In this document: positions 1 through 64,000 of the stretch, piece after piece
How the letters are laid out: each line of letters begins with the position of its first letter
Numbering within the stretch: the stretch's first letter is position 1
Source: a virus
Reading direction: 5' to 3' (one strand)
Length of the DNA stretch: 64,000 nt
IMG/VR virus record: IMGVR_UViG_3300042923_000569
Span: 195,772-259,771 of that record
Notes under the pieces: model-generated
What the model saw: the letters and a program-made list of their open reading frames with translations, nothing else
Told to the model about the DNA's origin: nothing
The model's database searches: none
Translations under genes and position numbers: made by a program

Positions 1-216
1 GCCACTTTTTCCGTAACAATCTGCGTAATAATCATCTAGATAAAGATAATTTTCTTCATCATCTGGATTACACATTTTGATGATTTCAGAACCCGGATAG
101 AAAGTTTGATCTAGTACTTCAAAGGGTTTTCCAGTTTCATTGGAAAGTGCTTTACCTTCTTGAATTAGAGCTTCAATTTCTTTTTCAATCTGTTTAATGG
201 TACGTACTTTAGACAT
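1..216 (-). CDS. hypothetical protein (partial; the coding region runs off the window start)
   Basis: ATG at 216-214 preceded by AAGGAA; open frame to position 1 (MSKVRTIKQIEKEIEALIQEGK...). Confidence 0.5.
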   Translation of the reverse strand, partial: MSKVRTIKQIEKEIEALIQEGKALSNETGKPFEVLDQTFYPGSEIIKMCNPDDEENYLYLDDYYADCYGKSG

Positions 217-226
217 TTTATTTTCC

Positions 227-472
227 TTAACAAGTCTGACTTGACGAAACCCAGCCGCCTTGTTCAGCATCTAGATAATATTCATCAACTAACCATTCAC
301 CATCTTCACTCTGAAGGTACTGTGGTGGGTAATAGGTACAACCTGCACCATAAGCAATATCAAGTGAAAATTCCAAACCATGTTCATCTGCAATTTGTAC
401 TGCATCCGCAACTGCTTGATCGATTTTTGCAACTGCTGCATCTAACAGTTGTTTTGCTTCTTGTTCAGTCAT
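227..472 (-). CDS. hypothetical protein (81 aa, acidic)
   Basis: ORF track; part of a tightly packed co-oriented series. Confidence 0.5.
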   Translation of the reverse strand: MTEQEAKQLLDAAVAKIDQAVADAVQIADEHGLEFSLDIAYGAGCTYYPPQYLQSEDGEWLVDEYYLDAEQGGWVSSSQTC

Positions 473-473
473 A

Positions 474-707
474 TTAATAATCCTCGCGTTTCCAAGAGTC
501 GTCGTACCAGGTAGACAACATTTCTTTTACTTGTTCAATTTCTTCGTCAGTTGTATCATCACTGAAAGCAGTCTGGTATTCACATACTGGACAGTACCAT
601 TCCATTCCTTCATACAACTTAGATTTCACTACTTCAATTGTGTCATTGACGAATAGCTCAACGTAGCTATCACCAGATTCACTTTTAATATGCATTGCAA
701 TAATCAC
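474..707 (-). CDS. hypothetical protein (77 aa, one CxxC pair)
   Basis: ORF track; 1-nt gap to neighbour. Confidence 0.5.
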   Translation of the reverse strand: MIIAMHIKSESGDSYVELFVNDTIEVVKSKLYEGMEWYCPVCEYQTAFSDDTTDEEIEQVKEMLSTWYDDSWKREDY

Positions 708-970
708 ACAATCACCAATTTTAGCTTTTTAGTTAGTACTGCTTCTTCTTCACCATCAACAAAAACTTCAATAGTAGAAGTACTTAGCCATAGACCTAAG
801 TCAATATTTTTACCTTCGTACTGCTTAATAAAATCTTCACCAAATACATCAGCACGAAGTTTTACGTTATAGAAATAAAGGTCAGACACACCATGTTCGT
901 CCCAATTTTCCCAAGATTCGATTAGTGAAAATTCAACACCAGAATCATCTTTTTCTGTTTTAATAGTCAT
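704..970 (-). CDS. hypothetical protein (88 aa)
   Basis: ORF track; 4-nt overlap with downstream gene. Confidence 0.5.
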   Translation of the reverse strand: MTIKTEKDDSGVEFSLIESWENWDEHGVSDLYFYNVKLRADVFGEDFIKQYEGKNIDLGLWLSTSTIEVFVDGEEEAVLTKKLKLVIV

Positions 971-971
971 A

Positions 972-1343
972 TTAATATTTCCTAATTACCTCAATCTTTG
1001 GATCATCATAACGACGACCACGATATTGAGAAGTTTCTTGATCTTCGTTCCATCGTTTTTCACAACATTTACATTCAATCACAAACCAGTAAGAATCCTG
1101 AGAACGATCATAGTTACCAGTATCAGACTTAGATTCAATGGTAATGTATTCATGAGTGCATTCTTCTTGAAAACTTAATTGTGCATCTAATGCTTTGGCT
1201 AGATTTTCTTGGAGCTTAAGAAACTCCTTTCGCTTCTCTGCAAATTCTGCACCAAGCTTATCAGCAGCCGTTTGATATTCCATAACGGCTTTTTTGGAAC
1301 TGAATTCTGTACCGTCAGCAGCTACATAAATTTTTTGTGTCAT
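972..1343 (-). CDS. hypothetical protein (123 aa, Cys-rich C-terminus)
   Basis: ORF track. Confidence 0.55.
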   Translation of the reverse strand: MTQKIYVAADGTEFSSKKAVMEYQTAADKLGAEFAEKRKEFLKLQENLAKALDAQLSFQEECTHEYITIESKSDTGNYDRSQDSYWFVIECKCCEKRWNEDQETSQYRGRRYDDPKIEVIRKY

Positions 1344-1531
1344 TTCCTTTTCCTTTTTAAGAATTCTTCTTTAATTAACATAGGAATTGTTATAGGCCAA
1401 AATAAACCCAAAATAGCCATTATAGCCATTCCAAAAACATTGCCCCAATCACGCCAGATGGTAATTCCAATAATGAATGTTAGAAAAATTCCTGCCAAAT
1501 ATATCATTGATATAGTACCTAGAATTTCCAT
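1340..1531 (-). CDS. small membrane protein (~63 aa)
   Basis: ORF 1340..1606 overlaps 1531..1716; an internal ATG at 1531 gives TGATG coupling; hydrophobic. Confidence 0.45.
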   Translation of the reverse strand: MEILGTISMIYLAGIFLTFIIGITIWRDWGNVFGMAIMAILGLFWPITIPMLIKEEFLKRKRK

Positions 1532-1716
1532 CATAATGAAAAGACTTCCATGATTAAAACTATAGGCCAGCATATTCCAGCCATAAGAGAAATAAGAGTT
1601 CCACAAATCATATTGGATATACCCACTGAATCTAAAGTAAGTTCAACAAATGTATATGAAAATGCAATGATTCCACACAAAATATAAATGAATATAAAAA
1701 TTGTTAGTACTGTCAT
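1531..1716 (-). CDS. small membrane protein (61 aa)
   Basis: ORF track; hydrophobic; ATGA overlap with upstream ORF. Confidence 0.45.
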   Translation of the reverse strand: MTVLTIFIFIYILCGIIAFSYTFVELTLDSVGISNMICGTLISLMAGICWPIVLIMEVFSL

Positions 1717-1949
1717 TTGTTTTCGCCTGTAATTTTTTCTTTAATTTTTACAAACCAGTATACAGGCCATAGAGCTGCAATCATAAATGCAAAACCCATC
1801 ATTAATAATCCAAATACAAGTACTAGTGGATGATCATCGTCACCGTTAATTCCCATTTCAGTAATAATATCACCGAATGTAACTACTGCCATTATTACAT
1901 AGAAAATACAGAAAATTCCAATCCAAGATAAAATTTCCATTATTCCCAT
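1713..1949 (-). CDS. small membrane protein (78 aa)
   Basis: ORF track; two hydrophobic segments. Confidence 0.5.
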   Translation of the reverse strand: MGIMEILSWIGIFCIFYVIMAVVTFGDIITEMGINGDDDHPLVLVFGLLMMGFAFMIAALWPVYWFVKIKEKITGENK

Positions 1950-2287
1950 CCTAAATGATAACGCCAGCCTTGTGAACCGAAAGAGTCATCAAGGTCACCA
2001 GCATTAAGAACATCGATCATAAATTCGATTTCACCAGATACCATATCACCATCAACTGGAGTTCCAGCGGCAATAGCGTCTAGTACTTCAGGCGTTAACG
2101 AAGAATAGTTTACAAATAGGTCTTCTTCTTCTGCACCTTCATAATCGTGATAATCATTATCGTACTGTACTGTTAAATCATAAATGGTTCGCAAATCACG
2201 AATAAAAGAATCACGGTCTTCTACATTTCTGAAGACGCCATTAATTTCAATTTCGTGTTGAAGACTACCGAAGTTACGTTCACTCAT
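1940..2287 (-). CDS. hypothetical protein (115 aa, acidic)
   Basis: ORF track. Confidence 0.55.
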   Translation of the reverse strand: MSERNFGSLQHEIEINGVFRNVEDRDSFIRDLRTIYDLTVQYDNDYHDYEGAEEEDLFVNYSSLTPEVLDAIAAGTPVDGDMVSGEIEFMIDVLNAGDLDDSFGSQGWRYHLGWE

Positions 2288-2547
2288 AGATATTTGTCCA
2301 TCAAAAAGTCGAATAATTCTTTACTATTTTTACCAACATACCAGTCAACTAGTTCGTTTTCTTCGTCTTCATCTTCTGGGTGTTCGAAAATTTCAACATG
2401 GAAATGTCCCTTAAAATCAACACCAATACCGAAGATAAGTTCACCACAAGTATTTTCTTCAATATCCTCTATCATAGAACAGATATAGTCGAATTGTTCT
2501 GATTCATTGGCATTAGTTGGAAATTTATATTCAGTTGTGTTTTTCAT
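2284..2547 (-). CDS. hypothetical protein (87 aa)
   Basis: ORF track; 4-nt overlap. Confidence 0.55.
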   Translation of the reverse strand: MKNTTEYKFPTNANESEQFDYICSMIEDIEENTCGELIFGIGVDFKGHFHVEIFEHPEDEDEENELVDWYVGKNSKELFDFLMDKYL

Positions 2548-2707
2548 TACTCTTTCCTAATACTAGTAAAATGATAATAACAAGAAATGGAGAAATGATA
2601 AAACTGATAATAGCCCATAGTAAAAATGAACGATTATTCTTTTCTGTAATACAGAACATCACGTAGTAAGTGATTAGTAGGATAATTACGTAAATTGCAG
2701 TTGCCAT
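2531..2707 (-). CDS. small membrane protein (~58 aa; below the ORF-track cutoff)
   Basis: hand translation MATAIYVIILLITYYVMFCITEKNNRSFLLWAIISFIISPFLVIIILLVLGKSNEKHN; TAATG coupling to the upstream gene. Confidence 0.35.
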   Translation of the reverse strand: MATAIYVIILLITYYVMFCITEKNNRSFLLWAIISFIISPFLVIIILLVLGKSNEKHN

Positions 2708-2970
2708 TATTCTTTACCTACTGAAACATGATGTAGTACTGCTACAGTTTTAAATTCTTCTTCAGAATTGCCATTCAGATCAACAATCTTAACTTTAAGA
2801 CCGTCAAGTGAATTATTTGCGTGGTACTTTTCCATTAGTGCTACATCATGGGTATCCGAAACAATATCAACTGCTTCACCAGTACGTTCAGCAATGAACT
2901 TAGCAACTTCAACTGCTAGGGTTGTTTTACCTGAATGTACTGTATCTGACGTAATATTAACTGTAATCAT
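2707..2970 (-). CDS. hypothetical protein (87 aa; SGKTT resembles but is not a canonical P-loop)
   Basis: ORF track. Confidence 0.5.
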   Translation of the reverse strand: MITVNITSDTVHSGKTTLAVEVAKFIAERTGEAVDIVSDTHDVALMEKYHANNSLDGLKVKIVDLNGNSEEEFKTVAVLHHVSVGKE

Positions 2971-3173
2971 TAATTATCCTCTAAATCTTGAATTTTTATA
3001 CCTTCGCTTAAAATTTGTTTGCGTGGGTATTTGTGTTGATAATACTTTAGACCATCATCGTGATCACGAAATGCACCTAGATTAGTACGACACATTTCAT
3101 AAACTGCACCATCTGAATCGTGGTCTACGATATCAGATTGTTCATAATAAAAAAGATAAACTAGCATATACAC
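2970..3173 (-). CDS. hypothetical protein (67 aa)
   Basis: ORF track; start preceded by the conserved TTTTAATTGAGAGG leader. Confidence 0.45.
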   Translation of the reverse strand: MYMLVYLFYYEQSDIVDHDSDGAVYEMCRTNLGAFRDHDDGLKYYQHKYPRKQILSEGIKIQDLEDN

Positions 3174-3209
3174 CTCTCAATTAAAATGGGGTACTTAGTA
3201 CCCCTAGTA

Positions 3210-3425
3210 TTACTCAGCAGGATTTCCAGCCGAAGTAATATAACTTACTTTAATAACATACTCTGGTGATGGATATTCACGCTCTAAATCAGCACGAATA
3301 CCACCAGAAACAGACGTCTTACCTACCCAATGAGAATCAGTATGGGTAACAATATCATGAAGACTGTAAGAACGGTTTTCTTCATTGTTACTTTTATAAA
3401 TGCTATATACTACATGAATTGCCAT
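3210..3425 (-). CDS. hypothetical protein (71 aa)
   Basis: ORF track. Confidence 0.45.
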   Translation of the reverse strand: MAIHVVYSIYKSNNEENRSYSLHDIVTHTDSHWVGKTSVSGGIRADLEREYPSPEYVIKVSYITSAGNPAE

Positions 3426-3434
3426 TTTGTTTCC

Positions 3435-4358
3435 TTAGAAATCGCCCGGATTGACTTGATAGACTTTTAGACCCAATAGCTTACGCCACATGTCAACAAC
3501 TTTGGTGCGATCATCAAATACTTTAACTACTTTATATTCAGTACTTACATGATTCATAAACAACTCATACTTAACAATATCATCAGGGCGGTTATCATCC
3601 GCAGCACGCATGTAGATATGGTCATAAGGAACACCGTATTTCTGCAACCACTTCTCAGTATCTTCTTTGCAAGTTTCATGGCGACCACTCATGATGATTA
3701 CCTTACGACCAAGATAGTTCTTTTCTGCCATAACAGAAAAGATAACTTCAGGATCTGGATCATCAAGTAGTACTTTGTTTTCTTCATATGGACCACGTTT
3801 ACCTTCCATATGAGCAAGAGTACCGTCAATATCTACAATGATTGCTTCTTCCAAGCCAGAATCATAAGTGAATTTTGGTAAGACACTGTACAAGTACTTT
3901 TCTGCCATACCATCAATAACTTCTTCAGGTACGGACTTTTCCCGCATTAAGTTACGTTCTTTACACTGCTTAACATAATCTTTAATAGCGAAGAATTCAT
4001 GTACGAAAGTTTTATCCTTCTTAAATTCAGTAAAGAAGTTTTGTTCTTTATAAGTGTAATTGTGTTCGCGTGCAAATTCTTTCCACTTATTACGTACTGC
4101 CGGATTTAAGTTGGTATCACCAACGATAATGTTCCAGTTATTCAAAGCTGCATGTTTAGCTGCACTGTACTGAGCGTCTTGCACGTACTGTTCATTGTCT
4201 TTGCGGAACTTATAGTTTTGGTGTGATCCAGCCATAGTCTGGCGAATGTCGTCTAAGTTTACGATTACCGTTTTAGAACGAGCACTTTTTACATGTTCTT
4301 TCGCCCAGGTCGTTTTACCGCAACCTGGTGGTCCTACTGTTACTGTCAATACTGGCAT
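3435..4358 (-). CDS. pseT: polynucleotide 5'-kinase / 3'-phosphatase (T4 PseT-like)
   Basis: Walker A GPPGCGKTTWA; phosphatase DxDGT motif (DIDGTLA); C-terminus ...VDMWRKLLGLKVYQVNPGDF closely resembles the T4 PNK C-terminus; the first ATG is M6 of the track ORF, whose own start is TTG. Confidence 0.9.
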   Translation of the reverse strand: MPVLTVTVGPPGCGKTTWAKEHVKSARSKTVIVNLDDIRQTMAGSHQNYKFRKDNEQYVQDAQYSAAKHAALNNWNIIVGDTNLNPAVRNKWKEFAREHNYTYKEQNFFTEFKKDKTFVHEFFAIKDYVKQCKERNLMREKSVPEEVIDGMAEKYLYSVLPKFTYDSGLEEAIIVDIDGTLAHMEGKRGPYEENKVLLDDPDPEVIFSVMAEKNYLGRKVIIMSGRHETCKEDTEKWLQKYGVPYDHIYMRAADDNRPDDIVKYELFMNHVSTEYKVVKVFDDRTKVVDMWRKLLGLKVYQVNPGDF

Positions 4359-4569
4359 GTTTTCCAATTCCAAATTTGTCAGAGAAATTTCTTAGTACTC
4401 GTTCTGATACACGAATACTCGCAGTGTCATTCCTGGAGCTATATTTTAAAGGTGTCCATGATAGACCATTTGCATCTAAAAACTTTAATGCACGAAAATA
4501 ATCTTTAAGTGTATTAAATTTAATTACAGTCATGTCCTGTTCAATGCTATGGCTTATTTCAACTTTCAT
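4315..4569 (-). CDS. hypothetical protein (84 aa)
   Basis: ORF track; 3' end overlaps the pseT start by ~44 nt in another frame. Confidence 0.4.
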   Translation of the reverse strand: MKVEISHSIEQDMTVIKFNTLKDYFRALKFLDANGLSWTPLKYSSRNDTASIRVSERVLRNFSDKFGIGKHASIDSNSRTTRLR

Positions 4570-4578
4570 GGAATTCTC

Positions 4579-4809
4579 CTAAATGATTATGTACTTGTCA
4601 CAGTATTTCATCGTTAGATTGAAGAATGCTCCTTCATCGAAATAAAATTCTTCATCAACGATAAAAGCTATGTCACCAATATTTTTTACGTATCCAAGCA
4701 TCTCATTTTTTTCAACGATGCTTAAAGTTTTAGCTGGAATAACAGAAAATTCATGTTCTTTATATAAGACTTTGACTGTTTGTATTGTTTCCAATTTACT
4801 CACGTGCAA
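4579..4809 (-). CDS. hypothetical protein (76 aa)
   Basis: ORF track. Confidence 0.45.
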   Translation of the reverse strand: MHVSKLETIQTVKVLYKEHEFSVIPAKTLSIVEKNEMLGYVKNIGDIAFIVDEEFYFDEGAFFNLTMKYCDKYIII

Positions 4810-5035
4810 ATCTTCCTATATCATAAATTTTAGGTTTTTTGTTTTTGGGCTTACGTTCCTTCTTATACATAGTACTGCTAACACCAAAAGTATTTTTAAG
4901 ACGCTTTGCAGACTTAACCACACCATTCCTTGAGCGGTCACTTTGCACAGCGTCTATCTCTTGTAGTATTCTTCTATGTTCTTCAGGAGTTCTTACGTCG
5001 CCCTTTTTTACTTTGTACTTAGGTTTAGCCATCAC
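4796..5035 (-). CDS. small basic protein (79 aa, Lys/Arg-rich)
   Basis: ORF track. Confidence 0.45.
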   Translation of the reverse strand: MMAKPKYKVKKGDVRTPEEHRRILQEIDAVQSDRSRNGVVKSAKRLKNTFGVSSTMYKKERKPKNKKPKIYDIGRFARE

Positions 5036-5062
5036 TACTCCTTGTTAGGCTATGTTACGAAC

Positions 5063-6223
5063 TTAAACTTCAAACTCCTTAAGAACGTCTTTCATGTACT
5101 TTAACATGATAGCTTTATAATCTACGGGCTTAGAATTATAAAGTGAGAACGCAATACCAGGCATTCCAAGTTCGTTAGGTAATACCTTCTGTACTTGAAT
5201 TGCATAATCTTTTCGTTCTAAATTTTTATTTTCATTGTAAAATGATTCAGATTCACTTACTAGCTTATTATAGCAGGAAAATACAAGCTGTTCCATTTTT
5301 TCGATCTTTTTCATTGCGTACAAATCTGTACTAAACATCTGCTTAAGATCATCTGATGCACCGGTAATCACTGCACCATATAAACGAGAATCAACATTAA
5401 TGCTGTCCTTTGTAAAGTGTAGAGCACTATACCAATCAGTCTTAACCTTACAAATACGACCATCTTTTAGAATGATAATATAACCTTCAATGTCATGCAT
5501 TTCACGTACTGCATCAATGCTTTCAATTAAAGTCTCTTTCATTGGGAAAGTACTATCAATATCACCGTGTTTAGCCGACACAGAACGCTTGTACAAGCCC
5601 GGAAATGCATCTTTAAGGCGTTCACCCACTAACATTTCACCGGTCTGACGATGGCGTACATTAAGCACAGTAAGGCCATCTTCCTGATACGGAAGAACAA
5701 TACGGTACTCAGGTGAGGTATATTCTAAATTTACAGTGAATCCTAGAATTTCTGCCTGATAGATTTCTTCGTAGAATTCTTTATCCTTGTGTAGCATTGC
5801 AGTACTGTTAATAGCATGGTCAGAATATAATGATGCCTGGGACTTAGTACGTACTTTATAATCTGCATCCATGAAGGTACTGATAATAGAGCCGTCAAGT
5901 TTATCCATTACTACTGCAATCTCAGAACTTAAAGTACTTTTATCAAACATAGTGAATGGGTTTTCATATGCATTGAAAAACTTCATTGGTGGTCTAGAAA
6001 CCAAACGAATAAAAGAACCTTTATCATTACCTTGAGGATCTACTTCAAACATTGAACCACGGCATTCTAAAGCATTAGGCTCTAGAAAGTCAGTATAGCT
6101 TGCAAGACGATATGAGAAAATACGGAATGTGCCACCGCCAGCAGAAGTGAAGTCTTTCCATGAGAAAGCATCGTTCTTTGCGGTTAAAGCCATCAGATCG
6201 TTAAAAATAGTTTCAGTGCTCAT
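5063..6223 (-). CDS. rnlA: RNA ligase 1 (T4 gp63/Rnl1-like)
   Basis: Motifs FRIFSY, ALECRG, EKFFN, ENPFTM and the central lysine region match T4 Rnl1. Confidence 0.9.
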   Translation of the reverse strand: MSTETIFNDLMALTAKNDAFSWKDFTSAGGGTFRIFSYRLASYTDFLEPNALECRGSMFEVDPQGNDKGSFIRLVSRPPMKFFNAYENPFTMFDKSTLSSEIAVVMDKLDGSIISTFMDADYKVRTKSQASLYSDHAINSTAMLHKDKEFYEEIYQAEILGFTVNLEYTSPEYRIVLPYQEDGLTVLNVRHRQTGEMLVGERLKDAFPGLYKRSVSAKHGDIDSTFPMKETLIESIDAVREMHDIEGYIIILKDGRICKVKTDWYSALHFTKDSINVDSRLYGAVITGASDDLKQMFSTDLYAMKKIEKMEQLVFSCYNKLVSESESFYNENKNLERKDYAIQVQKVLPNELGMPGIAFSLYNSKPVDYKAIMLKYMKDVLKEFEV

Positions 6224-6232
6224 TTTAAACCC

Positions 6233-6547
6233 TTATTTGGTTTCGTAATCATCATTTACAAATGAATCTAAATCATAATATAAATTATCTGCACTAATTT
6301 GTGCCAGTAGTTCAGTACTTTCTTTGATTTGATTAATATTACCGTCAGAATCTACAAGAAAAATATTATCAGCATCACACTTAATTTCTTGGCGATTTTC
6401 ACCATAAATCTTAATGCTGCGTCTAAGTGTATATTCTTTCTGTCCAGTTTTCTTCGTAACAATTGTTCCATCTTCTAAATCAGAAGCCTGGATAATAACC
6501 TTAAAGACACTTGGCATTGTTTTAAAATGTATCATTCTTATATCCAA
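6233..6547 (-). CDS. hypothetical protein (104 aa)
   Basis: ORF track; terminator hairpin immediately upstream. Confidence 0.55.
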   Translation of the reverse strand: MDIRMIHFKTMPSVFKVIIQASDLEDGTIVTKKTGQKEYTLRRSIKIYGENRQEIKCDADNIFLVDSDGNINQIKESTELLAQISADNLYYDLDSFVNDDYETK

Positions 6548-6577
6548 AAAAAGCCCCGATTAGACGGGGCATAATAA

Positions 6578-7318
6578 TTAATACAATTCAACCATTCCCA
6601 TCAAGACAGAATCATCTGGACGTGAATATTGTTGTTTCGCAATTTTGAAATAAAATGAATCGGCGTTTTCTAAACAGTATCGCTTCTTCAAACATCTCGT
6701 ATATGTTTGGTTATTAGGATGAACCCATTCGTAAATCTGAATTCCTTCATCATTATAACCAATTATTGATGTACGGTTTCCTTCATGACGGTTAAAGTTT
6801 TTACTCCTTTCAGTAAAGTACTTTACCTCGACGACTTCTGGCTCGTCATAAACATAAGGCATTTCAGTTAAACGAAAATAATAATAAGTCTCATCTTCAG
6901 AATATCCTAATAGAACTGTTTCAGTACTGCTAATACCATAGTGCTGTAAGCTCTTTGACTCATTATCTTTTATATCTGCAAGTACCTCTCTTAGTACTTG
7001 TACCGGTTCTCCATTAGGATCAGAAACTCCAGCAACCCTACGTTCAATAATAGGGTCAGTATATCTACGTTCTTCCTGAACTACACCGTTCATATATAGA
7101 CCAACGAAATCATCCTTATATGTTTTTACTGAGTACTGAGTACTGTTTAAAGTACTATATACATCAGCCAACATATTAGCCTGTCCACACTGTACACCAT
7201 CAACAGCTCCAGCAGTTGCGTATTCTGCCATTACTGATGTTAAGGTTTGAAAGTTGGACATGTTTAGTTCGTTAGCCATTTCTGTTGCAAATTTAATACG
7301 ATCAATCATCGCACACAC
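6578..7318 (-). CDS. hypothetical protein (246 aa)
   Basis: ORF track; AAGGAG-type RBS; sits between the NTase-like gene and rnlA. Confidence 0.6.
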   Translation of the reverse strand: MCAMIDRIKFATEMANELNMSNFQTLTSVMAEYATAGAVDGVQCGQANMLADVYSTLNSTQYSVKTYKDDFVGLYMNGVVQEERRYTDPIIERRVAGVSDPNGEPVQVLREVLADIKDNESKSLQHYGISSTETVLLGYSEDETYYYFRLTEMPYVYDEPEVVEVKYFTERSKNFNRHEGNRTSIIGYNDEGIQIYEWVHPNNQTYTRCLKKRYCLENADSFYFKIAKQQYSRPDDSVLMGMVELY

Positions 7319-7381
7319 TCCTTGTGTTTAAAATCTGCTGTCTCTCCCTTAAAAAAATCCCCGAATTAACGGGGAAAGATA

Positions 7382-8476
7382 TTAATCTAATTCTTTAATA
7401 GCAAGTAGTTTAATATTACCTGAAATTGTAAGTCCTTGATGAGTCATATCAAATTTACAATCATCTTCAACTTCAATAACTGCTGCATAATAGGCATTAC
7501 TAGTTCTATAGTAGTAAGCTGATGGAACGTCATCAATACTTGGATAAACAGTAACATCTTTTCTGAAGTAACTAGATTGATCTAACGTAAATGTTTGTTC
7601 GTGATTATTGTTATCAACATATACACCATTAATCTTACGAATGTACTTAAAGAAAATACGCTGATTAGCATATGGATTTCCTAGTACTGTAAAGAATAAC
7701 ATTTCAATCGTTGGGTTGGTAGCAGTTGGCTTATCCAGATATTCATGTACTGTTTCGATCATAGAAAAAGCATCTTCCATTGTAAAAGGTACTGAATGGT
7801 CGAAGAATTCTGATACATCAATACCATAGAAACCACTTAGCTGATCTTCCAATTCTTCCCATGAAGTAATGTTCAGATCACTAATAGCCATTCCGATCTT
7901 GAACATTTCTTTCTTAGAAATCTTATAACCACGCTCTAAGTATTTTGAAACACGTAGGGAACTCATGATAGGATAACGAGTACCTTTATTAAAAGTTAGT
8001 CTACGTTCTGCAATGTCAGTTACAAACTTATCGTGCAAAACGAATTGCGAAGTACTGAAATCATATGCAGCCATATTGATATGGAAATCATAACTTTTAA
8101 ATATATCAGTCACATCTTGAAAGAAATCAAAATGGATTAATTGAAGTACTAAATCGTTATGAGTGAAGGTTATACTTCTGGAAGTGTGATTTTGACAGGT
8201 AAATTCAAAAGTACTCATATCCAAAAAATCTTCTTCAGACAATGGGAAAGGATCTTCCCCGTCTTCCAAATCACCCTCACTGTTATAAGCATTACGAATG
8301 AAGGTGATAATATCTTTTTTGGATCTGAAATAAATGTCATAGTCATTTACTTCTGCACCAGAAAAGATTGATGTAATTGCACCACCAGCAATAATTGCGT
8401 TTGTAGTGGTAAGCATACTAATTGCATCTTCTCCTAGATTGCGAAGAAGTGTGTTTTTGTGTCGTCCTAGATTCAT
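7382..8476 (-). CDS. putative nucleotidyltransferase (Pol-beta superfamily signature)
   Basis: N-terminal AIIAGGAITSIFSGAEVNDYDIYF fits hGG-x12-DxD-hhh with the spacing of class-II CCA-adding and poly(A) polymerase-type NTases; rest of protein unrecognised. Confidence 0.45.
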   Translation of the reverse strand: MNLGRHKNTLLRNLGEDAISMLTTTNAIIAGGAITSIFSGAEVNDYDIYFRSKKDIITFIRNAYNSEGDLEDGEDPFPLSEEDFLDMSTFEFTCQNHTSRSITFTHNDLVLQLIHFDFFQDVTDIFKSYDFHINMAAYDFSTSQFVLHDKFVTDIAERRLTFNKGTRYPIMSSLRVSKYLERGYKISKKEMFKIGMAISDLNITSWEELEDQLSGFYGIDVSEFFDHSVPFTMEDAFSMIETVHEYLDKPTATNPTIEMLFFTVLGNPYANQRIFFKYIRKINGVYVDNNNHEQTFTLDQSSYFRKDVTVYPSIDDVPSAYYYRTSNAYYAAVIEVEDDCKFDMTHQGLTISGNIKLLAIKELD

Positions 8477-8664
8477 TTACTAAGTTCTTTCCATTGTTTA
8501 ATTATGTCATATATAAAAAATCCTGTTCCTAGTGAACTAATACTAATAGATACACCAGCAAGTATATGAGCTATTTCTAGCTCACCAGTACTTGTATATA
8601 GAAACCACGTACAAGCCCATAACAAGATTAAAGATAGGGCTTGTACAACTAAAACCGTCTTCAT
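8473..8664 (-). CDS. small membrane protein (63 aa)
   Basis: ORF track; hydrophobic; overlaps both neighbours. Confidence 0.4.
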   Translation of the reverse strand: MKTVLVVQALSLILLWACTWFLYTSTGELEIAHILAGVSISISSLGTGFFIYDIIKQWKELSK

Positions 8665-9524
8665 TATTGAGCCACAGCCTTACCATAATCAGGTGCATAT
8701 TCTTGAACAATCTGCACAAATTTACGGATGGTACGGACTTCAGTTAGAAGCATGAATTTTAGTACTTCGTATACTTCACGTTGATTGAAGTTGTTTTTGG
8801 CATCCTTCATCATATCTAGGAAGTACATTTCAACTTCATCACAATACTCAACAAGCTTAGCTGGTTTAAATACACCAACAGCAGTACTGAGATTATGAAT
8901 ACGGTCAATTAGTTTTACAACTGAACAGACTTCACAATTAGAAACCTGTTGGAAATATCCATAATATTGTTCACTACCCTGATCCTTAAATTTAGATAGA
9001 ATACGGCTGTACTTAACAACATCAGGGAACATTTCGTGCAATTCATTTTCCCATTCAGGATAATCTTCAATGGTATCATGAATGATAATACCCATATACA
9101 CATCGTAAGGCTTAAGAAGAGAGCTATGTAAACTAAGTGCCAAGCTCAACATTTCAAGTTGATGTGAAAATTCTGGATTACCATCTTTACGTTCATTGCA
9201 ATGTACTTGCTCTGCAAAAGTGATTGCACGACGAACATCAAAGTACTTTGGTTCTGCCAAAGTAAGACCTTCGATAATACCAAGTACTTTAGTGCGTAGT
9301 TTGTTATATTCTGTCTTTTCCATACGATCTACCTCTTCGTCGGTTTGATTCAACATATAAGCTGGCATTGGTTTTCCGTTATAAATCACATACTCACCAG
9401 TTTCTAGCTTACGTTGTGCAATGTTCGCAGATGCCTTTTTAAGACGACGATGAAGCCGGTCGCTTAACTCATCTGCTGTTAGAATTTTATCGTCCACGTT
9501 TACCTTTGATACGTTCTTCGCCAC
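8664..9524 (-). CDS. HD-domain phosphohydrolase, RelA/SpoT-type (small alarmone hydrolase-like)
   Basis: ...KDGNPEFSHQLEM...GIIIHDTIEDYPEW parallels the SpoT hydrolase pattern R.sGePy..HpL.V...(L)LHDviEDt. Confidence 0.7.
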   Translation of the reverse strand: MAKNVSKVNVDDKILTADELSDRLHRRLKKASANIAQRKLETGEYVIYNGKPMPAYMLNQTDEEVDRMEKTEYNKLRTKVLGIIEGLTLAEPKYFDVRRAITFAEQVHCNERKDGNPEFSHQLEMLSLALSLHSSLLKPYDVYMGIIIHDTIEDYPEWENELHEMFPDVVKYSRILSKFKDQGSEQYYGYFQQVSNCEVCSVVKLIDRIHNLSTAVGVFKPAKLVEYCDEVEMYFLDMMKDAKNNFNQREVYEVLKFMLLTEVRTIRKFVQIVQEYAPDYGKAVAQ

Positions 9525-9681
9525 GTTTAACCAAATCAGTAATGAGTACTTTTAACTCATTAGCAGCTTCGGTAATACTTGATAGATGATCTTTAAAGGT
9601 CATTTGTTCAAGTTCTTTTCGTGTTTTCTTACGCGAATTAGTTTTTTTCTTTTTCATAAGCTCACAACATGTCATTAACAT
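9487..9681 (-). CDS. small basic protein (~64 aa from the internal ATG)
   Basis: track ORF 9487..9693 starts at TTG; first ATG at 9681; weak RBS; overlaps both neighbours. Confidence 0.3.
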   Translation of the reverse strand: MLMTCCELMKKKKTNSRKKTRKELEQMTFKDHLSSITEAANELKVLITDLVKRGEERIKGKRGR

Positions 9682-10252
9682 TAAGTACTTCAACTAGTGG
9701 ATTGCTGAAGTCTTTAAATACGTCCATTTCACATTCTTCCACTACTAATGCAAACTTCATCATTGCATCAAAATCAGGTGGAACGTCACCCCATTCAACA
9801 CCTAGCAGATTGCGAATTTTCTCAATAGCTTCAGTGAATTGTTCTGGATCGATAAAGTCCATGATCAATGAACAAATGGCTCCACGCGAATCACCAAAAG
9901 TACAATTCAACTGCCGTCCACCTTCAACCCGAACCCAAATATCAGTACTAAGTTTAGTTTTAATGTGGTCGTAAATGTCACGAACTAAAGTGTGGTTACG
10001 TTCGATAATCAACCGGCGTGATTCTAAACATTCAAGAATATATGATACATCCGCATCGATTTCATAGTCGCCCATGTCGTCAATAGCATATTGCACACCA
10101 TCATGATAGATGCTGTACATATAATCCCCATCCTTCCAGTTACCACGTACTGTCCGTGGGACGATTCCCATACGTAAGTACTTTGTATACGTATTAGTCA
10201 TGACACTCGTCATTCTTCTTTTCCTTTTTAAATTTAGTCTAGATGCTATCAA
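9662..10252 (-). CDS. hypothetical protein (196 aa)
   Basis: ORF track. Confidence 0.55.
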   Translation of the reverse strand: MIASRLNLKRKRRMTSVMTNTYTKYLRMGIVPRTVRGNWKDGDYMYSIYHDGVQYAIDDMGDYEIDADVSYILECLESRRLIIERNHTLVRDIYDHIKTKLSTDIWVRVEGGRQLNCTFGDSRGAICSLIMDFIDPEQFTEAIEKIRNLLGVEWGDVPPDFDAMMKFALVVEECEMDVFKDFSNPLVEVLNVNDML

Positions 10253-10547
10253 CCTTCTCTTGTATTGTCAAGAGAAATAGCTGAATTTCTTCGATTTTTA
10301 TTTCGTTTGTGCATAAAAACGCCATTAATTCAGGAAGTACATAAAACAACTTAGCGAACGAACTAATTTCAGATTGATTAAACGAGAATCCCATTGGTAT
10401 AACACTGGAATTCCATACACCTTCGATTCTGTGCGATACTACTGCCATTATCACCCGATCACCGTACTCAACCGAAACATGCCGATAACCTGTCTGCTCA
10501 TTCTCTTCCCAAAACATGTGGCTCGTTTTAAAAACCATACTTCTCAC
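10239..10547 (-). CDS. hypothetical protein (102 aa)
   Basis: ORF track. Confidence 0.5.
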   Translation of the reverse strand: MRSMVFKTSHMFWEENEQTGYRHVSVEYGDRVIMAVVSHRIEGVWNSSVIPMGFSFNQSEISSFAKLFYVLPELMAFLCTNEIKIEEIQLFLLTIQEKVDSI

Positions 10548-11073
10548 CTAGTAGTTGTTTTAAGAGTTCAAAGTACGTCCTGTTCTTTGCGTGAGAACCC
10601 GGTGGCATCAAGCTACTGAATTCAGCAAAGTCATTACGTAAGATAGTATCACGAACGTTAGTACTTGAATAGGGATTATTTTCTCTAGGACCGGCACTAA
10701 CTGTTTGAACTGTATCGAAATTGTACAATTCTCCGTTATATTTGTGAAGCAGATCACCAAATTTACCAGACCTGTCGGACCCGCATAGCATGACAATATT
10801 ACTATAAAGTGGATCTAATTCTTCCAAAACACCAAATAACGTACTCGCATGATGTGGTTGAAAATACTTCATAATCCAGGGATAGTACTCTTCAATCATA
10901 TCAATTTTAAAGTCATACGGTAATTGCTCTGAGTTAGTTACGTACAACTTAATTTCAGAATTTGGAATCGTTTGTTGTAGTATAAGTGCTTGTTGAAACA
11001 TTTTTCCATGTCCCATATGAACCGGACTAAACTTACCATACATCATAATACATGTCTTTGGTGCAATGTTCAT
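10528..11073 (-). CDS. NMN/NaMN adenylyltransferase-like nucleotidyltransferase (NadD/NMNAT family)
   Basis: HxGH-type motif GKFSPVHMGH near the N-terminus and ISSTxIR-type motif YSSTNVRDTIL near the C-terminus. Confidence 0.7.
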   Translation of the reverse strand: MNIAPKTCIMMYGKFSPVHMGHGKMFQQALILQQTIPNSEIKLYVTNSEQLPYDFKIDMIEEYYPWIMKYFQPHHASTLFGVLEELDPLYSNIVMLCGSDRSGKFGDLLHKYNGELYNFDTVQTVSAGPRENNPYSSTNVRDTILRNDFAEFSSLMPPGSHAKNRTYFELLKQLLGEKYGF

Positions 11074-11078
11074 TGTTA

Positions 11079-11627
11079 TTACTCTAAGTCAATCCAAGGT
11101 TGCACTACAAAACCTATACTATGTAGTACTTCTAGTTTCTCTTTAGTAATATTGTTATCATAGATAACTAACATACTTGGAAATGGTGCACCTGATTTTT
11201 TATGAGAACCATCTTCTCTCCATGAAGGAAGACTACGGTTATCAAACTTCAGACGACCTTTAACAAAACAAATAGCTTCCGCTGAACCTTGAATATAATT
11301 GTGAAAGTATCTTGTATCGGTTCTTGCTGGTGGCAATGCAACAATAGTAGTTCCATTTACACGGTGTTCTTCATCAAACTTTTTAAACCATTTACTGATT
11401 TCTCTTCCGTAAGGAGGATTACACCAGACAGTTTCACCTTCCCATGAATGTGCAAGACCATCCGTTTCAGGTGTATAGTACTTCTCACATTTAGCAGTTT
11501 CATCCATTGCAGCAGGATCTAAAGTAAAGTTCCATACTGCGTTCAACCTCTGATAAAAATCATCAGGAGTATCCCACGTATTTGATGCTGAACTAAAATG
11601 AACTGATTTATTATTTTCTTCTTCCAT
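11079..11627 (-). CDS. phage DNA N6-adenine methyltransferase (Dam-like, PF05869-type)
   Basis: WDTPDDFY...FTLDPAA...ETDGL...WCNPPYGR: DPAA and NPPY catalytic motifs in the order typical of the phage Dam family. Confidence 0.8.
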   Translation of the reverse strand: MEEENNKSVHFSSASNTWDTPDDFYQRLNAVWNFTLDPAAMDETAKCEKYYTPETDGLAHSWEGETVWCNPPYGREISKWFKKFDEEHRVNGTTIVALPPARTDTRYFHNYIQGSAEAICFVKGRLKFDNRSLPSWREDGSHKKSGAPFPSMLVIYDNNITKEKLEVLHSIGFVVQPWIDLE

Positions 11628-11639
11628 GAAGTTTCCTTT

Positions 11640-12164
11640 TTAAATTAATTGACAGTACTTCGTAATCTCGTCAAATTCAGAACTATATCGATCTGATTCA
11701 AAACAGAACCTGAAGTAATGACCGTACCTAGCCATTAAGTTAAACATTTCATCTTCCTGAAAGACGTAAAACTTAAATTCACTAGGTTCTTCTTTATAGC
11801 CAATAAAATTGATAATTTCATTTGTCACATCTTTTCCATCGTAGTAGTACGTTCTGGATTCAAGATTTCCATTGATATCATATCTTTTATATTCACCATA
11901 GAGTTTGTTATTATGTTCAAAGTACTGAGAGCTGACTCGATTATTATTGTACCGGTTTTCTACATGTCCATAGTATTCAACTTTCTGAATGAGAGGTATT
12001 TTGGTGGGGCGATATGTTATAGTTGCAAGTACATTGTTCTGTTTGAACTCCGTAACTTTGCTTATTTTATTGTGGTCTATCTGAACACGATAGCCGATGA
12101 ACTCATTCAAATCTACGGAATCTTTTACGATTCCTGTTTTCTTACACTTGTACACGATTTTCAT
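11640..12164 (-). CDS. MORN/YwqK-like repeat protein (174 aa)
   Basis: repeated Y..NG.L..........G...G..YY.DG-type units. Confidence 0.5.
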   Translation of the reverse strand: MKIVYKCKKTGIVKDSVDLNEFIGYRVQIDHNKISKVTEFKQNNVLATITYRPTKIPLIQKVEYYGHVENRYNNNRVSSQYFEHNNKLYGEYKRYDINGNLESRTYYYDGKDVTNEIINFIGYKEEPSEFKFYVFQEDEMFNLMARYGHYFRFCFESDRYSSEFDEITKYCQLI

Positions 12165-12289
12165 TTACATCTCACGAATAGGAATCAGGATTATTTCTGA
12201 TTCATTGATACAAGGAACATCCTACGGACGTTCCAGTAAATCTCTTAACAGACTTCACTTACGTTACGTTCTGTAGAGATTTACATTTC

Positions 12290-12725
12290 TAACTTAAAAG
12301 GATTAATACGTTTAGTACTTTATACTGACGAGATTTGTTGATGCAATTTCATCCCCCCAAAAGGAGGGAAGAATAAAGGTCTGACGATGATAGTCTTAGC
12401 TTTTCATGTCACGAATTTCAAATTGAGCGGAAGCGGGTTGTCCTGTTTCTCCCTATCGCGGTTCTATACAACGGTCGTAGTCTTACTACACTGATTCTAA
12501 TAGCTACATGAACAGCTTTAGAATTGTCAAATTCAAGACGGATCTATATTGTACAAATCCAATCGCCAAATTTAACTCCCTTATACATTAGGTAGGTGCG
12601 ATCCTATATGTCTATCTAGGCATGAACTTATGTAGTACTGTCATGCTTTATACAGCCGCATTGCCGTGAGTGGTACAAACTATGCCAACATCTAACGGGT
12701 TTCTTTTGCTGTTCGTACTGAATGA
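12290..12725. other. ORF-free structured element, copy A (homologous to 61170-61640)
   Basis: ~435 bp with blocks of perfect identity to copy B (gccgcattgccg, gtacaaactatgcc, aactactcatct, ccttatatgtctatc) between divergent blocks; no ORF on the gene strand. Confidence 0.5.
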
Positions 12726-12810
12726 ACTACTCATCTGGTGTTTACTTTTCAACATCATCAGGTCTTCAACTATCCTTGTTGTACAAGGTCATTCAGAGTT
12801 TTTCTCAATT

Positions 12811-12840
12811 AAAAAAGGACAACACCCAAAGTGCTGTCCT
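12811..12840 (-). terminator. rho-independent terminator for the 273-aa gene
   Basis: on the minus strand, hairpin aggacagcactttgggtgttgtcct followed by TTTTTT. Confidence 0.6.
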
Positions 12841-12862
12841 AGTACTATTATACCACAAAAAA

Positions 12863-13684
12863 TTAAAACGTTTCATTTGTTAGCTGCATGATTTTAACAC
12901 ACAACTGCCGCATAAATTCAAAATTATTGTAGTTATATTCTTTCGTTGCATATACATCTTCATCATCATAACGGTAGAAATCAAAACACTTTTTAATATG
13001 GTCAACCGATACAGCAGTTTTGTGTATAAAATTTCGAGAATTATGTGGCACAAAATAAGTACTGAGATATGACATGATAGATGATTCATTCGAACTCAAT
13101 TCAAACTCACACAATTTAAAAACAGATTCATTGAACATAAAAGCTTTTTCATACTTTATATAAGGAATTAGTTCGTCGATAATATCCTGACGAAAAGCTT
13201 CTGGTACTTTAAACTCAAATACATCACTATCATTTGTTGGGTGAGAAAAATCGAAAAACTCTTGACTTGATGGATTATTAGGTGCGTAATAAAATCCATT
13301 AGTACTCCAACCGCTGCTGGCATCACCGGTCATTGATGCATTAGATGCTCTCTGTGCCGTATTACCAAACCCAACTTCTTTAGATTCTAGATTATAAGTA
13401 CAATAATTGTACTCAGTAACTCCTAATAATTCCAACTGAAAAGTTATTTCATCTGGAATATTAACTGGGATTATTCTAGTACAATCATTAGTATTGGAGA
13501 TGAATACATTGTTGCAACCAAACTTTGAACTTAAGTTATGAACTATTGAGTAAAAAGATGTACTTATCTCTAATGGCTTTCGGAACGTACTGTGTGGGTT
13601 TGCTGGTGTCCCCATTCCACTTGCAGAACCTATACTACCAGAACGATTGACATCGTGAAAAGTTATAAAAAAATTAACAAACAT
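12863..13684 (-). CDS. hypothetical protein (273 aa)
   Basis: ORF track. Confidence 0.55.
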   Translation of the reverse strand: MFVNFFITFHDVNRSGSIGSASGMGTPANPHSTFRKPLEISTSFYSIVHNLSSKFGCNNVFISNTNDCTRIIPVNIPDEITFQLELLGVTEYNYCTYNLESKEVGFGNTAQRASNASMTGDASSGWSTNGFYYAPNNPSSQEFFDFSHPTNDSDVFEFKVPEAFRQDIIDELIPYIKYEKAFMFNESVFKLCEFELSSNESSIMSYLSTYFVPHNSRNFIHKTAVSVDHIKKCFDFYRYDDEDVYATKEYNYNNFEFMRQLCVKIMQLTNETF

Positions 13685-14458
13685 TTAATATATCCTATTA
13701 TTTCTATCTCGCAAACTTACATTACCATCCATATCTAAACTAGATACAAAACTTGAAGAATCTACAAGAACACCTTCAGTTTCCATTACCTTTTTAAGAA
13801 TAGCATGTCGTCTAACAGCAGTTTCATATGAGTCTGGAATACGGGTGTCTTCGAATTTGCTTAGTGCAGGAATAATAATTGGATAGTCGAACGAATCTTT
13901 AATCTTTACTGCACGTTCCATTTTTTGGATATTAGTTTCTCCAAATGACCTTTTGAATTTATTTCGATTGGCATTAATAAAACCACTAGGAGTAGAATCA
14001 GCTACAACTTGGATTGATTCATTATTACCGAAAAGTACATAACTATGTTTGGTCCAGAATGGTTGTACTTGTACATCGTATATCATTGAAGTCACTGCTT
14101 CATAGATAGGTTCAATTTCTACACACGGAATATAATCACTATCAATTGCATACTTAAAATCATATGTCAATTCTCCGGTGCTGGATAAGTAACCAGTACT
14201 AGGAAGTATTAATGACATATCATTGATAAAGTTTATGATGTATTCAACCTCAGCCAGTTTAAATTCCTGACTGTACTGAACAAATAATGGATGTATTTTA
14301 TCCAAGTATAATTGCTTGAATTTATCGTTACAGTAATGATCGTTAAAGATATCCTCATAAAATAGCAGTCCTATAAGTTTAGGATCTATTTCATTTGCAG
14401 TACTGACAATATTGTCTTCCCAATCTTTTTGTAGTTTTTTAAGACTTTGTATTGACAT
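13685..14458 (-). CDS. hypothetical protein (257 aa)
   Basis: ORF track; abuts neighbours. Confidence 0.55.
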   Translation of the reverse strand: MSIQSLKKLQKDWEDNIVSTANEIDPKLIGLLFYEDIFNDHYCNDKFKQLYLDKIHPLFVQYSQEFKLAEVEYIINFINDMSLILPSTGYLSSTGELTYDFKYAIDSDYIPCVEIEPIYEAVTSMIYDVQVQPFWTKHSYVLFGNNESIQVVADSTPSGFINANRNKFKRSFGETNIQKMERAVKIKDSFDYPIIIPALSKFEDTRIPDSYETAVRRHAILKKVMETEGVLVDSSSFVSSLDMDGNVSLRDRNNRIY

Positions 14459-14784
14459 TAACTATCCTTTTCAATCCTTGCACGTGCTTTTACAATACTT
14501 GTATTAAGGAAAAATAATGATACAAAAGGCCAGAATACTAATGTACCTAATGAATATGCAAAAGTTCTTATAGAACTGAAGAATAAAATTTCGTACCAGT
14601 CATCATAATCACTCCATTCATAAAAATCAAGACCTAAGTACGTTTTTATTTTAGTTGGGGTTACATATTTTGCAGTATAAAGTTGTCGGAAATACGTGAA
14701 ACATGACTTTAGGTGCATTAGTACTATGTACATAAAGCCTAAAAGTCCAAAAGAAAAATAACCAATTATTAATATGGTGCTCAT
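14458..14784 (-). CDS. membrane protein (~108 aa)
   Basis: track ORF 14458..14808 begins at TTG inside the upstream terminator hairpin; first ATG (MSTILIIGYFSF...) at 14784; hydrophobic. Confidence 0.45.
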   Translation of the reverse strand: MSTILIIGYFSFGLLGFMYIVLMHLKSCFTYFRQLYTAKYVTPTKIKTYLGLDFYEWSDYDDWYEILFFSSIRTFAYSLGTLVFWPFVSLFFLNTSIVKARARIEKDS

Positions 14785-14794
14785 ATTTTTGTCC

Positions 14795-14817
14795 AAAAAA
14801 AAGGGCAATTAAGCCCT
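14795..14817 (-). terminator. rho-independent terminator
   Basis: minus strand agggcttaattgccct then T8. Confidence 0.55.
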
Positions 14818-14824
14818 TTATAGT

Positions 14825-15064
14825 TTAGTGATAACGTGAACCGGTATAAACCTGCTCAGTAATATCAAAGTCTAGATAATGAAATGATTGTTCAAATCCT
14901 TCAATCATAATAAATGCTGAACCGCCTTTAATGCACGTCAATGGAATACCAGGTTCAATGATATTTTTATAAACCGAACTTTCTTTTAAAGTGATTACAT
15001 CACCAGTGAATGCACCACGCCAATATTTTTCACTTCTTAGTTCATGACTTACTGCGTCAGACAT
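14825..15064 (-). CDS. hypothetical protein (79 aa)
   Basis: ORF track. Confidence 0.45.
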   Translation of the reverse strand: MSDAVSHELRSEKYWRGAFTGDVITLKESSVYKNIIEPGIPLTCIKGGSAFIMIEGFEQSFHYLDFDITEQVYTGSRYH

Positions 15065-15076
15065 ATAAATTCCTTA

Positions 15077-15424
15077 TTAGTGATTAGTACTGTAAGCGTA
15101 AGCTGGACGTAATAGTTCCTGTGGGTTAATCTCCGGTACAAGTACGGTAACTTTTACCTGATAATCTTCTCCAGAAACTGGATGTGTAAGTGTTTCGTAG
15201 TGAATGGATTCAATGAAGGTTTCATAGTCTTCCTGAGAACGGGTCACTACTGAAGCAGCAAATTTCTTACGACTTTCAGTTTTCATTGTTATGCTGATGA
15301 TTTCAACTTCTTCGTTATATTCATCAACACTGTTTTCGTCATATGAATCTTCATGAAGTACTTTCTGTACTACTGGTTCATCATGACCATCGAACATATT
15401 AAATTTGTCATTTCCTTTTGACAT
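15077..15424 (-). CDS. hypothetical protein (115 aa, acidic)
   Basis: ORF track. Confidence 0.5.
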   Translation of the reverse strand: MSKGNDKFNMFDGHDEPVVQKVLHEDSYDENSVDEYNEEVEIISITMKTESRKKFAASVVTRSQEDYETFIESIHYETLTHPVSGEDYQVKVTVLVPEINPQELLRPAYAYSTNH

Positions 15425-15447
15425 AATTTCTTCCTTAGTATAAAAAT

Positions 15448-15849
15448 TTATTGTTGAGACGCAACAAACTCAGTAATGGTTTGTTTAAAAAGCTCAATTT
15501 GTTTTTCGACGGTTTTACGTTCTACGATTTCTGGAACTTCTTCTTTAAGTTGTTCACATGCAGCGATCAAGAATTCATAATCAGAATCACAATTTTGATA
15601 TGCAGAAGTTAACGCTTCCCAATCTTTGGAAATCGAATCATCAGAACTTACACGGTACTTAGGCCATAGCGAACCATAATCTTTAACGGACTTACCATTC
15701 AATACACGAATTGCATTGAAAATCTGCCCGATAGTAAAATGTTTAGTATTTTGTAAATCTTCAATGCAGCACAACATGTCAGTACCATCTTTACTGATTA
15801 GTAGTACTCCTGTAATTGCTTTTAGATAACCAGAATGTGTATTACTCAT
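15448..15849 (-). CDS. hypothetical protein (133 aa)
   Basis: ORF track. Confidence 0.5.
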   Translation of the reverse strand: MSNTHSGYLKAITGVLLISKDGTDMLCCIEDLQNTKHFTIGQIFNAIRVLNGKSVKDYGSLWPKYRVSSDDSISKDWEALTSAYQNCDSDYEFLIAACEQLKEEVPEIVERKTVEKQIELFKQTITEFVASQQ

Positions 15850-15895
15850 TGTTTTTAAACCCTCTCTTTAGGTGCGTATATTATACCACAAAGTT

Positions 15896-16216
15896 CTATA
15901 GTGTTTCATTTTCTTCTGGAACTTCTAGGACTTTATGCCATTCATTAAAGTCCATAAGCATAAGAAAGAAATTGTCTTCATCTTCATCATCCATGTACTG
16001 TACTAATGCATACAGAAACTTATCAGCTTCTTCTTTAACAAAAAATTTTGAAGCAGTTTTAATCCTGTCCAATGCCATTTTGTATGGGACATTTCTCTCT
16101 ACATGAATAATAGAATCATCAAAAAACTGAACTTTATCCGCAGACCAAGGCCAGCCACGTTTCCCTAGCCAAATAAAAACTGGTACGTCATCTTTAAACT
16201 TCAACTTCCGTTTCAT
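15896..16216 (-). CDS. hypothetical protein (106 aa)
   Basis: ORF track. Confidence 0.5.
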   Translation of the reverse strand: MKRKLKFKDDVPVFIWLGKRGWPWSADKVQFFDDSIIHVERNVPYKMALDRIKTASKFFVKEEADKFLYALVQYMDDEDEDNFFLMLMDFNEWHKVLEVPEENETL

Positions 16217-17084
16217 TCTCTTTCATCTCTATCTGTGCTAACATGTCTCTGAACATACTTTTATTACCGACTTCTGTTTCTGAACAGTACTGTACGCTTT
16301 TCTTTAGAACATATAAACCTTGTTGATAGCATTGGAATAGTTCATTAGTTGGAAGCATCAAATCAATATGAAAACAATTTATTTCGTTGTAAAGATTTAT
16401 TATCGATGCATCTTTTAAGTTAGGAAGTACTATCGGATTTCGAAGATAACCATTTCTTTTGCTATCACCAGTAGAACACCAGAAAGTAACTCTCTTATGT
16501 TTATAATTTAATTGCACAGTACTACCGTCACCAAAAAATAATAGACTGCAAGTACAAACACCTTTTGAGTTATAGTACTCTCTTATATTGACGCCATTAG
16601 GCATTAACATGAAAAATTCAGTAGTGCCATTTCGATTAATCTTTTTAGTGTATCTATGATTTTCAAAGTACATAGTATATTCCTGACGCTGAATATCCAT
16701 CCGTAATTTTCTAGTATCACTGAATTCATATCTCTTAGTACTTAATGTTTTAGTACCATCTTTCTTTATCTTGTAGCTGAATCCAACATTATCAAGATCT
16801 ATTCTTTCTAAAAAACGCTCACTTATATAGTGTAATCTGTAAATTCCATCAACCTCTTTAATTGAAAATTCATAATTTTCATTTGGTTCTAACTTTCTAG
16901 AGCTATGACAATAAGATTGGGCTTTATAATGGATATCATTAATTCGATAGTGCTGCTGAGAACCAGTTCTTCCAACAAAAAAATGTACTCGGTTTTCATC
17001 AGTTCCGATTACAAGTGGACTGTTATATCTGTACTTTGCATATTCTATCGCTTCATGTACTGAGTACTGTTTTAAATCAAACAT
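16194..17084 (-). CDS. MORN/YwqK-like repeat protein (296 aa)
   Basis: repeated Y.F..-..G-containing units resembling those in 11640..12164. Confidence 0.5.
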   Translation of the reverse strand: MFDLKQYSVHEAIEYAKYRYNSPLVIGTDENRVHFFVGRTGSQQHYRINDIHYKAQSYCHSSRKLEPNENYEFSIKEVDGIYRLHYISERFLERIDLDNVGFSYKIKKDGTKTLSTKRYEFSDTRKLRMDIQRQEYTMYFENHRYTKKINRNGTTEFFMLMPNGVNIREYYNSKGVCTCSLLFFGDGSTVQLNYKHKRVTFWCSTGDSKRNGYLRNPIVLPNLKDASIINLYNEINCFHIDLMLPTNELFQCYQQGLYVLKKSVQYCSETEVGNKSMFRDMLAQIEMKENETEVEV

Positions 17085-17266
17085 TATTTCTTTCCATAAA
17101 CGTCAAAGGACGCATCATAGCGTCCTTTGTATTTCCCATTACCTTTTTTCATTTCTTTCTTTTGATCAACAAACGTTTTTGGTTTGTTAAAAGTCTCCAT
17201 ATGCTTTGCAACAGGATTCTCAACAATTGGTGTAAGTTTTTTTACACCCTTTTTAGACTTTGCCAT
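17084..17266 (-). CDS. small basic protein (60 aa)
   Basis: ORF track; Lys-rich. Confidence 0.4.
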   Translation of the reverse strand: MAKSKKGVKKLTPIVENPVAKHMETFNKPKTFVDQKKEMKKGNGKYKGRYDASFDVYGKK

Positions 17267-17269
17267 CTG

Positions 17270-17746
17270 TTACTCCAGTTGAGGGTTTTTTAATGTTAAA
17301 CTTTCTATATCGTCGGAGGTTATCATAACATGCGGTTCACCTTCTGTAAAGAGAAAATCATGATAACTTTCACTTACAGTAAAATGATCCATAACAAAAC
17401 CTTTGGACAGAAACATTAAAATATGTTTGTCATCTGGCTTGGTGTAGGTATTACGTAACTTCTCTACTTCGGATTGTGGGGTACTTCCTGGGTTGTTTCT
17501 CATGACACACTGATTGAAAGTAGTGTTCATTGTCATTGGCGTAGCCATAATCCATTTCTCAGTACTGTTAACAGTTACTGCAAAACAATTACAATTAGGA
17601 TTATTGAAAAATTCGTACATAGTTGTACTACAAAGGAATAGACATTGTACAATATCCTTGATAGAAAACATTAACCCATGTACCTCAAATGCATCTTTAG
17701 TGATCACATCTTCAATCGGCCCATTATCTTTATGAATAATATTCAT
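17270..17746 (-). CDS. hypothetical protein (158 aa)
   Basis: ORF track; preceded by a TATAAATA late-promoter-like box. Confidence 0.55.
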   Translation of the reverse strand: MNIIHKDNGPIEDVITKDAFEVHGLMFSIKDIVQCLFLCSTTMYEFFNNPNCNCFAVTVNSTEKWIMATPMTMNTTFNQCVMRNNPGSTPQSEVEKLRNTYTKPDDKHILMFLSKGFVMDHFTVSESYHDFLFTEGEPHVMITSDDIESLTLKNPQLE

Positions 17747-17794
17747 GTGTTCACTCCTTGAACTCTTTTAATGCACGTTCCAGTGCTCTAAAAG

Positions 17795-17802
17795 TATTTA
17801 TA
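17795..17802 (-). promoter_or_regulatory. T4-type late promoter box TATAAATA
   Basis: minus strand gagTATAAATActtt about 50 nt upstream of the ATG at 17746; the only exact match seen among intergenic regions. Confidence 0.45.
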
Positions 17803-17821
17803 CTCATCCTTGAGTACATGT

Positions 17822-18265
17822 TTAGGCCGCAGCAATTTTCCGCAAGAATTCACTATGAACTCTACGGCACATTTCTATAGTACTTTGCATTGTACTGTAA
17901 TCAAATTCAACCGGTAATCCAAACACGGAACCGTTGTTGTCAAACACTTCAGGAAGTTCTTCTAACGTAAAAGTACCTTCAAATAGGTTAGTACTCAGTT
18001 CAGAACCAGCTTGAACAAAAAAGAACTCAGGACTATATCGTATTACAAGATTCTTCTTGTCAATAGCAATATTACATAAATCCTGTAAGTTCTGTGTTCG
18101 TACTTTTAACTTGAATACATTCTTTCGTACTTCCTGTACATCAAGTGAGTATCCGTCACCGATGTAGTAGTTATTTCTTGGGGCTAAGTCTAACCCGTTA
18201 ATGTTACTTAAAATATCCTGAATAATAAAATTTATAGGATCAATATTATCAATTATACTAAGCAT
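17822..18265 (-). CDS. member of the tandem YFQ-motif paralog family (147 aa)
   Basis: ...EFFFVQ...TLEELPE resembles the shared motif of the array. Confidence 0.5.
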   Translation of the reverse strand: MLSIIDNIDPINFIIQDILSNINGLDLAPRNNYYIGDGYSLDVQEVRKNVFKLKVRTQNLQDLCNIAIDKKNLVIRYSPEFFFVQAGSELSTNLFEGTFTLEELPEVFDNNGSVFGLPVEFDYSTMQSTIEMCRRVHSEFLRKIAAA

Positions 18266-18812
18266 TACTCAAACCCATTTCATCTAGTAATTTATCAATT
18301 GCTTTGATATGATGTTCCTCCAAATCTCCCATAGAAACTTGCAAAGAAACAATTTCTAAATCTTTTATTTCATTTAGTAACTTACATGATTCCTCGTAAA
18401 AGAATTCTTCAGGTAAATCGTATCGTGTTAAGTTCTGAAAATACATAGCTTCATCGTGAACAAAAGGATACTCAATCCTTAACTCATCAAAGTATGCTAC
18501 TTGGCACGTCTTATTTAATGGACTATAATTTATCCATCTTGGATTAACTGAGTTACCGGAATTAATTTCCTGATAGTGCAACATACCAGCACAGTTAGTA
18601 CTTTTAAAACTTTCCGACCTGTCCGTGCAAATCCTGACAGAAACATTGTGATCTTTTACAATTACAATTTCTACATCATCGCATTTAGATACAATCTTGT
18701 GACTATGATTATTCTCTTGAAAGTACTTGTCAAGCTTAATAAGAGAATCAATAATAAACTTACCTGAATCTAGGAGTTCTTTATATTCTTCACGCGTTAA
18801 ATTAATTTTCAT
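18258..18812 (-). CDS. tandem YFQ-motif paralog (184 aa)
   Basis: YPFVHDEAMYFQNLTRYDLPEEFF. Confidence 0.55.
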   Translation of the reverse strand: MKINLTREEYKELLDSGKFIIDSLIKLDKYFQENNHSHKIVSKCDDVEIVIVKDHNVSVRICTDRSESFKSTNCAGMLHYQEINSGNSVNPRWINYSPLNKTCQVAYFDELRIEYPFVHDEAMYFQNLTRYDLPEEFFYEESCKLLNEIKDLEIVSLQVSMGDLEEHHIKAIDKLLDEMGLSNA

Positions 18813-19255
18813 TCTAATATTTCCAAATCATAACGGTACTGGTCAGCATGAATACCACGTAAGTAATCTTCTGCTACATCCATATGCATTTTAGTACAAT
18901 CCAAAATCTTAATCTTTGATGTTTCAAAGAAACAGTACGAAGGTACTACATCTGGTTCATACTCATTGATGTAACGTATGTAATCATAATCAACTTCATC
19001 GTTGAGTAGTTGGTAATATAATTTCTTCCAGCCAGAATCAGAACCCTGATCTTTTGCTTCATATTCTTCGCCTAATTCAATTAAGCAACGATGAATATAG
19101 ATACTATCTAATGTTAAATCTCGAAGATGCCTTCGATCTTGTTTGAGTTTAAGTAAAGCACAATCAACGGCACTCATCATTCCACCCAAGTGTAATCCAC
19201 CAAATGGAACATAAAACTCTTCAATTTTAACAGTACTGGCATGAAATACAATCAT
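18809..19255 (-). CDS. hypothetical protein in the paralog array (148 aa)
   Basis: ORF track; weak motif similarity only. Confidence 0.5.
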   Translation of the reverse strand: MIVFHASTVKIEEFYVPFGGLHLGGMMSAVDCALLKLKQDRRHLRDLTLDSIYIHRCLIELGEEYEAKDQGSDSGWKKLYYQLLNDEVDYDYIRYINEYEPDVVPSYCFFETSKIKILDCTKMHMDVAEDYLRGIHADQYRYDLEILE

Positions 19256-19839
19256 ATGATAATGAACCCGTCTAGTACATCTAAGTTAAATGTGGATAAA
19301 TCGGAAACTTCAATAATAATTTCATTATCATTTATTCGTTTGTAAAATTCAAAACAGAAATCAATCTCTTTTTGGAACTGTTCATATTCTACAATATTCT
19401 GTACAGTCATTTGCTGGAAAAACCATTCTTCAGGTCGTTCTAATAAAATATCTTCAACATCAGCATATAAATCAACTAATACCCGATTAGTTTTATAATC
19501 AATACTATCACCAACAACAATAGAAAACTCCCACCCGCCTTTGTAACAAAAATAATCATTGCACACAATGCTGTCATAAAATTCAATATTGTAGTCTTCG
19601 GTTCTACGTATGGAAAACATTGCTCCCTCGTCAGGTGCTGCATCTGATTCATATACATAAAACCCGTCACCCCTCATACAAACATCTAAACCTAAACCTT
19701 TGTAATTGTAAAACATGAAGTTATAGTACTGTCCATTTTCAATGGATTCTTTGTACTTTTCTTCCATCATCTTATAAAGATTATAAACGTACATCAATTT
19801 ATTAATTGTATTAGTATTATAGAAATCATATCTGTTCAT
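19252..19839 (-). CDS. tandem YFQ-motif paralog (195 aa)
   Basis: ERPEEWFFQQMTVQNIVEYEQF. Confidence 0.55.
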   Translation of the reverse strand: MNRYDFYNTNTINKLMYVYNLYKMMEEKYKESIENGQYYNFMFYNYKGLGLDVCMRGDGFYVYESDAAPDEGAMFSIRRTEDYNIEFYDSIVCNDYFCYKGGWEFSIVVGDSIDYKTNRVLVDLYADVEDILLERPEEWFFQQMTVQNIVEYEQFQKEIDFCFEFYKRINDNEIIIEVSDLSTFNLDVLDGFIII

Positions 19840-20345
19840 TACAAAGAACCTAAGTGTGTCTCTTTAAGACGGTTAATGTGTGTACGTATTGCATTCAGAG
19901 TAAGTGGACTTATCATTCTATGAATATACCCATTGAAACCTTTGGTATAAAGAATACAACAAATATAGTACTCATACAGTTCTTTATCTGTCATAACAGT
20001 ACTTAACTGAAAGTCCAAGTCTTCTTTAAACTCTGATACATTAATAAGTTCTCTGCTAACGTATCGATTACACTTTTTATCAATACCATTAAAAAACCAA
20101 AACGTATCATACAAATCTGTTAAACCTGGATTAAACATTAAAAAAGTTTCAAAAATATCGGTTCTTGAATCTCTTATCCTGATAGTACTTTTATTAAAAA
20201 AATATTTGTTCTTTAGTGTATTATAATTATTTGTATAAAGTCCAGAAGACTTGGTAAGTACATCAAGTAATTCGGTATGAATATCTTTTATATCCATAAT
20301 CTTCTGAACGTAGAACTCAGCACGTTCGAATATTCTTAAACTCAT
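19839..20345 (-). CDS. hypothetical protein in the paralog array (168 aa)
   Basis: ORF track. Confidence 0.5.
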   Translation of the reverse strand: MSLRIFERAEFYVQKIMDIKDIHTELLDVLTKSSGLYTNNYNTLKNKYFFNKSTIRIRDSRTDIFETFLMFNPGLTDLYDTFWFFNGIDKKCNRYVSRELINVSEFKEDLDFQLSTVMTDKELYEYYICCILYTKGFNGYIHRMISPLTLNAIRTHINRLKETHLGSL

Positions 20346-20953
20346 AATTTCTTCAAACTCCGAAAAGTACCAATTACTAATTTCATACCATCAGTTATTG
20401 ATTTAACAAGCTTAGGATCTGAGATAAGATTTTGTATAGGTTCTTCACACTCAGATTCTTTAGCACTGTTTAAATGAATCCCCGTCAGATAATCAGTACT
20501 GTAATAGCTCATTACCTTATCATAGAATGTTTCTGGTGCTAAATCCAGAACAGACAAATACTGAAAGTACTGTTCTTCCTGGATAGGATAGTTCATCTGA
20601 TGATCATATTTTTCAGCACCAGCAGAACCCACCAAACTAATAACTGACGAAGATGCTCTCCGACCACATTCAATCTGAATGTTCAAATCATCAGTATAAA
20701 CAATCGTATTTTCAGTAATGTAATCGTAATATAAGTAAATCATATACACAAATGAATCATTAATCAGTTTGAATGAGACTGAATCAGGAAACACGCTAAA
20801 CCGAAATTCTACTCCACTCTTGGTTCCACCAAAGTTATAAGGTTTATCTGGAATGAAATTTTTATCGTTAATTGCAATACGAAGACCTTCCAACTCAGTA
20901 ATTACTTCCGAAAAACTTTCGGTAATATCCTGTACTAACTCTAACCGTAACAT
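20342..20953 (-). CDS. tandem YFQ-motif paralog (203 aa)
   Basis: NYPIQEEQYFQYLSVLDLAPETFY. Confidence 0.55.
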   Translation of the reverse strand: MLRLELVQDITESFSEVITELEGLRIAINDKNFIPDKPYNFGGTKSGVEFRFSVFPDSVSFKLINDSFVYMIYLYYDYITENTIVYTDDLNIQIECGRRASSSVISLVGSAGAEKYDHQMNYPIQEEQYFQYLSVLDLAPETFYDKVMSYYSTDYLTGIHLNSAKESECEEPIQNLISDPKLVKSITDGMKLVIGTFRSLKKL

Positions 20954-21086
20954 CTTCGCCCCGTCGCCGCGTGCCGCCCATTATATCTTGATAACTATAA
21001 TGAGAAGCGGAAATTTTTTTTGGTCATTTTTTAACCTGCCTTTTTTAAGGCAACACTTATTTATGCAAACCAAAAGAGGCCATTTT

Positions 21087-21707
21087 TCAATAGCCTTGTG
21101 TCTTAAAGCGTTTAATCTCTTCTGTCATTAAACCTTTTGTCGCATCCATAACGTATTGTACCACATTATCTAAACTTGTTTCATTTAATAGCGGATTCGA
21201 TAAATGCATCTGCGTATGAAACGCCTGAAACATTGGACAACTTTCAATAACGTACTGACTCGTGTACATAAACCTATCAATCAAATCCTCTGAAGGTAAT
21301 TCCATTTGTGTTAAACGCTGAAAGTACTCAGCCTCGTCTAAAGGATATTTTAACGTAACATTTTCACGTTTCCACAAACTCACTATTTTCACTAAATTTA
21401 TTTCATCGGTCAAACCACCCGTAACACTCAAAATACCTGGTTCGAAAAACCTAATCTCTGATGACTTCTCAGTACTACCATGATACAACCAAACTGAATG
21501 AAATAATGGTAACTTCTCTCCGTCTTCCCGAATGCTATGAACGTCAAATGTCATTCTGTCATGCACGAATCGTACCAACCTTATATATACATGGTCAGTA
21601 CTATATTCCAAATCATCCTGTACACCTGGAGTAAAAGTACCAACAAGCTTCTGTACTTCAGCTAAAGCCTGATAGAACTCTAAAAACTTTATCCTGTTGT
21701 CTGACAT
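21087..21707 (-). CDS. tandem YFQ-motif paralog (206 aa)
   Basis: YPLDEAEYFQRLTQMELPSEDLI. Confidence 0.55.
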   Translation of the reverse strand: MSDNRIKFLEFYQALAEVQKLVGTFTPGVQDDLEYSTDHVYIRLVRFVHDRMTFDVHSIREDGEKLPLFHSVWLYHGSTEKSSEIRFFEPGILSVTGGLTDEINLVKIVSLWKRENVTLKYPLDEAEYFQRLTQMELPSEDLIDRFMYTSQYVIESCPMFQAFHTQMHLSNPLLNETSLDNVVQYVMDATKGLMTEEIKRFKTQGY

Positions 21708-22252
21708 AATAATTCCTTTAGTACGTGTATTAGGTGCCGTAAATCGTCTTCACTGAGAATATCGTATACATTGAAATTAATCTGTACTCTAGGATGCTCA
21801 GGACTGTAGTTACGGTACAAGTGTTCAAGTATCATAGCATTGACTTCATTCTGTGTGTACTTTGTTAGTAGCTGGAACTCCATCGATTCTAATTCATCGT
21901 GACTTAATCGTTCATCAGGAGAGTAAGGTAAAGATGGAAAACTATTCCTTGCCATATATAATTGTGCTGAACTTTCTCTTACTATATCCCTAAAGGTATT
22001 GTATCGTGTCTGTATCGTAAAATTATAGTCATCCCTCAAAGTACTATTAAGCGGTGCACTAAAGTCCTGTAAAGAAATAAACTCAGTGTAAGTAATCACA
22101 TACAATGCAGTACTTGCACTATAACTGAAAAGCCTATAAGTCTTGTCAGACTTGTCAGATGGGAGTATCCTTATCTCATCATTAACTACTTTCTCATGGA
22201 AATGTAAGTCTTTAAGTAAACATACCAATTCCGCTAGGAGTACAATTTTCAT
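21689..22252 (-). CDS. tandem YFQ-motif paralog (187 aa)
   Basis: YSPDERLSHDELESMEFQLLTKYTQNEV. Confidence 0.5.
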   Translation of the reverse strand: MKIVLLAELVCLLKDLHFHEKVVNDEIRILPSDKSDKTYRLFSYSASTALYVITYTEFISLQDFSAPLNSTLRDDYNFTIQTRYNTFRDIVRESSAQLYMARNSFPSLPYSPDERLSHDELESMEFQLLTKYTQNEVNAMILEHLYRNYSPEHPRVQINFNVYDILSEDDLRHLIHVLKELLCQTTG

Positions 22253-22824
22253 TTCATCGAACTCTTAAGATAAGGAACCAGAATATTAACTACTTCATGA
22301 GGTTCTAACATATCATGATATAGTACCACCCCAACGCTAAGTGCATCGTAGTTGGACAGTAGCTGTTGCATAACCCTAACCTCATCATCCAAGATTTTAT
22401 ACTGTTCTTCAGTAAGTAAGTTCTGGACAGTCATCAACTGAAAGTACTGTTCTTCACTGAAAGGATATGGCATAAAAGTATAAGGACTTTTAGAATCTTT
22501 GGAGTTATCCTTATCGTACAGTGCGTAATATCTTGGGAAGTCAGGTTTCCAGTGTGCTAGACGAATACTGTTCTCTGTTATAGTACTGAAGTACTGGTCT
22601 TTGCTATTATAACTAATCTCGTAGATAGTAGTTCTACCAGTAGGTAATTCACGGTGTAATCTTAGAATCCTGTCTAAACTTACAAAAGGGTTCTCTATAA
22701 ATTCTATTACATAACCGTGTTCTATTATTGTAGTATCACACTTTCTTGGGTTAGCGTTGTACATTAAAGGTACTAAAGCCGCCCACGTACCAATGAACAT
22801 ATCCTGTAGTTTATCGTAATCCAT
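22249..22824 (-). CDS. tandem YFQ-motif paralog (191 aa)
   Basis: MPYPFSEEQYFQLMTVQNLLTEEQY. Confidence 0.55.
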   Translation of the reverse strand: MDYDKLQDMFIGTWAALVPLMYNANPRKCDTTIIEHGYVIEFIENPFVSLDRILRLHRELPTGRTTIYEISYNSKDQYFSTITENSIRLAHWKPDFPRYYALYDKDNSKDSKSPYTFMPYPFSEEQYFQLMTVQNLLTEEQYKILDDEVRVMQQLLSNYDALSVGVVLYHDMLEPHEVVNILVPYLKSSMK

Positions 22825-22833
22825 ATCGTGCCT

Positions 22834-23349
22834 TTATAGTAGTTCTGTTAAGTTTAAAAATCGTATAGTGCAACGTTTAAGTCGTTCAGTCTTTTGCTCT
22901 ATACTGTTGTCATCTTCGTTGGTTATCGTGATGCAATCGTAGGGAAGTTTTGCTTCGGTATAGAAAGTACTGCACAGGTTGCTTAACATCGTAGGTTCAT
23001 CGTGTAGTGACATTTGCTGAAATATGAACTCATCAGTGAGTGCTATCGTGCTGTACTTATCGTACTCATAATCTACTGGTGCGATTTGACCTGGACATTT
23101 CAGTACAGTACTTCGGTTGTTAGTTTTCCATCCTGGTTCTTGATCTCGACCAATGATAGTATAAAGATTGTTGATATTAAAAATCATATTGTTTTTCTGT
23201 TTATAAGTAAGATTTAATCCTTCAACTGGTGAAATCGACCCTTCTAATTTAAAGTGCTTAAAGTATTGCTCTAATTTAAAGAACAGTATGTTGCCCGAAA
23301 CGGACATATCAATGTATGCCCGAACGTATTCCTGTATATCACCAAACAT
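22834..23349 (-). CDS. tandem YFQ-motif paralog (171 aa)
   Basis: ALTDEFIFQQMSLHDEPTML. Confidence 0.5.
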   Translation of the reverse strand: MFGDIQEYVRAYIDMSVSGNILFFKLEQYFKHFKLEGSISPVEGLNLTYKQKNNMIFNINNLYTIIGRDQEPGWKTNNRSTVLKCPGQIAPVDYEYDKYSTIALTDEFIFQQMSLHDEPTMLSNLCSTFYTEAKLPYDCITITNEDDNSIEQKTERLKRCTIRFLNLTELL

Positions 23350-23410
23350 GTAAAACCTTTATCCTTATACCCCATTTATGTGTCGCTAAGCGTTACTGGC
23401 CTTTAGTACT

Positions 23411-23447
23411 AAAAAAATAAAACCATAGTCCAATGGTTTTTATTTTA
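23411..23447. terminator. bidirectional rho-independent terminator
   Basis: aaaaccatagtccaatggtttt flanked by an A-run and a T-run. Confidence 0.6.
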
Positions 23448-23553
23448 GAAATGTCAAGGGATTACCTGTGCATTTTAAAAGTCAAGAAGTTTTATTTTGA
23501 GGTAACTATTTTTTGCACCTATATAAAAGTACGCTAATCCTTCGCAGGACACG

Positions 23554-23754
23554 TTATACGCGGCGTACAGTACAGCCTGACGTACCATACTCCACCTGGT
23601 ACTCTGAGCCAGTAGGTAGTCGCTCAAGGGCGTTGCGTAGCGTGGTAGTCTTCTTCACGCTGATAGGTAGCTGACGTAGTACTACATGCACTGCTTCATC
23701 AGTACTATTAACCTGAGCCACGATGGAACCGAGGCAACCGATAACTGTAAACAT
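23554..23754 (-). CDS. hypothetical protein (66 aa) in a GC-richer island
   Basis: first ATG has an AAGGA RBS (aaggacaataagattATG); the track ORF (23554..23793) begins inside a promoter -10 element. Confidence 0.4.
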   Translation of the reverse strand: MFTVIGCLGSIVAQVNSTDEAVHVVLRQLPISVKKTTTLRNALERLPTGSEYQVEYGTSGCTVRRV

Positions 23755-23791
23755 AATCTTATTGTCCTTATGAATAGGGAAAGCCACCAGC

Positions 23792-23820
23792 ATTGTGCCA
23801 GTGGCTTAGGGATTTGTCAA
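23792..23820 (-). promoter_or_regulatory. sigma70-like promoter (TTGACA-17-CACAAT)
   Basis: minus strand agtacTTGACAaatccctaagccactggCACAATg. Confidence 0.45.
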
Positions 23821-23834
23821 GTACTATTGTACTT

Positions 23835-24131
23835 TTAATTATTGTCCTGCTGCAATTCATATTTGAATGATACGAGATCATCATTCAGATAGAATGTACT
23901 GTGACCAGGTTTAACATCAGCGTGACCATCAACTGACTGTTTGTAGTTTGACTCCAGCCATTCCATCTGGTCTTGCTGGTCTTCAGGGTCGGTAATCCCG
24001 CACGCCATCAGCACCATCATTACCGCCAGTTGTCTAGGGTTTTCAGTACCAACCAGGTTGATTCTAATGTCCAGTACGTTGAAGCCAAAACGGTTTACAG
24101 AAACATTAACGAACGGGGTAGATGTAGCCAT
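23835..24131 (-). CDS. hypothetical protein (98 aa)
   Basis: ATG at 24131 preceded by GGAG at -9; the longer track ORF (to 24212) lacks an RBS. Confidence 0.5.
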   Translation of the reverse strand: MATSTPFVNVSVNRFGFNVLDIRINLVGTENPRQLAVMMVLMACGITDPEDQQDQMEWLESNYKQSVDGHADVKPGHSTFYLNDDLVSFKYELQQDNN

Positions 24132-24232
24132 GATGTAAATCTCCGGGGTAATGTGAAAAGCACTATTGCCTTCCGATGAATATATAATACTACTACCTAT
24201 CCGAGTACGCAAGTACTTTCTTAAAGATTATT

Positions 24233-24478
24233 CTAAGAAATGTATTCAATACTTACTACCATATCATTGCTAATATATCCTCTGCCGTTACCTGATACGC
24301 AGGCACGATAGTTAATCTCTGCTATTGCCTGATGGTCTTCGCGTTTAGTACTGTTAGTTGCAGCCATTGTAAGATCCACCAGCACTCTCATATGCCCAGG
24401 GGTCTTATCGCGGTTCAATGTGAATTCAGTAATATCAGTGTTGCCTAATGATACAGTTACTTTAATCTGATTTGACAT
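24233..24478 (-). CDS. hypothetical protein (81 aa)
   Basis: ORF track. Confidence 0.5.
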   Translation of the reverse strand: MSNQIKVTVSLGNTDITEFTLNRDKTPGHMRVLVDLTMAATNSTKREDHQAIAEINYRACVSGNGRGYISNDMVVSIEYIS

Positions 24479-24534
24479 ATCCGTGCCCCTAGAGAAAGTG
24501 GGAAGTAGTCTTACTTCCCGATGTGATTAATATA

Positions 24535-24804
24535 CTACTTAGCGATCTTTGCTGCAAGTACTTTCAAGAATGTTTTCAATTCTTTTTCGTTAGAAGTTTC
24601 TAACAGTACATTGCCATTAATTTCATTTACTTTGAATGAACCGTTGGCATACACTCTTACAAAGTACATTGGTTCTGCTGCATCTTCTTCATCATCGATA
24701 GACCAGAACTCTACTTCAGTAGCTTCTTCATCATCGATTGTTTCCATGAAGTCTGCAACCTGGTTAGCACCAAACAGTTTATTCAGCAGGGTGATAATTT
24801 TCAT
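24535..24804 (-). CDS. hypothetical protein (89 aa, acidic)
   Basis: ORF track; early-type promoter about 35 nt upstream. Confidence 0.55.
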   Translation of the reverse strand: MKIITLLNKLFGANQVADFMETIDDEEATEVEFWSIDDEEDAAEPMYFVRVYANGSFKVNEINGNVLLETSNEKELKTFLKVLAAKIAK

Positions 24805-24836
24805 TTCGTTTACTCCGTTGCGTTTCCGATGTAGTA

Positions 24837-24865
24837 ATAATAGTACTTCTGAATGTTTAACGCAA
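24837..24865 (-). promoter_or_regulatory. early-type promoter, AGTACT cassette (TTGCGT-17-TATTAT)
   Basis: minus strand aaaaagGCTTGCGTtaaacattcagaagtacTATTATtactacatcgg; an A/T-rich UP-like tract lies upstream. Confidence 0.55.
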
Positions 24866-24910
24866 GCCTTTTTTAAATTAAAAGTATAATTTTTTATTTG
24901 CTGTAGGGTA

Positions 24911-24939
24911 TTGACAGGCCACCAGCACTAAGGCATAAT
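24911..24939 (+). promoter_or_regulatory. consensus sigma70-like promoter facing away from the genes (TTGACA-17-CATAAT)
   Basis: gtaTTGACAggccaccagcactaaggCATAATtaacac; would make a ~150-nt plus-strand RNA ending at the 25078-25103 terminator. Confidence 0.5.
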
Positions 24940-24950
24940 TAACACACAGA

Positions 24951-25036
24951 CGGCGAAACGTCTTTGACCCATAGGGTGCGGAGCTATATAAAAAATAAAA
25001 GTACTATCCAATAGATAGATCTATGCACCCTATGGG
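24951..25036. repeat. quasi-palindromic intergenic element (CCCATAGGGTGC arms), copy 1
   Basis: small hairpin gacgGCGAAAcgtc, then arm cccatagggtgc(ggag) 24968-24983, ~41-nt loop, arm gcaccctatggg 25025-25036. Confidence 0.6.
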
Positions 25037-25077
25037 CTTAGTGGCTGTATCTGCCAATGAGATAAGTATAGCAAAAA

Positions 25078-25103
25078 GGGCTGACCGAAGTCAACCCCTT
25101 TTA
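25078..25103. terminator. conserved hairpin terminator of the GGGCTGAC-CGAA-GTCAACCC family
   Basis: perfect stem only in the minus-strand transcript (G-U replaces C.A); U-runs on both sides. Confidence 0.6.
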
Positions 25104-25118
25104 TGTAATTCTTTTTGG

Positions 25119-25289
25119 TTATGCTGGCTGGTGATCGTGACGGCCTTTAGTGTAGGCGTCCTCTAATTCTTTACGTTGCCAGGTATCGAGTGAGTTAAAC
25201 AAAAGGCGGTTATCATTATCAACCGGGCGGTTGTTGGTTCCTAATTCGTACCAACGTACTTTCAACATTTCTAAATCTACTTGAACCAT
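25119..25289 (-). CDS. small protein (56 aa; below the track cutoff); paralog of 25385..25594
   Basis: hand translation MVQVDLEMLKVRWYELGTNNRPVDNDNRLLFNSLDTWQRKELEDAY...; AAGGA RBS; shares LK(I/V)RWY and LF(D/N)SL motifs with its paralog. Confidence 0.45.
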   Translation of the reverse strand: MVQVDLEMLKVRWYELGTNNRPVDNDNRLLFNSLDTWQRKELEDAYTKGRHDHQPA

Positions 25290-25384
25290 TTTGTACTATC
25301 CTTATGGACTCATTGTAACGATTATATAATGTGGGTTATACTAAGTCAACCCTATTGATATTATTTTTTATTATGACTGGAATT

Positions 25385-25594
25385 TTAGAATGTCTTTACT
25401 GTTGGTAGTACTGTTGATTGCATCCACGTTTCTGATTCATCGTTGACGCCGTACAGATAGGCTTTCTTTAGTTCAGCCTGGATGTGGGATGGAAGGGAAT
25501 CGAATAGTTCTTTGTCTTTCCCAATGATTGGATTTCCTGCAACTGCCTGCTTGTACCAACGGATTTTTAAAGCTTCGACTTGACTGTTTTGCAT
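25385..25594 (-). CDS. small protein (69 aa); paralog of 25119..25289
   Basis: ORF track. Confidence 0.5.
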   Translation of the reverse strand: MQNSQVEALKIRWYKQAVAGNPIIGKDKELFDSLPSHIQAELKKAYLYGVNDESETWMQSTVLPTVKTF

Positions 25595-25709
25595 TGTTGG
25601 CCTACACCTTTCTTTGTTTTGTTAAGAACATCTTATCGGATTCCTCTTAATCTGTCAACTACCTTGACGAATTTTATTTTATGGTCTACCGTCAGGCTTA
25701 GTTGAGATA

Positions 25710-25740
25710 TAAAAAAAGAGGTTGACAATTGCCAACCTCT
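25710..25740 (-). terminator. rho-independent terminator
   Basis: minus strand agaggttggcaattgtcaacctct then T7. Confidence 0.6.
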
Positions 25741-25762
25741 GTGAATCTAAACGTGTAATAGG

Positions 25763-26107
25763 TTAAACGCTGTATGTTTCGATCTGATGCTGCTTGATCG
25801 CATTGCGTTGTACTGCATCCAATTTATTAAACGCTGGCGATCCGTATGCAGGTTCGATCTGAGTCCAGTTTTCCAGGTTGATAGGTTGCCCGTATGCGAT
25901 AGCCTGAAGCATACGCATAATGCGACGGTTCTGGATATCACGGATTTCCCGATCCGTTTTATCTTCATCTGACAACAGAGAAGATTCCAGCTTGAAGCGG
26001 CGACCATTGTAATCTTGTCCAGCGATTACATATTCAGTACTGTTATTTTTACCCGGCGACGTCATTACAAACAAGTTCATCTTCATGTAATTATCCTCCA
26101 TAAACAA
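25763..26107 (-). CDS. hypothetical protein (114 aa)
   Basis: ORF track; overlapping ORF 25747..26007 judged spurious. Confidence 0.5.
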   Translation of the reverse strand: MFMEDNYMKMNLFVMTSPGKNNSTEYVIAGQDYNGRRFKLESSLLSDEDKTDREIRDIQNRRIMRMLQAIAYGQPINLENWTQIEPAYGSPAFNKLDAVQRNAIKQHQIETYSV

Positions 26108-26127
26108 TATAATATGATTATAGGCTA

Positions 26128-26156
26128 AGGGCTGACGGTTGTCAACCCTTTTTTTA
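26128..26156. terminator. terminator hairpin, variant of the family (loop GGTT)
   Basis: agggctgacggttgtcaaccct then T7. Confidence 0.5.
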
Positions 26157-26166
26157 TATTTTAAAC

Positions 26167-27087
26167 TTAAAAATCGAGAAGTTCTTCAGGTTCGGCGTTT
26201 TTCAGTGCCAGCCTCTGATCTACCAGGTTCATCGCCATTTGCCAGAGTGAGCTATTCAACACGATGTTTTTATCAATGTTGGTGATAGCACGGCTGGTGC
26301 GTTTGCGTCCTGTTTCTGGATTGAAGCCTGACTGCCCGCCTTGCATCAAATGCTGTTGAACCGTATTAAAAGTACTATACAGGGAATTATCGTATTTGTC
26401 AGTACTATTTAAGCCTTTATGTGATAAAAGTGAACGCGGCTGGAATACGGCGTTTGTGAAATCACCGTTAAGCGGCATACCTTCTTTTAACACATACGCG
26501 GCAATGGCGAATGAATCACGTTCTGAAATGTTCAGATCAATCTGTTTCATTTCTTCTTTATAACGTTCAATATCATCAAAGTCTTTTACTACAGTGTAAA
26601 CACCTTCGATAACATCATCCATAACGCCTTTGCCTTTCGTGCCATTACCTTTGTGATAGATTTTAGTATTGTGTGACATATCACCCATTACTAAACCATT
26701 AGCACAAACAAAGCGAAATTGTCCCGCCATTAACTGGTAAGCACTTGTACCATCATTGGCATTCACCAAAATGATTTCGTTTGCTTCACCTTCAACCTTA
26801 CCAGGCTGACGGAAACGGATCATATGTTTAGTATAATCACGTTTGGTAGTATCGCGTACTTTTGCCTGTATCGCGTACATAGGAAAATAGTTTTCTTGTG
26901 CCAGGCGATCAACAATGTCAATCGTTGCCACTGGTGCAAATCTTGATGACCGGCTTTCGTGCCCTTCAACTGCGAAGATTGAAGGAACCACTTCTAACAG
27001 TTCAGTACGGTTCAATGGACGGTTATCTTTAAGGGCAAAGCCGTTGATTCCTTGATACATTTTGTTCATGGGATAGCCTCTAAGCAT
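26167..27087 (-). CDS. DUF932-like protein (phage/plasmid-like protein family, PF06067-type)
   Basis: remembered family hallmarks SIFAxEGHESRS and DGTSAYQLMAGQFRFVCANGLV; identification from memory only. Confidence 0.5.
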   Translation of the reverse strand: MLRGYPMNKMYQGINGFALKDNRPLNRTELLEVVPSIFAVEGHESRSSRFAPVATIDIVDRLAQENYFPMYAIQAKVRDTTKRDYTKHMIRFRQPGKVEGEANEIILVNANDGTSAYQLMAGQFRFVCANGLVMGDMSHNTKIYHKGNGTKGKGVMDDVIEGVYTVVKDFDDIERYKEEMKQIDLNISERDSFAIAAYVLKEGMPLNGDFTNAVFQPRSLLSHKGLNSTDKYDNSLYSTFNTVQQHLMQGGQSGFNPETGRKRTSRAITNIDKNIVLNSSLWQMAMNLVDQRLALKNAEPEELLDF

Positions 27088-27139
27088 TAAGTTTTTAAAT
27101 TATAATATGCTAAACTTTAATTGTCTAGCACATTTGAGA

Positions 27140-27337
27140 TTATTTTTTATTCAGTTCAATTGATAAAGCATCAAACTCTTTCTGTTGAGTACTGGTAAGA
27201 TCCACCAGCCAACTTACAGAAACCTCTACACGATAGCCATAATCAATCGCATAGATTGTGTTATCCAGAATCAGAGGCTGAATCGAGGGAAACTTTTCAG
27301 CTACCGCTGTATTGATGTTCAGTACTTTGCACCCCAT
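27140..27337 (-). CDS. hypothetical protein (65 aa)
   Basis: ORF track; early-type promoter at 27370-27398 upstream. Confidence 0.45.
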   Translation of the reverse strand: MGCKVLNINTAVAEKFPSIQPLILDNTIYAIDYGYRVEVSVSWLVDLTSTQQKEFDALSIELNKK

Positions 27338-27369
27338 TTCTTCAACCCCTGTTCTGTTTCGATGTAGTA

Positions 27370-27398
27370 ATAATAGTACTTTTATAAGTTAAACGCAA
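27370..27398 (-). promoter_or_regulatory. early-type promoter, AGTACT cassette (TTGCGT-17-TATTAT)
   Basis: near-identical to the 24837-24865 cassette. Confidence 0.5.
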
Positions 27399-27447
27399 GT
27401 ACTTTTTAAATTAAAAGTATAATTATTTGAAATTATTTTATTAGTAC

Positions 27448-27456
27448 TGCTACAAT
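27448..27456 (+). promoter_or_regulatory. extended -10 promoter (TGcTACAAT) reading into element copy 2
   Basis: cTGCTACAATacagcacccc...; transcript would end at the 27513-27540 terminator. Confidence 0.35.
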
Positions 27457-27459
27457 ACA

Positions 27460-27540
27460 GCACCCCAATGGGTTAGTAGCTGTATCTGCCAATGAGATAA
27501 GTATAGCAAAAAGGGCTGACCGAAGTCAACCCCTTTATTA
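27460..27540. repeat. partial palindromic element plus conserved tail and terminator (copy 2)
   Basis: gcaccccaatggg + ttagtagctgtatctgccaatgagataagtatagcaaaa + gggctgaccgaagtcaaccc. Confidence 0.55.
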
Positions 27541-27552
27541 AGAATTTTGGAT

Positions 27553-28131
27553 TTAAATGTAAGTTACTGAATGGTCAGTTTCTTCGAAATCAATATCATT
27601 TGCAATGATTGATTCCTTGACATTTTCGTCAGAAATCAGGTCATAATAACATTTGTCCAGGTCGAAGTAGTACGCATCGCCAGCGGCTTTAATGTACGCG
27701 TCAATCTCTAATTGCAATTTGTCATAAAGAGATTGCTGTTTTGGTGAAAGGTCATTTTGCCAATCACCATCCATTTCCGCTGAAGTAGTATTTGAATGGT
27801 AGTAGCGACTTGAACCACGAACCACTTTACAAGAAATATCGTTGCCCTTGATCAGTTCATGCAACAGGCGATAATGTGACCAGTGTTTTGCTGCACGTAA
27901 AAACTTTTCAATGTCAACGTTATCAGCGGTAAAACTTGCACCATCGCCCTGGCTGCAAAAGCCGGAGTACTGAGATTCTACATCTTCAAAGCCAACGGCT
28001 TTCAGTTTATCATGATGTTCAGCGGTTACGTGTTCGCACCAACCATCATAATCAACGTTAATATCTCTGTGCTTGTCAAGTGCTTTGGCCTGTTGCTGTG
28101 CGTTCAGTTCGTTGAATTTCATGATGTTCAT
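27553..28131 (-). CDS. hypothetical acidic protein (192 aa)
   Basis: ORF track; sits downstream of the DUF932-like gene. Confidence 0.55.
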   Translation of the reverse strand: MNIMKFNELNAQQQAKALDKHRDINVDYDGWCEHVTAEHHDKLKAVGFEDVESQYSGFCSQGDGASFTADNVDIEKFLRAAKHWSHYRLLHELIKGNDISCKVVRGSSRYYHSNTTSAEMDGDWQNDLSPKQQSLYDKLQLEIDAYIKAAGDAYYFDLDKCYYDLISDENVKESIIANDIDFEETDHSVTYI

Positions 28132-28329
28132 CTCAATTAAAATGGTTAGGAACTATTCCTTAACCTTGAATACATTATACATTACTACGTTAAACTTGCA
28201 AGTACTTTCTAGTAGATAATCAGGTAAATTATGAAGATAATTACTATCAGTACTTTTACCATTTTTTCCATCTGCATGGCTACTATATGTGCTAGGCTCT
28301 TAGTACTGTATAGTACTACATAACGTTTC

Positions 28330-28554
28330 TTAGTGGACATACCTCATTGCCCCAAATGTAAGAGGGGTATTAACAACACTAACTTTTGTGATAATAAGGT
28401 TAGGTTCAATCCCGTTAAAGTAGCGAAGTGCGAACACTGTATCGCCCATTGAATAGTCTTCACGTAAACAAATAGGTTGCAGTACTTCAGACATTTGTCT
28501 ATCTTCATCTGAAGGTTCTTCAAAAATAATCTTCTTTAAAAAGTCTTCAATCAT
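28330..28554 (-). CDS. hypothetical protein (74 aa)
   Basis: ORF track. Confidence 0.45.
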   Translation of the reverse strand: MIEDFLKKIIFEEPSDEDRQMSEVLQPICLREDYSMGDTVFALRYFNGIEPNLIITKVSVVNTPLTFGAMRYVH

Positions 28555-28610
28555 TACCGTATTCCTTTATGTTGTGGTATGAAACTAATCTTAGTACAAC
28601 TTATTAGTAC

Positions 28611-28639
28611 TTGCAAGAATTATTTTAGTACAATATATA
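28611..28639 (+). promoter_or_regulatory. AGTACT-cassette promoter on the plus strand (TTGCAA-17-TATATA) reading into element copy 3
   Basis: agtacTTGCAAgaattattttagtacaaTATATAacc. Confidence 0.45.
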
Positions 28640-28664
28640 ACCTATAACTAACAAATATATCTAT

Positions 28665-28745
28665 GCACCCTATGGGTTAGTAGCGGTATCTGCCAATGAG
28701 ATAAGTATAGCAAAAGGGGCTAACCTAAGTCAACCCCTTGTTTAA
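28665..28745. repeat. partial palindromic element plus conserved tail and terminator (copy 3)
   Basis: gcaccctatggg + ttagtagcggtatctgccaatgagataagtatagcaaaa + ggggctaacctaagtcaacccc. Confidence 0.55.
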
Positions 28746-28747
28746 AA

Positions 28748-29089
28748 TTATTTGCAAGTATAGATAACTTTAGCGGGAACATACTTACCAGTACTTTCAT
28801 CCGGGATCGCAGTTTCCATAGTATATTTGTTATGGATGCGGTCTGAAATGATCCGGCCTGTATCGTTTCGGTAATCGTTACCGTCTTTCCAGAATTCCAG
28901 GGCATGACCGTGACTAGTCAAAGTAACTTTTGGTTGAGTAAGTTCAATCGTTGAACCTACAGACATAGGAACATTACTTGCGACTGTGTTCCCATTAACG
29001 ATCAGTGTTTGAGTACTACAGGTTAGTACTTCAGCTTGAACGGACAGTGACAGTACTGATAAGATACCAAAGGCGATTAACTTTTTCAT
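28748..29089 (-). CDS. secreted/periplasmic protein (113 aa with signal peptide)
   Basis: internal start MKKLIAFGILSVLSLSVQA is a Sec signal; RBS present; the longer track ORF (to 29140) starts at an alternative codon. Confidence 0.55.
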   Translation of the reverse strand: MKKLIAFGILSVLSLSVQAEVLTCSTQTLIVNGNTVASNVPMSVGSTIELTQPKVTLTSHGHALEFWKDGNDYRNDTGRIISDRIHNKYTMETAIPDESTGKYVPAKVIYTCK

Positions 29090-29125
29090 TTTATAATCCT
29101 GTTCAGTTGATATAGTTATTATAAT

Positions 29126-29157
29126 AAAAAAGGCTGACAAACGTCAACCTCTTTTTG
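29126..29157. terminator. terminator hairpin of the GGCTGAC...GTCAACC family
   Basis: aggctgacaaacgtcaacct flanked by A- and T-runs. Confidence 0.5.
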
Positions 29158-29158
29158 A

Positions 29159-29683
29159 TTATTCTATAGTACTATTTAAAATTGCGTTCTGTATGTATTC
29201 CATAATTTCATATTGGTCTACATTGTCTTTTGATGTAATTTCTTGCATTGCACGATATGCCGCGAAGACGCCAGCTTTAAATTTAGCTGGTGGCACTGCT
29301 TTGAGAGAATTCACTATACTAGATAAGTAACCTGGATTATTAGCAAAGATTCTCGCTAAGTCCTGGGTTAGAGCTTGTACTTTTGTTCTACTGTTATGTA
29401 CTGGATCTTTCGGAGCTTCTTCTGGTTCAGCGGTAGGAGTTGAACCCGGCATAAGCCCTAATGATTTAAAGTACTTTAACTTTTCTTCAGGCTTCATTTT
29501 TGACGTATCGATACCCTGAGAAGGCATTGTGTTTAATTTGCCTTGCATTCCTGTACCCTGATTACGTTTACCTTTGCTACCTTGTCCGGCGTCGTGACTG
29601 TTTGCACTGCGTTCACTGTTCGACCACTTATCAGAGTGTCCTGAAAGTGTTGCACCGTTTTTACTTCTGAATGTTCCAGGCAT
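29159..29683 (-). CDS. hypothetical protein (~174 aa, Gly/Ser/Lys-rich N-terminal half)
   Basis: ATG at 29683 has a GGGGA RBS; the track start at 29725 has none. Confidence 0.5.
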   Translation of the reverse strand: MPGTFRSKNGATLSGHSDKWSNSERSANSHDAGQGSKGKRNQGTGMQGKLNTMPSQGIDTSKMKPEEKLKYFKSLGLMPGSTPTAEPEEAPKDPVHNSRTKVQALTQDLARIFANNPGYLSSIVNSLKAVPPAKFKAGVFAAYRAMQEITSKDNVDQYEIMEYIQNAILNSTIE

Positions 29684-29740
29684 AATAAAAAATCCCCAAT
29701 ATGTTATAAAGTTTATTATAATCATATTTAGGGATTATGT

Positions 29741-30010
29741 CTACCGCCGTTCAACGAATTTGTTATACTGTTCATGCGTCATTAGGTTTAGTACTTCATC
29801 CCGGATCACAATGCGTTCATTGTGTGATACGTCAAGTACTTTAAACAATCCACAACCTAACTTCCTGGCATGAATAGATCCGCTTTTGTATCCGGTCACA
29901 ACCTTGATCGCTTTGTCAAGTATCTTTGTTTGTACTTTAAAGTGCAATCGAAGTTGTATATCTTGAATCATTATCCGCTTCATAGATACACCTTCTAAGG
30001 GGCTTGTCAA
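29741..30010 (-). CDS. hypothetical protein (89 aa)
   Basis: ORF track. Confidence 0.5.
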   Translation of the reverse strand: MTSPLEGVSMKRIMIQDIQLRLHFKVQTKILDKAIKVVTGYKSGSIHARKLGCGLFKVLDVSHNERIVIRDEVLNLMTHEQYNKFVERR

Positions 30011-30027
30011 GCCCCCTACGATTGATT

Positions 30028-30492
30028 TTAAGCACTTTTCGCAATGGACTGAGCCAGACGGATAGGCACAAGTGAGCGGCGATACATGACGCGTACACGC
30101 TTATCATTAGGGGTAGTTAGTACTTGTTCACCGATGATCCCTGCGATAATCTTACGTACTTCTTTCACTGCAACGTGAGCAACTTCTACAACTTTCTTTT
30201 CAAAGTTGTTTGCATTCAGGAAGGAAATACGATCCTTAATTGCTGGTGCTGGTTTAGCAACATCAACAGCTTTAAGAGCGGCAGCCAGGCTTGCAGTAGT
30301 TTCTGAATGAATCTCTACTGAATGCTCTTTCGCTGGAATTGCTGGTGCAACTTCAACCGCTGCAACTACTTCAGACAGTACAGCCCAACGTTCACCGGCT
30401 GCTGCATCTTTACCAAAATCTTTGACTTTGCCGCCGTTCTCTGAAGCGAAGTTACGAGCCAGGGTGCGTGATGCGAAGAATTCAGTTCTCAT
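30028..30492 (-). CDS. hypothetical protein (154 aa, Ala-rich)
   Basis: ORF track. Confidence 0.55.
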   Translation of the reverse strand: MRTEFFASRTLARNFASENGGKVKDFGKDAAAGERWAVLSEVVAAVEVAPAIPAKEHSVEIHSETTASLAAALKAVDVAKPAPAIKDRISFLNANNFEKKVVEVAHVAVKEVRKIIAGIIGEQVLTTPNDKRVRVMYRRSLVPIRLAQSIAKSA

Positions 30493-30567
30493 TTTTTCAA
30501 TCTCTCTTGTGTGGTTGATGTGATAATTATAAGTTCTTTCGGGTTTTAGTGCAAGTACTTTTTAAAT

Positions 30568-30900
30568 TTAATTTTTAATACATTCTACACTGTAATCGAT
30601 TGTTGTATCATCAGTTGGTTTTACATAAAACATCTTTTCTTCTTCCGTCTGGTATCCAGTAAGTGTCACTTTCATACCATCAAAATAAGAATCAGTTTTG
30701 ATACGGTTTACTACTTCAGGCGATACTGTCAAGTTATAATTAACAGGATAGTAATCCTCTCTGGCACCACTTACTTTACAAACATAATTAGGATTAGTAA
30801 ATGATTTAAATTTATTATATCCTTCTTTAAGTACTGGATGAATAACAAAACCACATACTGAGCTTACTAATACAATTGCAATCAAAGACGAAGTTTTCAT
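30568..30900 (-). CDS. secreted protein (110 aa, signal peptide)
   Basis: MKTSSLIAIVLVSSVCGF N-terminus. Confidence 0.55.
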   Translation of the reverse strand: MKTSSLIAIVLVSSVCGFVIHPVLKEGYNKFKSFTNPNYVCKVSGAREDYYPVNYNLTVSPEVVNRIKTDSYFDGMKVTLTGYQTEEEKMFYVKPTDDTTIDYSVECIKN

Positions 30901-30972
30901 TATTATATTCCAGTTCAGTTTATATTATAAAGTACTCTGATTATATAAAGTACTTTGACTAATATCCACTAA

Positions 30973-31419
30973 TTAAACGTAATTATATTTGCTAATATAT
31001 GTTTTAACATTAGAAGATAATTCTTCCAACATTACGCCAGCATCCTCACCTTTATAATTACAAAGTTGAACAAAGCGAATACCATTATCTAATAGATCTT
31101 CTGCGATTGAATACATAGCCTCAATTGCTGATCTATCTTCCATGTAATTACTTTCCATCATTTCCCGGCGTTCTTCTGGCGTCAGTGGGATATAAGTACC
31201 GGCAGCAATTGCCAATGATTCTGCAACAACATCGCGGTACTCTCTGCGAATTTCCATTGTCATATGAGGATCATTCACTGACAGAGTATCACCCAAGGTA
31301 AAAGATTCTGCTGATTTGTAAACTGAAGAATATACAGCTTCAGCTTCAGCCAGACAAGTTTCAATCCCGTAAGTACTTTCGATTGCTTGCAATGCTTCAG
31401 CCAGTTTCTTGAGTTGCAT
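30973..31419 (-). CDS. hypothetical protein (148 aa)
   Basis: ORF track; early-type promoter at 31466-31494. Confidence 0.55.
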   Translation of the reverse strand: MQLKKLAEALQAIESTYGIETCLAEAEAVYSSVYKSAESFTLGDTLSVNDPHMTMEIRREYRDVVAESLAIAAGTYIPLTPEERREMMESNYMEDRSAIEAMYSIAEDLLDNGIRFVQLCNYKGEDAGVMLEELSSNVKTYISKYNYV

Positions 31420-31465
31420 TTTCTTATCCCCTGTACGATTCGCCGTGAACCGTTTCGATGTAGTA

Positions 31466-31494
31466 ATAATAGTACTTCTGAATGTTTAATGCAA
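31466..31494 (-). promoter_or_regulatory. early-type promoter, AGTACT cassette (TTGCAT-17-TATTAT)
   Basis: minus strand agtacTTGCATtaaacattcagaagtacTATTATtactacatcgaaacgg. Confidence 0.5.
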
Positions 31495-31564
31495 GTACTT
31501 TTTAAATCGAAAGTATAATTTTTGATGTAAAAAAAAAGCCTCGACAATGCGAGGCTTTTGTGGG

Positions 31565-32419
31565 TTACTTGAGACTTACAAACGGTACTGACGAACCTGG
31601 TACAAACTGAGTAGGTAACACACCGTTCCATTTGTCAACCGCTGCAAGCTGTACAAGTTGCGGATTGTTGTTTAGTGCGTCTGCTTTCGCCTTAATCGCT
31701 GCTGCATCAGCTTCACCTTGTAGGCGAGTTGCCTGTGCGTCTGCTTTAGCTTGTGCAACTTTTGCATCGGCGGTGGCTTGTGCGTTAGTTACCTGGATCT
31801 GTGCGGTAACTTTCGATTCTTCCCACTGCTGCTGGCGTTTCGTTACGGCAATCTCTGCCTGCATACGTTCTTCAATCGACTTTTCATACGCTGGACTGAA
31901 TGACAAGTTTTCGATCTGGACGCTTTCAATTAGTACCGGATAGTTTTGCATAGCACCTTTAACCGCTAGGTTAAGATTGGTAACTAGCTTTTGACGATCC
32001 TGTACTGCTGTAATAGCATTGAATTGTCCGAAAACGTTTTCAAGTGCTTGCGGTACTTGACGATCAATAACACGTGCAACAAAGTTATCGATACTACCAA
32101 ATTGGCTATACAGTTCACCAACTTTGCCCGGTGGAATAGAATACGAAACTGAAATATTCATATCTGCCGGTTGCTGGTCACGCGAATATGCCTGAGTTTT
32201 TGGATAAGATTTACTCTGACCAGAAACTTTAACTTCTACTACTGAATCAACAAATGGCTTTTTCCAGTGGAAGCCAGGATCGGCAATGCCAGTTAATTTA
32301 CCATTAGTAAGAATAACGCCGCGATCTTGCTGGTCAACAGTATAGAACGAACCACCAGCAATCATCGCACCTACTAGTAGTACGAATACTACAAGACCAA
32401 TACCAAAGTACTTACCCAT
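31565..32419 (-). CDS. SPFH/band-7 (prohibitin/HflC-like) membrane protein
   Basis: N-terminal TM helix, then GVILTNGKL...PGFHWKKPF... SPFH core and a C-terminal Ala/Gln-rich coiled coil. Confidence 0.8.
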   Translation of the reverse strand: MGKYFGIGLVVFVLLVGAMIAGGSFYTVDQQDRGVILTNGKLTGIADPGFHWKKPFVDSVVEVKVSGQSKSYPKTQAYSRDQQPADMNISVSYSIPPGKVGELYSQFGSIDNFVARVIDRQVPQALENVFGQFNAITAVQDRQKLVTNLNLAVKGAMQNYPVLIESVQIENLSFSPAYEKSIEERMQAEIAVTKRQQQWEESKVTAQIQVTNAQATADAKVAQAKADAQATRLQGEADAAAIKAKADALNNNPQLVQLAAVDKWNGVLPTQFVPGSSVPFVSLK

Positions 32420-32429
32420 TGAAAACCTC

Positions 32430-32678
32430 TTAAGTTAATTTACCATTTTGATTATAAAGAAATAAAGGAATATCCTTCGAATTTAAATCTACTTTAAAAC
32501 TACTATCACAATCACGTGCAAATGCAATTGCCCGATCATGAGTTAATGATTCTGCATCAGGAGTATTTGCCGCTTTATCAGCCTGAATAGTACAGCGAAC
32601 ATTTCCACCACAACGATCAAATAAATCGTTCTGTGTACTTCTGAATTTTTCAATTGCAGTAATTGGCTGTACTTTCAT
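32430..32678 (-). CDS. hypothetical protein (82 aa)
   Basis: ORF track. Confidence 0.45.
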   Translation of the reverse strand: MKVQPITAIEKFRSTQNDLFDRCGGNVRCTIQADKAANTPDAESLTHDRAIAFARDCDSSFKVDLNSKDIPLFLYNQNGKLT

Positions 32679-32680
32679 TT

Positions 32681-32917
32681 TTAATTATCCTTATACATAA
32701 GATAGATTAACAAACAAGTAAAACATTCCGCACACATGAAAATTAGAAATGTTCCAAAACCTTTTCCAAAAGTCATATATGTCATGAAATCTGAATTATG
32801 ATTATACGCGATTGATTCGATTTGCCAAGTATAATCTACTGTAAAATTAGAATAGGTTAGCCCAAGTGCTAACAACAATAATGTTGCCAGTACCGCAATC
32901 CCCTTTACATATTGCAT
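32681..32917 (-). CDS. small membrane protein (78 aa)
   Basis: ORF track; hydrophobic. Confidence 0.45.
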   Translation of the reverse strand: MQYVKGIAVLATLLLLALGLTYSNFTVDYTWQIESIAYNHNSDFMTYMTFGKGFGTFLIFMCAECFTCLLIYLMYKDN

Positions 32918-32948
32918 ATTCTACCTGCTTTTGTCAGTGTGTCAACAG

Positions 32949-33227
32949 TTATTTTACTACTGCTTTCTTTGCCTGGTAACTGCGATAGACAGTTTCAGAA
33001 AGATCAACTAATATCAGGAACCCGGCAGGGAATAACCCCATAAAGGCAGTACTGAAAGAAGCAGGTAACACGAAATGAATAAACGCCTTCCAGCGATCAC
33101 CACCTTCAATGTAATTGAACATTTCGTGATTGCAGATCATCAGTACTAAACAAACGGTAATACTGAATACTACACCAAACAGATAAGAGTATCCAATCCA
33201 CTTCAGGTATTTTGGTAATCGTTTCAT
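32949..33227 (-). CDS. small membrane protein (92 aa)
   Basis: ORF track; hydrophobic. Confidence 0.5.
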   Translation of the reverse strand: MKRLPKYLKWIGYSYLFGVVFSITVCLVLMICNHEMFNYIEGGDRWKAFIHFVLPASFSTAFMGLFPAGFLILVDLSETVYRSYQAKKAVVK

Positions 33228-33339
33228 TTAAAAGTTCTCTACAAAAGTTGCCCTTTCAATGAGTGCATTCTACCAGAAATATCCTTATATGCAAGCACAA
33301 TTTTAAATTAAAAATATAATGTTTATTTGCTCAACGGCA

Positions 33340-33368
33340 TTGACAGACCACCAGCAATAGGGCATAAT
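33340..33368 (+). promoter_or_regulatory. consensus sigma70-like promoter (TTGACA-17-CATAAT), plus strand
   Basis: caTTGACAgaccaccagcaatagggCATAATtatc; shares the ccaccagc spacer with the 24911 and 39437 copies. Confidence 0.5.
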
Positions 33369-33377
33369 TATCACATA

Positions 33378-33411
33378 GACAGCGAAATGTCTTATCCCAT
33401 AGGGTGCGGAG
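33378..33411. repeat. palindromic element, 5' half only (copy 4)
   Basis: gacaGCGAAAtgtc hairpin (stem covaries with copy 1) + cccatagggtgcggag. Confidence 0.5.
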
Positions 33412-33478
33412 TTGTACCTGTAATATATAAATTTAAAACAAAAATAAGTACTGGCTATTATACCAGTACTATGATATA

Positions 33479-33778
33479 CTATTTCCAGATATACTTGGTT
33501 ACGCCGTAATATCCGCGATGCAGTACTACCACATCATTACTTGTCATAACATGGCTTAGGGTAATGTCTACCAGTGTTTCGCCATTAAACAACGCCATCC
33601 AGCCATAACCAGTATCAACATATACATGATGATCGCCATCGCTTTCAACTAATTGCCATTCAAACGGTTTACCGTTCTTATTCCACAATGCCAGATCTTC
33701 GCACGGTTCTGTTACCAGGCGATGCGGAAGATCGGACATATAATCAAAACGTTTTTCCAACTGTTCGATGATTGACAT
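33479..33778 (-). CDS. hypothetical protein (99 aa)
   Basis: ATG at 33778 behind the conserved leader ttaattgagagaattc; the track N-terminal extension merely translates the upstream promoter cassette. Confidence 0.55.
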   Translation of the reverse strand: MSIIEQLEKRFDYMSDLPHRLVTEPCEDLALWNKNGKPFEWQLVESDGDHHVYVDTGYGWMALFNGETLVDITLSHVMTSNDVVVLHRGYYGVTKYIWK

Positions 33779-33854
33779 ATGAATTCTCTCAATTAAAGTA
33801 ACTACATTATAAAGTACTATCATAATAATTACAATAGTACTTTTGATAATGTTT

Positions 33855-34061
33855 TTACGCGGCGTGATACTGCTTGCCTTTTTCTGGATGTTCGCCTGAT
33901 TGTTTCCAACGACAGACTTCCTGCTCTGCTTCGTGACGTGTCGCCCAATCATTCACATAGTTGTCACAGAATCGAACAACAAAACGTTTTTTGCCTGAAA
34001 TATCACCAGTGAATTCAGGAGTAATTGTATAGCGGCGATCTTTAAAAGCCATGATAGTCAT
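33855..34061 (-). CDS. hypothetical protein (68 aa)
   Basis: ORF track, ATG start. Confidence 0.45.
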   Translation of the reverse strand: MTIMAFKDRRYTITPEFTGDISGKKRFVVRFCDNYVNDWATRHEAEQEVCRWKQSGEHPEKGKQYHAA

Positions 34062-34199
34062 CTCACTTAATAAGGTTAGTTAAGTATTCGAGTACATGCA
34101 ACAATACAGGCTGTACTGAATCCCAATTATAAAACATCAAAGCACAAACTACAATACCTAATAAGAATTGCATTTCGCTTTCTCCTACTCAGTAACTAC

Positions 34200-34227
34200 A
34201 TTATAAAGTACTCGCAGAATTAAGCAA
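34200..34227 (-). promoter_or_regulatory. early-type promoter, AGTACT cassette (TTGCTT-16-TATAAT)
   Basis: minus strand aagtacTTGCTTaattctgcgagtacttTATAATgtagttac. Confidence 0.5.
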
Positions 34228-34245
34228 GTACTTTTGATAATGTTT

Positions 34246-34485
34246 TTACTTAGAATATTCTAACAGTGCATCAGCGTCAATAAACCCGGTAACGCCATAT
34301 TCAGAGAAATCAACAACAGGCGTTTGAAACTGTGCCAGGTATGCAATCGACGTGTATTTGCCATAAGTCGCAGTGATATACTCCTGCAATTTGGCGTGAA
34401 CATCAGTAGAGTTTTCGTCTTTGATAACTACTGCGTACACATCAGGAAGGCCAACAGTCGGGGAAACTTTAACAATCTTCAACAT
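34246..34485 (-). CDS. hypothetical protein (79 aa)
   Basis: ORF track. Confidence 0.5.
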   Translation of the reverse strand: MLKIVKVSPTVGLPDVYAVVIKDENSTDVHAKLQEYITATYGKYTSIAYLAQFQTPVVDFSEYGVTGFIDADALLEYSK

Positions 34486-34539
34486 AATGTTTTACTCTCT
34501 CAATTAAAATGATAACTTAATTATACAGTACTATCTAAA

Positions 34540-34806
34540 TTATGCAAGCGATTTGCTATATTTTAAATGTACTTCTAATGCTTGGGACATACGATTACGC
34601 ATTGCCTTTACAACCATTCGACGGCAAGATAATTCTGTTTTATCATCCAGCTTAGATAATCCAGGCCGTTTCATTGAATACTTTTGCAGTACTCGCCAGT
34701 TGGCCCCGGTCTTGCTGTATATGCTGCAAGTGATACGATCATTCAAACAATCGAACAAAACAACTAACGTCCTGGTACTATACAACATAGAATAATTCTC
34801 AGACAT
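34540..34806 (-). CDS. hypothetical protein (88 aa)
   Basis: ORF track. Confidence 0.5.
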   Translation of the reverse strand: MSENYSMLYSTRTLVVLFDCLNDRITCSIYSKTGANWRVLQKYSMKRPGLSKLDDKTELSCRRMVVKAMRNRMSQALEVHLKYSKSLA

Positions 34807-34850
34807 TTTATAACCTCCTGTTATGGGGGATAGTTAATCCCCCGGTGTGG

Positions 34851-35171
34851 TTAGTCGTCTGGAGTTTCTACATCATATGCGGGTTCAATTTTTTCCCCGG
34901 TGTGATCATCATAGAGATCATCATTTTCATAATTCACTTCAACCCCGACGATATGCCATTGACTATCATCGGGATCATTAAAGTTAACTTTGTGATACTC
35001 ATTGATAACAGTATCGATAGCCAGGCAACCGCCATCAGCAGTTACAAAGTACTGGTACTTTTCATAACCGCCGGAATTGAAGCCCCAATTGATTGACGGC
35101 GTACCGTCATCCAATCTGATAGCCTGGCCGATGAATTCATTTTCGAAATTGCTTTGAGTATTCGATAACAT
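34851..35171 (-). CDS. hypothetical protein (106 aa, acidic)
   Basis: ORF track; ATG start. Confidence 0.5.
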   Translation of the reverse strand: MLSNTQSNFENEFIGQAIRLDDGTPSINWGFNSGGYEKYQYFVTADGGCLAIDTVINEYHKVNFNDPDDSQWHIVGVEVNYENDDLYDDHTGEKIEPAYDVETPDD

Positions 35172-35245
35172 GGCTGTATTCCTATCTCGTTTAAAGTAAC
35201 TACATTATAAAGTACTTGATGACATATTACAAGTACTTTTAATGT

Positions 35246-35407
35246 TTACTGATCCCAATAATTCTGTAAAGATTGATATGTGATTTTATATTGATTAGCC
35301 GCTAACATTAACGCATCAGTTTCTGTTTTCCCTTCCTGTTGCATAAGATGCCAGGCATAATCACTAGCTAATTCATAATCGGATGAATCAAACGCTTCTT
35401 CTCTCAT
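35246..35407 (-). CDS. small protein (53 aa; below the track cutoff)
   Basis: hand translation MREEAFDSSDYELASDYAWHLMQQEGKTETDALMLAANQYKITYQSLQNYWDQ; AAGGAA RBS. Confidence 0.4.
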   Translation of the reverse strand: MREEAFDSSDYELASDYAWHLMQQEGKTETDALMLAANQYKITYQSLQNYWDQ

Positions 35408-35479
35408 ATGTTGTTCCTTTCGTTTAAAGTAACTACATTATAAAGTACTCGCGAATATATGCAAGTACTGTTAATGTTT

Positions 35480-35749
35480 TTACGCTAATAAATCTGCCAG
35501 GATGTTATCGCGTTTCATTACTTCTTTTACATAATATCGATAATGAGTAACAGCGGCAATGTAAGTTTCAAAATCAAGGTATTCAGTTTTACCGGCGATC
35601 TGTGCTGTTACATAATAACCGATTTTAATATGTTCGCCGTGAAAATTAAAAGAATCTTTTTGAGTCAGTACTACAATATCCTTTTGAGTAGACAATCTAG
35701 CAACTTCAGTATCTTTTGAATCAAACTCGCAAGTATCTTTAAATGACAT
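35480..35749 (-). CDS. hypothetical protein (89 aa)
   Basis: ORF track. Confidence 0.5.
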   Translation of the reverse strand: MSFKDTCEFDSKDTEVARLSTQKDIVVLTQKDSFNFHGEHIKIGYYVTAQIAGKTEYLDFETYIAAVTHYRYYVKEVMKRDNILADLLA

Positions 35750-35859
35750 TTTTCTTTCTCCGTCTCGTTTCGATATAAGTAAGTATACTCTCTTTTAGTT
35801 TATGTACAAGTACTTTTTAAATTAAAAGTATAATTATATTTTTTAACGGGCACACTTCA

Positions 35860-35937
35860 GCACCCTAATGGGTTTGACCGTTTCGCCGGATTAAGATAAG
35901 TATACTAAAAGGGCTGACTTGCGTCAACCCCTTTTTT
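35860..35937. repeat. palindromic element half in inverted orientation, plus terminator (copy 5)
   Basis: gcaccctaatggg-tttgaccgtttcgccgg is the reverse complement of the copy-1 5' module; followed by gggctgacttgcgtcaaccc T6. Confidence 0.5.
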
Positions 35938-35940
35938 CAA

Positions 35941-36255
35941 TTATTCTTCCATCTGTTGCTGATCATATACATCACCGCTAGCAATCCATAGCAGTTTAAC
36001 ATACAAATCAGTATCGGATTCATTTTCTAATTCGTCATCATCCCATGCACCAGTTTCTAACAGTACTGATACAATCTTTTCGCGAGGTATCGCCTGCAAT
36101 GTTTCCAGGAAGTAAGGAAGTTCTGCTTTAACAGATTCTTCACAGTCGCCTGCATGATGCATAGAATAGACCTGATCCAGATCTCTGAATGTAAACTCAA
36201 TCTTACCACAAGATGACGTGTACCAGATTTGATCTTGCATTTTGTTTTCTCTCAA
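35941..36255 (-). CDS. hypothetical protein (104 aa, acidic)
   Basis: ORF track. Confidence 0.5.
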   Translation of the reverse strand: MRENKMQDQIWYTSSCGKIEFTFRDLDQVYSMHHAGDCEESVKAELPYFLETLQAIPREKIVSVLLETGAWDDDELENESDTDLYVKLLWIASGDVYDQQQMEE

Positions 36256-36323
36256 TTAAAAGTAAGTCAGTAACTACATTATAAAGTACTCGCAGTAATA
36301 AGCAAGTACTTTTGATAATGTTT

Positions 36324-36668
36324 TTACGATTCGTCTGCCATACTATCCACCAGCTCATAAACCGGCTTAAGTAATGCATCAAACGCCGCATGATCACCGC
36401 TAGCAGTATTAGCGATTAAATCAATACCATCATTGCCGTTATTATAGATAAGCAGTATAGAACCGATTTGATAAGGATCATCTTTCTTTAATACGCGGAG
36501 CCAGTCCAGTCCAGTACTGTTAAGGGCTTCTTTGATTGTGCTAACATCACTTGAACGGCGTAACACGAACTCCTCACCATCAAAAATGCTAACCTCATAG
36601 CCACCAGCAAAAACAGTACTCAAAATACAATCAATGATTCTGTTTTCGTTTTCCAGGAGTGCAGCCAT
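36324..36668 (-). CDS. hypothetical protein (114 aa)
   Basis: ORF track. Confidence 0.5.
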   Translation of the reverse strand: MAALLENENRIIDCILSTVFAGGYEVSIFDGEEFVLRRSSDVSTIKEALNSTGLDWLRVLKKDDPYQIGSILLIYNNGNDGIDLIANTASGDHAAFDALLKPVYELVDSMADES

Positions 36669-36755
36669 AATATCCTCTCAATTAAAAGTAATTCGTTTGC
36701 AGTAACTACATTATAAAGTACTCGCTAGTTAATGCAAGTACTTTTGATAATGTTT

Positions 36756-37148
36756 TTACTTATTCAGATAACGATGAAAGTAATACATAGGGGAATGTTG
36801 GCGATCTTTCGCTGGCGGTACTTTGTACTTACAAAGCTCATAAACCTTTTGCATCATCTGGATATCAGACGCTGGCAATGCATAGTACTCAGTCTTTTTA
36901 ACATCAATCGCGAAGTGTTGAAGTAGTAAAGCCCTGGCTGATTCAGCACTTAAGCCAGTGTGAAGAATAGCGGCTTTTTCTTCAAATGCTTTAAGCATTT
37001 GCTCGTTAGGCAAATTCTTACGTGGTAACGCATTGATAGTTGCCTTATGGAATTTCTTACCATTGGCTAACAGCAATTCATGTACTGACATTTCTTTGCC
37101 ATTGAACAAGAAACAAAAACCGTTTTCATAACCTCTGACTTCTAACAT
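36756..37148 (-). CDS. hypothetical protein (130 aa)
   Basis: ORF track. Confidence 0.5.
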   Translation of the reverse strand: MLEVRGYENGFCFLFNGKEMSVHELLLANGKKFHKATINALPRKNLPNEQMLKAFEEKAAILHTGLSAESARALLLQHFAIDVKKTEYYALPASDIQMMQKVYELCKYKVPPAKDRQHSPMYYFHRYLNK

Positions 37149-37347
37149 AGTAATCCTCTCAATTAAAATTAACTACTCAATAAGTTTATTATATAGTACT
37201 CGCTTGTTATTGCAAGTACTATCGAACTACTTATTATGATTATCATTGTACAGGCGATCACATAATCGCCCATGATAAACCCGCCCATTCTTTAAACGTT
37301 TACCCAAAGGCATAAACCATTTAAGATGGAAACCAGTAAGAAAGATT

Positions 37348-37482
37348 ATATCTTTCATTCGGAAACTTCTACAGTCCAGCCTTTATAGGCGTCGATGTAA
37401 TTGATCCAGTCCTGGTCATTCCAACGGGCAGTAGTTACACCAGGAGCTTTAAACTTGTAATGTCCAGCTTTATATGCTTCCA
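37348..37482 (-). CDS. small protein (~44 aa; below cutoff)
   Basis: MTKMEAYKAGHYKFKAPGVTTARWNDQDWINYIDAYKGWTVEVSE behind the conserved ttaattgagaggtgatac leader; ATGA-coupled to a second ~43-aa ORF ending near 37228. Confidence 0.35.
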
Positions 37483-37574
37483 TCTTAGTCATGTATCACC
37501 TCTCAATTAAAATTAACTACTCAATAAGTTTATTATATAGTACTCGCTTGTTATTGCAAGTACTATCGAACTAC

Positions 37575-37976
37575 TTACAGATCTTTTTTACGCTTCACAT
37601 CATTGCAGTTATCATAGTAAGGAATCGATAACATATTACACAACGTGTACAGGGTACGCACACGAACATTGTCAAAATCAACAAAGTTCCCCTGTACTGC
37701 TTCGCGGAAAATAGTATAACCAGTGTATTCATACTGATTACCATGCCCAGGCATAAACTCATTGCGAACTACATCGATCCAGACCTGTTCACCTTCAGGC
37801 CGGTTATAGTGGTTAGCGTTTAACTCGTTTGCCTTTTCCACATCAACCAGGCAGGCGACATAAGTACTGTGATACGTTACGCCTAATGAATCAGTCCAGC
37901 GATTACCAGTAAGAGTAATGCCCTTGATATCTTCCAGGGTTAAACGTGCGATTGTGATTCTAGTATCTTTGTCCAT
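37575..37976 (-). CDS. hypothetical protein (133 aa)
   Basis: ORF track. Confidence 0.5.
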   Translation of the reverse strand: MDKDTRITIARLTLEDIKGITLTGNRWTDSLGVTYHSTYVACLVDVEKANELNANHYNRPEGEQVWIDVVRNEFMPGHGNQYEYTGYTIFREAVQGNFVDFDNVRVRTLYTLCNMLSIPYYDNCNDVKRKKDL

Positions 37977-38102
37977 CTGGTAAACCTCTCAGTTAAAATT
38001 GTGTATCTCGTTTCGATATAAAAGATTATACGCGATTCTAGTTTATGTGCAAGTACTTTTTAAAATGAATTTATAATTATATTTTTTTAATGGGTATAAC
38101 TC

Positions 38103-38186
38103 TGTACCCTATGGGCTAAGCCATTTCTCTGGCGTATGAGTACTATAACAAAAGAGGCTAACTTTCGTCAACCCCTTTTGATAATT
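38103..38186. repeat. degenerate palindromic element half plus degenerate terminator (copy 6)
   Basis: gtaccctatgggctaagccatttctctggcg ... gaggctaactttcgtcaacccc T4. Confidence 0.4.
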
Positions 38187-38188
38187 AA

Positions 38189-38659
38189 TTATAGATACTT
38201 TTCAGGGATAGAATCTTGCTGAATGATTTGCTTTTCAGCCGCGAGTTCTGTTACAAACTCTTTCAGCTTTTTAAAGTACTTGTCATAACCCGCGATTACT
38301 TTATCAGCATCGCCTTTAATCTTGCGTACTGCAATCTTGCGGCTTTCAGCGTACATATGCGGCTTTTCAGTAATGCAAGTTACCCAGGCACCGTCAAATT
38401 CAACTTCCAGATCCTGGAGTTCAACTTCTGAATCATTAAACTTGATTCCTTTGTGAATGTATGACCGGAAAGTTACTGGATCATTCATTCTGATTTTTGC
38501 GGAAACATCATTAATGTCGCCAATCAAACCGCAGAAGATAGCAATACCGCCACCTAGTGCTAGTGGGCTGATTCGAATACTTCCATTAGGAAAGTACTTC
38601 AGAAATGATTCTGTTACTGCTGCCTGGAGTTCGTTGGCTTTCATGTTCTGTTCTCTCAA
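38189..38659 (-). CDS. hypothetical protein (156 aa)
   Basis: ORF track. Confidence 0.5.
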   Translation of the reverse strand: MREQNMKANELQAAVTESFLKYFPNGSIRISPLALGGGIAIFCGLIGDINDVSAKIRMNDPVTFRSYIHKGIKFNDSEVELQDLEVEFDGAWVTCITEKPHMYAESRKIAVRKIKGDADKVIAGYDKYFKKLKEFVTELAAEKQIIQQDSIPEKYL

Positions 38660-38726
38660 TTAAAAAGTTACTATATAACTAATTATAAAGTACTCGCTAG
38701 TTAATGCAAGTACTTTTGATAATTAA

Positions 38727-39170
38727 TTATTCAACAGTTCCCGCCAGGATCTCTCCTACGCGTACCATTTCATAACGATCAACGATTGATAAAGATAGCT
38801 TAGTATCTTTTTGGCGTACACTATACCAGGTATCACCTTCAAACACATAACGGGTAATGTTTTTGTTTGCGATAAGGAACATCAACCATGATTTAGTAGT
38901 TAGTGGCTCTGTGCCAGTTTCACCACGATCACGCCCATAAGCTACAGTATAGCCAGGAACCTTTTTATTGAAGCTGTGACCTTCTGGACACTCGATAGAT
39001 TTATCCAGTACTGACAGATCACCCAGGGCGATTAGTGCCTTTGCACGTTCTGCATCGTTGTAATGCTCAACTAACATTCTACCAGTGTGACCGATATAGC
39101 CATCATAGTTTACAGATGACCAGGTAACATGTTCGCCGTCTTTGATTGCAATAACTGCTGGAGTACCCAT
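38727..39170 (-). CDS. hypothetical protein (147 aa)
   Basis: ORF track. Confidence 0.5.
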   Translation of the reverse strand: MGTPAVIAIKDGEHVTWSSVNYDGYIGHTGRMLVEHYNDAERAKALIALGDLSVLDKSIECPEGHSFNKKVPGYTVAYGRDRGETGTEPLTTKSWLMFLIANKNITRYVFEGDTWYSVRQKDTKLSLSIVDRYEMVRVGEILAGTVE

Positions 39171-39436
39171 TTTTAAATCCTCTCAATTAAAAGTAACATC
39201 GTCTCGTTTCGATATAGGTAATTATATAGTACTGGTAATCGAAAGCAAGTACTTTTTAAAATAAAAGTATAATTAAGAATCAAAAATAAATTTGCATCTA
39301 AAGAAAAATGATGATACGATGTTTATGCGGCGAAAATGTGAGGTTCGCCGCAAGTCCAACGAATGATAACGCATTGTATTACTTTATAGGATAGCTATGG
39401 GTTTGCTATCCTTTTTTTTTTATTTTCGAAAAGGTA

Positions 39437-39465
39437 TTGACTCCACCAGCCAAATAACCGATAAT
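39437..39465 (+). promoter_or_regulatory. sigma70-like promoter (TTGACT-17-GATAAT) with an upstream T-rich/A-rich UP-like tract, plus strand
   Basis: ttttttttttattttcgaaaaggtaTTGACTccaccagccaaataaccGATAATcac. Confidence 0.5.
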
Positions 39466-39473
39466 CACATCAA

Positions 39474-39623
39474 GACGGCGAAACGTCCTTTCCCATAGGG
39501 TGCGGAGCTATGTCTTTAAAGTACTAATTTTCTTACGGGTATTCCTCTGCACCCTATGGGCTACGCCTTTGTCTCGGCTTGTATGTATTATTGCATTTTT
39601 CGGGGATTGAAGTCAACCCCCGA
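39474..39623. repeat. complete quasi-palindromic element (copy 7) with 3' hairpin terminator
   Basis: gacgGCGAAAcgtc; arm cccatagggtgcggag 39492-39507; ~37-nt loop; arm ctctgcaccctatggg 39545-39560; tail ...tcggggattgaagtcaacccccga ttt. Confidence 0.6.
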
Positions 39624-39634
39624 TTTGTAAAGAT

Positions 39635-39991
39635 TTATTCTTCTTGCGTTACACATTCCAGGCGGTAAGTACTGAAATGTTTACGGAATAAATCGCAAGC
39701 CTGATCGCCGTTTTCCGCTTGCATTATAATCGAACCTTCTCGATTATTTTTAATATCGAAATATGTTACTATCCAGCCACGCGTTTTGATTTCAGATAGT
39801 GGCAAGTGAATTGATCCACCGCTGGTTAATTGACCTTCAGGATCTTTGTTGATTGCTTCCTGGTCGATAGTCAGTGAATAGTTTTCACCATCTACAACGT
39901 GGAACAATTCAACAATCGGATCGATGTTTCCACGTTTGTTTGCGATGCGTTCCAGTGTAGAAAGTACTCCGCGAAGTTCTGATAATCTCAT
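39635..39991 (-). CDS. hypothetical protein (118 aa)
   Basis: ORF track. Confidence 0.5.
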   Translation of the reverse strand: MRLSELRGVLSTLERIANKRGNIDPIVELFHVVDGENYSLTIDQEAINKDPEGQLTSGGSIHLPLSEIKTRGWIVTYFDIKNNREGSIIMQAENGDQACDLFRKHFSTYRLECVTQEE

Positions 39992-40030
39992 TTAAAATTT
40001 ACTCTCGTTTGTTGGTGTGTGGTAATAGTA

Positions 40031-40432
40031 CTATACTACTTCAGAAGTAGCAAGAATATTTTCAAAGTATTCGATTAAATCACAAAGTAACTTGTAGCGA
40101 AGTTTACCAGGTTCAGAATCCATTACGCAAAGGTTACGCTGATTCCAATGTAAGTTAACAGCCCGATTAACATCATTATCAGTTAATTGCATTTCAACCG
40201 GATAACCGCAGTGTAAACCCATTTCCACAAATACAGGCTGCAAGTATTCGTGATCGATCCCGGTAACTTCACTGTTAGGAGTGTGGGCGAATACGTGCCA
40301 GCAGATACCATGCTGTCTGGTTAGGTTGAATGATTCACCGTTGATAGTGGTGTAAGTAACATCACGATCTAAACAGTCTTTCATTGCTGTTAGTACTTTC
40401 AGGACTAAAACTGCCTGCTCTGTACGTTTCAT
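40031..40432 (-). CDS. hypothetical protein (133 aa)
   Basis: first ATG (MKRTEQAV...) at 40432 directly behind the conserved ttttaattgagaggcaataca leader. Confidence 0.5.
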   Translation of the reverse strand: MKRTEQAVLVLKVLTAMKDCLDRDVTYTTINGESFNLTRQHGICWHVFAHTPNSEVTGIDHEYLQPVFVEMGLHCGYPVEMQLTDNDVNRAVNLHWNQRNLCVMDSEPGKLRYKLLCDLIEYFENILATSEVV

Positions 40433-40566
40433 TGTATTGCCTCTCAATTAAAATTTGTTTTGTTTCGATACAGGGAAGTTTACACTACTCGAAAGTTTAT
40501 ACAAGTACTTTTATAAAATATTTTTAAACTCTCTGTAACGCATTCTAAGCGATTTAAAGTACTGCC

Positions 40567-40863
40567 TTACACCTTCAACGATTGAACGTTAAAAGCCCCG
40601 CTAATAGGCTTACACGCAAGATCTATAGCATAGTTCGCTTTCTTGTGGATTATGTACATACACGAATCAAACTGATGATTATACGGCATATCATAAACCC
40701 GGCGTTGTACAAGTTCACCACTAACAACAAAGGCCAGGTAGCCGCTGAAGGTACAACTACGCGGGCCAGCACTGGTCATCGTTTTAGCAATACGGGTACG
40801 GGGATCAATCAGGGACGAAATAGGCTTAAGGTTAAGATTGTTATTCATGGCGTTTAGTCTCAA
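40567..40863 (-). CDS. hypothetical protein (98 aa)
   Basis: ORF track; overlapping plus-strand ORF 40582..40857 judged spurious. Confidence 0.45.
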   Translation of the reverse strand: MRLNAMNNNLNLKPISSLIDPRTRIAKTMTSAGPRSCTFSGYLAFVVSGELVQRRVYDMPYNHQFDSCMYIIHKKANYAIDLACKPISGAFNVQSLKV

Positions 40864-40995
40864 TTAAAAGGTAGAATCTAAAACGCTCTGTAATCAATTC
40901 TAAGCGTTTCTAATAGTACTTTAAGCGAATGTATCACAGTACTATTAGAAATGCTTAGCGGGGCATATAGCCCCGCCATGCTGTATTACTTTGTA

Positions 40996-41640
40996 TTACG
41001 CGGCGGTATCTTCAGAGGCTACGCGGAAAGTTTCGATGAAAGTTTCGCGGTCCATGTTTTTAGAAGCTACCAGATCTTTGAGTTCCTGGCTCATGTTGCC
41101 TTTTTCCGGCATATCGTACTGTTTGCCATCGACTTCAACAGTGACGCGGTTGTATGCGTTGTTGCTGCCGGTAAGTGACGCTTTGATCTTCTTACCTACA
41201 CCAGCAACCGCCGCCTGAGCTACTGCCAGATCCACGCCACCAGCTACCAGAAGTTTGAGCATTTTTTCACGTTCTTCTTTCGCTTTCTCTTCCGCTTCAG
41301 CGTTCAGACGTTCACGTTCTGCCTGAGCTTTAACGCGGGCTTCTTCGCGGGCCGCTTCAGCACGTGCGGCTTCTTCTTTCTGGTACTGTACAGCAGCCGG
41401 GATTGCTTTAGACGCTGCAACCAGAATTTTAGAAATCACGTCAGTGTCAGTTGTTTTATCAACAAAGTACTGAGCCAGGTTAGTCGCAACAGTGTTTACG
41501 TGATCAGCAATGTCTGCTTTGTGCTGAGCCAGTACTTCTTTACTGTGTGTCTTACCTTCTTCCGGTGCCGCCAGGGTAGGAGCCTGAGCGAACAGGATTG
41601 AATTCAGTGTTACTTTAGGAGCTTTAGAAGTGTTAGTCAT
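40996..41640 (-). CDS. hypothetical Ala/Glu/Lys-rich coiled-coil protein (214 aa)
   Basis: ORF track; strong GAGGGT RBS; sigma70-like TTGACT-17-TAAATT promoter near 41700-41735 on the minus strand. Confidence 0.6.
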   Translation of the reverse strand: MTNTSKAPKVTLNSILFAQAPTLAAPEEGKTHSKEVLAQHKADIADHVNTVATNLAQYFVDKTTDTDVISKILVAASKAIPAAVQYQKEEAARAEAAREEARVKAQAERERLNAEAEEKAKEEREKMLKLLVAGGVDLAVAQAAVAGVGKKIKASLTGSNNAYNRVTVEVDGKQYDMPEKGNMSQELKDLVASKNMDRETFIETFRVASEDTAA

Positions 41641-42170
41641 GATATTACCCTCGAATTTTTTAAGTTAATTTGTTTGGCCTGATTGTTTCGGCTTGATTAA
41701 AATTTAAACTACTTGTTTCTTTCAGTCAACTACTATTTTCAACTTTCAAGAAACTTTTTTTCTTTCTATCGTCTGGAGCATTTCGCCCTTTCGATAACCA
41801 ACATCTTACACCATCCTTTCTAACTAGCAAGTACTTTTTAAAAACTTTTTTTCGTTCTATCCAAAAGAGAGTTTCTATCTTCAGGACTTGCTAGCCAGGT
41901 TGTTAAAGAGCGGTGTTCCGTGTTGATGTGGTAATAGTACACTAACCATAAAACTCTGCAAGCACTTTCTTATAAAAACTTATAACTTTTTTCATTCGTC
42001 GTTTTTCTTCCTTTATACGCGTAAAGAAACCCACAACACATAGGAAGCATTTACAGCCCTTTAAAGTACTAATCTAAGTGTTTACCAGGCGTAATCCTCC
42101 AGCCTCTTATAGTGCGTCCTATGCGTTCCTATATAGAAGAAACTATTTTCAATCTTTTTAAAGAAAATGC

Positions 42171-42198
42171 TTGCTTCTCTGATTCAGTACTGTATAAT
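42171..42198 (+). promoter_or_regulatory. AGTACT-cassette promoter on the plus strand (TTGCTT-16-TATAAT)
   Basis: aaaatgcTTGCTTctctgattcagtactgTATAATc reading into element copy 8. Confidence 0.5.
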
Positions 42199-42207
42199 CT
42201 TTTATAT

Positions 42208-42312
42208 CGAAGCGAAATTCGTTATCCCATAGGGTGCGGAGATCCGTCTATTGCTTTTTTACTTTTTCCTGGGTATAGCTCCGCACCCTATGGGAAAGGC
42301 CATTTCGCTGGC
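42208..42312. repeat. complete quasi-palindromic element (copy 8) with perfect dyad symmetry
   Basis: cgaaGCGAAAttcg; 4 nt; cccatagggtgcggag; 36-nt loop; ctccgcaccctatggg; 4 nt; gccaTTTCGCtggc. Confidence 0.65.
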
Positions 42313-42492
42313 TTGTACGTATTATTGCATAATTCGATCAGTACTGTCAACAAAAAAGAAAATTAAAATAATGCTTGATCTGGCTGGTGGCTGTGATATT
42401 ATTACCCCGTCAACACGAAAAGACAGCTATTGATTCTGCCTGGTACTAACCAGACGCGGAAGGGGAACTAATGGAAAAACGCAATGAAAAAG

Positions 42493-42620
42493 CGTTTAGC
42501 CATCTAAACGTCTAGAGTGCTAGCCACCTAGATGGATAGCCATTTAGCCGTCTAAACGTCTAGACATATAACCATCCAGAAGTACAGCCATCTTTCCATC
42601 TACACTGCCAGAAGTCTATC
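42493..42620. repeat. iteron-like cluster of CC(A/G)TCTA 7-mers
   Basis: at least 8 copies (ccatctaaacgtctag x2, ccacctagatgg palindrome, ccatttagcc, ccatccag, ccatcttt, ccatctacac, ccgtctgttg) within ~130 bp of non-coding DNA. Confidence 0.5.
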
Positions 42621-42743
42621 CGTCTGTTGATAGCAGATAGGGATAGTACACCCAAAATTTAAGTAAAGTACAACATCGATCTATCCATAATTCTTTGACT
42701 AGGATCATTACATCCTGAAATATACAATACAAAAAATAATAGC

Positions 42744-42806
42744 ACTTAGGATAGTTCCTGGTACTGTAAACATCTACAGCAGGAATTATATTAAGTGCTA
42801 TCAACG
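42744..42806. repeat. long imperfect hairpin / nested inverted repeat
   Basis: atagcactta...ttcctggtactgtaaacatctacagcaggaa...taagtgctat. Confidence 0.4.
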
Positions 42807-42935
42807 TACTTCTAATGTATATTCTCAGTACTAAAGATTCCTGAGAAAGCAGGGTGTCCAGTCAAGACAACTTCGTTACAACGTTACGAGGGGAATCTCG
42901 TATAGTACTGTTACAGTCGGGATTCACCTTCCTGG

Positions 42936-43244
42936 TTACTCTCTTCCGCAACATGGATATATCTTACCATATCTAATTTGCACGTCAAGTACTTTATTTT
43001 TAATTTCCCACATTCTAGTATTCCCTGGGACTGTTGTTTTGTCCAGTGATATCACGCTTCGGTTATAAAATTTACACAACGTTCGAAGTACTTTAAATTT
43101 AAGAATATCCTGAAACTTTTTTGTACTTTTGATGATCCAGGAAAAATCTGATAGGTACTCCAAATTTTTTAGGATTCGTCTTTTTTCTAACGCACCAACC
43201 AAGTTTTTCCCATACCTCATTGTACCTTTTTTAAAAAAGGTCAT
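42936..43244 (-). CDS. possible basic protein (102 aa) inside the 2-kb non-coding hub
   Basis: ORF track only; no clear RBS or promoter seen. Confidence 0.25.
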   Translation of the reverse strand: MTFFKKGTMRYGKNLVGALEKRRILKNLEYLSDFSWIIKSTKKFQDILKFKVLRTLCKFYNRSVISLDKTTVPGNTRMWEIKNKVLDVQIRYGKIYPCCGRE

Positions 43245-43299
43245 TTGTACAAAATGTGCTATTTACATTCGACTTCAGGAAGAGATATAGCGGCAGGGG

Positions 43300-43380
43300 G
43301 TAACAGTACTGTTATGATGTTCTTAGTACTGTTACCATACTCTTAGTACTGTTATGATGTTCTTAGTACTATATCATTAC
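43300..43380. repeat. four tandem ~20-bp direct repeats (TCTTAGTACTGTTATGATGT)
   Basis: gtaacagtactgttatgatgt / tcttagtactgttaccatac / tcttagtactgttatgatgt / tcttagtactatatcattac, about 250 bp upstream of the plus-strand operon. Confidence 0.6.
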
Positions 43381-43625
43381 TATTAATTCTCTGCAATATT
43401 AAAGTACTTTAAACATAATCATAAACCTTCGTAAACGCAATATAAGCGTGTTTGAATCCTGTAGATATCGCTGTGCATATCTCCAGCAAGCAAACAGAAG
43501 CTCTCAGAGAGCGTCCTATGCGGTTATAGGGGGTATTTGGAGGGTATATTATGGTATAGTTCTTAGGTACTGAAATGTTGTATATAGGGTAAATACCTAT
43601 AATATAATAATGGAGAGGGAAGATT

Positions 43626-44135
43626 ATGTTACCATTTTCAATAATGAATCACTACGGTAATGTAGTTGTACGGGATGATTATAAAAGATTTGTAGATGAG
43701 TTAACTAATGACAGTACTAATAAGTTAGTTACATACACACAGTCATACAGTCAGTTAAATGGTACTACATACAATAGGATTTACATGTACGGTACTAATT
43801 CGGTATCTGGAACTATGTGGGGAACACCTTATGGTTCTAGGATGACATGGGACAGTTCATTCAGTAGGGTAATACAGCATTGTTTTCCTACACAGTCTTT
43901 ATATAATGATTTTATTGCTAGTACAAATAATAGCAGGGTAGTATGTTTAGTACGTTCAGATATTACTACTGGAGAGAGTTATATAAGTTTAGCTAGGAAT
44001 GGATATACGAGTTCTACATACGGAAGATTTAGTGGTACGACTATAGATCAGTTCATATACTATGATGAAAGTACTGCTAGGGTGATGATATATAATCCTG
44101 GTACGATGAGTACGCCAGTTTTCTATTACAATTAA
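43626..44135 (+). CDS. hypothetical protein (169 aa), first of three MLPFP-N-terminus paralogs
   Basis: GGAGAGGG RBS; N-terminus MLPFSIMNHYGN shared with the next two genes. Confidence 0.6.
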   Translation: MLPFSIMNHYGNVVVRDDYKRFVDELTNDSTNKLVTYTQSYSQLNGTTYNRIYMYGTNSVSGTMWGTPYGSRMTWDSSFSRVIQHCFPTQSLYNDFIASTNNSRVVCLVRSDITTGESYISLARNGYTSSTYGRFSGTTIDQFIYYDESTARVMIYNPGTMSTPVFYYN

Positions 44136-44148
44136 TGAGGGGAGAGAG

Positions 44149-46170
44149 ATGTTACCATTTCCGGTTTTAAATAATTACGGTAATAATGTTATACCGCCGC
44201 AAAAGGGTATAAAGAAGTTTTCAGTTGGTGGTGGTGGACAGACGGTTATGTTACATTATGCCAATGGTGATTTATATGCAATAGGTAATAATAGCAATGG
44301 TAAGTTAGGTACAGGAGACACTACTGCTATAAGTGGGGCATGGAGAAGAATAATCACTGATGTTCGTTTATATACATGTTCACATACAGGTACTATAGTA
44401 ATAAAGAATGATGGTACTGTATGGTACTCAGGGAATATTACTTCTATATTCACTACTGCATTAGGTTATAATTTTCCTACTACATCTGCATTTACTGAGA
44501 TGACTTCTGCATTTAGTACATTTAGTATAGGGACGATTAAGTACATAGAGATGTATCAGGATTCTGGTCAGCGTTTTCATATGGTTGATGGTTCTGATCA
44601 GTTATGGGGAATAGGAAGTAATCAGTACAATGCATTAGGTAATGGTTCGAATACTGGTAATACGAATTGGGTATCTATAATAAATGGTTCTAGTGCTAAG
44701 AGTGTTCATCATTCATTAAACGTAACTTGGATGGAGAAGACTGACGGGACTTTCTGGAGTTGTGGTACTAATTCATTTGGTACATTGGCGAGTGGTGGTT
44801 CTACTACTACTGTATACAATAATTTCACTCTTATTAATAACTTTTCTATCAAGGCAATAAGTGTAACTCAGTACAACGTAACGTTATTATTAAATGACGG
44901 AACACTTAGAATATACGGAGTAAGTTCTTCTGGACAAGCAGGTAATGGAAGTACTTCAGCGGGTAACTTAATAAATCCATATCAGCCTGCATTAAATAAC
45001 GTTCGCGGGTTAGGAGACAGTACTGGTTCTTTATACAGTACACAAATAAAGGGTGTAATAACTCCTATGGGTGCTGGTACGAACACGAACACATTATTAG
45101 GTACAGGTATAGCGACTGATCCTACATTAACATTTACGAATGCTAATACCGGTGTTATGTCTAACTTAGATTATGCGAATTTAGATTTCTTCACATACGC
45201 GAGTAACACTGCTGGATATGCGGTTATAGGTAATGAGGTATATGCAGTAGGTAATAATGCATATACATTAGGTGGTGCTCTTAGTACTTGGACATTAATG
45301 AATACGCCATTGAGTACTTTATGGACGTCGAATCCTTCTTATAGTAATGTAGTTAACATAAGTACTGCTACACCTCCGTTATCTAGGAATGGACATGCTA
45401 CATGTAGTTATGGTGCTAACAAGTTCATTATGTACGGTGGAACTAACAGTGCTAATGCGTTGTTGAGTGATATATGGATATATGATGCAAGTACTTCAAC
45501 GTGGAGTCAGGTTCCTGCTGTTGCGAGTGCTGTTGCTAGGATTGGTGCAGGAATAAGTGTATTTGGTGATAAGTTATATATATTTGGTGGACAGAGTTCT
45601 ACTGCTACTGGAAGTACTACAAACAGTATGTACAGTGTAGATTTAGTTACTGGAGAGTTCACATTACTTACTACTACTAATACACCTTCAGTCAGGGCGT
45701 ATGCTTCTTTATGTACAGTGGGTTCGAGTTTATACGTATGGGGTGGAGCGAGTTTAAGTACATTCCATTCATTCAATCCGAGTACTAACGCATTTGTCAC
45801 ATTAACATCTTCACCTATATCTAGTGTAGTAGATGCGAATATGGAGACGGATGGTATTGATTTATACATTAACACATCGAGTAGTACTGCATTTTACAAG
45901 TACGATATAAGTACTGGATTATGGGTATTACTTGCTAATAAGCCGGTTAACAACGCATTGAAGTACGTTTATAATTCTGGTTATTTGTATGCTACAGTTG
46001 CGAGTACATCTACGATATATGCTTATAGGGTAGAAACGAACATGTGGAAAATGGTTGGTAGTACTACATTGAATACTACTAAGGGTTGTATGAGTTCTGC
46101 TGGTAAGAGTGTATATTACAGTGGTGGATTAACTGCGGTAGACAGTAATAACTTTTACAGAATATCATAA
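44149..46170 (+). CDS. RCC1-repeat plus Kelch-repeat beta-propeller protein (673 aa); candidate adhesin or host-interaction protein
   Basis: RCC1-like units (GNNSNGKLGTGDT, GSNQYNALGNGSN, GTNSFGTLASGG, SSSGQAGNGS) in the N-half; Kelch-like units (LYIFGGQ...YSVDL, LYVWGGAS) in the C-half; GAGGGGAG RBS. Confidence 0.6.
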   Translation: MLPFPVLNNYGNNVIPPQKGIKKFSVGGGGQTVMLHYANGDLYAIGNNSNGKLGTGDTTAISGAWRRIITDVRLYTCSHTGTIVIKNDGTVWYSGNITSIFTTALGYNFPTTSAFTEMTSAFSTFSIGTIKYIEMYQDSGQRFHMVDGSDQLWGIGSNQYNALGNGSNTGNTNWVSIINGSSAKSVHHSLNVTWMEKTDGTFWSCGTNSFGTLASGGSTTTVYNNFTLINNFSIKAISVTQYNVTLLLNDGTLRIYGVSSSGQAGNGSTSAGNLINPYQPALNNVRGLGDSTGSLYSTQIKGVITPMGAGTNTNTLLGTGIATDPTLTFTNANTGVMSNLDYANLDFFTYASNTAGYAVIGNEVYAVGNNAYTLGGALSTWTLMNTPLSTLWTSNPSYSNVVNISTATPPLSRNGHATCSYGANKFIMYGGTNSANALLSDIWIYDASTSTWSQVPAVASAVARIGAGISVFGDKLYIFGGQSSTATGSTTNSMYSVDLVTGEFTLLTTTNTPSVRAYASLCTVGSSLYVWGGASLSTFHSFNPSTNAFVTLTSSPISSVVDANMETDGIDLYINTSSSTAFYKYDISTGLWVLLANKPVNNALKYVYNSGYLYATVASTSTIYAYRVETNMWKMVGSTTLNTTKGCMSSAGKSVYYSGGLTAVDSNNFYRIS

Positions 46171-46180
46171 GGAGATTGAA

Positions 46181-47332
46181 ATGTTACCATTTCCAATTAT
46201 AAGTAATTTAAGACAACAGAGTATCTATAAGATACAAAAGTTTGTTGCTGGTTCATCGCACGTAGCAATATTAGGAACGAATGGACAGTTATTCACTAGA
46301 GGTGATAATACCTATGGACAATTAGGGGATACTTCTTATACTACCAACTATCAGGGCTGGCAATTAAGTTTATCAGACGTTGCTGGTGTATATGGTGATC
46401 GTTCACAGAATACGGTTGCCATTAAGAAAGATGGTACTGTGTGGGTATGTGGTAGATTTTGGACTGCTACACAGTTCGGTTTTACATCTACAACAGGTGC
46501 ACATTCATGGACTGAAATTACTTCGTACTTACCATTCAGTACTAATACTATTAAGGATATACAGGTTGGTTATCAGATGAGTGCATTTGTGCTTAATGAT
46601 GGTAGTGTATATTTTTGTGGTACGAATACGAATGGACAATTCGGTAATAACAATACTACTAACTTAACGAGTTATACCAAATCCCTAGCAACGGATGTAC
46701 AGAAGTTATATATACAGCATCCTCTTTGGCAGGGACAAAACGTTATATCATATATAGACAGTACTGGTAAGCCTTATGCCTGTGGTTATAACGGTACTAA
46801 GCAGGTATCTAGTAGTTCAACTATATCATCGTACAGTACATTCCAGTTATTATCGAGTGCAGTATATACTAGTGCAGCGATTGCTGGTACTACTAGTTGG
46901 TACATAAGAAGTAACGGCTCTGGTGATTATTGCGGGTCGGCCTCTGTATTACAGAATACAAACAGTGGTATATTGAATATGTATTCTGCTACAGGTAACG
47001 GTGCTACACAATTAGGAGAAATACAGTTAGCATCATTTGCAATTGTATATGGTTATAAAACTACTAATACGTTTTGGGCTAAGACTTACTATTCTGGTGG
47101 TGGGTCAGAACTACCACTAATGAATAATGTATCGAACAGGGCTAACTGGTTACAGCAAAGTACTATGCCGGTGAGTGCAGGTGTATATAGTGGAATGGCT
47201 ATGGGTAATTATAATAATGGATTTATATTATTCTTAGGTTCAGACCAGCAAGAAATATTTGGTGTTGGATTAATGAGTTCAAATAATGCAAGTACTGCAT
47301 TTGAGAAGTTAAGTATTCCAGAATTTAAATAA
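46181..47332 (+). CDS. RCC1-repeat beta-propeller protein (383 aa)
   Basis: classic RCC1 unit GDNTYGQLGDTS and GTNTNGQFGNNNTT; N-terminus MLPFPIISN. Confidence 0.6.
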   Translation: MLPFPIISNLRQQSIYKIQKFVAGSSHVAILGTNGQLFTRGDNTYGQLGDTSYTTNYQGWQLSLSDVAGVYGDRSQNTVAIKKDGTVWVCGRFWTATQFGFTSTTGAHSWTEITSYLPFSTNTIKDIQVGYQMSAFVLNDGSVYFCGTNTNGQFGNNNTTNLTSYTKSLATDVQKLYIQHPLWQGQNVISYIDSTGKPYACGYNGTKQVSSSSTISSYSTFQLLSSAVYTSAAIAGTTSWYIRSNGSGDYCGSASVLQNTNSGILNMYSATGNGATQLGEIQLASFAIVYGYKTTNTFWAKTYYSGGGSELPLMNNVSNRANWLQQSTMPVSAGVYSGMAMGNYNNGFILFLGSDQQEIFGVGLMSSNNASTAFEKLSIPEFK

Positions 47333-47333
47333 C

Positions 47334-47365
47334 AAAAAACCCGCCTTGAGCGGGTTTTCTTTTAT
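47334..47365. terminator. bidirectional rho-independent terminator between convergent genes
   Basis: aaaaaacccgccttgagcgggttttctttt. Confidence 0.7.
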
Positions 47366-48024
47366 CCACCATAACTATGAGAGCTTGATGAACTATGGTA
47401 AGACGAACTAGAAGCCCTGGCAGCGTTTGTACTGACAGTACTACCGAAGCCACCCCTTGTTACAGTACTTGTCACTGCGGGCTTAGGAGAGAGTGCAGAG
47501 CGTGATACAGAGGTAGTATTCGAGTGAGCAAAGCTACCGAATGAGTTTCCTTTAGCATCGACGAACTTGTTATACATAGGTGAAGATGAACGAGTACTTG
47601 AGTACAATGCCTGGCTTGGATAGTTCGATGAGCTTGAACTAAATCCGTGCATCAACGGGAACCACATAAAGGAGCTATGCGATCCTGACGTAGTTTGTAC
47701 ATTACTGGCAGTAGTACTTTGTGAGTTACACTGCCCTGTTCCGAACTCATCTTCACAATCTTCTTTAGACATATACTTAGGAGCGGTACTACTTGATTTA
47801 GCGAGTGCATTCTGGTAATCAAGAGCACAGCGGTTCTTTTGTTCTGGTGATTGAGCACGGTATTCACAGTCTTGTACTGTTTGATAGACTGTTACTTTTT
47901 CCTGTTCATCGCATCCTGTCAAGAACAATGACCCGCCAGAGATAGCAAGGAACAACGCACTGTATTTCCAGAATGTATGTACTTTACGAAAACGGTTGAG
48001 GTTAATGTTCTTAGTACGTTTCAT
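47362..48024 (-). CDS. Ser-rich lipoprotein (220 aa)
   Basis: signal peptide with lipobox LFLTGC; long Ser/Thr-rich C-terminal region. Confidence 0.65.
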   Translation of the reverse strand: MKRTKNINLNRFRKVHTFWKYSALFLAISGGSLFLTGCDEQEKVTVYQTVQDCEYRAQSPEQKNRCALDYQNALAKSSSTAPKYMSKEDCEDEFGTGQCNSQSTTASNVQTTSGSHSSFMWFPLMHGFSSSSSNYPSQALYSSTRSSSPMYNKFVDAKGNSFGSFAHSNTTSVSRSALSPKPAVTSTVTRGGFGSTVSTNAARASSSSYHSSSSSHSYGG

Positions 48025-48161
48025 TTCTTTTTATTCTTCCCGAAGGTTTTGTTTTTCTTTTTGCGTTTAACACTTGGGCGACCGCGATCATTGCTACTGG
48101 TATTCCAGATACTTGAACTACCGCCCATATCCAGGATCATTTGTTGTTCTAGGGTTAGCAT
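48021..48161 (-). CDS. small basic protein (~46 aa; below cutoff), ATGA-coupled to the lipoprotein gene
   Basis: MLTLEQQMILDMGGSSSIWNTSSNDRGRPSVKRKKKNKTFGKNKKK behind the conserved tttttaattgagaggacaattata leader. Confidence 0.4.
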   Translation of the reverse strand: MLTLEQQMILDMGGSSSIWNTSSNDRGRPSVKRKKKNKTFGKNKKK

Positions 48162-48215
48162 TATAATTGTCCTCTCAATTAAAAATCCTGTACATATTAC
48201 AGTACAGGAATTATA

Positions 48216-48545
48216 TTACTTACGTTCAGCAGCGTTGAGTACTTCAGTAGCTTGAGTATATTGACCTTCTTCTTTAACTAAAGGTTCTACTGGTTCAGTA
48301 CGTTCTACTTCAGCGGCGAACGATGCAGCTTTAACATCAGTTTCGATTTCGTTGATAAGTTTTTTGTACTCATCATACGCTACCAATGCAATGATTAGAG
48401 CTATAGCGATTACTGTTACGTACACATTCCCCAATAGCAGACCGAGAATAGCAAACGGAATTACTACATTTGGAGTAGATTTGATCTGACGCTTAATTTC
48501 GTTGAAAGTGCGTTTTGCTACAGTACTGATAAATTCGTCGTTCAT
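48216..48545 (-). CDS. small membrane protein (109 aa)
   Basis: ORF track; one central hydrophobic stretch. Confidence 0.5.
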   Translation of the reverse strand: MNDEFISTVAKRTFNEIKRQIKSTPNVVIPFAILGLLLGNVYVTVIAIALIIALVAYDEYKKLINEIETDVKAASFAAEVERTEPVEPLVKEEGQYTQATEVLNAAERK

Positions 48546-48609
48546 AGTAATTCCTCGGTTAATTATGAAATAATTATAAAGTTTAAATCGGATTAAGTCA
48601 ATGAATTTT

Positions 48610-48957
48610 TTACTTTTTACGTCTTAAAAAGAAGTTTCTTACACCTGATAAGATTGTTGCAAGTGCAGTGACTCCATATACAAGTATCAAGATACCGAAT
48701 GAGAAGATAGAACAAGTCAAATATAAAGCCCGTATCCACTCTGAACCAGTACAAAGATAAATTACTAATGATAGTACTGCAAATAATAGAAATATTGCAA
48801 TAGGTGCCATAACTTCATCATCTTTTGAACCAAGGAATTGATTAATTTTTGGAGCAATCTTATCAAATCCAAATAACCAATCCACAAATGAAATAAGGCA
48901 TATTAATAAAAAACCGAATAGATAGAGATTAGCCATAACTATTAGTACTTCACGCAT
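48610..48957 (-). CDS. small multi-TM protein, basic-tail family (115 aa)
   Basis: 3-4 hydrophobic segments; C-terminus VRNFFLRRKK. Confidence 0.55.
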   Translation of the reverse strand: MREVLIVMANLYLFGFLLICLISFVDWLFGFDKIAPKINQFLGSKDDEVMAPIAIFLLFAVLSLVIYLCTGSEWIRALYLTCSIFSFGILILVYGVTALATILSGVRNFFLRRKK

Positions 48958-49307
48958 TATGATTTACCCCTTCGTTTACGGATAGAATCACGCAGACTGC
49001 AAATATAAATGACAAATGCAGGAACTACAAACAACGCCCAAAGTAAAGTGTTATAGAAGATTGACCATGCGTTGGATGTTCCTAGTATAGCATTGAATAA
49101 AGTACCAAGACCAATTAATGAACAAATAAACACATGAAAGCCTGATACTTCGTCTAGGTCACTAACAAAAGAATCATAATAATCGGTACTGAAGAACCAG
49201 CCGATAACCAGTACTGCATAGAGTACTACAATGATGAAGAATGATGCACTATACCAATCAGAGTTTGATTGAATCAGATTATAAACACTAGCAATTGCTT
49301 CAATCAT
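48957..49307 (-). CDS. small multi-TM protein, basic-tail family (116 aa)
   Basis: C-terminus SIRKRRGKS; ATGA coupling. Confidence 0.55.
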   Translation of the reverse strand: MIEAIASVYNLIQSNSDWYSASFFIIVVLYAVLVIGWFFSTDYYDSFVSDLDEVSGFHVFICSLIGLGTLFNAILGTSNAWSIFYNTLLWALFVVPAFVIYICSLRDSIRKRRGKS

Positions 49308-49672
49308 GTACGACCTCGTTTATTTGCAAAATAACTTCTTAGTGAGATTACTGAATTGAATAACCAATTCGTTAGTACTAATAGAGAAACAGCCGCAATT
49401 AGTAAGGCATTAGTACTAAGTACACCTATGCTCATGGTATCATTATATGAATATGATGAACAGAAAAGCATAAATGAAATAATAATAACAAACATAATGA
49501 ATATGCCTACTCCGATTTCATCAATATATAAACGAACTTTGAAGTAGTAGTTGGCACAAGTTAACCAGCCGACTGAAAGTACTATAGCGGTAATTAAGTT
49601 CACGCAGTACGCAGCTATCAGTATATAATGTAGCCAATCTGGAACAGATAGATTAGTCATGTATATTTCCAA
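49304..49672 (-). CDS. small multi-TM protein, basic-tail family (122 aa)
   Basis: C-terminus SYFANKRGRT. Confidence 0.55.
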   Translation of the reverse strand: MEIYMTNLSVPDWLHYILIAAYCVNLITAIVLSVGWLTCANYYFKVRLYIDEIGVGIFIMFVIIISFMLFCSSYSYNDTMSIGVLSTNALLIAAVSLLVLTNWLFNSVISLRSYFANKRGRT

Positions 49673-49721
49673 AGATTTGAACTCCAGTTAAGGAGTTCAA
49701 TTTATAAAGTATAATTTATAG

Positions 49722-50498
49722 TTACACCACTTCGCTGTTATTGCGAATCCAGTTCATGTAACCACGAAGTGAATCACGATTTTGAAGTTTAGGACTATTA
49801 CGAATAGTCATAATTGCTTCATTCCATGTGATACGTTCTACGCCGAGTTCTTTAAGAATACGGTTACAGTAATTAGTACCGGCATCACAAGCACCAGCAC
49901 GACGGAGAATATTAGGGTCGATTTTACGGTTACGTTGGGCATTCTTCCCTGTAAGGCCAAGTTTCTTTGCTTCATCCGTAGTAATAAAAACAAGATTAGT
50001 AAGGCTTGAACCTTTATTTGTCAGTACTTTCATACCTTCTTCAGTGAACATATAATCAACTAATGCAGGAATTGAATTAGTATAAAGTACTTCGTTCAAT
50101 GATGAAATACTAAGAATTTGGAGAGCATCTTGTACTGGAAGTGATTGCTGGGTACTTGCAATAGCATGACCATAACGATCTTTAGCATACGTTTGTTCAA
50201 GGATATACTTCAATGCACGATATGGAAGTTGTACCATATCAAAAATATTAGTATCTGATCGGTACATATCTGTCGTGAGATCATACCATTCTTCATTAGT
50301 AAGGTTAGATACTTGAACACGATTATTTTTAACCAATGATTTAATCACTGATGAATTCATTTTGAAAAGGTTCTGTGAAATTAATTCGTCAGAAACACCT
50401 TCCAAATCGGAAACTTTAAGACCTTTCCATTGTACAAATGGAATGAGTGCTGGATCAAGAGTAGCTAAGGTAGCATCTTCAATACAAAGTTTAATCAT
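49722..50498 (-). CDS. hypothetical protein (258 aa) with the C-terminal CxxG...W...IR..P...W domain
   Basis: C-terminus CDAGTNYCNRILKELGVERITWNEAIMTIRNSPKL... is paralogous to that of 56383..57165. Confidence 0.55.
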   Translation of the reverse strand: MIKLCIEDATLATLDPALIPFVQWKGLKVSDLEGVSDELISQNLFKMNSSVIKSLVKNNRVQVSNLTNEEWYDLTTDMYRSDTNIFDMVQLPYRALKYILEQTYAKDRYGHAIASTQQSLPVQDALQILSISSLNEVLYTNSIPALVDYMFTEEGMKVLTNKGSSLTNLVFITTDEAKKLGLTGKNAQRNRKIDPNILRRAGACDAGTNYCNRILKELGVERITWNEAIMTIRNSPKLQNRDSLRGYMNWIRNNSEVV

Positions 50499-50511
50499 GA
50501 TAAATCAAATC

Positions 50512-50874
50512 CTAAATGTTTAAATTACGTTTATTAGCGAAGTACTTTCTTGATTTATGAAAGCCCACAAAGAGATAATTAATACAGTGCAGAAAACCAA
50601 AGATTAATGTTAATGCTCCAAGCATTGGCATTAATAGTAAAAACACTCGTAGCCCTACACCATCGGCTGCTAGTCCGAACATAACTAGTAAAGTTGAAAG
50701 CATACCACATACACCCAAGAAAACCGTATATGATGCTTTAAAATTGTTAGAGATTTTTGTGTAGTAATTAGAGCTTACCCAATATCCAACGAAGTAAACT
50801 ACTAAAAAGATTACAAAAATGCAAAAGGAAAACATTAAGGTACAATTAATAATATTAAAAGTTAAAGTACTCAT
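50512..50874 (-). CDS. small multi-TM protein, basic-tail family (120 aa)
   Basis: C-terminus HKSRKYFANKRNLNI. Confidence 0.55.
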   Translation of the reverse strand: MSTLTFNIINCTLMFSFCIFVIFLVVYFVGYWVSSNYYTKISNNFKASYTVFLGVCGMLSTLLVMFGLAADGVGLRVFLLLMPMLGALTLIFGFLHCINYLFVGFHKSRKYFANKRNLNI

Positions 50875-51206
50875 ATCTTATTTCTCTTCTTACCAAAGTA
50901 CTCTCTGGTTTTAGAAAGTAAATGAAATAGAAAACAAATACCAATCACAATCAATGCTACAAACGAACAGATACCTAATGTAGATATTCCAGCGTCAATA
51001 GCTGCTGAAAAATCTTTGAATATCCATTGTAATATAGAAAACTCAAGAGTTACTGCAAAACAAATACCCTCGACTATACAGTAAATCATTTTATGATTCG
51101 GATTGAGGTTAGTAATGTAATCAGCGTAAGTCAAGAACCCGACTAATGCTATTACTGCAATAGCTAGGTTAATAACACTGAGTACTGTAAAAATGTCATG
51201 CCACAT
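50871..51206 (-). CDS. small multi-TM protein, basic-tail family (111 aa)
   Basis: C-terminus KTREYFGKKRNKI. Confidence 0.55.
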   Translation of the reverse strand: MWHDIFTVLSVINLAIAVIALVGFLTYADYITNLNPNHKMIYCIVEGICFAVTLEFSILQWIFKDFSAAIDAGISTLGICSFVALIVIGICFLFHLLSKTREYFGKKRNKI

Positions 51207-51207
51207 A

Positions 51208-52011
51208 TTACACCTTCTGTGAAGTTACAAACATTCGTGTAGCGTGCTGTTCCCACTTCTCAGGAAATTGCAGATACAGACCTGCTAACTGTACTGGTAG
51301 ACGCAGAGAAGGTAAACGCAGATTCGCACAATTCTTTAACATGAAGTTCAGAATATTATCTGAACCTTCTTTACTGATACCATGACCTTTCACGATATTA
51401 GTAGTACGCATGATGTTCTCAATGTGAACCATGATACTTTCGTTGTCGTGGATCTCTAGGTCAATAAATGCACCCCTGGTCATCAGTGCGTTTACGTGTG
51501 GAGACAGTGCAGAGTTTGCCTGCGAAATCTTCACAAGATCTTTGTTAGTGATAAAGATAACCTTACCACTGAATTCAAACTGAGTTGGGATACCATTGTC
51601 AGCCAAGACACGTGAAGAACTCATGTAAGTAATGATGCGTTTATCATCAGACTCAAGAGAGGCTTTCAGCAGGTTCAGCTTGTCTTCGGTATCGAATACA
51701 TCAACGTCATCCATAAGGAGAACGTCACCAAGATTACGTGCATTGTAGAGAGCCTGATACAGACCTAAGCCAGTACACTTACCATTCAGATAATGGAAGT
51801 TACAGAATCCGGTATCATGGGCTTCTTCCAGACGTTTAATGAGGTTGTATGATTTACCAATACCACTTGCACCGGTCACTGTTAACGCTTTGATGGGATT
51901 GAAGGGGTCCATGATGCACTCAACAGTGTCCATCATTGCTTCAAAATTCTCAGCGATACGCAGTTTCAGTACTTCACGGCGGCTCATCATAGTAGTTTCC
52001 TCGGTACTCAT
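51208..52011 (-). CDS. AAA-type/P-loop ATPase (267 aa)
   Basis: Walker A GASGIGKS; Walker B VLLMDDVD. Confidence 0.65.
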   Translation of the reverse strand: MSTEETTMMSRREVLKLRIAENFEAMMDTVECIMDPFNPIKALTVTGASGIGKSYNLIKRLEEAHDTGFCNFHYLNGKCTGLGLYQALYNARNLGDVLLMDDVDVFDTEDKLNLLKASLESDDKRIITYMSSSRVLADNGIPTQFEFSGKVIFITNKDLVKISQANSALSPHVNALMTRGAFIDLEIHDNESIMVHIENIMRTTNIVKGHGISKEGSDNILNFMLKNCANLRLPSLRLPVQLAGLYLQFPEKWEQHATRMFVTSQKV

Positions 52012-52075
52012 CTCAATTAATATACAGAGATTATAAGGGAAAAATCTCTGTAGGTCAAGCTTTTTTTAATCTTTA

Positions 52076-53005
52076 TTAAGCAGATACGGATGTATTCTTT
52101 GTAAAGATAGTCAGCAAACGAGTCCATAATGAACGTTTTTCAGTTACATTAAGTACTTGAATTGTTTCTTTCTCTGGACTTGTTTCGGTACTTTGTTTTT
52201 TAAGTTCATCACGATGTTTAGAATACTCAGCCTTAACAATATGGTTAAGTTTATTACACAGAGTTTCCATATTCTTTTTACTTTTATTATTAATAATCCC
52301 ATGACCTTTATTAGAAGCAATAACTTCTTTACAGATTCGGATATTAATTAATTCTTTTGCAAACTCATTAATAAATTCATCCCATGCAGTATTTGATACC
52401 TTAATTAAATCTTTGAAATTAAGTGGCATCAATGCCGGAATGAACTGATTATGTTTATTATAATGATTAATCAGTGCCAGCTTGTAATGTCCAGGCATAG
52501 TACTGAACTGAACAGATGGAATCTTGACACTATGTTCTTTCTTAAATCCATTCTTATTCAAGTCCAGATAAGTAAAATTACGTTTTACTTTATTAATTTC
52601 AGCATTTGGATTTAAGTTGTTCAACAAGCACCGATCATACCAGTACTTGAACTCTGCGTATTCAGCAAAAAGATTACTACGCATAAGGTTACATTTCTCA
52701 CACAGCAAGTGCAAGTTATGCAACAAATTAGAACCTTCAAGAGAGTTAAGTAAGTTATGGTCAACTGTCATACGACGACCATTACCAGCGAACATAATCA
52801 TACCGTACATATCATGAAGTTTGAATACACCTTCTGAACCACAGCAATGACATTTTAATCCATCGCGTGTAGCTATATTGATAGCACGGATAGTACACGA
52901 TTTAAATGGATAGTGTTTACGCATTTGTTCTAAGTTGTTGAGAACAAACTCACCTTTAAACGTTACATTCTTTACTGATGAAATATTCATTTGATTACCG
53001 TGCAA
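52076..53005 (-). CDS. HNH endonuclease (309 aa), probable homing endonuclease
   Basis: CHCCG zinc-finger, then VDHNLLNSLEGSNLLHNLHLLCEKCN HNH core; paralogous to 57146..57628. Confidence 0.7.
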   Translation of the reverse strand: MHGNQMNISSVKNVTFKGEFVLNNLEQMRKHYPFKSCTIRAINIATRDGLKCHCCGSEGVFKLHDMYGMIMFAGNGRRMTVDHNLLNSLEGSNLLHNLHLLCEKCNLMRSNLFAEYAEFKYWYDRCLLNNLNPNAEINKVKRNFTYLDLNKNGFKKEHSVKIPSVQFSTMPGHYKLALINHYNKHNQFIPALMPLNFKDLIKVSNTAWDEFINEFAKELINIRICKEVIASNKGHGIINNKSKKNMETLCNKLNHIVKAEYSKHRDELKKQSTETSPEKETIQVLNVTEKRSLWTRLLTIFTKNTSVSA

Positions 53006-53339
53006 TTAATTCATTTTCGTAAACAACCCAGCGTGCACCGCTGAACACAATAGCTTCGGCTTTATCGATATCCGCAGTACTATGTGGAGAAGAAAGAATG
53101 CGAACACGATCACAAATCAAGCCGTTTGCATCGTCAACATAGGTGAATGATTCATCAAAGATTTTGCGGTACTTAGCATAATCTTCGTCACTAACATCAT
53201 ACACGAGATCATAAGACATACTATTAATAGTTTCAACTACATATGGAATGTCTGAACCTTGCATAAAAACTTTGTCTCCCACTTTAAATTTACTTGGTGG
53301 GATGATTGCAGTTTGCAGAAGATTTTTTAATTGGCTCAT
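52995..53339 (-). CDS. hypothetical protein (114 aa)
   Basis: ORF track. Confidence 0.5.
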   Translation of the reverse strand: MSQLKNLLQTAIIPPSKFKVGDKVFMQGSDIPYVVETINSMSYDLVYDVSDEDYAKYRKIFDESFTYVDDANGLICDRVRILSSPHSTADIDKAEAIVFSGARWVVYENELIAR

Positions 53340-53377
53340 TTAAAATGTTCTCTCTTGATTTGATAAGGTTATCATAA

Positions 53378-53410
53378 CAAAAAGGGCTGACCGAAGTCAA
53401 CCCCTTATAT
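53378..53410. terminator. conserved GGGCTGACCGAAGTCAACCC hairpin terminator
   Basis: exact copy of the family stem-loop. Confidence 0.55.
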
Positions 53411-53739
53411 TAATAATCTTTAAATTTTGAACGAATTTTTTTGGTTTTTCCAAAGCCAAACCATACCATGAAACACAGTAATACTACTACGGAGATTCCA
53501 ACATAGTTAATAATTAGTGTGCCGCATAATGTAAATTTGCTTGGGTCATTATCCATAGTAATATCAAGAATAATACACACGATATTAACGAAAGAAAATA
53601 TATATAATGTTTCTTCTATACCGTCAAAATACTTATTAACTAACTTATGACGGTTAAAGATTCTAAGTACTAATGCACATAATGCTACCAGTACTATTAA
53701 AGCCAGAACTAATGTTGAGATAAAGTTATAGATTAACAT
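53410..53739 (-). CDS. small multi-TM protein, basic-tail family (109 aa)
   Basis: C-terminus GKTKKIRSKFKDY. Confidence 0.5.
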   Translation of the reverse strand: MLIYNFISTLVLALIVLVALCALVLRIFNRHKLVNKYFDGIEETLYIFSFVNIVCIILDITMDNDPSKFTLCGTLIINYVGISVVVLLCFMVWFGFGKTKKIRSKFKDY

Positions 53740-53745
53740 ATAGCC

Positions 53746-54075
53746 TTATGTATCAATAAATGAAGAACGAAATTCTGATAATATCATACATATCAGAGCA
53801 ATAACAATAATCGAACCAATTAACCCTATGGTTGACATTAATATAACTGCTAATGCCGCATATTGATCAATTTTTGGTGGATGGTATATGTCAACTGAAA
53901 GACAAATCATAAGAAATAAGTTATATGCACTTAAATAATACAATGAATCATCATTACCAGAAAGTTTCGCTACTAACTTTCTTTTATTAAAGAAGCATAG
54001 TATCCATAAAGAACATACATAAAATATGTACACACCACCTACTACAGAAAAAATTGTGTTAATCCAAAAAATCAT
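53746..54075 (-). CDS. small multi-TM protein (109 aa)
   Basis: hydrophobic; paralog of 53410..53739. Confidence 0.5.
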   Translation of the reverse strand: MIFWINTIFSVVGGVYIFYVCSLWILCFFNKRKLVAKLSGNDDSLYYLSAYNLFLMICLSVDIYHPPKIDQYAALAVILMSTIGLIGSIIVIALICMILSEFRSSFIDT

Positions 54076-54119
54076 ATTAGAATCTCTAATGAAAAGGCAC
54101 AGTTAAGTGCCTTATAGTT

Positions 54120-54518
54120 TTAGTTAATCTTGGTACATTTTGGTGATTCACCGGTACTGAGAATATCACCTTCAGAATTTTGGGTAATGATAGTAGCACT
54201 GTTACTTTTCTTGTAAACATAAATTACAGTACTACCAGTACTATCTTCATCGTAATAGATATACGTAGTGCGATCTTCATGGAAATCCACACCAGAAGTA
54301 TCTAATGCAGTTTTCCATTTCTTACGTGGATTTTTCTCATCAGTTACTTTAAAGTTGCATGAGAATACCGGGTAATTATCTTTCTTCTTTGGTTCAGAAC
54401 GAAGGGTTTCGATCTGTTTGAAAGTATCTTGGGTGTTATCGTTAATCAGGCGTTCAAGTTCAGTTGCTTGAGCTGAGAAGGACAGGACCAGTACTGTAGC
54501 GATGATTAAACGTTTCAT
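54120..54518 (-). CDS. secreted/periplasmic protein (~132 aa with signal peptide)
   Basis: internal start MKRLIIATVLVLSFSAQA; the track ORF extends to 54578. Confidence 0.55.
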   Translation of the reverse strand: MKRLIIATVLVLSFSAQATELERLINDNTQDTFKQIETLRSEPKKKDNYPVFSCNFKVTDEKNPRKKWKTALDTSGVDFHEDRTTYIYYDEDSTGSTVIYVYKKSNSATIITQNSEGDILSTGESPKCTKIN

Positions 54519-54556
54519 TTTATTTCTCTCAGTTAAATTTTGTCCCATCAGAATAG

Positions 54557-54590
54557 CAAAAAGGCTGACCGAAGTCAACCTTTATTTTTT
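54557..54590. terminator. conserved GGCTGACCGAAGTCAACC hairpin terminator
   Basis: aaaaaggctgaccgaagtcaacctttatttttt. Confidence 0.55.
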
Positions 54591-54861
54591 ATTCTGGACG
54601 TTTAACGTCTTTAAGTTTTGGCATTTCCTGAATAACATTAAATGTGTGTAATACATTTTTACGGTCACGAGTACTGTAAACTTTACCTACATTACGTTCA
54701 AAAATGATCATTAGTGTGCTTTCTTGATTCACAAAAATACGATGTTCATCAGTACTGAATGATTTTACAAAACTGAAACCTTGGCTTTTTAAAAGTTCTC
54801 CAAGTTGTTGGATTGGAACCTGCTGCCAACTCTTAATAACACTAAAATCTGTCTTTATCAT
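54589..54861 (-). CDS. hypothetical protein (90 aa)
   Basis: ORF track. Confidence 0.5.
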   Translation of the reverse strand: MIKTDFSVIKSWQQVPIQQLGELLKSQGFSFVKSFSTDEHRIFVNQESTLMIIFERNVGKVYSTRDRKNVLHTFNVIQEMPKLKDVKRPE

Positions 54862-54890
54862 GTTTAATTCCCTTTAACATATGATTTACT

Positions 54891-55232
54891 TTATTTATTC
54901 TCTATACAAATACTAACTAATTCATTTAGTTTAGTACCTTGTTCGTACAACGCTACTAATGTAAAAGCATTCTCTGAGCAGTACTTAACTGCATAACCAA
55001 TATCAGTTCCAGATGCTTCAAGTTCTTTTAATGCTTTAACAATCATCTGATAGATCATAGTACTCGTCTTTTTAACAGGGTCGGGTTGAATCTTACCATT
55101 AGCACAATCAATAATATATCTACGCTTCTGAGATCTGGTTAATCCTGGTGGAATAGTAAAAGTTACACCATTGATATTATGTCTTAACCTGTCAAATTCT
55201 TCAGGGCTTACGATATATTCATTATCTTTCAT
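54891..55232 (-). CDS. hypothetical protein (113 aa)
   Basis: ORF track. Confidence 0.5.
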   Translation of the reverse strand: MKDNEYIVSPEEFDRLRHNINGVTFTIPPGLTRSQKRRYIIDCANGKIQPDPVKKTSTMIYQMIVKALKELEASGTDIGYAVKYCSENAFTLVALYEQGTKLNELVSICIENK

Positions 55233-55489
55233 AACTTACCTACAATTTCATAGTACTTCAATTTAATGAGATAGAGTAGATAGTCCGTATACTTTATCTC
55301 ATTGTCATAACGTTTTCTTACTTTGACTTTATCACTTTCAGTAATACAAGTCTTCATTTCTTTTGCTCTGGACTTCTGCAAAACAGTTAGTTTGTTTGCT
55401 AGTTCTTTAATAGTACTGTTAACTTCATGGCGGTTTTTCCATGAAGCCCTGAGATGATTCAGTGTAGCATATGCACTGAATTTACTCAT
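55229..55489 (-). CDS. hypothetical protein (86 aa)
   Basis: ORF track; 4-nt overlaps. Confidence 0.5.
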   Translation of the reverse strand: MSKFSAYATLNHLRASWKNRHEVNSTIKELANKLTVLQKSRAKEMKTCITESDKVKVRKRYDNEIKYTDYLLYLIKLKYYEIVGKL

Positions 55490-55674
55490 TGAATCCGGTC
55501 CTTTGAGATGTACTTCATTTTATAGTACAAACTATCTAACCGGACTTGATAGATAGCATCAGTAATAAACGCGTCAACTTCTTCTTCAGTATCCCCGGTT
55601 ATTACAAGGTGAATGCTTTCGTATACATCTTCACCCGGCTTAAGACCTTTCAGTAATACATTGTATTCTAACAC
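55486..55674 (-). CDS. hypothetical protein (62 aa)
   Basis: ORF track. Confidence 0.45.
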   Translation of the reverse strand: MLEYNVLLKGLKPGEDVYESIHLVITGDTEEEVDAFITDAIYQVRLDSLYYKMKYISKDRIQ

Positions 55675-55690
55675 AATACACCCCCTAAAA

Positions 55691-56011
55691 TCAATTTAAT
55701 TTTTCAATTAACCTTTTAAAATGATATATAGTAAGACTAACCAAATACCAATAAGCAGAGATAAGAATTCCATATGATAAGTACATGTCTATTGATTGTT
55801 CATTTAAAATAAACATGTTTACAAGACTTAAATTACATAAAATAATTAAAGTATAAGATGCTGGTGTAGAAAGTCTCCACTTAGTTTTGTGTTCTTCTTC
55901 ATTAAAGTTATTTTTAAAACTTAGTTGAAGAATCAAACTTAGAACTCCATAAAAGAACAGTACTGATGGAATTAAAGAAACTACAACAACTACAGCTAAA
56001 AGAATTTCCAT
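55691..56011 (-). CDS. small membrane protein (106 aa)
   Basis: ORF track; hydrophobic. Confidence 0.5.
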   Translation of the reverse strand: MEILLAVVVVVSLIPSVLFFYGVLSLILQLSFKNNFNEEEHKTKWRLSTPASYTLIILCNLSLVNMFILNEQSIDMYLSYGILISAYWYLVSLTIYHFKRLIEKLN

Positions 56012-56060
56012 ATAAAATATCCTATAAAAAAAGGGAGATAATTATATCTCCCTATGATTG

Positions 56061-56381
56061 TTATTTTGTGTCTAACAGATGTACTTTATCTTTGTAGTAG
56101 TGATAGGTAGTCTTTGCATACAGACTTACCATCCATAACCAGAACAGACATGACAGCCAGATTTGTAAATGTGTTACTACATTCCCGTATAGAAGCCCAA
56201 TTAACCACAAACAAATTACGGTATATAGTGGGATTACATTAAAGAATGCAGATTTACTTTTCAGTAGTACCATCGTCGAACCCCACACAGATTTCCGTTG
56301 CTGGAATTTAGTGACGTACAAATCAAATACGAAAAGTAAATTAACTAACGTAGTTCCGATAACGAATCCAAAAATGTTCAT
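56061..56381 (-). CDS. small membrane protein (106 aa)
   Basis: ORF track; hydrophobic. Confidence 0.5.
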   Translation of the reverse strand: MNIFGFVIGTTLVNLLFVFDLYVTKFQQRKSVWGSTMVLLKSKSAFFNVIPLYTVICLWLIGLLYGNVVTHLQIWLSCLFWLWMVSLYAKTTYHYYKDKVHLLDTK

Positions 56382-56382
56382 A

Positions 56383-57165
56383 TTATACCTCTACGTTATT
56401 TTCCCACCACCATTCCAGCTCACCGCCGAATGATTGGATTAGTTCTGGATTATCACGGATATATGATACTACAGTATCCCATCCAAGTACACCATCAGTG
56501 CCTAACTTTTCAATCCAGGGGCGAATCGTCCGGCGGCCTTGAATACACGCGTCACAACCATTTAGGGTTTCTTCACTGAAGTTAGGCACTACAGGGAACC
56601 CAGCGGCGACCAGTACTGCATTTGGTAACAGAATTGGATAGCTGGAAACCTCACAGCTATAATCAAGCTGTTCAAAAATAAACTGCAAAACCGTTTGTTC
56701 TTCAGAAAACTTTTTAGTAAATGAAGTAATAGGGATGTTTGGATTCAGTAACGGCCTGTAGTCATTTGCCTCGAATAATAACTCAATACCAACAGATTCA
56801 AAGTATTCATCAAAAGATATAATACCGTAATTGTACTTATCACTTAAACTAATATGTTTATCAAGTTGTTCTTTATATCGTTCATAGATAAACGAACTAT
56901 TATTTTTGTTTTCAATGAGATTGATACAGAATGAGCATTCAACTTTATGTTTAAACACTTCATCCCAATATTCAATTGGACGCGTATCGAATTTAAAAAT
57001 ACGTCCGTTCACAAAAATACGACCGGCAGCATCCAATTTACGATAAACTTTTAAGTCAATCAAATCAATCTGATCATTAGGTAAGCGGTGCCAGAGAATA
57101 GATTTAACTTCAGCAGAAGTTAGTTCGTTAATATTCTTTTCAGTACTAACACGCAACTCGATCAT
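56383..57165 (-). CDS. hypothetical protein (260 aa) with the C-terminal CxxC...W...IR..P...W domain
   Basis: C-terminus CDACIQGRRTIRPWIEKLGTDGVLGWDTVVSYIRDNPEL; paralog of the 49722..50498 C-terminus. Confidence 0.55.
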   Translation of the reverse strand: MIELRVSTEKNINELTSAEVKSILWHRLPNDQIDLIDLKVYRKLDAAGRIFVNGRIFKFDTRPIEYWDEVFKHKVECSFCINLIENKNNSSFIYERYKEQLDKHISLSDKYNYGIISFDEYFESVGIELLFEANDYRPLLNPNIPITSFTKKFSEEQTVLQFIFEQLDYSCEVSSYPILLPNAVLVAAGFPVVPNFSEETLNGCDACIQGRRTIRPWIEKLGTDGVLGWDTVVSYIRDNPELIQSFGGELEWWWENNVEV

Positions 57166-57628
57166 CTTTTAAAACCTCAATTTTAATTAAGCTAGTACCA
57201 AAAGTTGGGTGTTTATACTCTTGATAAGCAACACCATTAAGATATACAACTTTAACTGGTACGGAAATAGTATTAGAACTAAGTTTTGGAATCCAATTAT
57301 AATCTTCTTTGGTAATCTTTTTAGGCTTAGTGAGATATGAAAAGTTCTTAGAAACAGGTAAAGGATCACCGCTCCAGTACCATTCAAGAAATTCGGTTAG
57401 TTCAGCAAATAGATTACCACGGAGTTGATTACAATCATAGCACATGGGAACAAGGTTGTCAATGCAATTAGAGCCGCCCAATGAACGAAGAAATACGTGA
57501 TCCTGCGTATATCGTACTAAGGTTCCATCCAGCTTTTTAAAGTAGTTTTTACTTACTTGAGGAATACCACAGCACATACAGCAGACATTGCGGTATACTT
57601 GGTTCATATCTTGCATGAGAGACTCCAT
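57146..57628 (-). CDS. HNH endonuclease (160 aa)
   Basis: CCMCCG zinc-finger, then DHVFLRSLGGSNCIDNLVPMCYDCN HNH core. Confidence 0.7.
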   Translation of the reverse strand: MESLMQDMNQVYRNVCCMCCGIPQVSKNYFKKLDGTLVRYTQDHVFLRSLGGSNCIDNLVPMCYDCNQLRGNLFAELTEFLEWYWSGDPLPVSKNFSYLTKPKKITKEDYNWIPKLSSNTISVPVKVVYLNGVAYQEYKHPTFGTSLIKIEVLKDDRVAC

Positions 57629-57690
57629 TCATTGATTTAGGAGTCCATTGTAGCTTAATCAGGGGGTCAGGTCAACCCCCAGGGAGGATT

Positions 57691-58491
57691 TTATTGAACA
57701 GAAACGCTAGATAAAGTTGAAGATAGCCAGGTCAAATCGTCTTTAGCTTCTGATAGATTATTAACATTAGCTAAAATGTGACGGGCAACGAATTCATTCC
57801 ACGAGTACCGTTGGTCACTACGCCCAGCCCATTTAACTACACGACGCCAGCCCAAACGACAAGGATCATATGAACGTAGTTCATTACTGGTCATAGTAGG
57901 TCGAACAGCACCAAAGATTTTAATTTGGTCTTCAGTACTGATAATAGTTGCACCAAATGCTTCAAACAAAGTAGCCTTAAAGCTAACCAATTGATTAAAA
58001 GAAGTTTCCGATACGTTCAAATTACTCCAGTTATCAATGAATGCTTTTGCTAGTTCAACATCTTTCTTTTCACCAACAATCTCACCGAAAAAATGTCCTC
58101 GGTGAGTAGAGTTAGAATTCGTAAGAAGACTAATAATCTGTTCAGTACTCAATGCTTGTTGATAAATTAATGTAACAATATCGTATGAAATTTCTGCTTG
58201 ACGTTCAATAAGATACTCAATACTTTCTTCATCTAATTTACAATTACTAATAACATAATCGATATATAGATTAGTTCCTTCAGTTAATATAAGGAAAATT
58301 TGTAAAGGGATTGGATCTTTTACCATTGACAATACATCAGAATTATATAACTGCATATATTCATCTGGATTGAGATTTGATGCTAGTTGGATTAATTCTT
58401 CTACTGAAATTGGCGAATCTATTTTATATTTTAAAAGGTTATTAGCAACTTCATTAATACTAACTTCCTTAGTAATATTTAAACGTGGCAT
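57691..58491 (-). CDS. hypothetical protein (266 aa)
   Basis: ORF track; C-terminus CRLGWRRVVKW...SWNEFV loosely related to the W-rich domain family. Confidence 0.55.
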   Translation of the reverse strand: MPRLNITKEVSINEVANNLLKYKIDSPISVEELIQLASNLNPDEYMQLYNSDVLSMVKDPIPLQIFLILTEGTNLYIDYVISNCKLDEESIEYLIERQAEISYDIVTLIYQQALSTEQIISLLTNSNSTHRGHFFGEIVGEKKDVELAKAFIDNWSNLNVSETSFNQLVSFKATLFEAFGATIISTEDQIKIFGAVRPTMTSNELRSYDPCRLGWRRVVKWAGRSDQRYSWNEFVARHILANVNNLSEAKDDLTWLSSTLSSVSVQ

Positions 58492-59039
58492 TATAACAGT
58501 TCCTCATCTTTCATTTCTTCAAGGTACTTAATTACTTCAGGGTCATTTGAATGGTGTAGTACGCAGCCTAGATCTAGATCATCGCTATATTTTTTAACAA
58601 AATCCAAATCAATTGATTGTACATTTTCAACATAGAAAAGGCGTATAAGGTTTTTCTCAGCTAGTGCGTTCAAATGTTCTTTTGAAGTACTCTCTGGTAG
58701 ATATTCAAGTATTACGGATTTTTCAATTGCAATATCCATAATTTTATTCATCAAATCGTCGGAACTAACACCCAACTTATTTGATAGTAAAACAATATAC
58801 TCATCATTATTAAGTCGATTAATTATAAAAGCATTAAAAATAGTGTGTAATACTTTACTTCCTGCAATGTCAACAAGTTTAACATACTTTTGTGCATCTT
58901 CAAATCCATGATTGAAAGACGTATATACAATATCACTACCATAAAGTAATTCTACATTATCAGCACCATAGGTTTCAATGGCAGCAATAATTTCATCAAG
59001 ACTACTGGTACTTGTTGACTCAACTACTTTGATATTCAT
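58491..59039 (-). CDS. hypothetical protein (182 aa)
   Basis: ORF track. Confidence 0.55.
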   Translation of the reverse strand: MNIKVVESTSTSSLDEIIAAIETYGADNVELLYGSDIVYTSFNHGFEDAQKYVKLVDIAGSKVLHTIFNAFIINRLNNDEYIVLLSNKLGVSSDDLMNKIMDIAIEKSVILEYLPESTSKEHLNALAEKNLIRLFYVENVQSIDLDFVKKYSDDLDLGCVLHHSNDPEVIKYLEEMKDEELL

Positions 59040-59101
59040 TTTTGTTCCTTTGTTATCTAAATTAAAAAGCCGAACTTAGTTCGGCATTATAAAGTACTTA
59101 A

Positions 59102-60232
59102 TTAGCTCTCAGTATGTTCACGAGACATAAACCGGCCAGTTGCAGGATCACGTGGTGGCATCTTGGCGGCCCGTTCCTGTTTTAGTCGTTCACGTTCTGC
59201 TTGTTGTTGTAGACGTTCTGTATGTTCTTGTTCACGTGCAACAGCTAATTCAGGATTAGCAGCATATGTTTCTTCAACAACGCGATTGAATTGTTCTGGA
59301 TTTAAAACATCCATAAACTCTTCCTGGAACGTAGCATTTGCTTCATCTACACTTACACCCGTTACTGAACTATAATCATTAACATCAATTTCTTTTAGAT
59401 TATAAGTTAATTTTCGTTCTGCACGTTGTACTTGACGTTCAGTGTTATTAACTGCACGTTCTTTCAACCAATCAACGTAACCATTGGCATTCATACGTGG
59501 ATGTTTCTTGTAAAGTACTAACAAGTCATTCCATGTTGGATAACCTTCTGGATCGTTATTAACACGACGATACTTACGTAACCAGATTGAATATGAACGT
59601 TGACCATCACCACACGGATCGCCGCTCATCACACGCTGTTCATTCATAACGGTATAGAGGTTTTCTGGTGGAGTGATACCAATTCGTTCACAATCTTCAA
59701 TAGTTGCATATTCAAGAACATCAGAGTTTTCTAAGTATTCTCGGAACGCATCGTTATAGTTATAGAACTCTTGATATGATTCAACACCTTTATTACGTGC
59801 AAAGTGATCAAAGAAATTATCAACATCCATAATAGTTGAATTTTCATCTAAGAACTTTGGCGTGATACAATGCTGATGTTCTGCATAATCCATGTGAATA
59901 TGCTGTTTATAATTTTCTAAAAATTCAAGCGAGTACTGTTGTTCATTATGAAACATTGAAGTTTCAATTTTAAATTCACGATTTCCGATTTTGTAGTTTG
60001 CTTCAATACAACGAATTAGAGCTTCTTCGTTAATATAATATAGTATATTACTTAAATTAATCCATGAAGCAAGAACATCAGGTGCTGCAACAAACAGACG
60101 ATTTAATAAAACTTTGTTTGATAACTCATCTTGGTAATCTTCAGATTCTTCAAGATAACGCCAAGCAACAATTTTTAATTCAGCTAAGCTAAGATCAAGT
60201 AAGCTGGTTTTATCTGAAATACGAGTAAGCAT
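59102..60232 (-). CDS. hypothetical protein (376 aa); W-rich domain mid-protein, Arg/Glu/Gln-rich C-terminus
   Basis: DPCGDGQRSYSIWLRKY...YPTWNDLLVLYKKHP...GYVDWL. Confidence 0.55.
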   Translation of the reverse strand: MLTRISDKTSLLDLSLAELKIVAWRYLEESEDYQDELSNKVLLNRLFVAAPDVLASWINLSNILYYINEEALIRCIEANYKIGNREFKIETSMFHNEQQYSLEFLENYKQHIHMDYAEHQHCITPKFLDENSTIMDVDNFFDHFARNKGVESYQEFYNYNDAFREYLENSDVLEYATIEDCERIGITPPENLYTVMNEQRVMSGDPCGDGQRSYSIWLRKYRRVNNDPEGYPTWNDLLVLYKKHPRMNANGYVDWLKERAVNNTERQVQRAERKLTYNLKEIDVNDYSSVTGVSVDEANATFQEEFMDVLNPEQFNRVVEETYAANPELAVAREQEHTERLQQQAERERLKQERAAKMPPRDPATGRFMSREHTES

Positions 60233-61032
60233 TATAGAGCCTCAAGTTCACTAAGCATTAAGTTTAAAATAATATCATCGAACCACACGCGTGCCACGGC
60301 ATAAACACCGCAAGTTTTCGCATCGGCTACATATTCTTCCCAATTAGAATAACTTGTTTTGTTATTATTTCGATAGTAATTTACCATATCACGTGTACTA
60401 TGACTAGCCATACTGCGATTATTATCATAATCAGCAGCTAGTACTTCAGCGTTAATAGTACGCATATAATAACGATCCATTACTTCAATGATTGATTTTC
60501 CATTAATAATTGAATAAATCTGTTTAAACACATTCAATACACTATCCCGGGCAGTATCATAACGTACAAAGGATGAAATACGGTCACGATCTTTAGTAAG
60601 ATCAATAAAGTTCAATACATCGCCACGTTCAGCCCTGATACCTAGAAATGCACTTACATCCATACTATCACGGTACAAATCAAAGAATTCTTTATCGATA
60701 TTCCTCTGATTTTCAATATGATATAAAGGAAGTTTTGAAGCATGGTCTTTCAATACTTGAGCAGGGATATTATAATTATGATGGATGATTGAAGTATTAA
60801 CACTTTTAGAATTAATAAAAATCTTAGTAATTTGTTCAGGAGTTAATGAGAAGTTATTAATAATACGGTCTTGTAAACGCTGAGACAAATCACCTTCTAA
60901 CATACGCTCAAACAATTCTTTATCAGATAGAATGTTACGTAATTCGTCACGATCTACTTGGTCAAAACAGAAAGAATTAATATTCTCTGAATTAATTTCA
61001 GATGGTTCAGCCCTTAAATGAATCTTACCCAT
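60232..61032 (-). CDS. hypothetical protein (266 aa)
   Basis: ORF track. Confidence 0.55.
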   Translation of the reverse strand: MGKIHLRAEPSEINSENINSFCFDQVDRDELRNILSDKELFERMLEGDLSQRLQDRIINNFSLTPEQITKIFINSKSVNTSIIHHNYNIPAQVLKDHASKLPLYHIENQRNIDKEFFDLYRDSMDVSAFLGIRAERGDVLNFIDLTKDRDRISSFVRYDTARDSVLNVFKQIYSIINGKSIIEVMDRYYMRTINAEVLAADYDNNRSMASHSTRDMVNYYRNNNKTSYSNWEEYVADAKTCGVYAVARVWFDDIILNLMLSELEAL

Positions 61033-61169
61033 TTAAATTATTACCTTAAAGTTATGGTTAAAAGAATGCTACTCGCCTTGCTTACGCAAGTCAATGATTT
61101 TGTTCTCTGCGAGAATCAAAATCTACTTTAATAATTATTCTGTTATTAAAAGAACCTTTAATATCAAAA

Positions 61170-61640
61170 CACTTATGAAAGTACTTCATAACTTACCTAT
61201 CTTATACTGACAAGATTTGTAGAGGCAATTTCATCCCCCACAAGGGGAACGAATCTGACAATGATAGTCGTCGGTATATTGTATTGAGAATTACTTTTCA
61301 GTACAGAAGCGGGTTGTTCGGTATTCTTCTTATCTCAGTTCTAACAACGGTCGAGGTCTTAGCTCTCTAAGTGCCAGGTCTATACAATCAAACCCAGCAC
61401 CTGAATAGTCATAAAATTTGGACGCAACTATACTGTACAAATTTCGATGCTATTCTCCCTTATACTATTTGGTAAGGTGCATCCTTATATGTCTATCGAG
61501 GAAGTACTGTTAAGTATTAGATGTACTTCTTTATAGTGCCGCATTGCCGAGGGAGGTACAAACTATGCCTTCACCTATCGGGTTTCTTCTGCACTTCGTA
61601 CTGCTTGAACTACTCATCTATCAATTACATTTTCATTGAA
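61170..61640. other. ORF-free structured element, copy B (homologous to 12290-12725)
   Basis: same block structure as copy A; contains a GAGGGAGG-N8-ATG mini-ORF of 24 codons on the plus strand. Confidence 0.5.
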
Positions 61641-61757
61641 GTAGGAACAAAACATTAGGGGCATTACGCCCCTATCAAACAGAGTTTTATTATCACAGGT
61701 ACATTATACCACATTAATCGAAGTCGTTTCAAAAAATGTGTAGATTGTATAGTACCC

Positions 61758-62030
61758 TTAAAGTTTACCGAATGACGCCCATTCAGAGTTAGTCATAACA
61801 CCGACTACACCTTTGTCATTAACGAAAATGATAGTATCACCCGACCAATCTACGCCATGCTGAGTACTTGGTTTTTTGTTAGTACTATAAACTGCAACTA
61901 AGTTAGCACTGAATAAATTATTGAAAAATTCACGCAGTGCAGTACTTTTCTTGAACTCTTCTGTATTGTAGATGAATTCAATAATGTCGTTGTAGTTCTC
62001 TGACAGGTTCAAATCAGAAAGAGCTTCCAT
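61758..62030 (-). CDS. hypothetical protein (90 aa)
   Basis: ORF track. Confidence 0.5.
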   Translation of the reverse strand: MEALSDLNLSENYNDIIEFIYNTEEFKKSTALREFFNNLFSANLVAVYSTNKKPSTQHGVDWSGDTIIFVNDKGVVGVMTNSEWASFGKL

Positions 62031-62283
62031 TAGTAGATACCTTCCAGTTTAACAATAATATTATCAATACCAGGTTTAACCAGGTACAGAGGATCTTTTA
62101 CCATATCCCAAAACCTTACAGCTTTGGAGAGAAATGCTTTACCCGTAACTTCAGTACCGTCAGGTAATGTCAGCGTGTAATCGATGTTACGTAACTGTTG
62201 AGGTTGGGTACAAGTAACTTTCTTACCAACAACATGATTAGTATCTTCATCAACTACTGCATACATATAGATAGTCATGATTG
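62030..62283 (-). CDS. hypothetical protein (~84 aa)
   Basis: track ORF 62030..62491 overlaps the upstream gene by 200 nt; the internal ATG (MTIYMYAVVDED...) sits just after the upstream stop. Confidence 0.45.
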
Positions 62284-62288
62284 CACCC

Positions 62289-62837
62289 TTACAGTACTTC
62301 GACTTTAGTAATTTCGTCGGATAGGTAGTAACGAGTATCGTTAACAACAGTGAAGCGATAGTTATTACCACGACCTTGTTCCCAATCGAGTGTGACATTA
62401 ACAATGTCACCCGATTTAGTTTCCACTTTGAAACTATCATCGTAGCTTGGGTTGTTGTACAGAGAATCCGCCGCACCCTCATTACCGCCAAAATCTTTCA
62501 TTTTGATAGTCACTTCAGTTTCATTGTTTTCCAGCATAACTACTGGAGTTTGCGGGAGTGAAGTTTGCTGCAATACATATTTGATTGCATCTTCAACCGA
62601 ACCGTTAATTTCAGTTTCTTTACCAGATTCAATATTTGTTACCAGTATCGAAAACGGACCAACTGGATAGATGTTACGAGAGGGCCAACATGCACCAGTA
62701 CTGATAGAGATTTCATATCCCATAAAATCAAACTGGCAGCACGCATTAATCTTTTCGCCATAATTGGTATCGAAGTTCAATCCGAAAATAGTGAATCCTT
62801 GAAAATTCTTATCTGAAATCGTCATTTTGTTTCTCAC
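62289..62837 (-). CDS. hypothetical protein (182 aa); its N-domain is paralogous to 62844..63116
   Basis: KNFQGFTIFGLNFD...INACCQFDFMGYEISIS matches KNYQGFAVVGLDFI...TIACCQFIFRGHEISIS. Confidence 0.55.
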   Translation of the reverse strand: MRNKMTISDKNFQGFTIFGLNFDTNYGEKINACCQFDFMGYEISISTGACWPSRNIYPVGPFSILVTNIESGKETEINGSVEDAIKYVLQQTSLPQTPVVMLENNETEVTIKMKDFGGNEGAADSLYNNPSYDDSFKVETKSGDIVNVTLDWEQGRGNNYRFTVVNDTRYYLSDEITKVEVL

Positions 62838-62843
62838 TTAAAA

Positions 62844-63116
62844 TTAGGCTGTTTGATTAATAACATAATCAATTGCGTTTTCTACTGTTCCACTGATGTA
62901 TTTGATTTTACCAGATACTGTGTTAATTACCCTTATTGTTTCAGGTCCAATATTATATACAGCTTGATTTGGATGTTCCGCAGTCGGACTGATGGAAATT
63001 TCATGGCCCCTGAAAATAAATTGACAGCAGGCGATTGTATTTTGACCGAAGTCATCAATAAAATCAAGTCCAACAACGGCAAAGCCCTGATAGTTCTTTT
63101 TGGTCAATGGTTCCAT
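62844..63116 (-). CDS. hypothetical protein (~90 aa), tandem paralog of the 62289..62837 N-domain
   Basis: ATG (MEPLTKKNYQGF...) behind the conserved ttttaattgagaa leader; the track extension to 63185 begins at TTG inside the terminator hairpin. Confidence 0.5.
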   Translation of the reverse strand: MEPLTKKNYQGFAVVGLDFIDDFGQNTIACCQFIFRGHEISISPTAEHPNQAVYNIGPETIRVINTVSGKIKYISGTVENAIDYVINQTA

Positions 63117-63163
63117 TTTATTCTCAATTAAAAGTAATGTTGTTTCGGTAGGAGTACTATAGC

Positions 63164-63196
63164 AAAAAGGGCTGACCGAAGTCAACCCTTATTTTA
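63164..63196. terminator. conserved GGGCTGACCGAAGTCAACCC hairpin terminator
   Basis: exact family copy. Confidence 0.55.
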
Positions 63197-63204
63197 AATT
63201 CTTT

Positions 63205-63537
63205 TTATTTGTTGGCGTAATAATTAAACAAAATATTGATAGCCTGGTTGTCAGCATCTACCTGCCGCTGAATACGCTCTTTCTCCATATGTTCTTTCGC
63301 AAGTTCATACAATTTACGAACAGTATCAGTACGAATATAACGAATTATATCACCGTTACCAAGTATTGATGGTGTTGGGTTATCACCACGAATATCAATT
63401 ACGACTTCAACCGCCCGGTAACGGTTTTTAATTACAACACAGTTATGGTCGCGACCAACATCTGTTTTCACCGAAAAATCTTCTGGATGTTTTTCAAAAA
63501 GTTCCAGGAACTTATCACCGGCTTCAAACTGTTCCAT
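63205..63537 (-). CDS. hypothetical protein (110 aa)
   Basis: ORF track. Confidence 0.5.
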   Translation of the reverse strand: MEQFEAGDKFLELFEKHPEDFSVKTDVGRDHNCVVIKNRYRAVEVVIDIRGDNPTPSILGNGDIIRYIRTDTVRKLYELAKEHMEKERIQRQVDADNQAINILFNYYANK

Positions 63538-63547
63538 TACAATACCC

Positions 63548-63973
63548 TTATTTTAATGCGTACAAGTGGAAAAGGAATACGTGTTCAATACCTTCTTCAT
63601 CATAAAGGTATTCATGTTGAATATCGTGAGTACCGATATACTCACCCCACTTATGCCACCGCCAGCCGCCATCTTCGGGCTGATGTTTTTTAAAGATTGG
63701 TGCCATAACTAAAACGTACTTGTTATCGGTGGATTCAATGAACGGGTACTTTTGCAGTACTTGTTCGTAGTTATCACATACACCATAACCATCGAAAAGG
63801 TTGATGCCATCTTTCATCATCTGAAGTGTTTTATCCCGGTCAGCAGTGTATTCACCCGTAACTGGATTGAACATACCATAACCACGATCTAATAGTTCGT
63901 TCGTAGTATTATCCTGGATAGTGTATTCGAAGTTCAGCGAACTGACCAAATACACACCAGTACTTTCCTGCAA
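63548..63973 (-). CDS. hypothetical protein (141+ aa); frame stays open to the window end, possibly partial
   Basis: ORF track; annotated start is TTG and no in-frame stop lies upstream within the window. Confidence 0.45.
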   Translation of the reverse strand: MQESTGVYLVSSLNFEYTIQDNTTNELLDRGYGMFNPVTGEYTADRDKTLQMMKDGINLFDGYGVCDNYEQVLQKYPFIESTDNKYVLVMAPIFKKHQPEDGGWRWHKWGEYIGTHDIQHEYLYDEEGIEHVFLFHLYALK

Positions 63974-64000
63974 AATATGATCAATTGCAGTAGGTTCGGT

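What the first reader, a model, noticed from the sequence alone, without database searches (positions are those of the whole stretch)
24835..42320. Family of quasi-palindromic intergenic elements (CCCATAGGGTGCGGAG arms) flanked by GCGAAA-loop hairpins
At least eight intergenic gaps carry all or part of a ~100-bp dyad element. It consists of a small hairpin with a conserved GCGAAA loop, a 4-6 nt spacer, a 12-16-bp arm CCCATAGGGTGC(GGAG), a 35-45-nt loop, the inverse arm, and an inverted small hairpin. Copies lie near 24951, 27460, 28665, 33378, 35860, 38103, 39474 and 42208. The small-hairpin stems covary while the loop is constant (gacg/cgtc, gaca/tgtc, cgaa/ttcg, ccg/cgg), which argues for a conserved structure rather than chance. 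Copy 8 at 42208-42312 is perfectly symmetric. Elements occur whole, as halves, and in either orientation, which is how a mobile or recombining regulatory cassette would be expected to look. Such elements could be RNase III-type processing sites, recombination sites for module shuffling, or the bodies of small RNAs (see next finding).
Basis: seen in the sequence. Interest (0 to 1): 0.7.

Follow-up and report, generated by a model that had tools for sequence, protein, structure and literature searches.

The report
Early promoter–leader RNA cassettes, some face-to-face
The "palindromes" are pairs of head-on early promoters in the terminal repeat of a RaK2-like jumbo phage, each starting its transcript with the same conserved hairpin-plus-box leader, a variant of known phage promoter/terminator cassettes whose leader RNA has not been described.

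Summary
The repeat is not a palindrome. It is a promoter–leader unit of about 85-115 bp: -35 TTGAC(A/T), 17-18 bp, -10, 8 nt, a small hairpin (HP1), 3-6 nt, the near-invariant box CCCAYAGGGTGC, then 8 nt and YRYCY, which can pair with GGGUG (HP2).

The window holds 11 units in 8 gaps. Seven point with the genes; in five, the -35 sits inside the previous gene's terminator hairpin. Four point against the genes. Three face-to-face pairs make the "dyads".

A covariance model finds exactly these 11 in 64 kb and 67 more in CBB, GAP32, BF, 121Q, RaK2 and two metagenomic relatives. HP1 covaries strongly. The promoter lies at a fixed distance in 94% of units.

All units lie in the predicted ~20-kb terminal repeat, which is the early region. 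Unit edges coincide with gene replacements between relatives.

Best reading: PeSL-type terminator/promoter cassettes carrying an undescribed 5' leader RNA module. Antisense copies likely make ~95-155-nt RNAs. The role of the box is unknown. There are no transcript data. RNase III sites and mobile palindromes are not supported.

The parts
24911..24991 (+). Unit 1a, antisense to the genes. -35 TTGACA 24911-16, -10 CATAAT 24934-39, HP1 AGACG-GCGAAA-CGTCT, box 24968-79 followed by GGAG. The complement of Chi lies in the promoter spacer (24919).
   Evidence: 11/12 promoter match; 49.1 bits
25013..25098 (-). Unit 1b, sense. Terminator hairpin GGGGTTGAC-TTCG-GTCAGCCC plus a T-run holds the -35 TTGACT (25094). 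-10 TATACT, HP1 TGGC-AGATACA-GCCA, box 25036-25025, HP2. Forms a face-to-face pair with unit 1a.
27448..27533 (-). Unit 2, sense. The -35 is embedded in the terminator. The box is degenerate (CCATTGGGGTGC).
   Evidence: 24.5 bits, weakest copy
28653..28737 (-). Unit 3, sense. The -35 is embedded in the terminator. HP1 TGGC-AGATACC-GCTA contains a G.U pair. Box 28676-28665.
33340..33419 (+). Unit 4, the lone antisense unit. TTGACA-17-CATAAT, HP1 AGACA-GCGAAA-TGTCT, box 33396-407, HP2. It is followed by the hairpin AGTACTGG..CCAGTACT (33447-33470), giving a predicted RNA of about 95 nt. Its position is syntenic in all six phages.
   Evidence: (66.7 bits)
35848..35931 (-). Unit 5, sense. The -35 TTGACG is embedded in the terminator. 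HP1 CCG-GCGAAA-CGG, box CCATTAGGGTGC, HP2 GGGTGC..GTGCCC.
38092..38175 (-). Unit 6, sense. The -35 is embedded in the terminator. HP1 GCCA-GAGAAA-TGGC, box CCCATAGGGTAC, HP2 GGGTA..TACCC.
   Evidence: (63 bits)
39437..39515 (+). Unit 7a, antisense. TTGACT-17-GATAAT with the complement of Chi in the spacer. HP1 GACG-GCGAAA-CGTC, box 39492-503.
39537..39622 (-). Unit 7b, sense. The hairpin CGGGGG-TTGACTTCAAT-CCCCG holds the -35 but has no T-run on this strand. HP1 GCC-GAGACAAA-GGC, box 39560-39549, HP2. Faces unit 7a.
42170..42249 (+). Unit 8a. TTGCTT-17-TATAAT, HP1 (T)CGAA-GCGAAA-TTCG(A), box 42226-37. It fires toward the predicted genome terminus and the + strand genes beyond it.
42271..42350 (-). 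Unit 8b. TTGACA-18-AATAAT, HP1 GCCA-GCGAAA-TGGC, box 42294-42283, HP2. It is the first promoter of the leftward early gene array and faces unit 8a.
   Evidence: (11/12)
24837..24865 (-). Example of the second, box-less promoter class (P2) that lies between a unit and the gene start. Its form is UP-like AAAAAGTAC, TTGCnn, 16-17 bp, TAnnAT, then the leader ATCGAAAC. Other copies: 27370-27398, 28588-28616, 33267-33294, 35782-35809, 38025-38052, 39221-39248.
   Evidence: The same leader follows terminator/promoter composites in Aeromonas phage 65 and Pectobacterium phage POP15.

Best explanation
Each arm plus small hairpin is the start of a transcript, not half of a palindrome. The unit is a host-type (sigma70) early promoter followed by a conserved leader of about 45 nt. 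HP1 begins 8 nt after the -10, which puts it 1-2 nt from the predicted RNA 5' end. After 3-6 nt comes the near-invariant box (R)CCCAYAGGGUGC. Its GGGUG pairs with YRYCY 8 nt downstream to form HP2. The box can instead fold as a mini-hairpin, RCCC-AYA-GGGU.

Units that point with the genes overlap the terminator hairpin of the preceding gene, with the -35 inside the stem. Transcription therefore stops and restarts at the same spot. This is the PeSL type of terminator/promoter cassette, here carrying an extra leader.

Units that point against the genes run into the next bidirectional terminator and should give short RNAs: about 95 nt for the lone unit and about 155 nt for dyad partners. The three dyads are face-to-face promoter pairs with a fixed 69-bp box-to-box span.

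Inferred mechanism: host RNA polymerase fires at all units right after DNA entry, since the units fill the terminal repeat, which is the early region. HP1 shields the 5' end of the RNA. The box/HP2 is a common recognition site for a still unknown phage or host factor that acts on these immediate-early RNAs. Face-to-face pairs limit each other by collision and by antisense pairing. Because the ~115-bp unit is repeated about 11 times per repeat region, it also serves as a homology patch for recombination that swaps gene cassettes.

Shown: anatomy, conservation, HP1 covariation, promoter linkage and breakpoint association. Inferred: actual start sites, RNA ends, and the role of the box.
For: Promoter linkage: all 11 window units have a -35/-10 pair directly upstream. 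An independent consensus scan scores 10 of them 10-11 of 12; the eleventh (42226+, TTGCTT/TATAAT) is not among the listed sites. Across 78 units, 94% score at least 9 of 12 against 4% of random sites, and the -10 end lies 26-28 nt from the box in 63 of 78.

Family: the model R1 finds exactly 11 units in the window and 67 in relatives. True units occur only in RaK2-like ~350-kb genomes, and in CBB only inside the terminal repeat copies.

HP1: there are 38 different stems. All 4 pairs change on both sides, with 112 compensatory cells against 44.6+-4.4 in shuffles (0 of 500). One orthologous pair shows two compensatory swaps, CGAA/TTCG versus CAGA/TCTG.

HP2: 97% of cells are paired, the 3' side varies almost only by transitions, and slid controls reach at most 73%.

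PeSL link: the terminator-with-embedded--35 composite also occurs in T4-like and rV5-like phages. It fits the published description of PeSLs (PMC2839356, PMC4122927).

Antisense units: there are 3-4 per phage at syntenic sites. The lone one is followed by a terminator hairpin in all six phages. The folds are stable, with z = -5.7 and -2.8.

Recombination: gene replacements flank units. A GAP32_045-like gene sits at different unit-flanked sites in the window and in GAP32. Homology starts and stops at unit edges.

Terminal repeat: the window boundaries are about 23390 and about 43287 by homology to CBB and BF.
Against: There are no transcript data for any RaK2-like phage in the searched literature, so start sites, RNA ends and expression timing are predictions. 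The box never varies enough to show covariation, so it could be read as double-stranded DNA. HP2 has one-sided variation only. The G.U versus A.C count in HP1 on the model-fitted alignment is not decisive (16 versus 17). Minimum-energy folds pick HP2 in only about 30% of units and the mini-hairpin in about 40%. A second promoter lies between every sense unit and its gene, so the leader is not needed simply to express that gene. No candidate binding protein was found.
Confidence: 0.6

Rival explanations
1. The leader is an elongation-control signal of the nut, put or ops kind. HP1, with its purine-rich loop, together with the box would load a factor onto RNA polymerase, or modify it directly, so that early transcripts read through the many terminators. 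HP1 could act as a pause hairpin, with the pause at the UG of the box (about +29). The 12-nt box would then be the non-template strand of the paused bubble.
For: The signal is promoter-proximal and at a fixed distance. HP1 loops (GCGAAA, GAGAAA, AGAACAA, GAGACAAA) recall the GNRA-like boxB loops, which I cite from memory. Terminators follow most genes. The box is 12 nt long and ends in TG(C), like ops, again from memory.
Against: Eleven reload sites sit in 20 kb, most of them directly on a terminator. That argues for stop-and-restart rather than processive read-through. The box has no similarity to boxA or ops. Rfam gave no match. No arginine-rich N-like protein is present among 37 early ORFs. 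Antisense units end at the very next terminator in all six phages, which would be odd for an antiterminated transcript.
Confidence: 0.13
2. The functional products are small RNAs. The module HP1-box-HP2 would be the body of an abundant RNA family that acts as a protein decoy or sponge. Alternatively, RNAs reading through dyads carry an anti-box (GCACCCURUGGG) that pairs in trans with the box on all other leaders, giving RNase III-sensitive duplexes that shut off early RNAs.
For: Antisense units plus a terminator make discrete predicted RNAs of 95-155 nt. These are conserved in six phages although only the module is conserved in sequence. In GAP32 a unit is followed by about 370 nt without an ORF and then a strong terminator. 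PA5oct has abundant non-coding RNAs in its terminal repeat (PMC7318152).
Against: Sense units have no terminator before the gene. No box/anti-box covariation was seen across phages; BF single units use CCTATAGGGTGC while its dyads use other variants. Arm complementarity in dyads varies from about 12 to 24 bp.
Confidence: 0.15
3. The box is a double-stranded DNA operator at about +20 to +31 for a phage regulator. The regulator would either be a repressor that shuts off immediate-early promoters, or an activator in the manner of the T4 MotA box for a promoter whose -10-like TATNAT lies 11 nt downstream.
For: The box is invariant with a variable centre, at a fixed distance from the promoter. In 121Q, RaK2 and BF a TATAAT-like hexamer follows 11 nt after the box.
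Against: The -10-like hexamer is not conserved in the window's own units. The five positions after the loop vary almost only by transitions that keep pairing with GGGUG, which fits RNA rather than a protein-DNA contact. HP1 is structurally constrained and sits between the promoter and the box.
Confidence: 0.1
4. This is the first reader's view: a mobile palindromic element (MITE-like, or a site-specific recombination site), or an RNase III processing hairpin in polycistronic early RNA.
For: The locus has inverted-repeat architecture. Copies occur in both orientations, and gene content changes at the copies.
Against: Single units outnumber dyads. Every copy carries a promoter at a fixed distance. 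Dyads are positionally conserved across genera rather than scattered. The long stem exists at only 3 of 8 loci.
Confidence: 0.02

Closest known systems
PeSL (promoter-early stem-loop) cassettes of T4-like phages (Arbiol et al. 2010, PMC2839356; Comeau et al. 2014, PMC4122927)
   Same: A G/C-run stem-loop terminator overlaps a strong sigma70-like early promoter. The cassettes are repeated in intergenic gaps of regions rich in small orphan genes, and they coincide with insertions, deletions and replacements between relatives. The same terminator/promoter composite, GGGGTTGAC-loop-GTCAGCCCC-T-run-TATNNT, is found in T4-like and rV5-like phages.
   Different: A PeSL ends directly in the Shine-Dalgarno sequence and ATG. 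Here about 45 nt of conserved leader (HP1, box, HP2) follows the promoter, and a second promoter precedes the gene. One third of the copies point against the genes. Three fixed face-to-face pairs exist. The units are confined to the long terminal repeat of a jumbo phage. Mini-circle formation was not tested.
Lambda nut sites (boxA plus boxB) and HK022 put RNAs
   Same: These are promoter-proximal RNA signals made of a small hairpin with a purine-rich loop plus a conserved box, in early operons punctuated by terminators.
   Different: The order is reversed (hairpin first). There is no sequence match to boxA. There are about 11 copies per region rather than 2. The distance from the RNA 5' end is strictly fixed. 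No N-like protein was found. Read-through was not tested.
5'-terminal stabiliser stem-loops of E. coli mRNAs (for example the ompA 5' UTR; cited from general knowledge)
   Same: The hairpin starts within 1-3 nt of the predicted 5' end. It is conserved as a structure and not as a stem sequence.
   Different: The loop sequence is also conserved, and the hairpin is always followed by the invariant box, so it is more than a generic cap.
Face-to-face promoters of coliphage 186 (pR/pL) and P2 (Pe/Pc) (cited from general knowledge)
   Same: Two strong promoters fire toward each other over a short overlap, which is expected to give transcriptional interference and complementary RNAs.
   Different: This is a lytic jumbo phage with three such pairs per terminal repeat, and both partners carry the same leader. 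No switch function is known.
RNase III processing hairpins between T7 early genes (cited from general knowledge)
   Same: Intergenic hairpins in an early phage operon.
   Different: Only the 3 dyads can form a long stem. Stem length is not conserved. The conserved feature is the half-unit with its own promoter.

Membership tests
PeSL cassette | Strong sigma70-like early promoter | tested here: met
   73 of 78 units score at least 9 of 12 with a 16-18 bp spacer. Ten of the 11 window units are listed at 10-11 of 12 by an independent scan. Promoter activity itself was not measured.
PeSL cassette | Stem-loop (poly-G...poly-C) terminator adjacent to or overlapping the promoter | tested here: met
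   Five of the 7 sense units have GGGGTTGAC-loop-GTCAGCCCC plus a T-run, with the -35 inside the stem. One has a hairpin without a T-run and one has none. The antisense units lack it.
PeSL cassette | Element ends in the Shine-Dalgarno sequence and start codon of the downstream gene | tested here: not met
   The box lies 110-540 nt from the next coding sequence in CBB and GAP32. In the window a second promoter intervenes. The second promoter itself, with its ATCGAAAC leader, SD and ATG, does fit this feature.
PeSL cassette | Located in plastic regions of small orphan genes and associated with indels or replacements | tested here: met
   The synteny table shows orphan genes and replacements next to units, and a gene that moved between unit-flanked sites. 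Homology breaks at unit edges.
PeSL cassette | Recombination between copies yields mini-circles | not testable with these tools
   This needs inverse PCR on infected cells.
Lambda-type nut site | boxA consensus (CGCTCTTA-like) | tested here: not met
   No such sequence is present in the 78 aligned units. There was no Rfam match.
Lambda-type nut site | boxB hairpin with a GNRA-like loop bound by an arginine-rich N protein | tested here: inconclusive
   HP1 loops are purine-rich, 6-8 nt long and conserved. No arginine-rich small protein was found among 37 early ORFs. Binding was not tested.
Lambda-type nut site | Confers read-through of downstream terminators | not testable with these tools
   This needs in vitro or in vivo termination assays.
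RNase III processing site | Double-stranded stem of about two helical turns present at each site | tested here: not met
   A long stem is possible at only 3 of 8 loci, with arms of 12-24 bp.
MITE / transposable palindrome | Terminal inverted repeats as the element ends, with scattered non-syntenic insertion sites | tested here: not met
   The inverted arms are internal and flanked by promoters. Dyads sit at syntenic positions in CBB, GAP32, BF and the window. Target-site duplications were not examined.
Any Rfam family | Score at or above the family's gathering threshold | tested here: not met
   There were 0 matches over the whole window. Only chance-level hits appeared at E up to 5 in 39.1-42.7 kb. 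No tRNA or tmRNA was found.
Face-to-face interfering promoter pair (186 pR/pL type) | Two promoters firing toward each other with overlapping transcripts | tested here: met
   There are three pairs in the window. The box-to-box span is 69 bp in 13 of 15 pairs across phages. Interference itself was not tested.

The most novel reading that the evidence does not exclude
The HP1-box-HP2 module may be a new phage RNA signal, or a non-template-strand DNA signal, that is obligatorily 5'-terminal. Every immediate-early transcript of RaK2-like jumbo phages would use it to recruit one dedicated factor. That factor could mark the RNAs as self, control elongation or pausing, or time their destruction. The stand-alone ~95-155-nt antisense RNAs that carry the same module, or its complement, would act as trans regulators or decoys of that factor. 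Together these would form a phage-wide leader regulon in the terminal repeat.
Probability: 0.25. Interest if true: 0.8.

Novelty: new variant of a known kind. Interest (0 to 1): 0.55.

Why it matters
The early, terminal-repeat region of RaK2-like jumbo phages is a block of about 20 kb of unknown small genes, and nothing has been published on its control beyond predicted promoters. This work shows that the region is built from repeated terminator/promoter/leader units, which gives three things. First, it gives a concrete map of predicted start sites, small RNAs and insulated gene cassettes that can be tested in one 5'-end-mapping experiment. Second, it gives a conserved RNA motif with strong covariation and an invariant 12-nt box that can be used as bait to find the factor controlling immediate-early expression. 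Third, it gives a mechanism, recombination between units, for the rapid turnover of host-takeover genes, and it extends the PeSL concept from T4-like phages to jumbo phages. The units are also compact, strong, insulated expression parts for phage engineering.

Tried and rejected
- Rfam at gathering thresholds over the whole window, and at permissive E-values on 39.1-42.7 kb, gave nothing relevant.
- ARAGORN found no tRNA or tmRNA.
- Megablast of one element against phage records gave no match, so the phage itself is not in the collection.
- An IMG/VR scan for CCCAYAGGGTGCGGAG returned 45 loci. Outside RaK2-like genomes, every hit lacked the promoter and hairpin and lay in unrelated sequence, consistent with chance or coding matches.
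- A MotA-like middle promoter (box, 11 nt, TATNAT) was considered. The hexamer is not conserved in the window's own units.
- A pseudoknot between the HP1 loop (AGA) and the downstream UCU shows no covariation with the GCGAAA loops.
- From memory, the box lacks the GGA that a CsrA site needs, GGAG is present in only about half of the units (arguing against a RegB-type target), and the box does not match type I-E or I-F CRISPR repeats. All three were rejected, with no tool test beyond the alignments.
- An N-like arginine-rich peptide was sought among 37 early ORFs and none was found.
- Pfam and PHROGs on 10 conserved early ORFs gave only unknown-function families, plus one ParE-like domain.
- The strand test by G.U versus A.C counts in HP1 on the model-fitted alignment was uninformative (16 versus 17).
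- Literature searches for the box sequence and for transcriptomes of RaK2-like phages found nothing.

Full report
WHAT THE WINDOW IS. The region 24-43 kb carries small genes on the - strand. It has no near-identical record among 50,697 phage genomes. At about 70% nucleotide identity it aligns with the left-end region of the RaK2-like jumbo phages: Pectobacterium phage CBB, Cronobacter phage GAP32, Serratia phage BF, the Erwinia pEa_SNUABM phages and Yersinia fHe-Yen9-04. A 355-kb IMG/VR contig (locus L021) is a closer relative, at 86-91% in non-coding DNA. In CBB this region is the 22.5-kb direct terminal repeat (PMC5259590). Position 1 of the CBB and BF records aligns to window ~43287, and the inner boundary of the CBB repeat aligns to ~23390. 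The finding therefore lies inside a predicted terminal repeat of about 20 kb. In the distant relative PA5oct, the terminal repeat is the highly transcribed early region (PMC7318152).

CHECK OF THE OBSERVATION. CCCATAGGGTGC occurs 10 times with at most 2 mismatches against 1.46 expected, and an eleventh copy has 3 mismatches. Three gaps hold an inverted pair (24968+/25036-, 39492+/39560-, 42226+/42294-) and five hold a single copy. The small hairpins are there, with covarying stems.

WHAT THE REPEAT UNIT REALLY IS. Reading 95 nt upstream of every copy shows the same ordered parts:
- -35 TTGAC(A/T/G), or TTGCTT in one copy.
- A spacer of 17-18 bp.
- A -10 hexamer (TATACT, CATAAT, TATAAT, AATAAT, TATAGT or GATAAT).
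- Eight nt (nine in one copy).
- The small hairpin HP1.
- Three to six nt, usually YUAR.
- The box.
A blind consensus scan lists 10 of the 11 unit promoters at 10-11 of 12; the copy with a TTGCTT -35 (42226+) is not among its listed sites. With a start about 7 nt after the -10, HP1 begins 1-2 nt from the RNA 5' end and the box spans about +20 to +31.

After the box come 8 nt (consensus C-R-G-A-R-N-U-N) and then YRYCY. YRYCY can pair with the GGGUG of the box to form HP2. In five of the seven units that point with the genes, the -35 lies in the 5' half of the stem of the previous gene's intrinsic terminator, GGGGTTGAC-loop-GTCAGCCCC followed by a T-run. A sixth has a hairpin without a T-run.

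FAMILY AND STATISTICS. The same unit occurs 7-13 times in the homologous region of CBB, GAP32, BF, 121Q and RaK2. A covariance model built from 64 units finds exactly the 11 window units in 64 kb, and 78 in all across eight sources.
- Promoter: across the 78 units, 94% have a promoter scoring at least 9 of 12 against 4% of random positions. The -10 end is 26-28 nt from the box in 63 of 78.
- HP1: there are 38 different stem sequences among the 64 units of the first alignment. All four modelled pairs change on both sides, with 112 compensatory cells against 44.6 in shuffles (0 of 500). Between the window and its close relative, one orthologous HP1 differs by two compensatory swaps.
- HP1 loops: these are conserved in classes (GCGAAA, GAGAAA, AGAACAA(A), AGATAA(A)).
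- HP2: 97% of cells are paired. Its 3' side varies almost only by transitions (83 transitions against 12 transversions over five columns), unlike the neighbouring columns. Slid controls reach at most 73%. Because the 5' side is invariant, this is one-sided evidence.
- Mini-hairpin: RNAalifold prefers the competing mini-hairpin RCCC-AYA-GGGU. Single-sequence folds split between the two structures.
- Distribution: an exact 16-mer scan of 2.9 million viral contigs finds true units only in RaK2-like genomes. In CBB's full genome they lie only in the two terminal repeat copies.
- Known families: Rfam has no matching family.

ORIENTATION AND THE DYADS. About one third of units (22 of 67 in the six phage regions where gene direction is known) point against the genes, 3-4 per phage. 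The dyads are face-to-face pairs. The outer box-to-box span is 69 bp in 13 of 15 pairs. It is 87 bp in two pairs that carry an extra central hairpin. The pairs, and one lone antisense unit upstream of the membrane-protein/Band-7 module, sit at syntenic places in CBB, GAP32, BF and the window.

In all six phages the lone antisense unit is followed about 30 nt after HP2 by a hairpin. Its sequence differs between genera but it is always present. In five of the six phages it is flanked by an A-run upstream and T-rich sequence downstream, which makes it a bidirectional terminator; the window copy has the A-run but a weak downstream T-tract. This predicts an RNA of about 95 nt. Antisense partners in dyads run through the partner's leader and reach the bidirectional terminator. 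This predicts highly structured RNAs of about 155 nt (z = -5.7). Unit 42226+ is different: it fires toward the predicted terminus about 1 kb away, and in the right-end repeat copy into the + strand genes beyond it.

RELATION TO PeSLs. The terminator/promoter half alone matches many other large myoviruses. In T4-like Aeromonas phage 65 and rV5-like Pectobacterium phage POP15, the same composite is followed directly by the leader ATCGAAAC, then SD and ATG. That is the published PeSL layout, in which stem-loops often lie between or over the promoter hexamers (PMC2839356; PMC4122927).

In the window, that ATCGAAAC leader belongs to a second, box-less promoter class (P2) placed between each sense unit and its gene. 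The RaK2-like unit is therefore a PeSL-type cassette in which the promoter is followed by an added module (HP1, box, HP2) and then a second promoter.

As with PeSLs, units mark plasticity. Orphan genes and replacements lie next to single units. A homologue of GAP32_045 lies at a different unit-flanked position in the window. Alignments between relatives lose homology exactly at unit edges, from the AATCTTTACAAA motif upstream of the terminator to just past HP2.

HOW IT MOST LIKELY WORKS.
- Shown: the anatomy, the fixed geometry, structural selection on HP1, conservation across genera, restriction to the terminal repeat, and the association with breakpoints.
- Inferred: host sigma70 polymerase starts at each unit early in infection. 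HP1 forms at the extreme 5' end and protects the RNA. The invariant box/HP2 is a shared recognition site for an unidentified factor. Sense units give stop-and-restart transcription at each cassette border. Antisense units give short RNAs and oppose their partners. The repeats drive cassette shuffling.

I put about 0.85 on the architecture (promoter plus transcribed leader, dyad as a face-to-face pair, PeSL-type cassette). I put about 0.6 on the whole statement, including RNA-level action of the leader. No specific role for the box gets more than about 0.3. The strictly 5'-terminal position, and the fact that no copy lacks a promoter, favour a function tied to the RNA 5' end or to promoter-proximal events. 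They argue against a nut-like site that can sit anywhere in a leader.

RIVALS. They are set out with their tests in the rival section. None is excluded except the last.

NOVELTY. The cassette principle is known. Three things are not described in the searched literature or in Rfam: the conserved leader module, its obligatory 5' position, and the conserved face-to-face and stand-alone antisense copies in a jumbo-phage terminal repeat. I rate it a new variant of a known kind, with moderate interest.

Noticed in passing
window - strand: 23784, 24376, 24919, 27202, 32352, 33348, 36347, 36601, 39443, 41237 (also 8382); + strand: 11326, 29286, 42383: The E. coli Chi sequence GCTGGTGG is enriched by roughly 30- to 100-fold in the predicted terminal repeat, and it lies almost only on the coding strand: 10 versus 2, where about 0.1-0.3 is expected. 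The same bias holds in CBB (7/2), GAP32 (7/2), BF (6/0), 121Q (9/1) and RaK2 (9/1). The orientation fits recognition by RecBCD entering from either physical end. The first correctly oriented Chi lies about 400 bp from one predicted terminus and about 900 bp from the other. Three Chi sites sit in the -35/-10 spacer of antisense units.
   Followed up: partly
whole window; pairs at, for example, 27375/27398, 35211/35232, 36717/36737, 39228/39248: AGTACT occurs 258 times in 64 kb against about 22 expected. Other palindromic hexamers of the same composition occur 10-27 times. Many copies come in pairs 20-23 bp apart that bracket the -35 of the box-less P2 promoters (AAAAAGTACTTGCnn...AGTACTnTATAAT). 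This could be a phage-specific promoter or regulator motif.
   Followed up: partly
window 43305-43384: Four tandem 20-bp repeats, each with an AGTACT core, lie just outside the predicted terminal repeat boundary at ~43287, where the CBB and BF records start. This is a candidate terminus, packaging or replication signal.
   Followed up: no
window 42392-42660: This non-coding stretch between dyad 8 and the predicted terminus is conserved at 77-81% with CBB 651-910, GAP32 3432-3691 and BF 639-896. It contains a 48-bp direct repeat (42484-42579) with CTAAACGTCTAGA motifs.
   Followed up: no
window 39291-39430, + strand: A small transcription unit lies opposite to the genes. It has TTGCAT-17-TACGAT, a 5' hairpin GCGGCGAA...TTCGCCGC, and a strong terminator GGATAGC...GCTATCC followed by T10. 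A 28-codon ORF is possible. It is absent at this place in the close relative L021.
   Followed up: partly
L003 (GAP32) 8828-9228: A sense unit is followed by about 370 nt without an ORF of more than 31 codons on that strand, and then by a strong annotated terminator. It looks like a non-coding RNA gene of 300-400 nt. No homologue was found in the window or in the other fetched loci.
   Followed up: partly
window 29741-30010, - strand: This early gene, conserved in all five relatives, carries a ParE-like toxin domain (PF24732, E = 1e-10).
   Followed up: no
L004 (BF) 996-1082 and L009 8050-8136: Two face-to-face pairs have an 87-bp span instead of 69 bp. The extra 18 bp form a central hairpin (for example GCGAAATGA-TAA-TCATTCGC), which looks like an inserted bidirectional stop between the two promoters.
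   Followed up: no
window 39623-39634 and the homologous sites in GAP32, CBB and BF: The motif AATCTTTACAAA lies just upstream of the terminator/-35 hairpin. It is invariant in five aligned units and marks the left edge of unit homology. It recurs as a tandem in RaK2 and 121Q (tttacaaatctttacaaa).
   Followed up: no

What the first reader, a model, noticed from the sequence alone, without database searches (positions are those of the whole stretch)
24911..25103. Candidate small-RNA genes: consensus sigma70-like promoters pointing opposite to the genes and ending at a shared terminator
In several cassettes a strong promoter on the plus strand, antisense to all flanking genes, reads into the palindromic element and a conserved tail (TTAGTRGCKGTATCTGCCAATGAGATAAGTATAGCAAAA, identical in copies 2 and 3). 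The promoters are TTGACA-17-CATAAT at 24911 and 33340, TTGACT-17-GATAAT at 39437, TTGCTT-16-TATAAT at 42171, TTGCAA-17-TATATA at 28611 and an extended -10 TGcTACAAT at 27448. Each would stop at the GGGCTGACCGAAGTCAACCC hairpin, giving terminated 75-190-nt transcripts with no ORF: a paralogous family of putative non-coding RNAs. I do not recall equivalents in T4 itself. Their placement, divergent from each early promoter, suggests antisense or decoy regulation, or promoter-occupancy control of early transcription.
Basis: partly seen in the sequence, partly recalled or inferred. Interest (0 to 1): 0.7.

Follow-up and report, generated by a model that had tools for sequence, protein, structure and literature searches.

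The report
Promoter-coupled structured RNA module, both strands
The flagged spot is a head-to-head pair of a previously undescribed ~50-base structured RNA element that always sits directly behind a strong bacterial-type promoter and recurs, on either strand, about ten times in the early-gene region of this giant phage and its relatives.

Summary
The window is a new jumbo myovirus related to Serratia phage BF, GAP32 and 121Q. The other two (27448, 28611) are no better than chance.

These are not separate sRNA genes ending at a shared terminator. The "conserved tail" and the hairpin belong to the minus strand. The hairpin is a PeSL-like terminator carrying the -35 of a minus-strand promoter.

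The repeated thing is a unit:
- a sigma70-type promoter;
- a 5'-terminal hairpin whose stem covaries and whose loop is GCGAAA-like;
- the near-invariant word CCCAYAGGGUGC;
- a weak second hairpin rich in G·U pairs.

The window has 10 clear copies, 4 on the plus strand and 6 on the minus strand. Region 24911-25103 is a convergent pair. A covariance model finds 68 copies in the window and nine related loci, and 8 more in 121Q. Nearly all have a promoter in register.

Rfam has no matching family. The literature I could search does not mention the motif, and a strict pattern scan found it in no bacterial genome.

Function is inferred. Most likely it is a 5'-terminal RNA element that fixes the fate of transcripts from this class of promoter. 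Copies antisense to the genes would then give cis-antisense RNAs.

The parts
24911..24939 (+). Sigma70-type promoter of the plus-strand unit. -35 TTGACA at 24911-24916, 17-nt spacer, -10 CATAAT at 24934-24939. Predicted start near A24946.
   Evidence: 11/12 matches to consensus. Units in relatives carry a promoter in the same register.
24941..24999 (+). Plus-strand unit. 5' hairpin AGACG-GCGAAA-CGTCT at 24948-24963. Core word CCCATAGGGTGC at 24968-24979. The 3' strand of the second hairpin is degenerate in this copy.
   Evidence: Covariance model R1, 41.2 bits, E=6e-9; this copy was not in the seed alignment. Fold.
25005..25063 (-). Minus-strand unit convergent with the plus one. Core word at 25025-25036. 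5' hairpin UGGC-AGAUACA-GCCA at 25042-25056.
   Evidence: R1, 28.6 bits, E=1.6e-5.
25065..25094 (-). Promoter of the minus-strand unit. -35 TTGACT lies inside the hairpin, 18-nt spacer, extended -10 TGcTATACT.
   Evidence: The same composite sits directly in front of genes at 53385, 54563, 63170, 26130 and 29132.
25078..25102 (-). Terminator hairpin of the upstream minus-strand gene (25289..25119). It is PeSL-like and carries the -35 box. It is weaker when read on the plus strand.
   Evidence: -19.2 kcal/mol as minus-strand RNA against -12.7 as plus-strand RNA; C·A mismatch on the plus strand.
24837..24894 (-). Second early promoter, P_E, for gene 24804..24535. -35 TTGCGT (complement of 24860-24865), -10 TATTAT (complement of 24837-24842), AT-rich UP-like block at 24871-24894. 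It lies back to back with the plus promoter.
   Evidence: (families D7, D10).
33340..33427 (+). Solitary promoter plus unit, antisense to the genes. It points into the 3' end of gene 33952..33479.
   Evidence: R1, 67.7 bits. Syntenic copies follow the SPFH gene cluster in BF, pEa_SNUABM_12 and Yen9.
39437..39616 (.). Convergent pair. Plus side: promoter 39437-39465 and unit 39466-39523. Minus side: unit 39529-39586 and promoter 39587-39616, whose -35 lies in a hairpin with a weak U tract on the plus-strand side.
   Evidence: R1, 64.7 and 58 bits. Same architecture in GAP32 and CBB.
42171..42350 (.). Convergent pair. Plus side: promoter 42171-42198 and unit 42200-42257. Minus side: unit 42263-42320 and promoter 42321-42350.
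   Evidence: R1, 67.8 and 67.4 bits. The orthologue in L006 has a fully compensated stem change.
38084..38171 (-). Solitary unit in the same direction as the genes. Its promoter is embedded in a terminator hairpin. A second promoter and gene 37976..37575 follow.
   Evidence: R1, 65.3 bits.
35840..35927 (-). Solitary gene-direction unit with a hairpin-embedded promoter.
   Evidence: R1, 39.2 bits.
28645..28733 (-). Weaker gene-direction unit with a hairpin-embedded promoter.
   Evidence: R1, 24.9 bits, E=1.7e-4.
27440..27529 (-). Degenerate gene-direction copy (CCCATTGGGGTGC) with its promoter.
   Evidence: It scores worse than E=1 with R1.

Best explanation
Region 24911-25103 is a convergent pair of copies of one conserved unit.

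The unit has five parts:
- a strong sigma70-type promoter;
- an inferred start site 1-2 nt before a 4-5 bp hairpin, whose stem sequence varies while its loop stays GCGAAA, GAGAAA or AGAYAAA;
- a 3-5 nt spacer;
- the near-invariant word CCCAYAGGGUGC;
- a weak second hairpin, GGGUG pairing with YRYCY.

The unit is transcribed on whichever strand its promoter lies. It most likely acts as RNA, at the 5' end of its own transcript. The terminal hairpin would shield the 5' end from 5'-end-dependent decay. The invariant word would be a binding site for a factor common to this promoter class, either a protein or RNA polymerase itself.

Copies in gene direction put this leader on a second, longer mRNA for the next gene. 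That gene also has its own promoter. These are antisense to the partner unit's transcript, or to the 3' end of the neighbouring gene. They would oppose read-through and pair with it.

Shown here: the anatomy, the conservation, the covariation and the coupling to a promoter. Inferred: transcription, the start site, RNA stability, factor binding and any regulatory effect.
For: Anatomy:
- Eleven copies in the window align from the -35 box to the core word with fixed spacing.
- RNAalifold predicts the two hairpins unaided.

Covariation:
- In the seed set 94.7% of cells pair, with 21 double-sided changes against 6.9 in shuffles (0/500). Controls with the partner slid by 1-3 columns pair at 29-51%.
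- On 66 distinct copies, all 4 pairs of hairpin 1 show compensatory changes. There are 89 such cells against 31 in shuffles (0/500).
- An orthologous copy that is 91% identical has CGAA/UUCG changed to CAGA/UCUG.

Strand:
- Hairpin 2 is 87-97% paired, but about half of those pairs are G·U. On the opposite strand they would be C·A mismatches.

Promoter coupling:
- 54 of 65 units have a match of at least 9/12 to the sigma70 consensus, against 3.2% of random windows from the same loci.
- In 57 of 65 the -10 box ends 0-1 nt before model position 1.

Spread and specificity:
- The model finds 10 copies in the window, all within 24.9-42.3 kb, 68 across the window plus nine related loci, and 8 in 121Q.
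- It gives only 3 weak hits (at most 20.8 bits) in 873 kb of unrelated viral contigs that contain the core 14-16-mer.

Orientation:
- Antisense copies are kept at syntenic sites in BF, pEa_SNUABM_12 and Yen9.
- Convergent pairs keep a fixed 45-bp (sometimes 63-bp) gap although the spacer sequence differs.

Context:
- Gene-direction copies are followed by a second promoter and then the gene.
- The distant relative PA5oct has abundant non-coding RNAs in its terminal repeat by RNA-seq (PMC7318152).
Against: - There are no expression data for any phage that carries the unit.
- Single units are not unusually stable when folded alone (z from -0.1 to -2.5).
- Hairpin 2 shows only one-sided changes, and it competes with a CCC:GGG mini-hairpin that also has comparative support. 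The loop between CCC and GGG varies from 3 to 4 nt, and there is one CCU...AGG double change.
- A plain 5' stabiliser does not explain a 12-nt invariant word, a conserved loop, or the fixed geometry of the pairs.
- No 3' end is defined for most copies.
- No binding partner has been identified.
- The seed alignment was chosen for hairpins in register. The 68-copy alignment was fitted to the model, which biases pair counts towards the structure.
Confidence: 0.45

Rival explanations
1. The plus-strand copies are independent, terminated small-RNA genes of 75-190 nt. They act in trans or as antisense RNAs or decoys, and the gene-direction copies are incidental.
For: - Promoters and structure are conserved on the plus strand.
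- The pairs at 24911 and 39437 reach a hairpin plus U tract at about +155. The GAP32 orthologue has CCCCCG-UUUUG at about +151.
- A neighbouring plus-strand unit, 'sRNA-A' at 39292-39421, has a classic promoter and a T10 terminator. It has positional homologues in L006, GAP32 and CBB.
Against: - Most copies point in gene direction and have no terminator before the next gene.
- The shared hairpin is built for the minus strand.
- 33340 and 42171 have no terminator.
- No complementary target for the core word occurs elsewhere in the window at up to 2 mismatches.
Confidence: 0.2
2. A nascent-RNA element that acts on RNA polymerase, like HK022 put or lambda nut. The 5' hairpin and core word would bind the elongating polymerase, or a small phage protein. 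That would change pausing or termination across the many terminator hairpins of the early region.
For: - The unit is strictly promoter-proximal and has two stem-loops.
- NAGGGT inside the core keeps the A and T that matter in a -10-like element. putL is likewise just downstream of its promoter, has two stem-loops, and has a -10-like element linked to sigma-dependent pausing (PMC9378689).
- Hairpin 1 has a purine-rich loop reminiscent of boxB (own knowledge).
- The region is packed with terminator-promoter hairpins.
Against: - No boxA is present in any of 68 units.
- A canonical rrn-type boxA sits elsewhere, at the head of the early gene array, so antitermination may already be provided for.
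- Almost every gene has its own promoter.
- Antisense-pointing copies would send terminator-resistant polymerase against the genes.
- At about 50 nt the unit is shorter than put, and sequence similarity to put was not tested.
Confidence: 0.15
3. A DNA-level element. The copies would be recombination cassettes of the PeSL kind, or operators or roadblock sites for a phage protein. Transcription and RNA folding would be incidental.
For: - The copies sit between ORFan genes in a plastic early region and are tied to terminator-promoter composites, like PeSLs (PMC2839356).
- CCC(N3-4)GGG is palindromic.
- The fixed 45-bp spacing in pairs suggests a geometric constraint.
Against: - The stem of hairpin 1 covaries while its loop is conserved. 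That points to a folded single strand, not a duplex binding site.
- The motif always has the same polarity relative to its promoter.
- The variation in hairpin 2 is strand-specific, limited to Y/R changes.
Confidence: 0.1
4. Replication origins primed by transcription, as at T4 ori(uvsY) and ori(34). Convergent promoters would fire into an AT-rich spacer.
For: The pairs enclose an AT-rich centre of about 19 bp, and they lie in the region that is a terminal repeat in the relative CBB.
Against: There are more than ten copies in 20 kb, and most are solitary. No replication data exist. The idea does not explain the conserved RNA structure.
Confidence: 0.04

Closest known systems
PeSL (promoter-early stem-loop) cassettes of T4-type phages (Arbiol et al. 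2010, PMC2839356; Comeau et al. 2014, PMC4122927)
   Same: The hairpin at 25078-25102 together with the -10 box at 25065-25070 is a terminator stem-loop fused to a sigma70-type early promoter. It sits between small ORFan genes and is repeated many times.
   Different: PeSLs end in a Shine-Dalgarno sequence and the next gene's start codon, and no conserved transcribed RNA module is described for them. Here a structured unit and a second promoter lie between the hairpin-promoter and the gene. The units also occur antisense to the genes and as convergent pairs.
HK022 putL/putR and lambda nut sites (promoter-proximal nascent-RNA elements that modify RNA polymerase)
   Same: Both are short two-hairpin RNAs placed right after an early promoter. 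Both have a -10-like word inside the element. Hairpin 1 has a purine-rich loop.
   Different: The unit has no boxA. It is about 50 nt against about 70 nt for put. There are ten or more copies per genome end rather than two. Copies lie in both orientations. No antitermination has been shown.
Cis-antisense RNA pairs from convergent promoters (IS10 RNA-OUT/RNA-IN, P22 sar/ant, lambda OOP/cII; own knowledge)
   Same: Face-to-face promoters about 110 bp apart would give fully complementary short RNAs with stable stem-loops. The solitary copy at 33340 points into the 3' end of a convergent gene, as OOP does.
   Different: The pair is symmetric: both RNAs begin with the same conserved 5' module. No ribosome-binding site or coding sequence lies in the overlap.
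Non-coding RNAs in the terminal repeat of Pseudomonas jumbo phage PA5oct (PMC7318152)
   Same: Both are non-coding transcription units in the terminal-repeat or early region of a related jumbo phage clade. In PA5oct they are highly expressed by RNA-seq.
   Different: The covariance model finds no unit in 16.5 kb of PA5oct that includes both ncRNAs. The PA5oct RNAs are 236-451 nt, and the authors found no known promoters for them.

Membership tests
PeSL cassette (Arbiol et al. 2010) | Sigma70-like early promoter with an AT-rich region upstream | tested here: met
   TTGACT-18-TGcTATACT at 25094..25065, preceded by an A-rich run.
PeSL cassette (Arbiol et al. 2010) | Stable stem-loop next to or overlapping the promoter boxes, able to terminate upstream transcription | tested here: met
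   GGGGUUGAC-UUCG-GUCAGCCCC plus U5 folds at -17 to -19 kcal/mol (z -3 to -5.8) on the minus strand, and the -35 box lies inside the stem. Termination itself was not assayed.
PeSL cassette (Arbiol et al. 2010) | Shine-Dalgarno sequence and start codon of the next gene at the 3' end of the motif | tested here: not met
   At 24911-25103 two units and a second promoter lie between the hairpin-promoter and the gene's ATG at 24804. The feature is met at the copies at 53385, 54563 and 63170.
PeSL cassette (Arbiol et al. 2010) | Mediates recombination, mini-circles and gene shuffling | not testable with these tools
   Needs inverse PCR or comparison of close genome pairs.
   Met for 24911, 33340, 39437 and 42171. 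Not met for 27448 and 28611.
   The hairpin is weakened on the plus strand at 25078-25102. At 39597-39626 the U tract is weak, though the GAP32 orthologue is better. 33340 and 42171 have none.
   Only unconserved ORFs without a Shine-Dalgarno sequence overlap the units, for example 25023..25166. Other pairs have no start codon at that position.
Lambda-type nut site | boxA (CGCUCUUA / GCUCUUUAACAA) | tested here: not met
   0 of 68 units contain GCTCTT.
Lambda-type nut site | boxB hairpin with a 5-nt GNRA-like purine loop, bound by an N protein | tested here: inconclusive
   Hairpin 1 has a 6-8 nt purine-rich loop and a covarying stem. I did not look for an N-like protein.
HK022 put RNA | About 70 nt with two stem-loops just downstream of an early promoter (putL), and a -10-like element | tested here: inconclusive
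   The unit is about 50 nt, has two hairpins, starts at about +2, and has an invariant NAGGGT. The put features are taken from PMC9378689. No sequence comparison was made.
HK022 put RNA | Suppresses pausing and termination in cis | not testable with these tools
   Needs transcription assays.
Any Rfam 15 family | Score at or above the family's gathering threshold | tested here: not met
   0 hits at gathering threshold in the whole window. Only noise appears at E up to 5-10 in 38000-42700 and 24880-25130.
Cis-antisense RNA pair (IS10, P22 sar type) | Convergent promoters with overlapping, complementary transcripts | tested here: met
   At sequence level only. Predicted start sites are about 110 bp apart in three window pairs and twelve pairs in relatives.
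Cis-antisense RNA pair (IS10, P22 sar type) | The antisense RNA covers the ribosome-binding site or start codon of a target gene | tested here: not met
   The overlap holds no ribosome-binding site or ORF. The next gene has its own promoter downstream of the pair.
CRISPR-repeat mimic (RNA anti-CRISPR) | Similarity to host CRISPR repeats | tested here: not met

The most novel reading that the evidence does not exclude
The unit is a new class of promoter-coupled regulatory RNA specific to the Rak2/GAP32/121Q-like jumbo phages of Enterobacterales. It would be made in ten or more copies from the terminal-repeat end of the genome. Its invariant CCCAYAGGGUGC and GCGAAA-loop hairpin would capture RNA polymerase or a host RNA-binding protein as part of host takeover. 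The symmetric convergent pairs, with their fixed 45-bp spacing, would be a new kind of transcriptional insulator or double-stranded-RNA generator.
Probability: 0.25. Interest if true: 0.8.

Novelty: new variant of a known kind. Interest (0 to 1): 0.6.

Why it matters
Early transcription of Rak2-like jumbo phages is essentially unstudied. Their published genome papers predict promoters only in front of ORFs. A structured RNA motif with more than 70 instances has gone unannotated in them. It shows clear covariation, is strictly coupled to a promoter, and occurs on both strands.

If it controls transcript stability, polymerase processivity or antisense silencing, it would be a new handle on how giant phages schedule their host-takeover genes. 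It also flags probably spurious ORF calls over these sites, such as CBB_7.

The motif is short and easy to test with reporter fusions and 5'-end RNA-seq.

Tried and rejected
- Rfam at gathering threshold on the whole window, and at lax E-values on two sub-regions: only noise.
- tRNA and tmRNA scan: none.
- boxA within units: none.
- CRISPR-repeat mimicry: no better than shuffled repeats.
- Small peptide genes on the plus strand: the ORFs are not conserved and lack a Shine-Dalgarno sequence.
- Targets of the core word elsewhere in the window: none at up to 2 mismatches.
- Copies in 185,579 bacterial and archaeal species genomes, using a 21-base pattern: none.
- The unit in PA5oct: none.
- Exact 14-16-mer scans of viral contigs: mostly chance hits in coding DNA of unrelated phages. 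They served as a negative control.
- Literature search for the motif strings, and for transcriptomics of these genera: nothing relevant.
- Resemblances I considered and dropped because they hold only in subsets of copies or are partial: a GAAA tetraloop with an 11-nt receptor, the tRNA-Ala acceptor stem, the T7-type CTATAGGG promoter word, RegB or CsrA GGA(G) sites (GGAG is in only 26 of 66 loops and GGA in 36 of 66), and Dam GATC sites (17 of 66).

Full report
**Source of the window**

The window is not close to any deposited phage at the DNA level. Only the repeat itself gives near matches, all in jumbo myoviruses such as PBECO4, 121Q, GAP32 and Erwinia and Salmonella phages.

- The RCC1-repeat genes at 44-47 kb are about 68% identical to Serratia phage BF, the Erwinia pEa_SNUABM phages and Kaldavass.
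- PHROG hits include a T4-type RNA ligase and a polynucleotide kinase.
- Gene order around the SPFH gene matches BF, pEa_SNUABM_12 and Yersinia phage fHe-Yen9-04.
- From 3 kb to 43 kb all genes lie on the minus strand.

**Check of the observation**

The stated promoters exist. 24911 and 33340 match the consensus at 11 of 12 positions and 39437 at 10 of 12.

The palindromic word (10 matches against 1.46 expected) and the GGCTGAC-N4-GTCAACC hairpin (11 copies against 0.14 expected) are strongly over-represented.

Promoter-like matches as such are common here: 91 against 63 +/- 8.5 in shuffles. The two weaker sites, 27448 and 28611, therefore need other support, and they have none (see 'The two unsupported promoters' below).

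**What the hairpin and 'tail' are**

Read on the coding (minus) strand, the shared hairpin is GGGGUUGAC-UUCG-GUCAGCCCC-UUUUUGC-UAUACU. That is a terminator for the upstream gene. Its stem carries a TTGAC -35 box, and an extended -10 follows.

The same composite stands directly in front of genes at 53385, 54563, 63170, 26130 and 29132. This is the architecture described as PeSL in T4-type phages (PMC2839356).

The hairpin is asymmetric. As minus-strand RNA it folds at -17 to -19 kcal/mol, with U·G pairs. As plus-strand RNA it has C·A mismatches and reaches only -8.4 to -12.7 kcal/mol.

**The repeated unit**

Aligning the four plus-strand sites with seven minus-strand sites, each in its own orientation, gives one architecture with fixed spacing:
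- -35 TTGAC;
- a -10 box;
- about 7 nt;
- a small hairpin;
- 3-5 nt;
- CCCAYAGGGUGC;
- GGAG-like bases, then YRYCY.

So the plus-strand promoters are not a separate invention. They are inverted copies of a unit that also occurs in gene direction. Region 24911-25103 is two such units facing each other, which creates the 'palindrome'. The same is true at 39437-39616 and 42171-42350.

**Relatives**

The same unit occurs in all of the following, and nowhere is it annotated:
- GAP32 and CBB (genus Mimasvirus);
- BF, pEa_SNUABM_12 and Yen9 (genus Eneladusvirus);
- 121Q (genus Asteriusvirus);
- three metagenomic jumbo-phage contigs (L002, L006, L106).

In CBB the copies lie inside the 22.5-kb terminal repeat. 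One is covered by a probably spurious plus-strand ORF, CBB_7.

The CBB genome paper predicted promoters only from the 100 bp upstream of each ORF, and reports nothing like this (PMC5259590).

**Structure**

RNAalifold on 19 in-register copies predicts two hairpins without guidance.

Hairpin 1:
- All four pairs show compensatory double changes.
- In the seed set there are 21 such cells against 6.9 in shuffles (0/500), with 94.7% of cells paired against 29-51% when the partner is slid by 1-3 columns.
- On 66 distinct copies aligned by the covariance model there are 89 such cells against 31 (0/500).
- That larger alignment was fitted to the model, so it leans towards the structure. The orthologue comparison does not share that bias. 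Window 42160-42360 and L006 are 91% identical, and the four differences inside the plus-strand hairpin turn CGAA/UUCG into CAGA/UCUG.
- The loop is conserved (GCGAAA, GAGAAA, AGAACAAA, AGAUAAA).

Hairpin 2:
- GGGUG pairs with YRYCY in 87% of cells in an unfitted alignment and 97% in the fitted one.
- All changes are one-sided, and about half the pairs are G·U.
- This is weak thermodynamically. It is strand-specific, because the opposite strand would have C·A mismatches.
- A competing CCC:GGG mini-hairpin also has support. Its loop varies from 3 to 4 nt (AUA, ACA, UAUA, UAGA), and one copy has CCU...AGG.
- I could not decide between the two.

**Coupling to a promoter**

- 54 of 65 copies have a match of at least 9/12 to the sigma70 consensus. 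Only 3.2% of random windows from the same loci reach this.
- In 57 of 65 the -10 box ends 0-1 nt before model position 1.
- With the usual 7-nt distance, transcripts would start 1-2 nt before hairpin 1. That start site is an inference.

**Specificity and range**

- The model finds 10 copies in the window, all between 24.9 and 42.3 kb.
- It finds 68 in the window plus nine related loci, and 8 in 24 kb of 121Q.
- It finds none in 16.5 kb of PA5oct.
- In 873 kb of unrelated viral contigs that contain the core 14-16-mer it gives only three hits, at 20.8 bits or less.
- A 21-base pattern finds nothing in 185,579 bacterial and archaeal species genomes.
- Rfam has no matching family.
- The motif strings appear in the searchable literature only as unrelated sequences such as primers.

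**Orientation and context**

- In the window, 4 copies are antisense to the genes and 6 are in gene direction, plus one degenerate gene-direction copy.
- In 19 kb of BF, 3 of 12 are antisense. In 121Q, 3 of 8.
- The antisense copy at 33340 is syntenic with copies in BF, pEa_SNUABM_12 and Yen9.
- Gene-direction copies sit between a terminator-embedded promoter and a second early promoter with an UP-like block, which then drives the gene. The unit is therefore not needed to provide a promoter for that gene.
- Convergent pairs have constant geometry. The two core words are 45 bp apart in 11 pairs and 63 bp apart in 3, with one odd pair. The central spacer differs in sequence between pairs.
- Transcripts crossing a pair fold into 12-25 bp hairpins (z about -4).

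**3' ends**

- The plus RNAs from 24911 and 39437 reach a hairpin plus U tract at about +155. The GAP32 orthologue has a good one.
- In many pairs the complement of the partner's hairpin 1, followed by a U-rich run, offers a weak stop near +108.
- 33340 and 42171 have nothing comparable.
- 3' ends are therefore undetermined.

**The two unsupported promoters**

- At 27448, the TACAAT is the complement of the conserved UUGUA of the minus-strand unit.
- At 28611, the TTGCAA is the other strand of the palindromic CTTGCAAG -35 box of a minus-strand promoter.
- Neither is followed by a unit.

**Mechanism**

I commit to an RNA-level, cis-acting 5' module.
- A hairpin at the very 5' end is the classic way to block 5'-end-dependent decay in E. 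coli (own knowledge).
- The invariant 12-mer and the conserved loop argue for a shared binding partner.
- Antisense copies would then yield stable cis-antisense RNAs.

Confidence is moderate (0.45), because nothing here shows transcription or an effect.

A put- or nut-like action on RNA polymerase is the most interesting rival. It gains from the parallels with putL (PMC9378689). It loses from the absence of boxA, and from the presence of a canonical rrn-type boxA elsewhere.

DNA-level explanations do not account for a covarying stem with a conserved loop, or for the fixed polarity.

**Novelty**

The hairpin-promoter composite is a PeSL-like element and is already known as a kind. The transcribed unit, its two orientations and the symmetric convergent pairs are not described in Rfam or in the papers I could search. 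I rate this a new variant of a known kind: promoter-proximal phage regulatory RNA or regulatory cassette.

Noticed in passing
window 39292-39421 (+): A classic-looking small-RNA gene antisense to all flanking genes. It has promoter TTGCAT-17-TACGAT, a 5' hairpin GCGGCGAA...TTCGCCGC, and a strong terminator GGATAGC...GCTATCC plus T10. The T run abuts the -35 box of the plus-strand unit at 39437. Positional homologues with their own promoter and terminator exist in L006, GAP32 (L011 ~2845-2960) and CBB (L012 ~3840-3955). It is absent at that place in BF and Yen9.
   Followed up: partly
window 41899-41911 (-); L033 17730-17741, L034 17753-17764, L035 15728-15739: An rrn-type boxA, CGCTCTTTAACAA(C), lies about 20 nt downstream of a minus-strand promoter at the head of the early gene array. 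The 14-mer is invariant in BF and Yen9 while the flanks diverge, and pEa_SNUABM_12 carries the same 12-mer. This hints at NusB/S10-type antitermination of early transcription.
   Followed up: partly
whole window: AGTACT occurs 258 times against 21.6 expected from base composition, a 12-fold excess. The next most enriched palindromic hexamer reaches 1.6-fold. The copies are spread evenly through coding and non-coding DNA, and also flank the -35 and -10 boxes of early promoters.
   Followed up: partly
window 41640-43620: About 2 kb with almost no ORFs, at the point where gene orientation switches. It holds several promoter-plus-hairpin leaders, repeated TAGACG/TAGATGG words at 42430-42620, and a 20-bp tandem repeat AGTACTGTTATGATGTTCTT x4 at 43305-43384. 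By synteny this is where the linear record of BF begins and ends. 121Q has a similar ORF-free gap.
   Followed up: no
window 24820-24835, 27355-27365, 35765-35776, 38008-38019, 39204-39215: The second class of early promoters (P_E) has its own conserved initial transcribed word, AUCGAAAC(G/A), seen as ...GTTTCGAT... on the plus strand. It shares CGAAA with the loop of the unit's first hairpin.
   Followed up: no
L012 3935-4108 (CBB_7): An annotated plus-strand 'hypothetical protein' in CBB lies exactly over a convergent unit pair. It is probably a spurious gene call.
   Followed up: no
L033 15790-16546 vs L034 15846-16543: In the annotation tables, BF and pEa_SNUABM_12 appear to carry the same two small genes (417 and 270 nt) in opposite order. 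This could be an example of cassette shuffling. I did not check it at sequence level.
   Followed up: no
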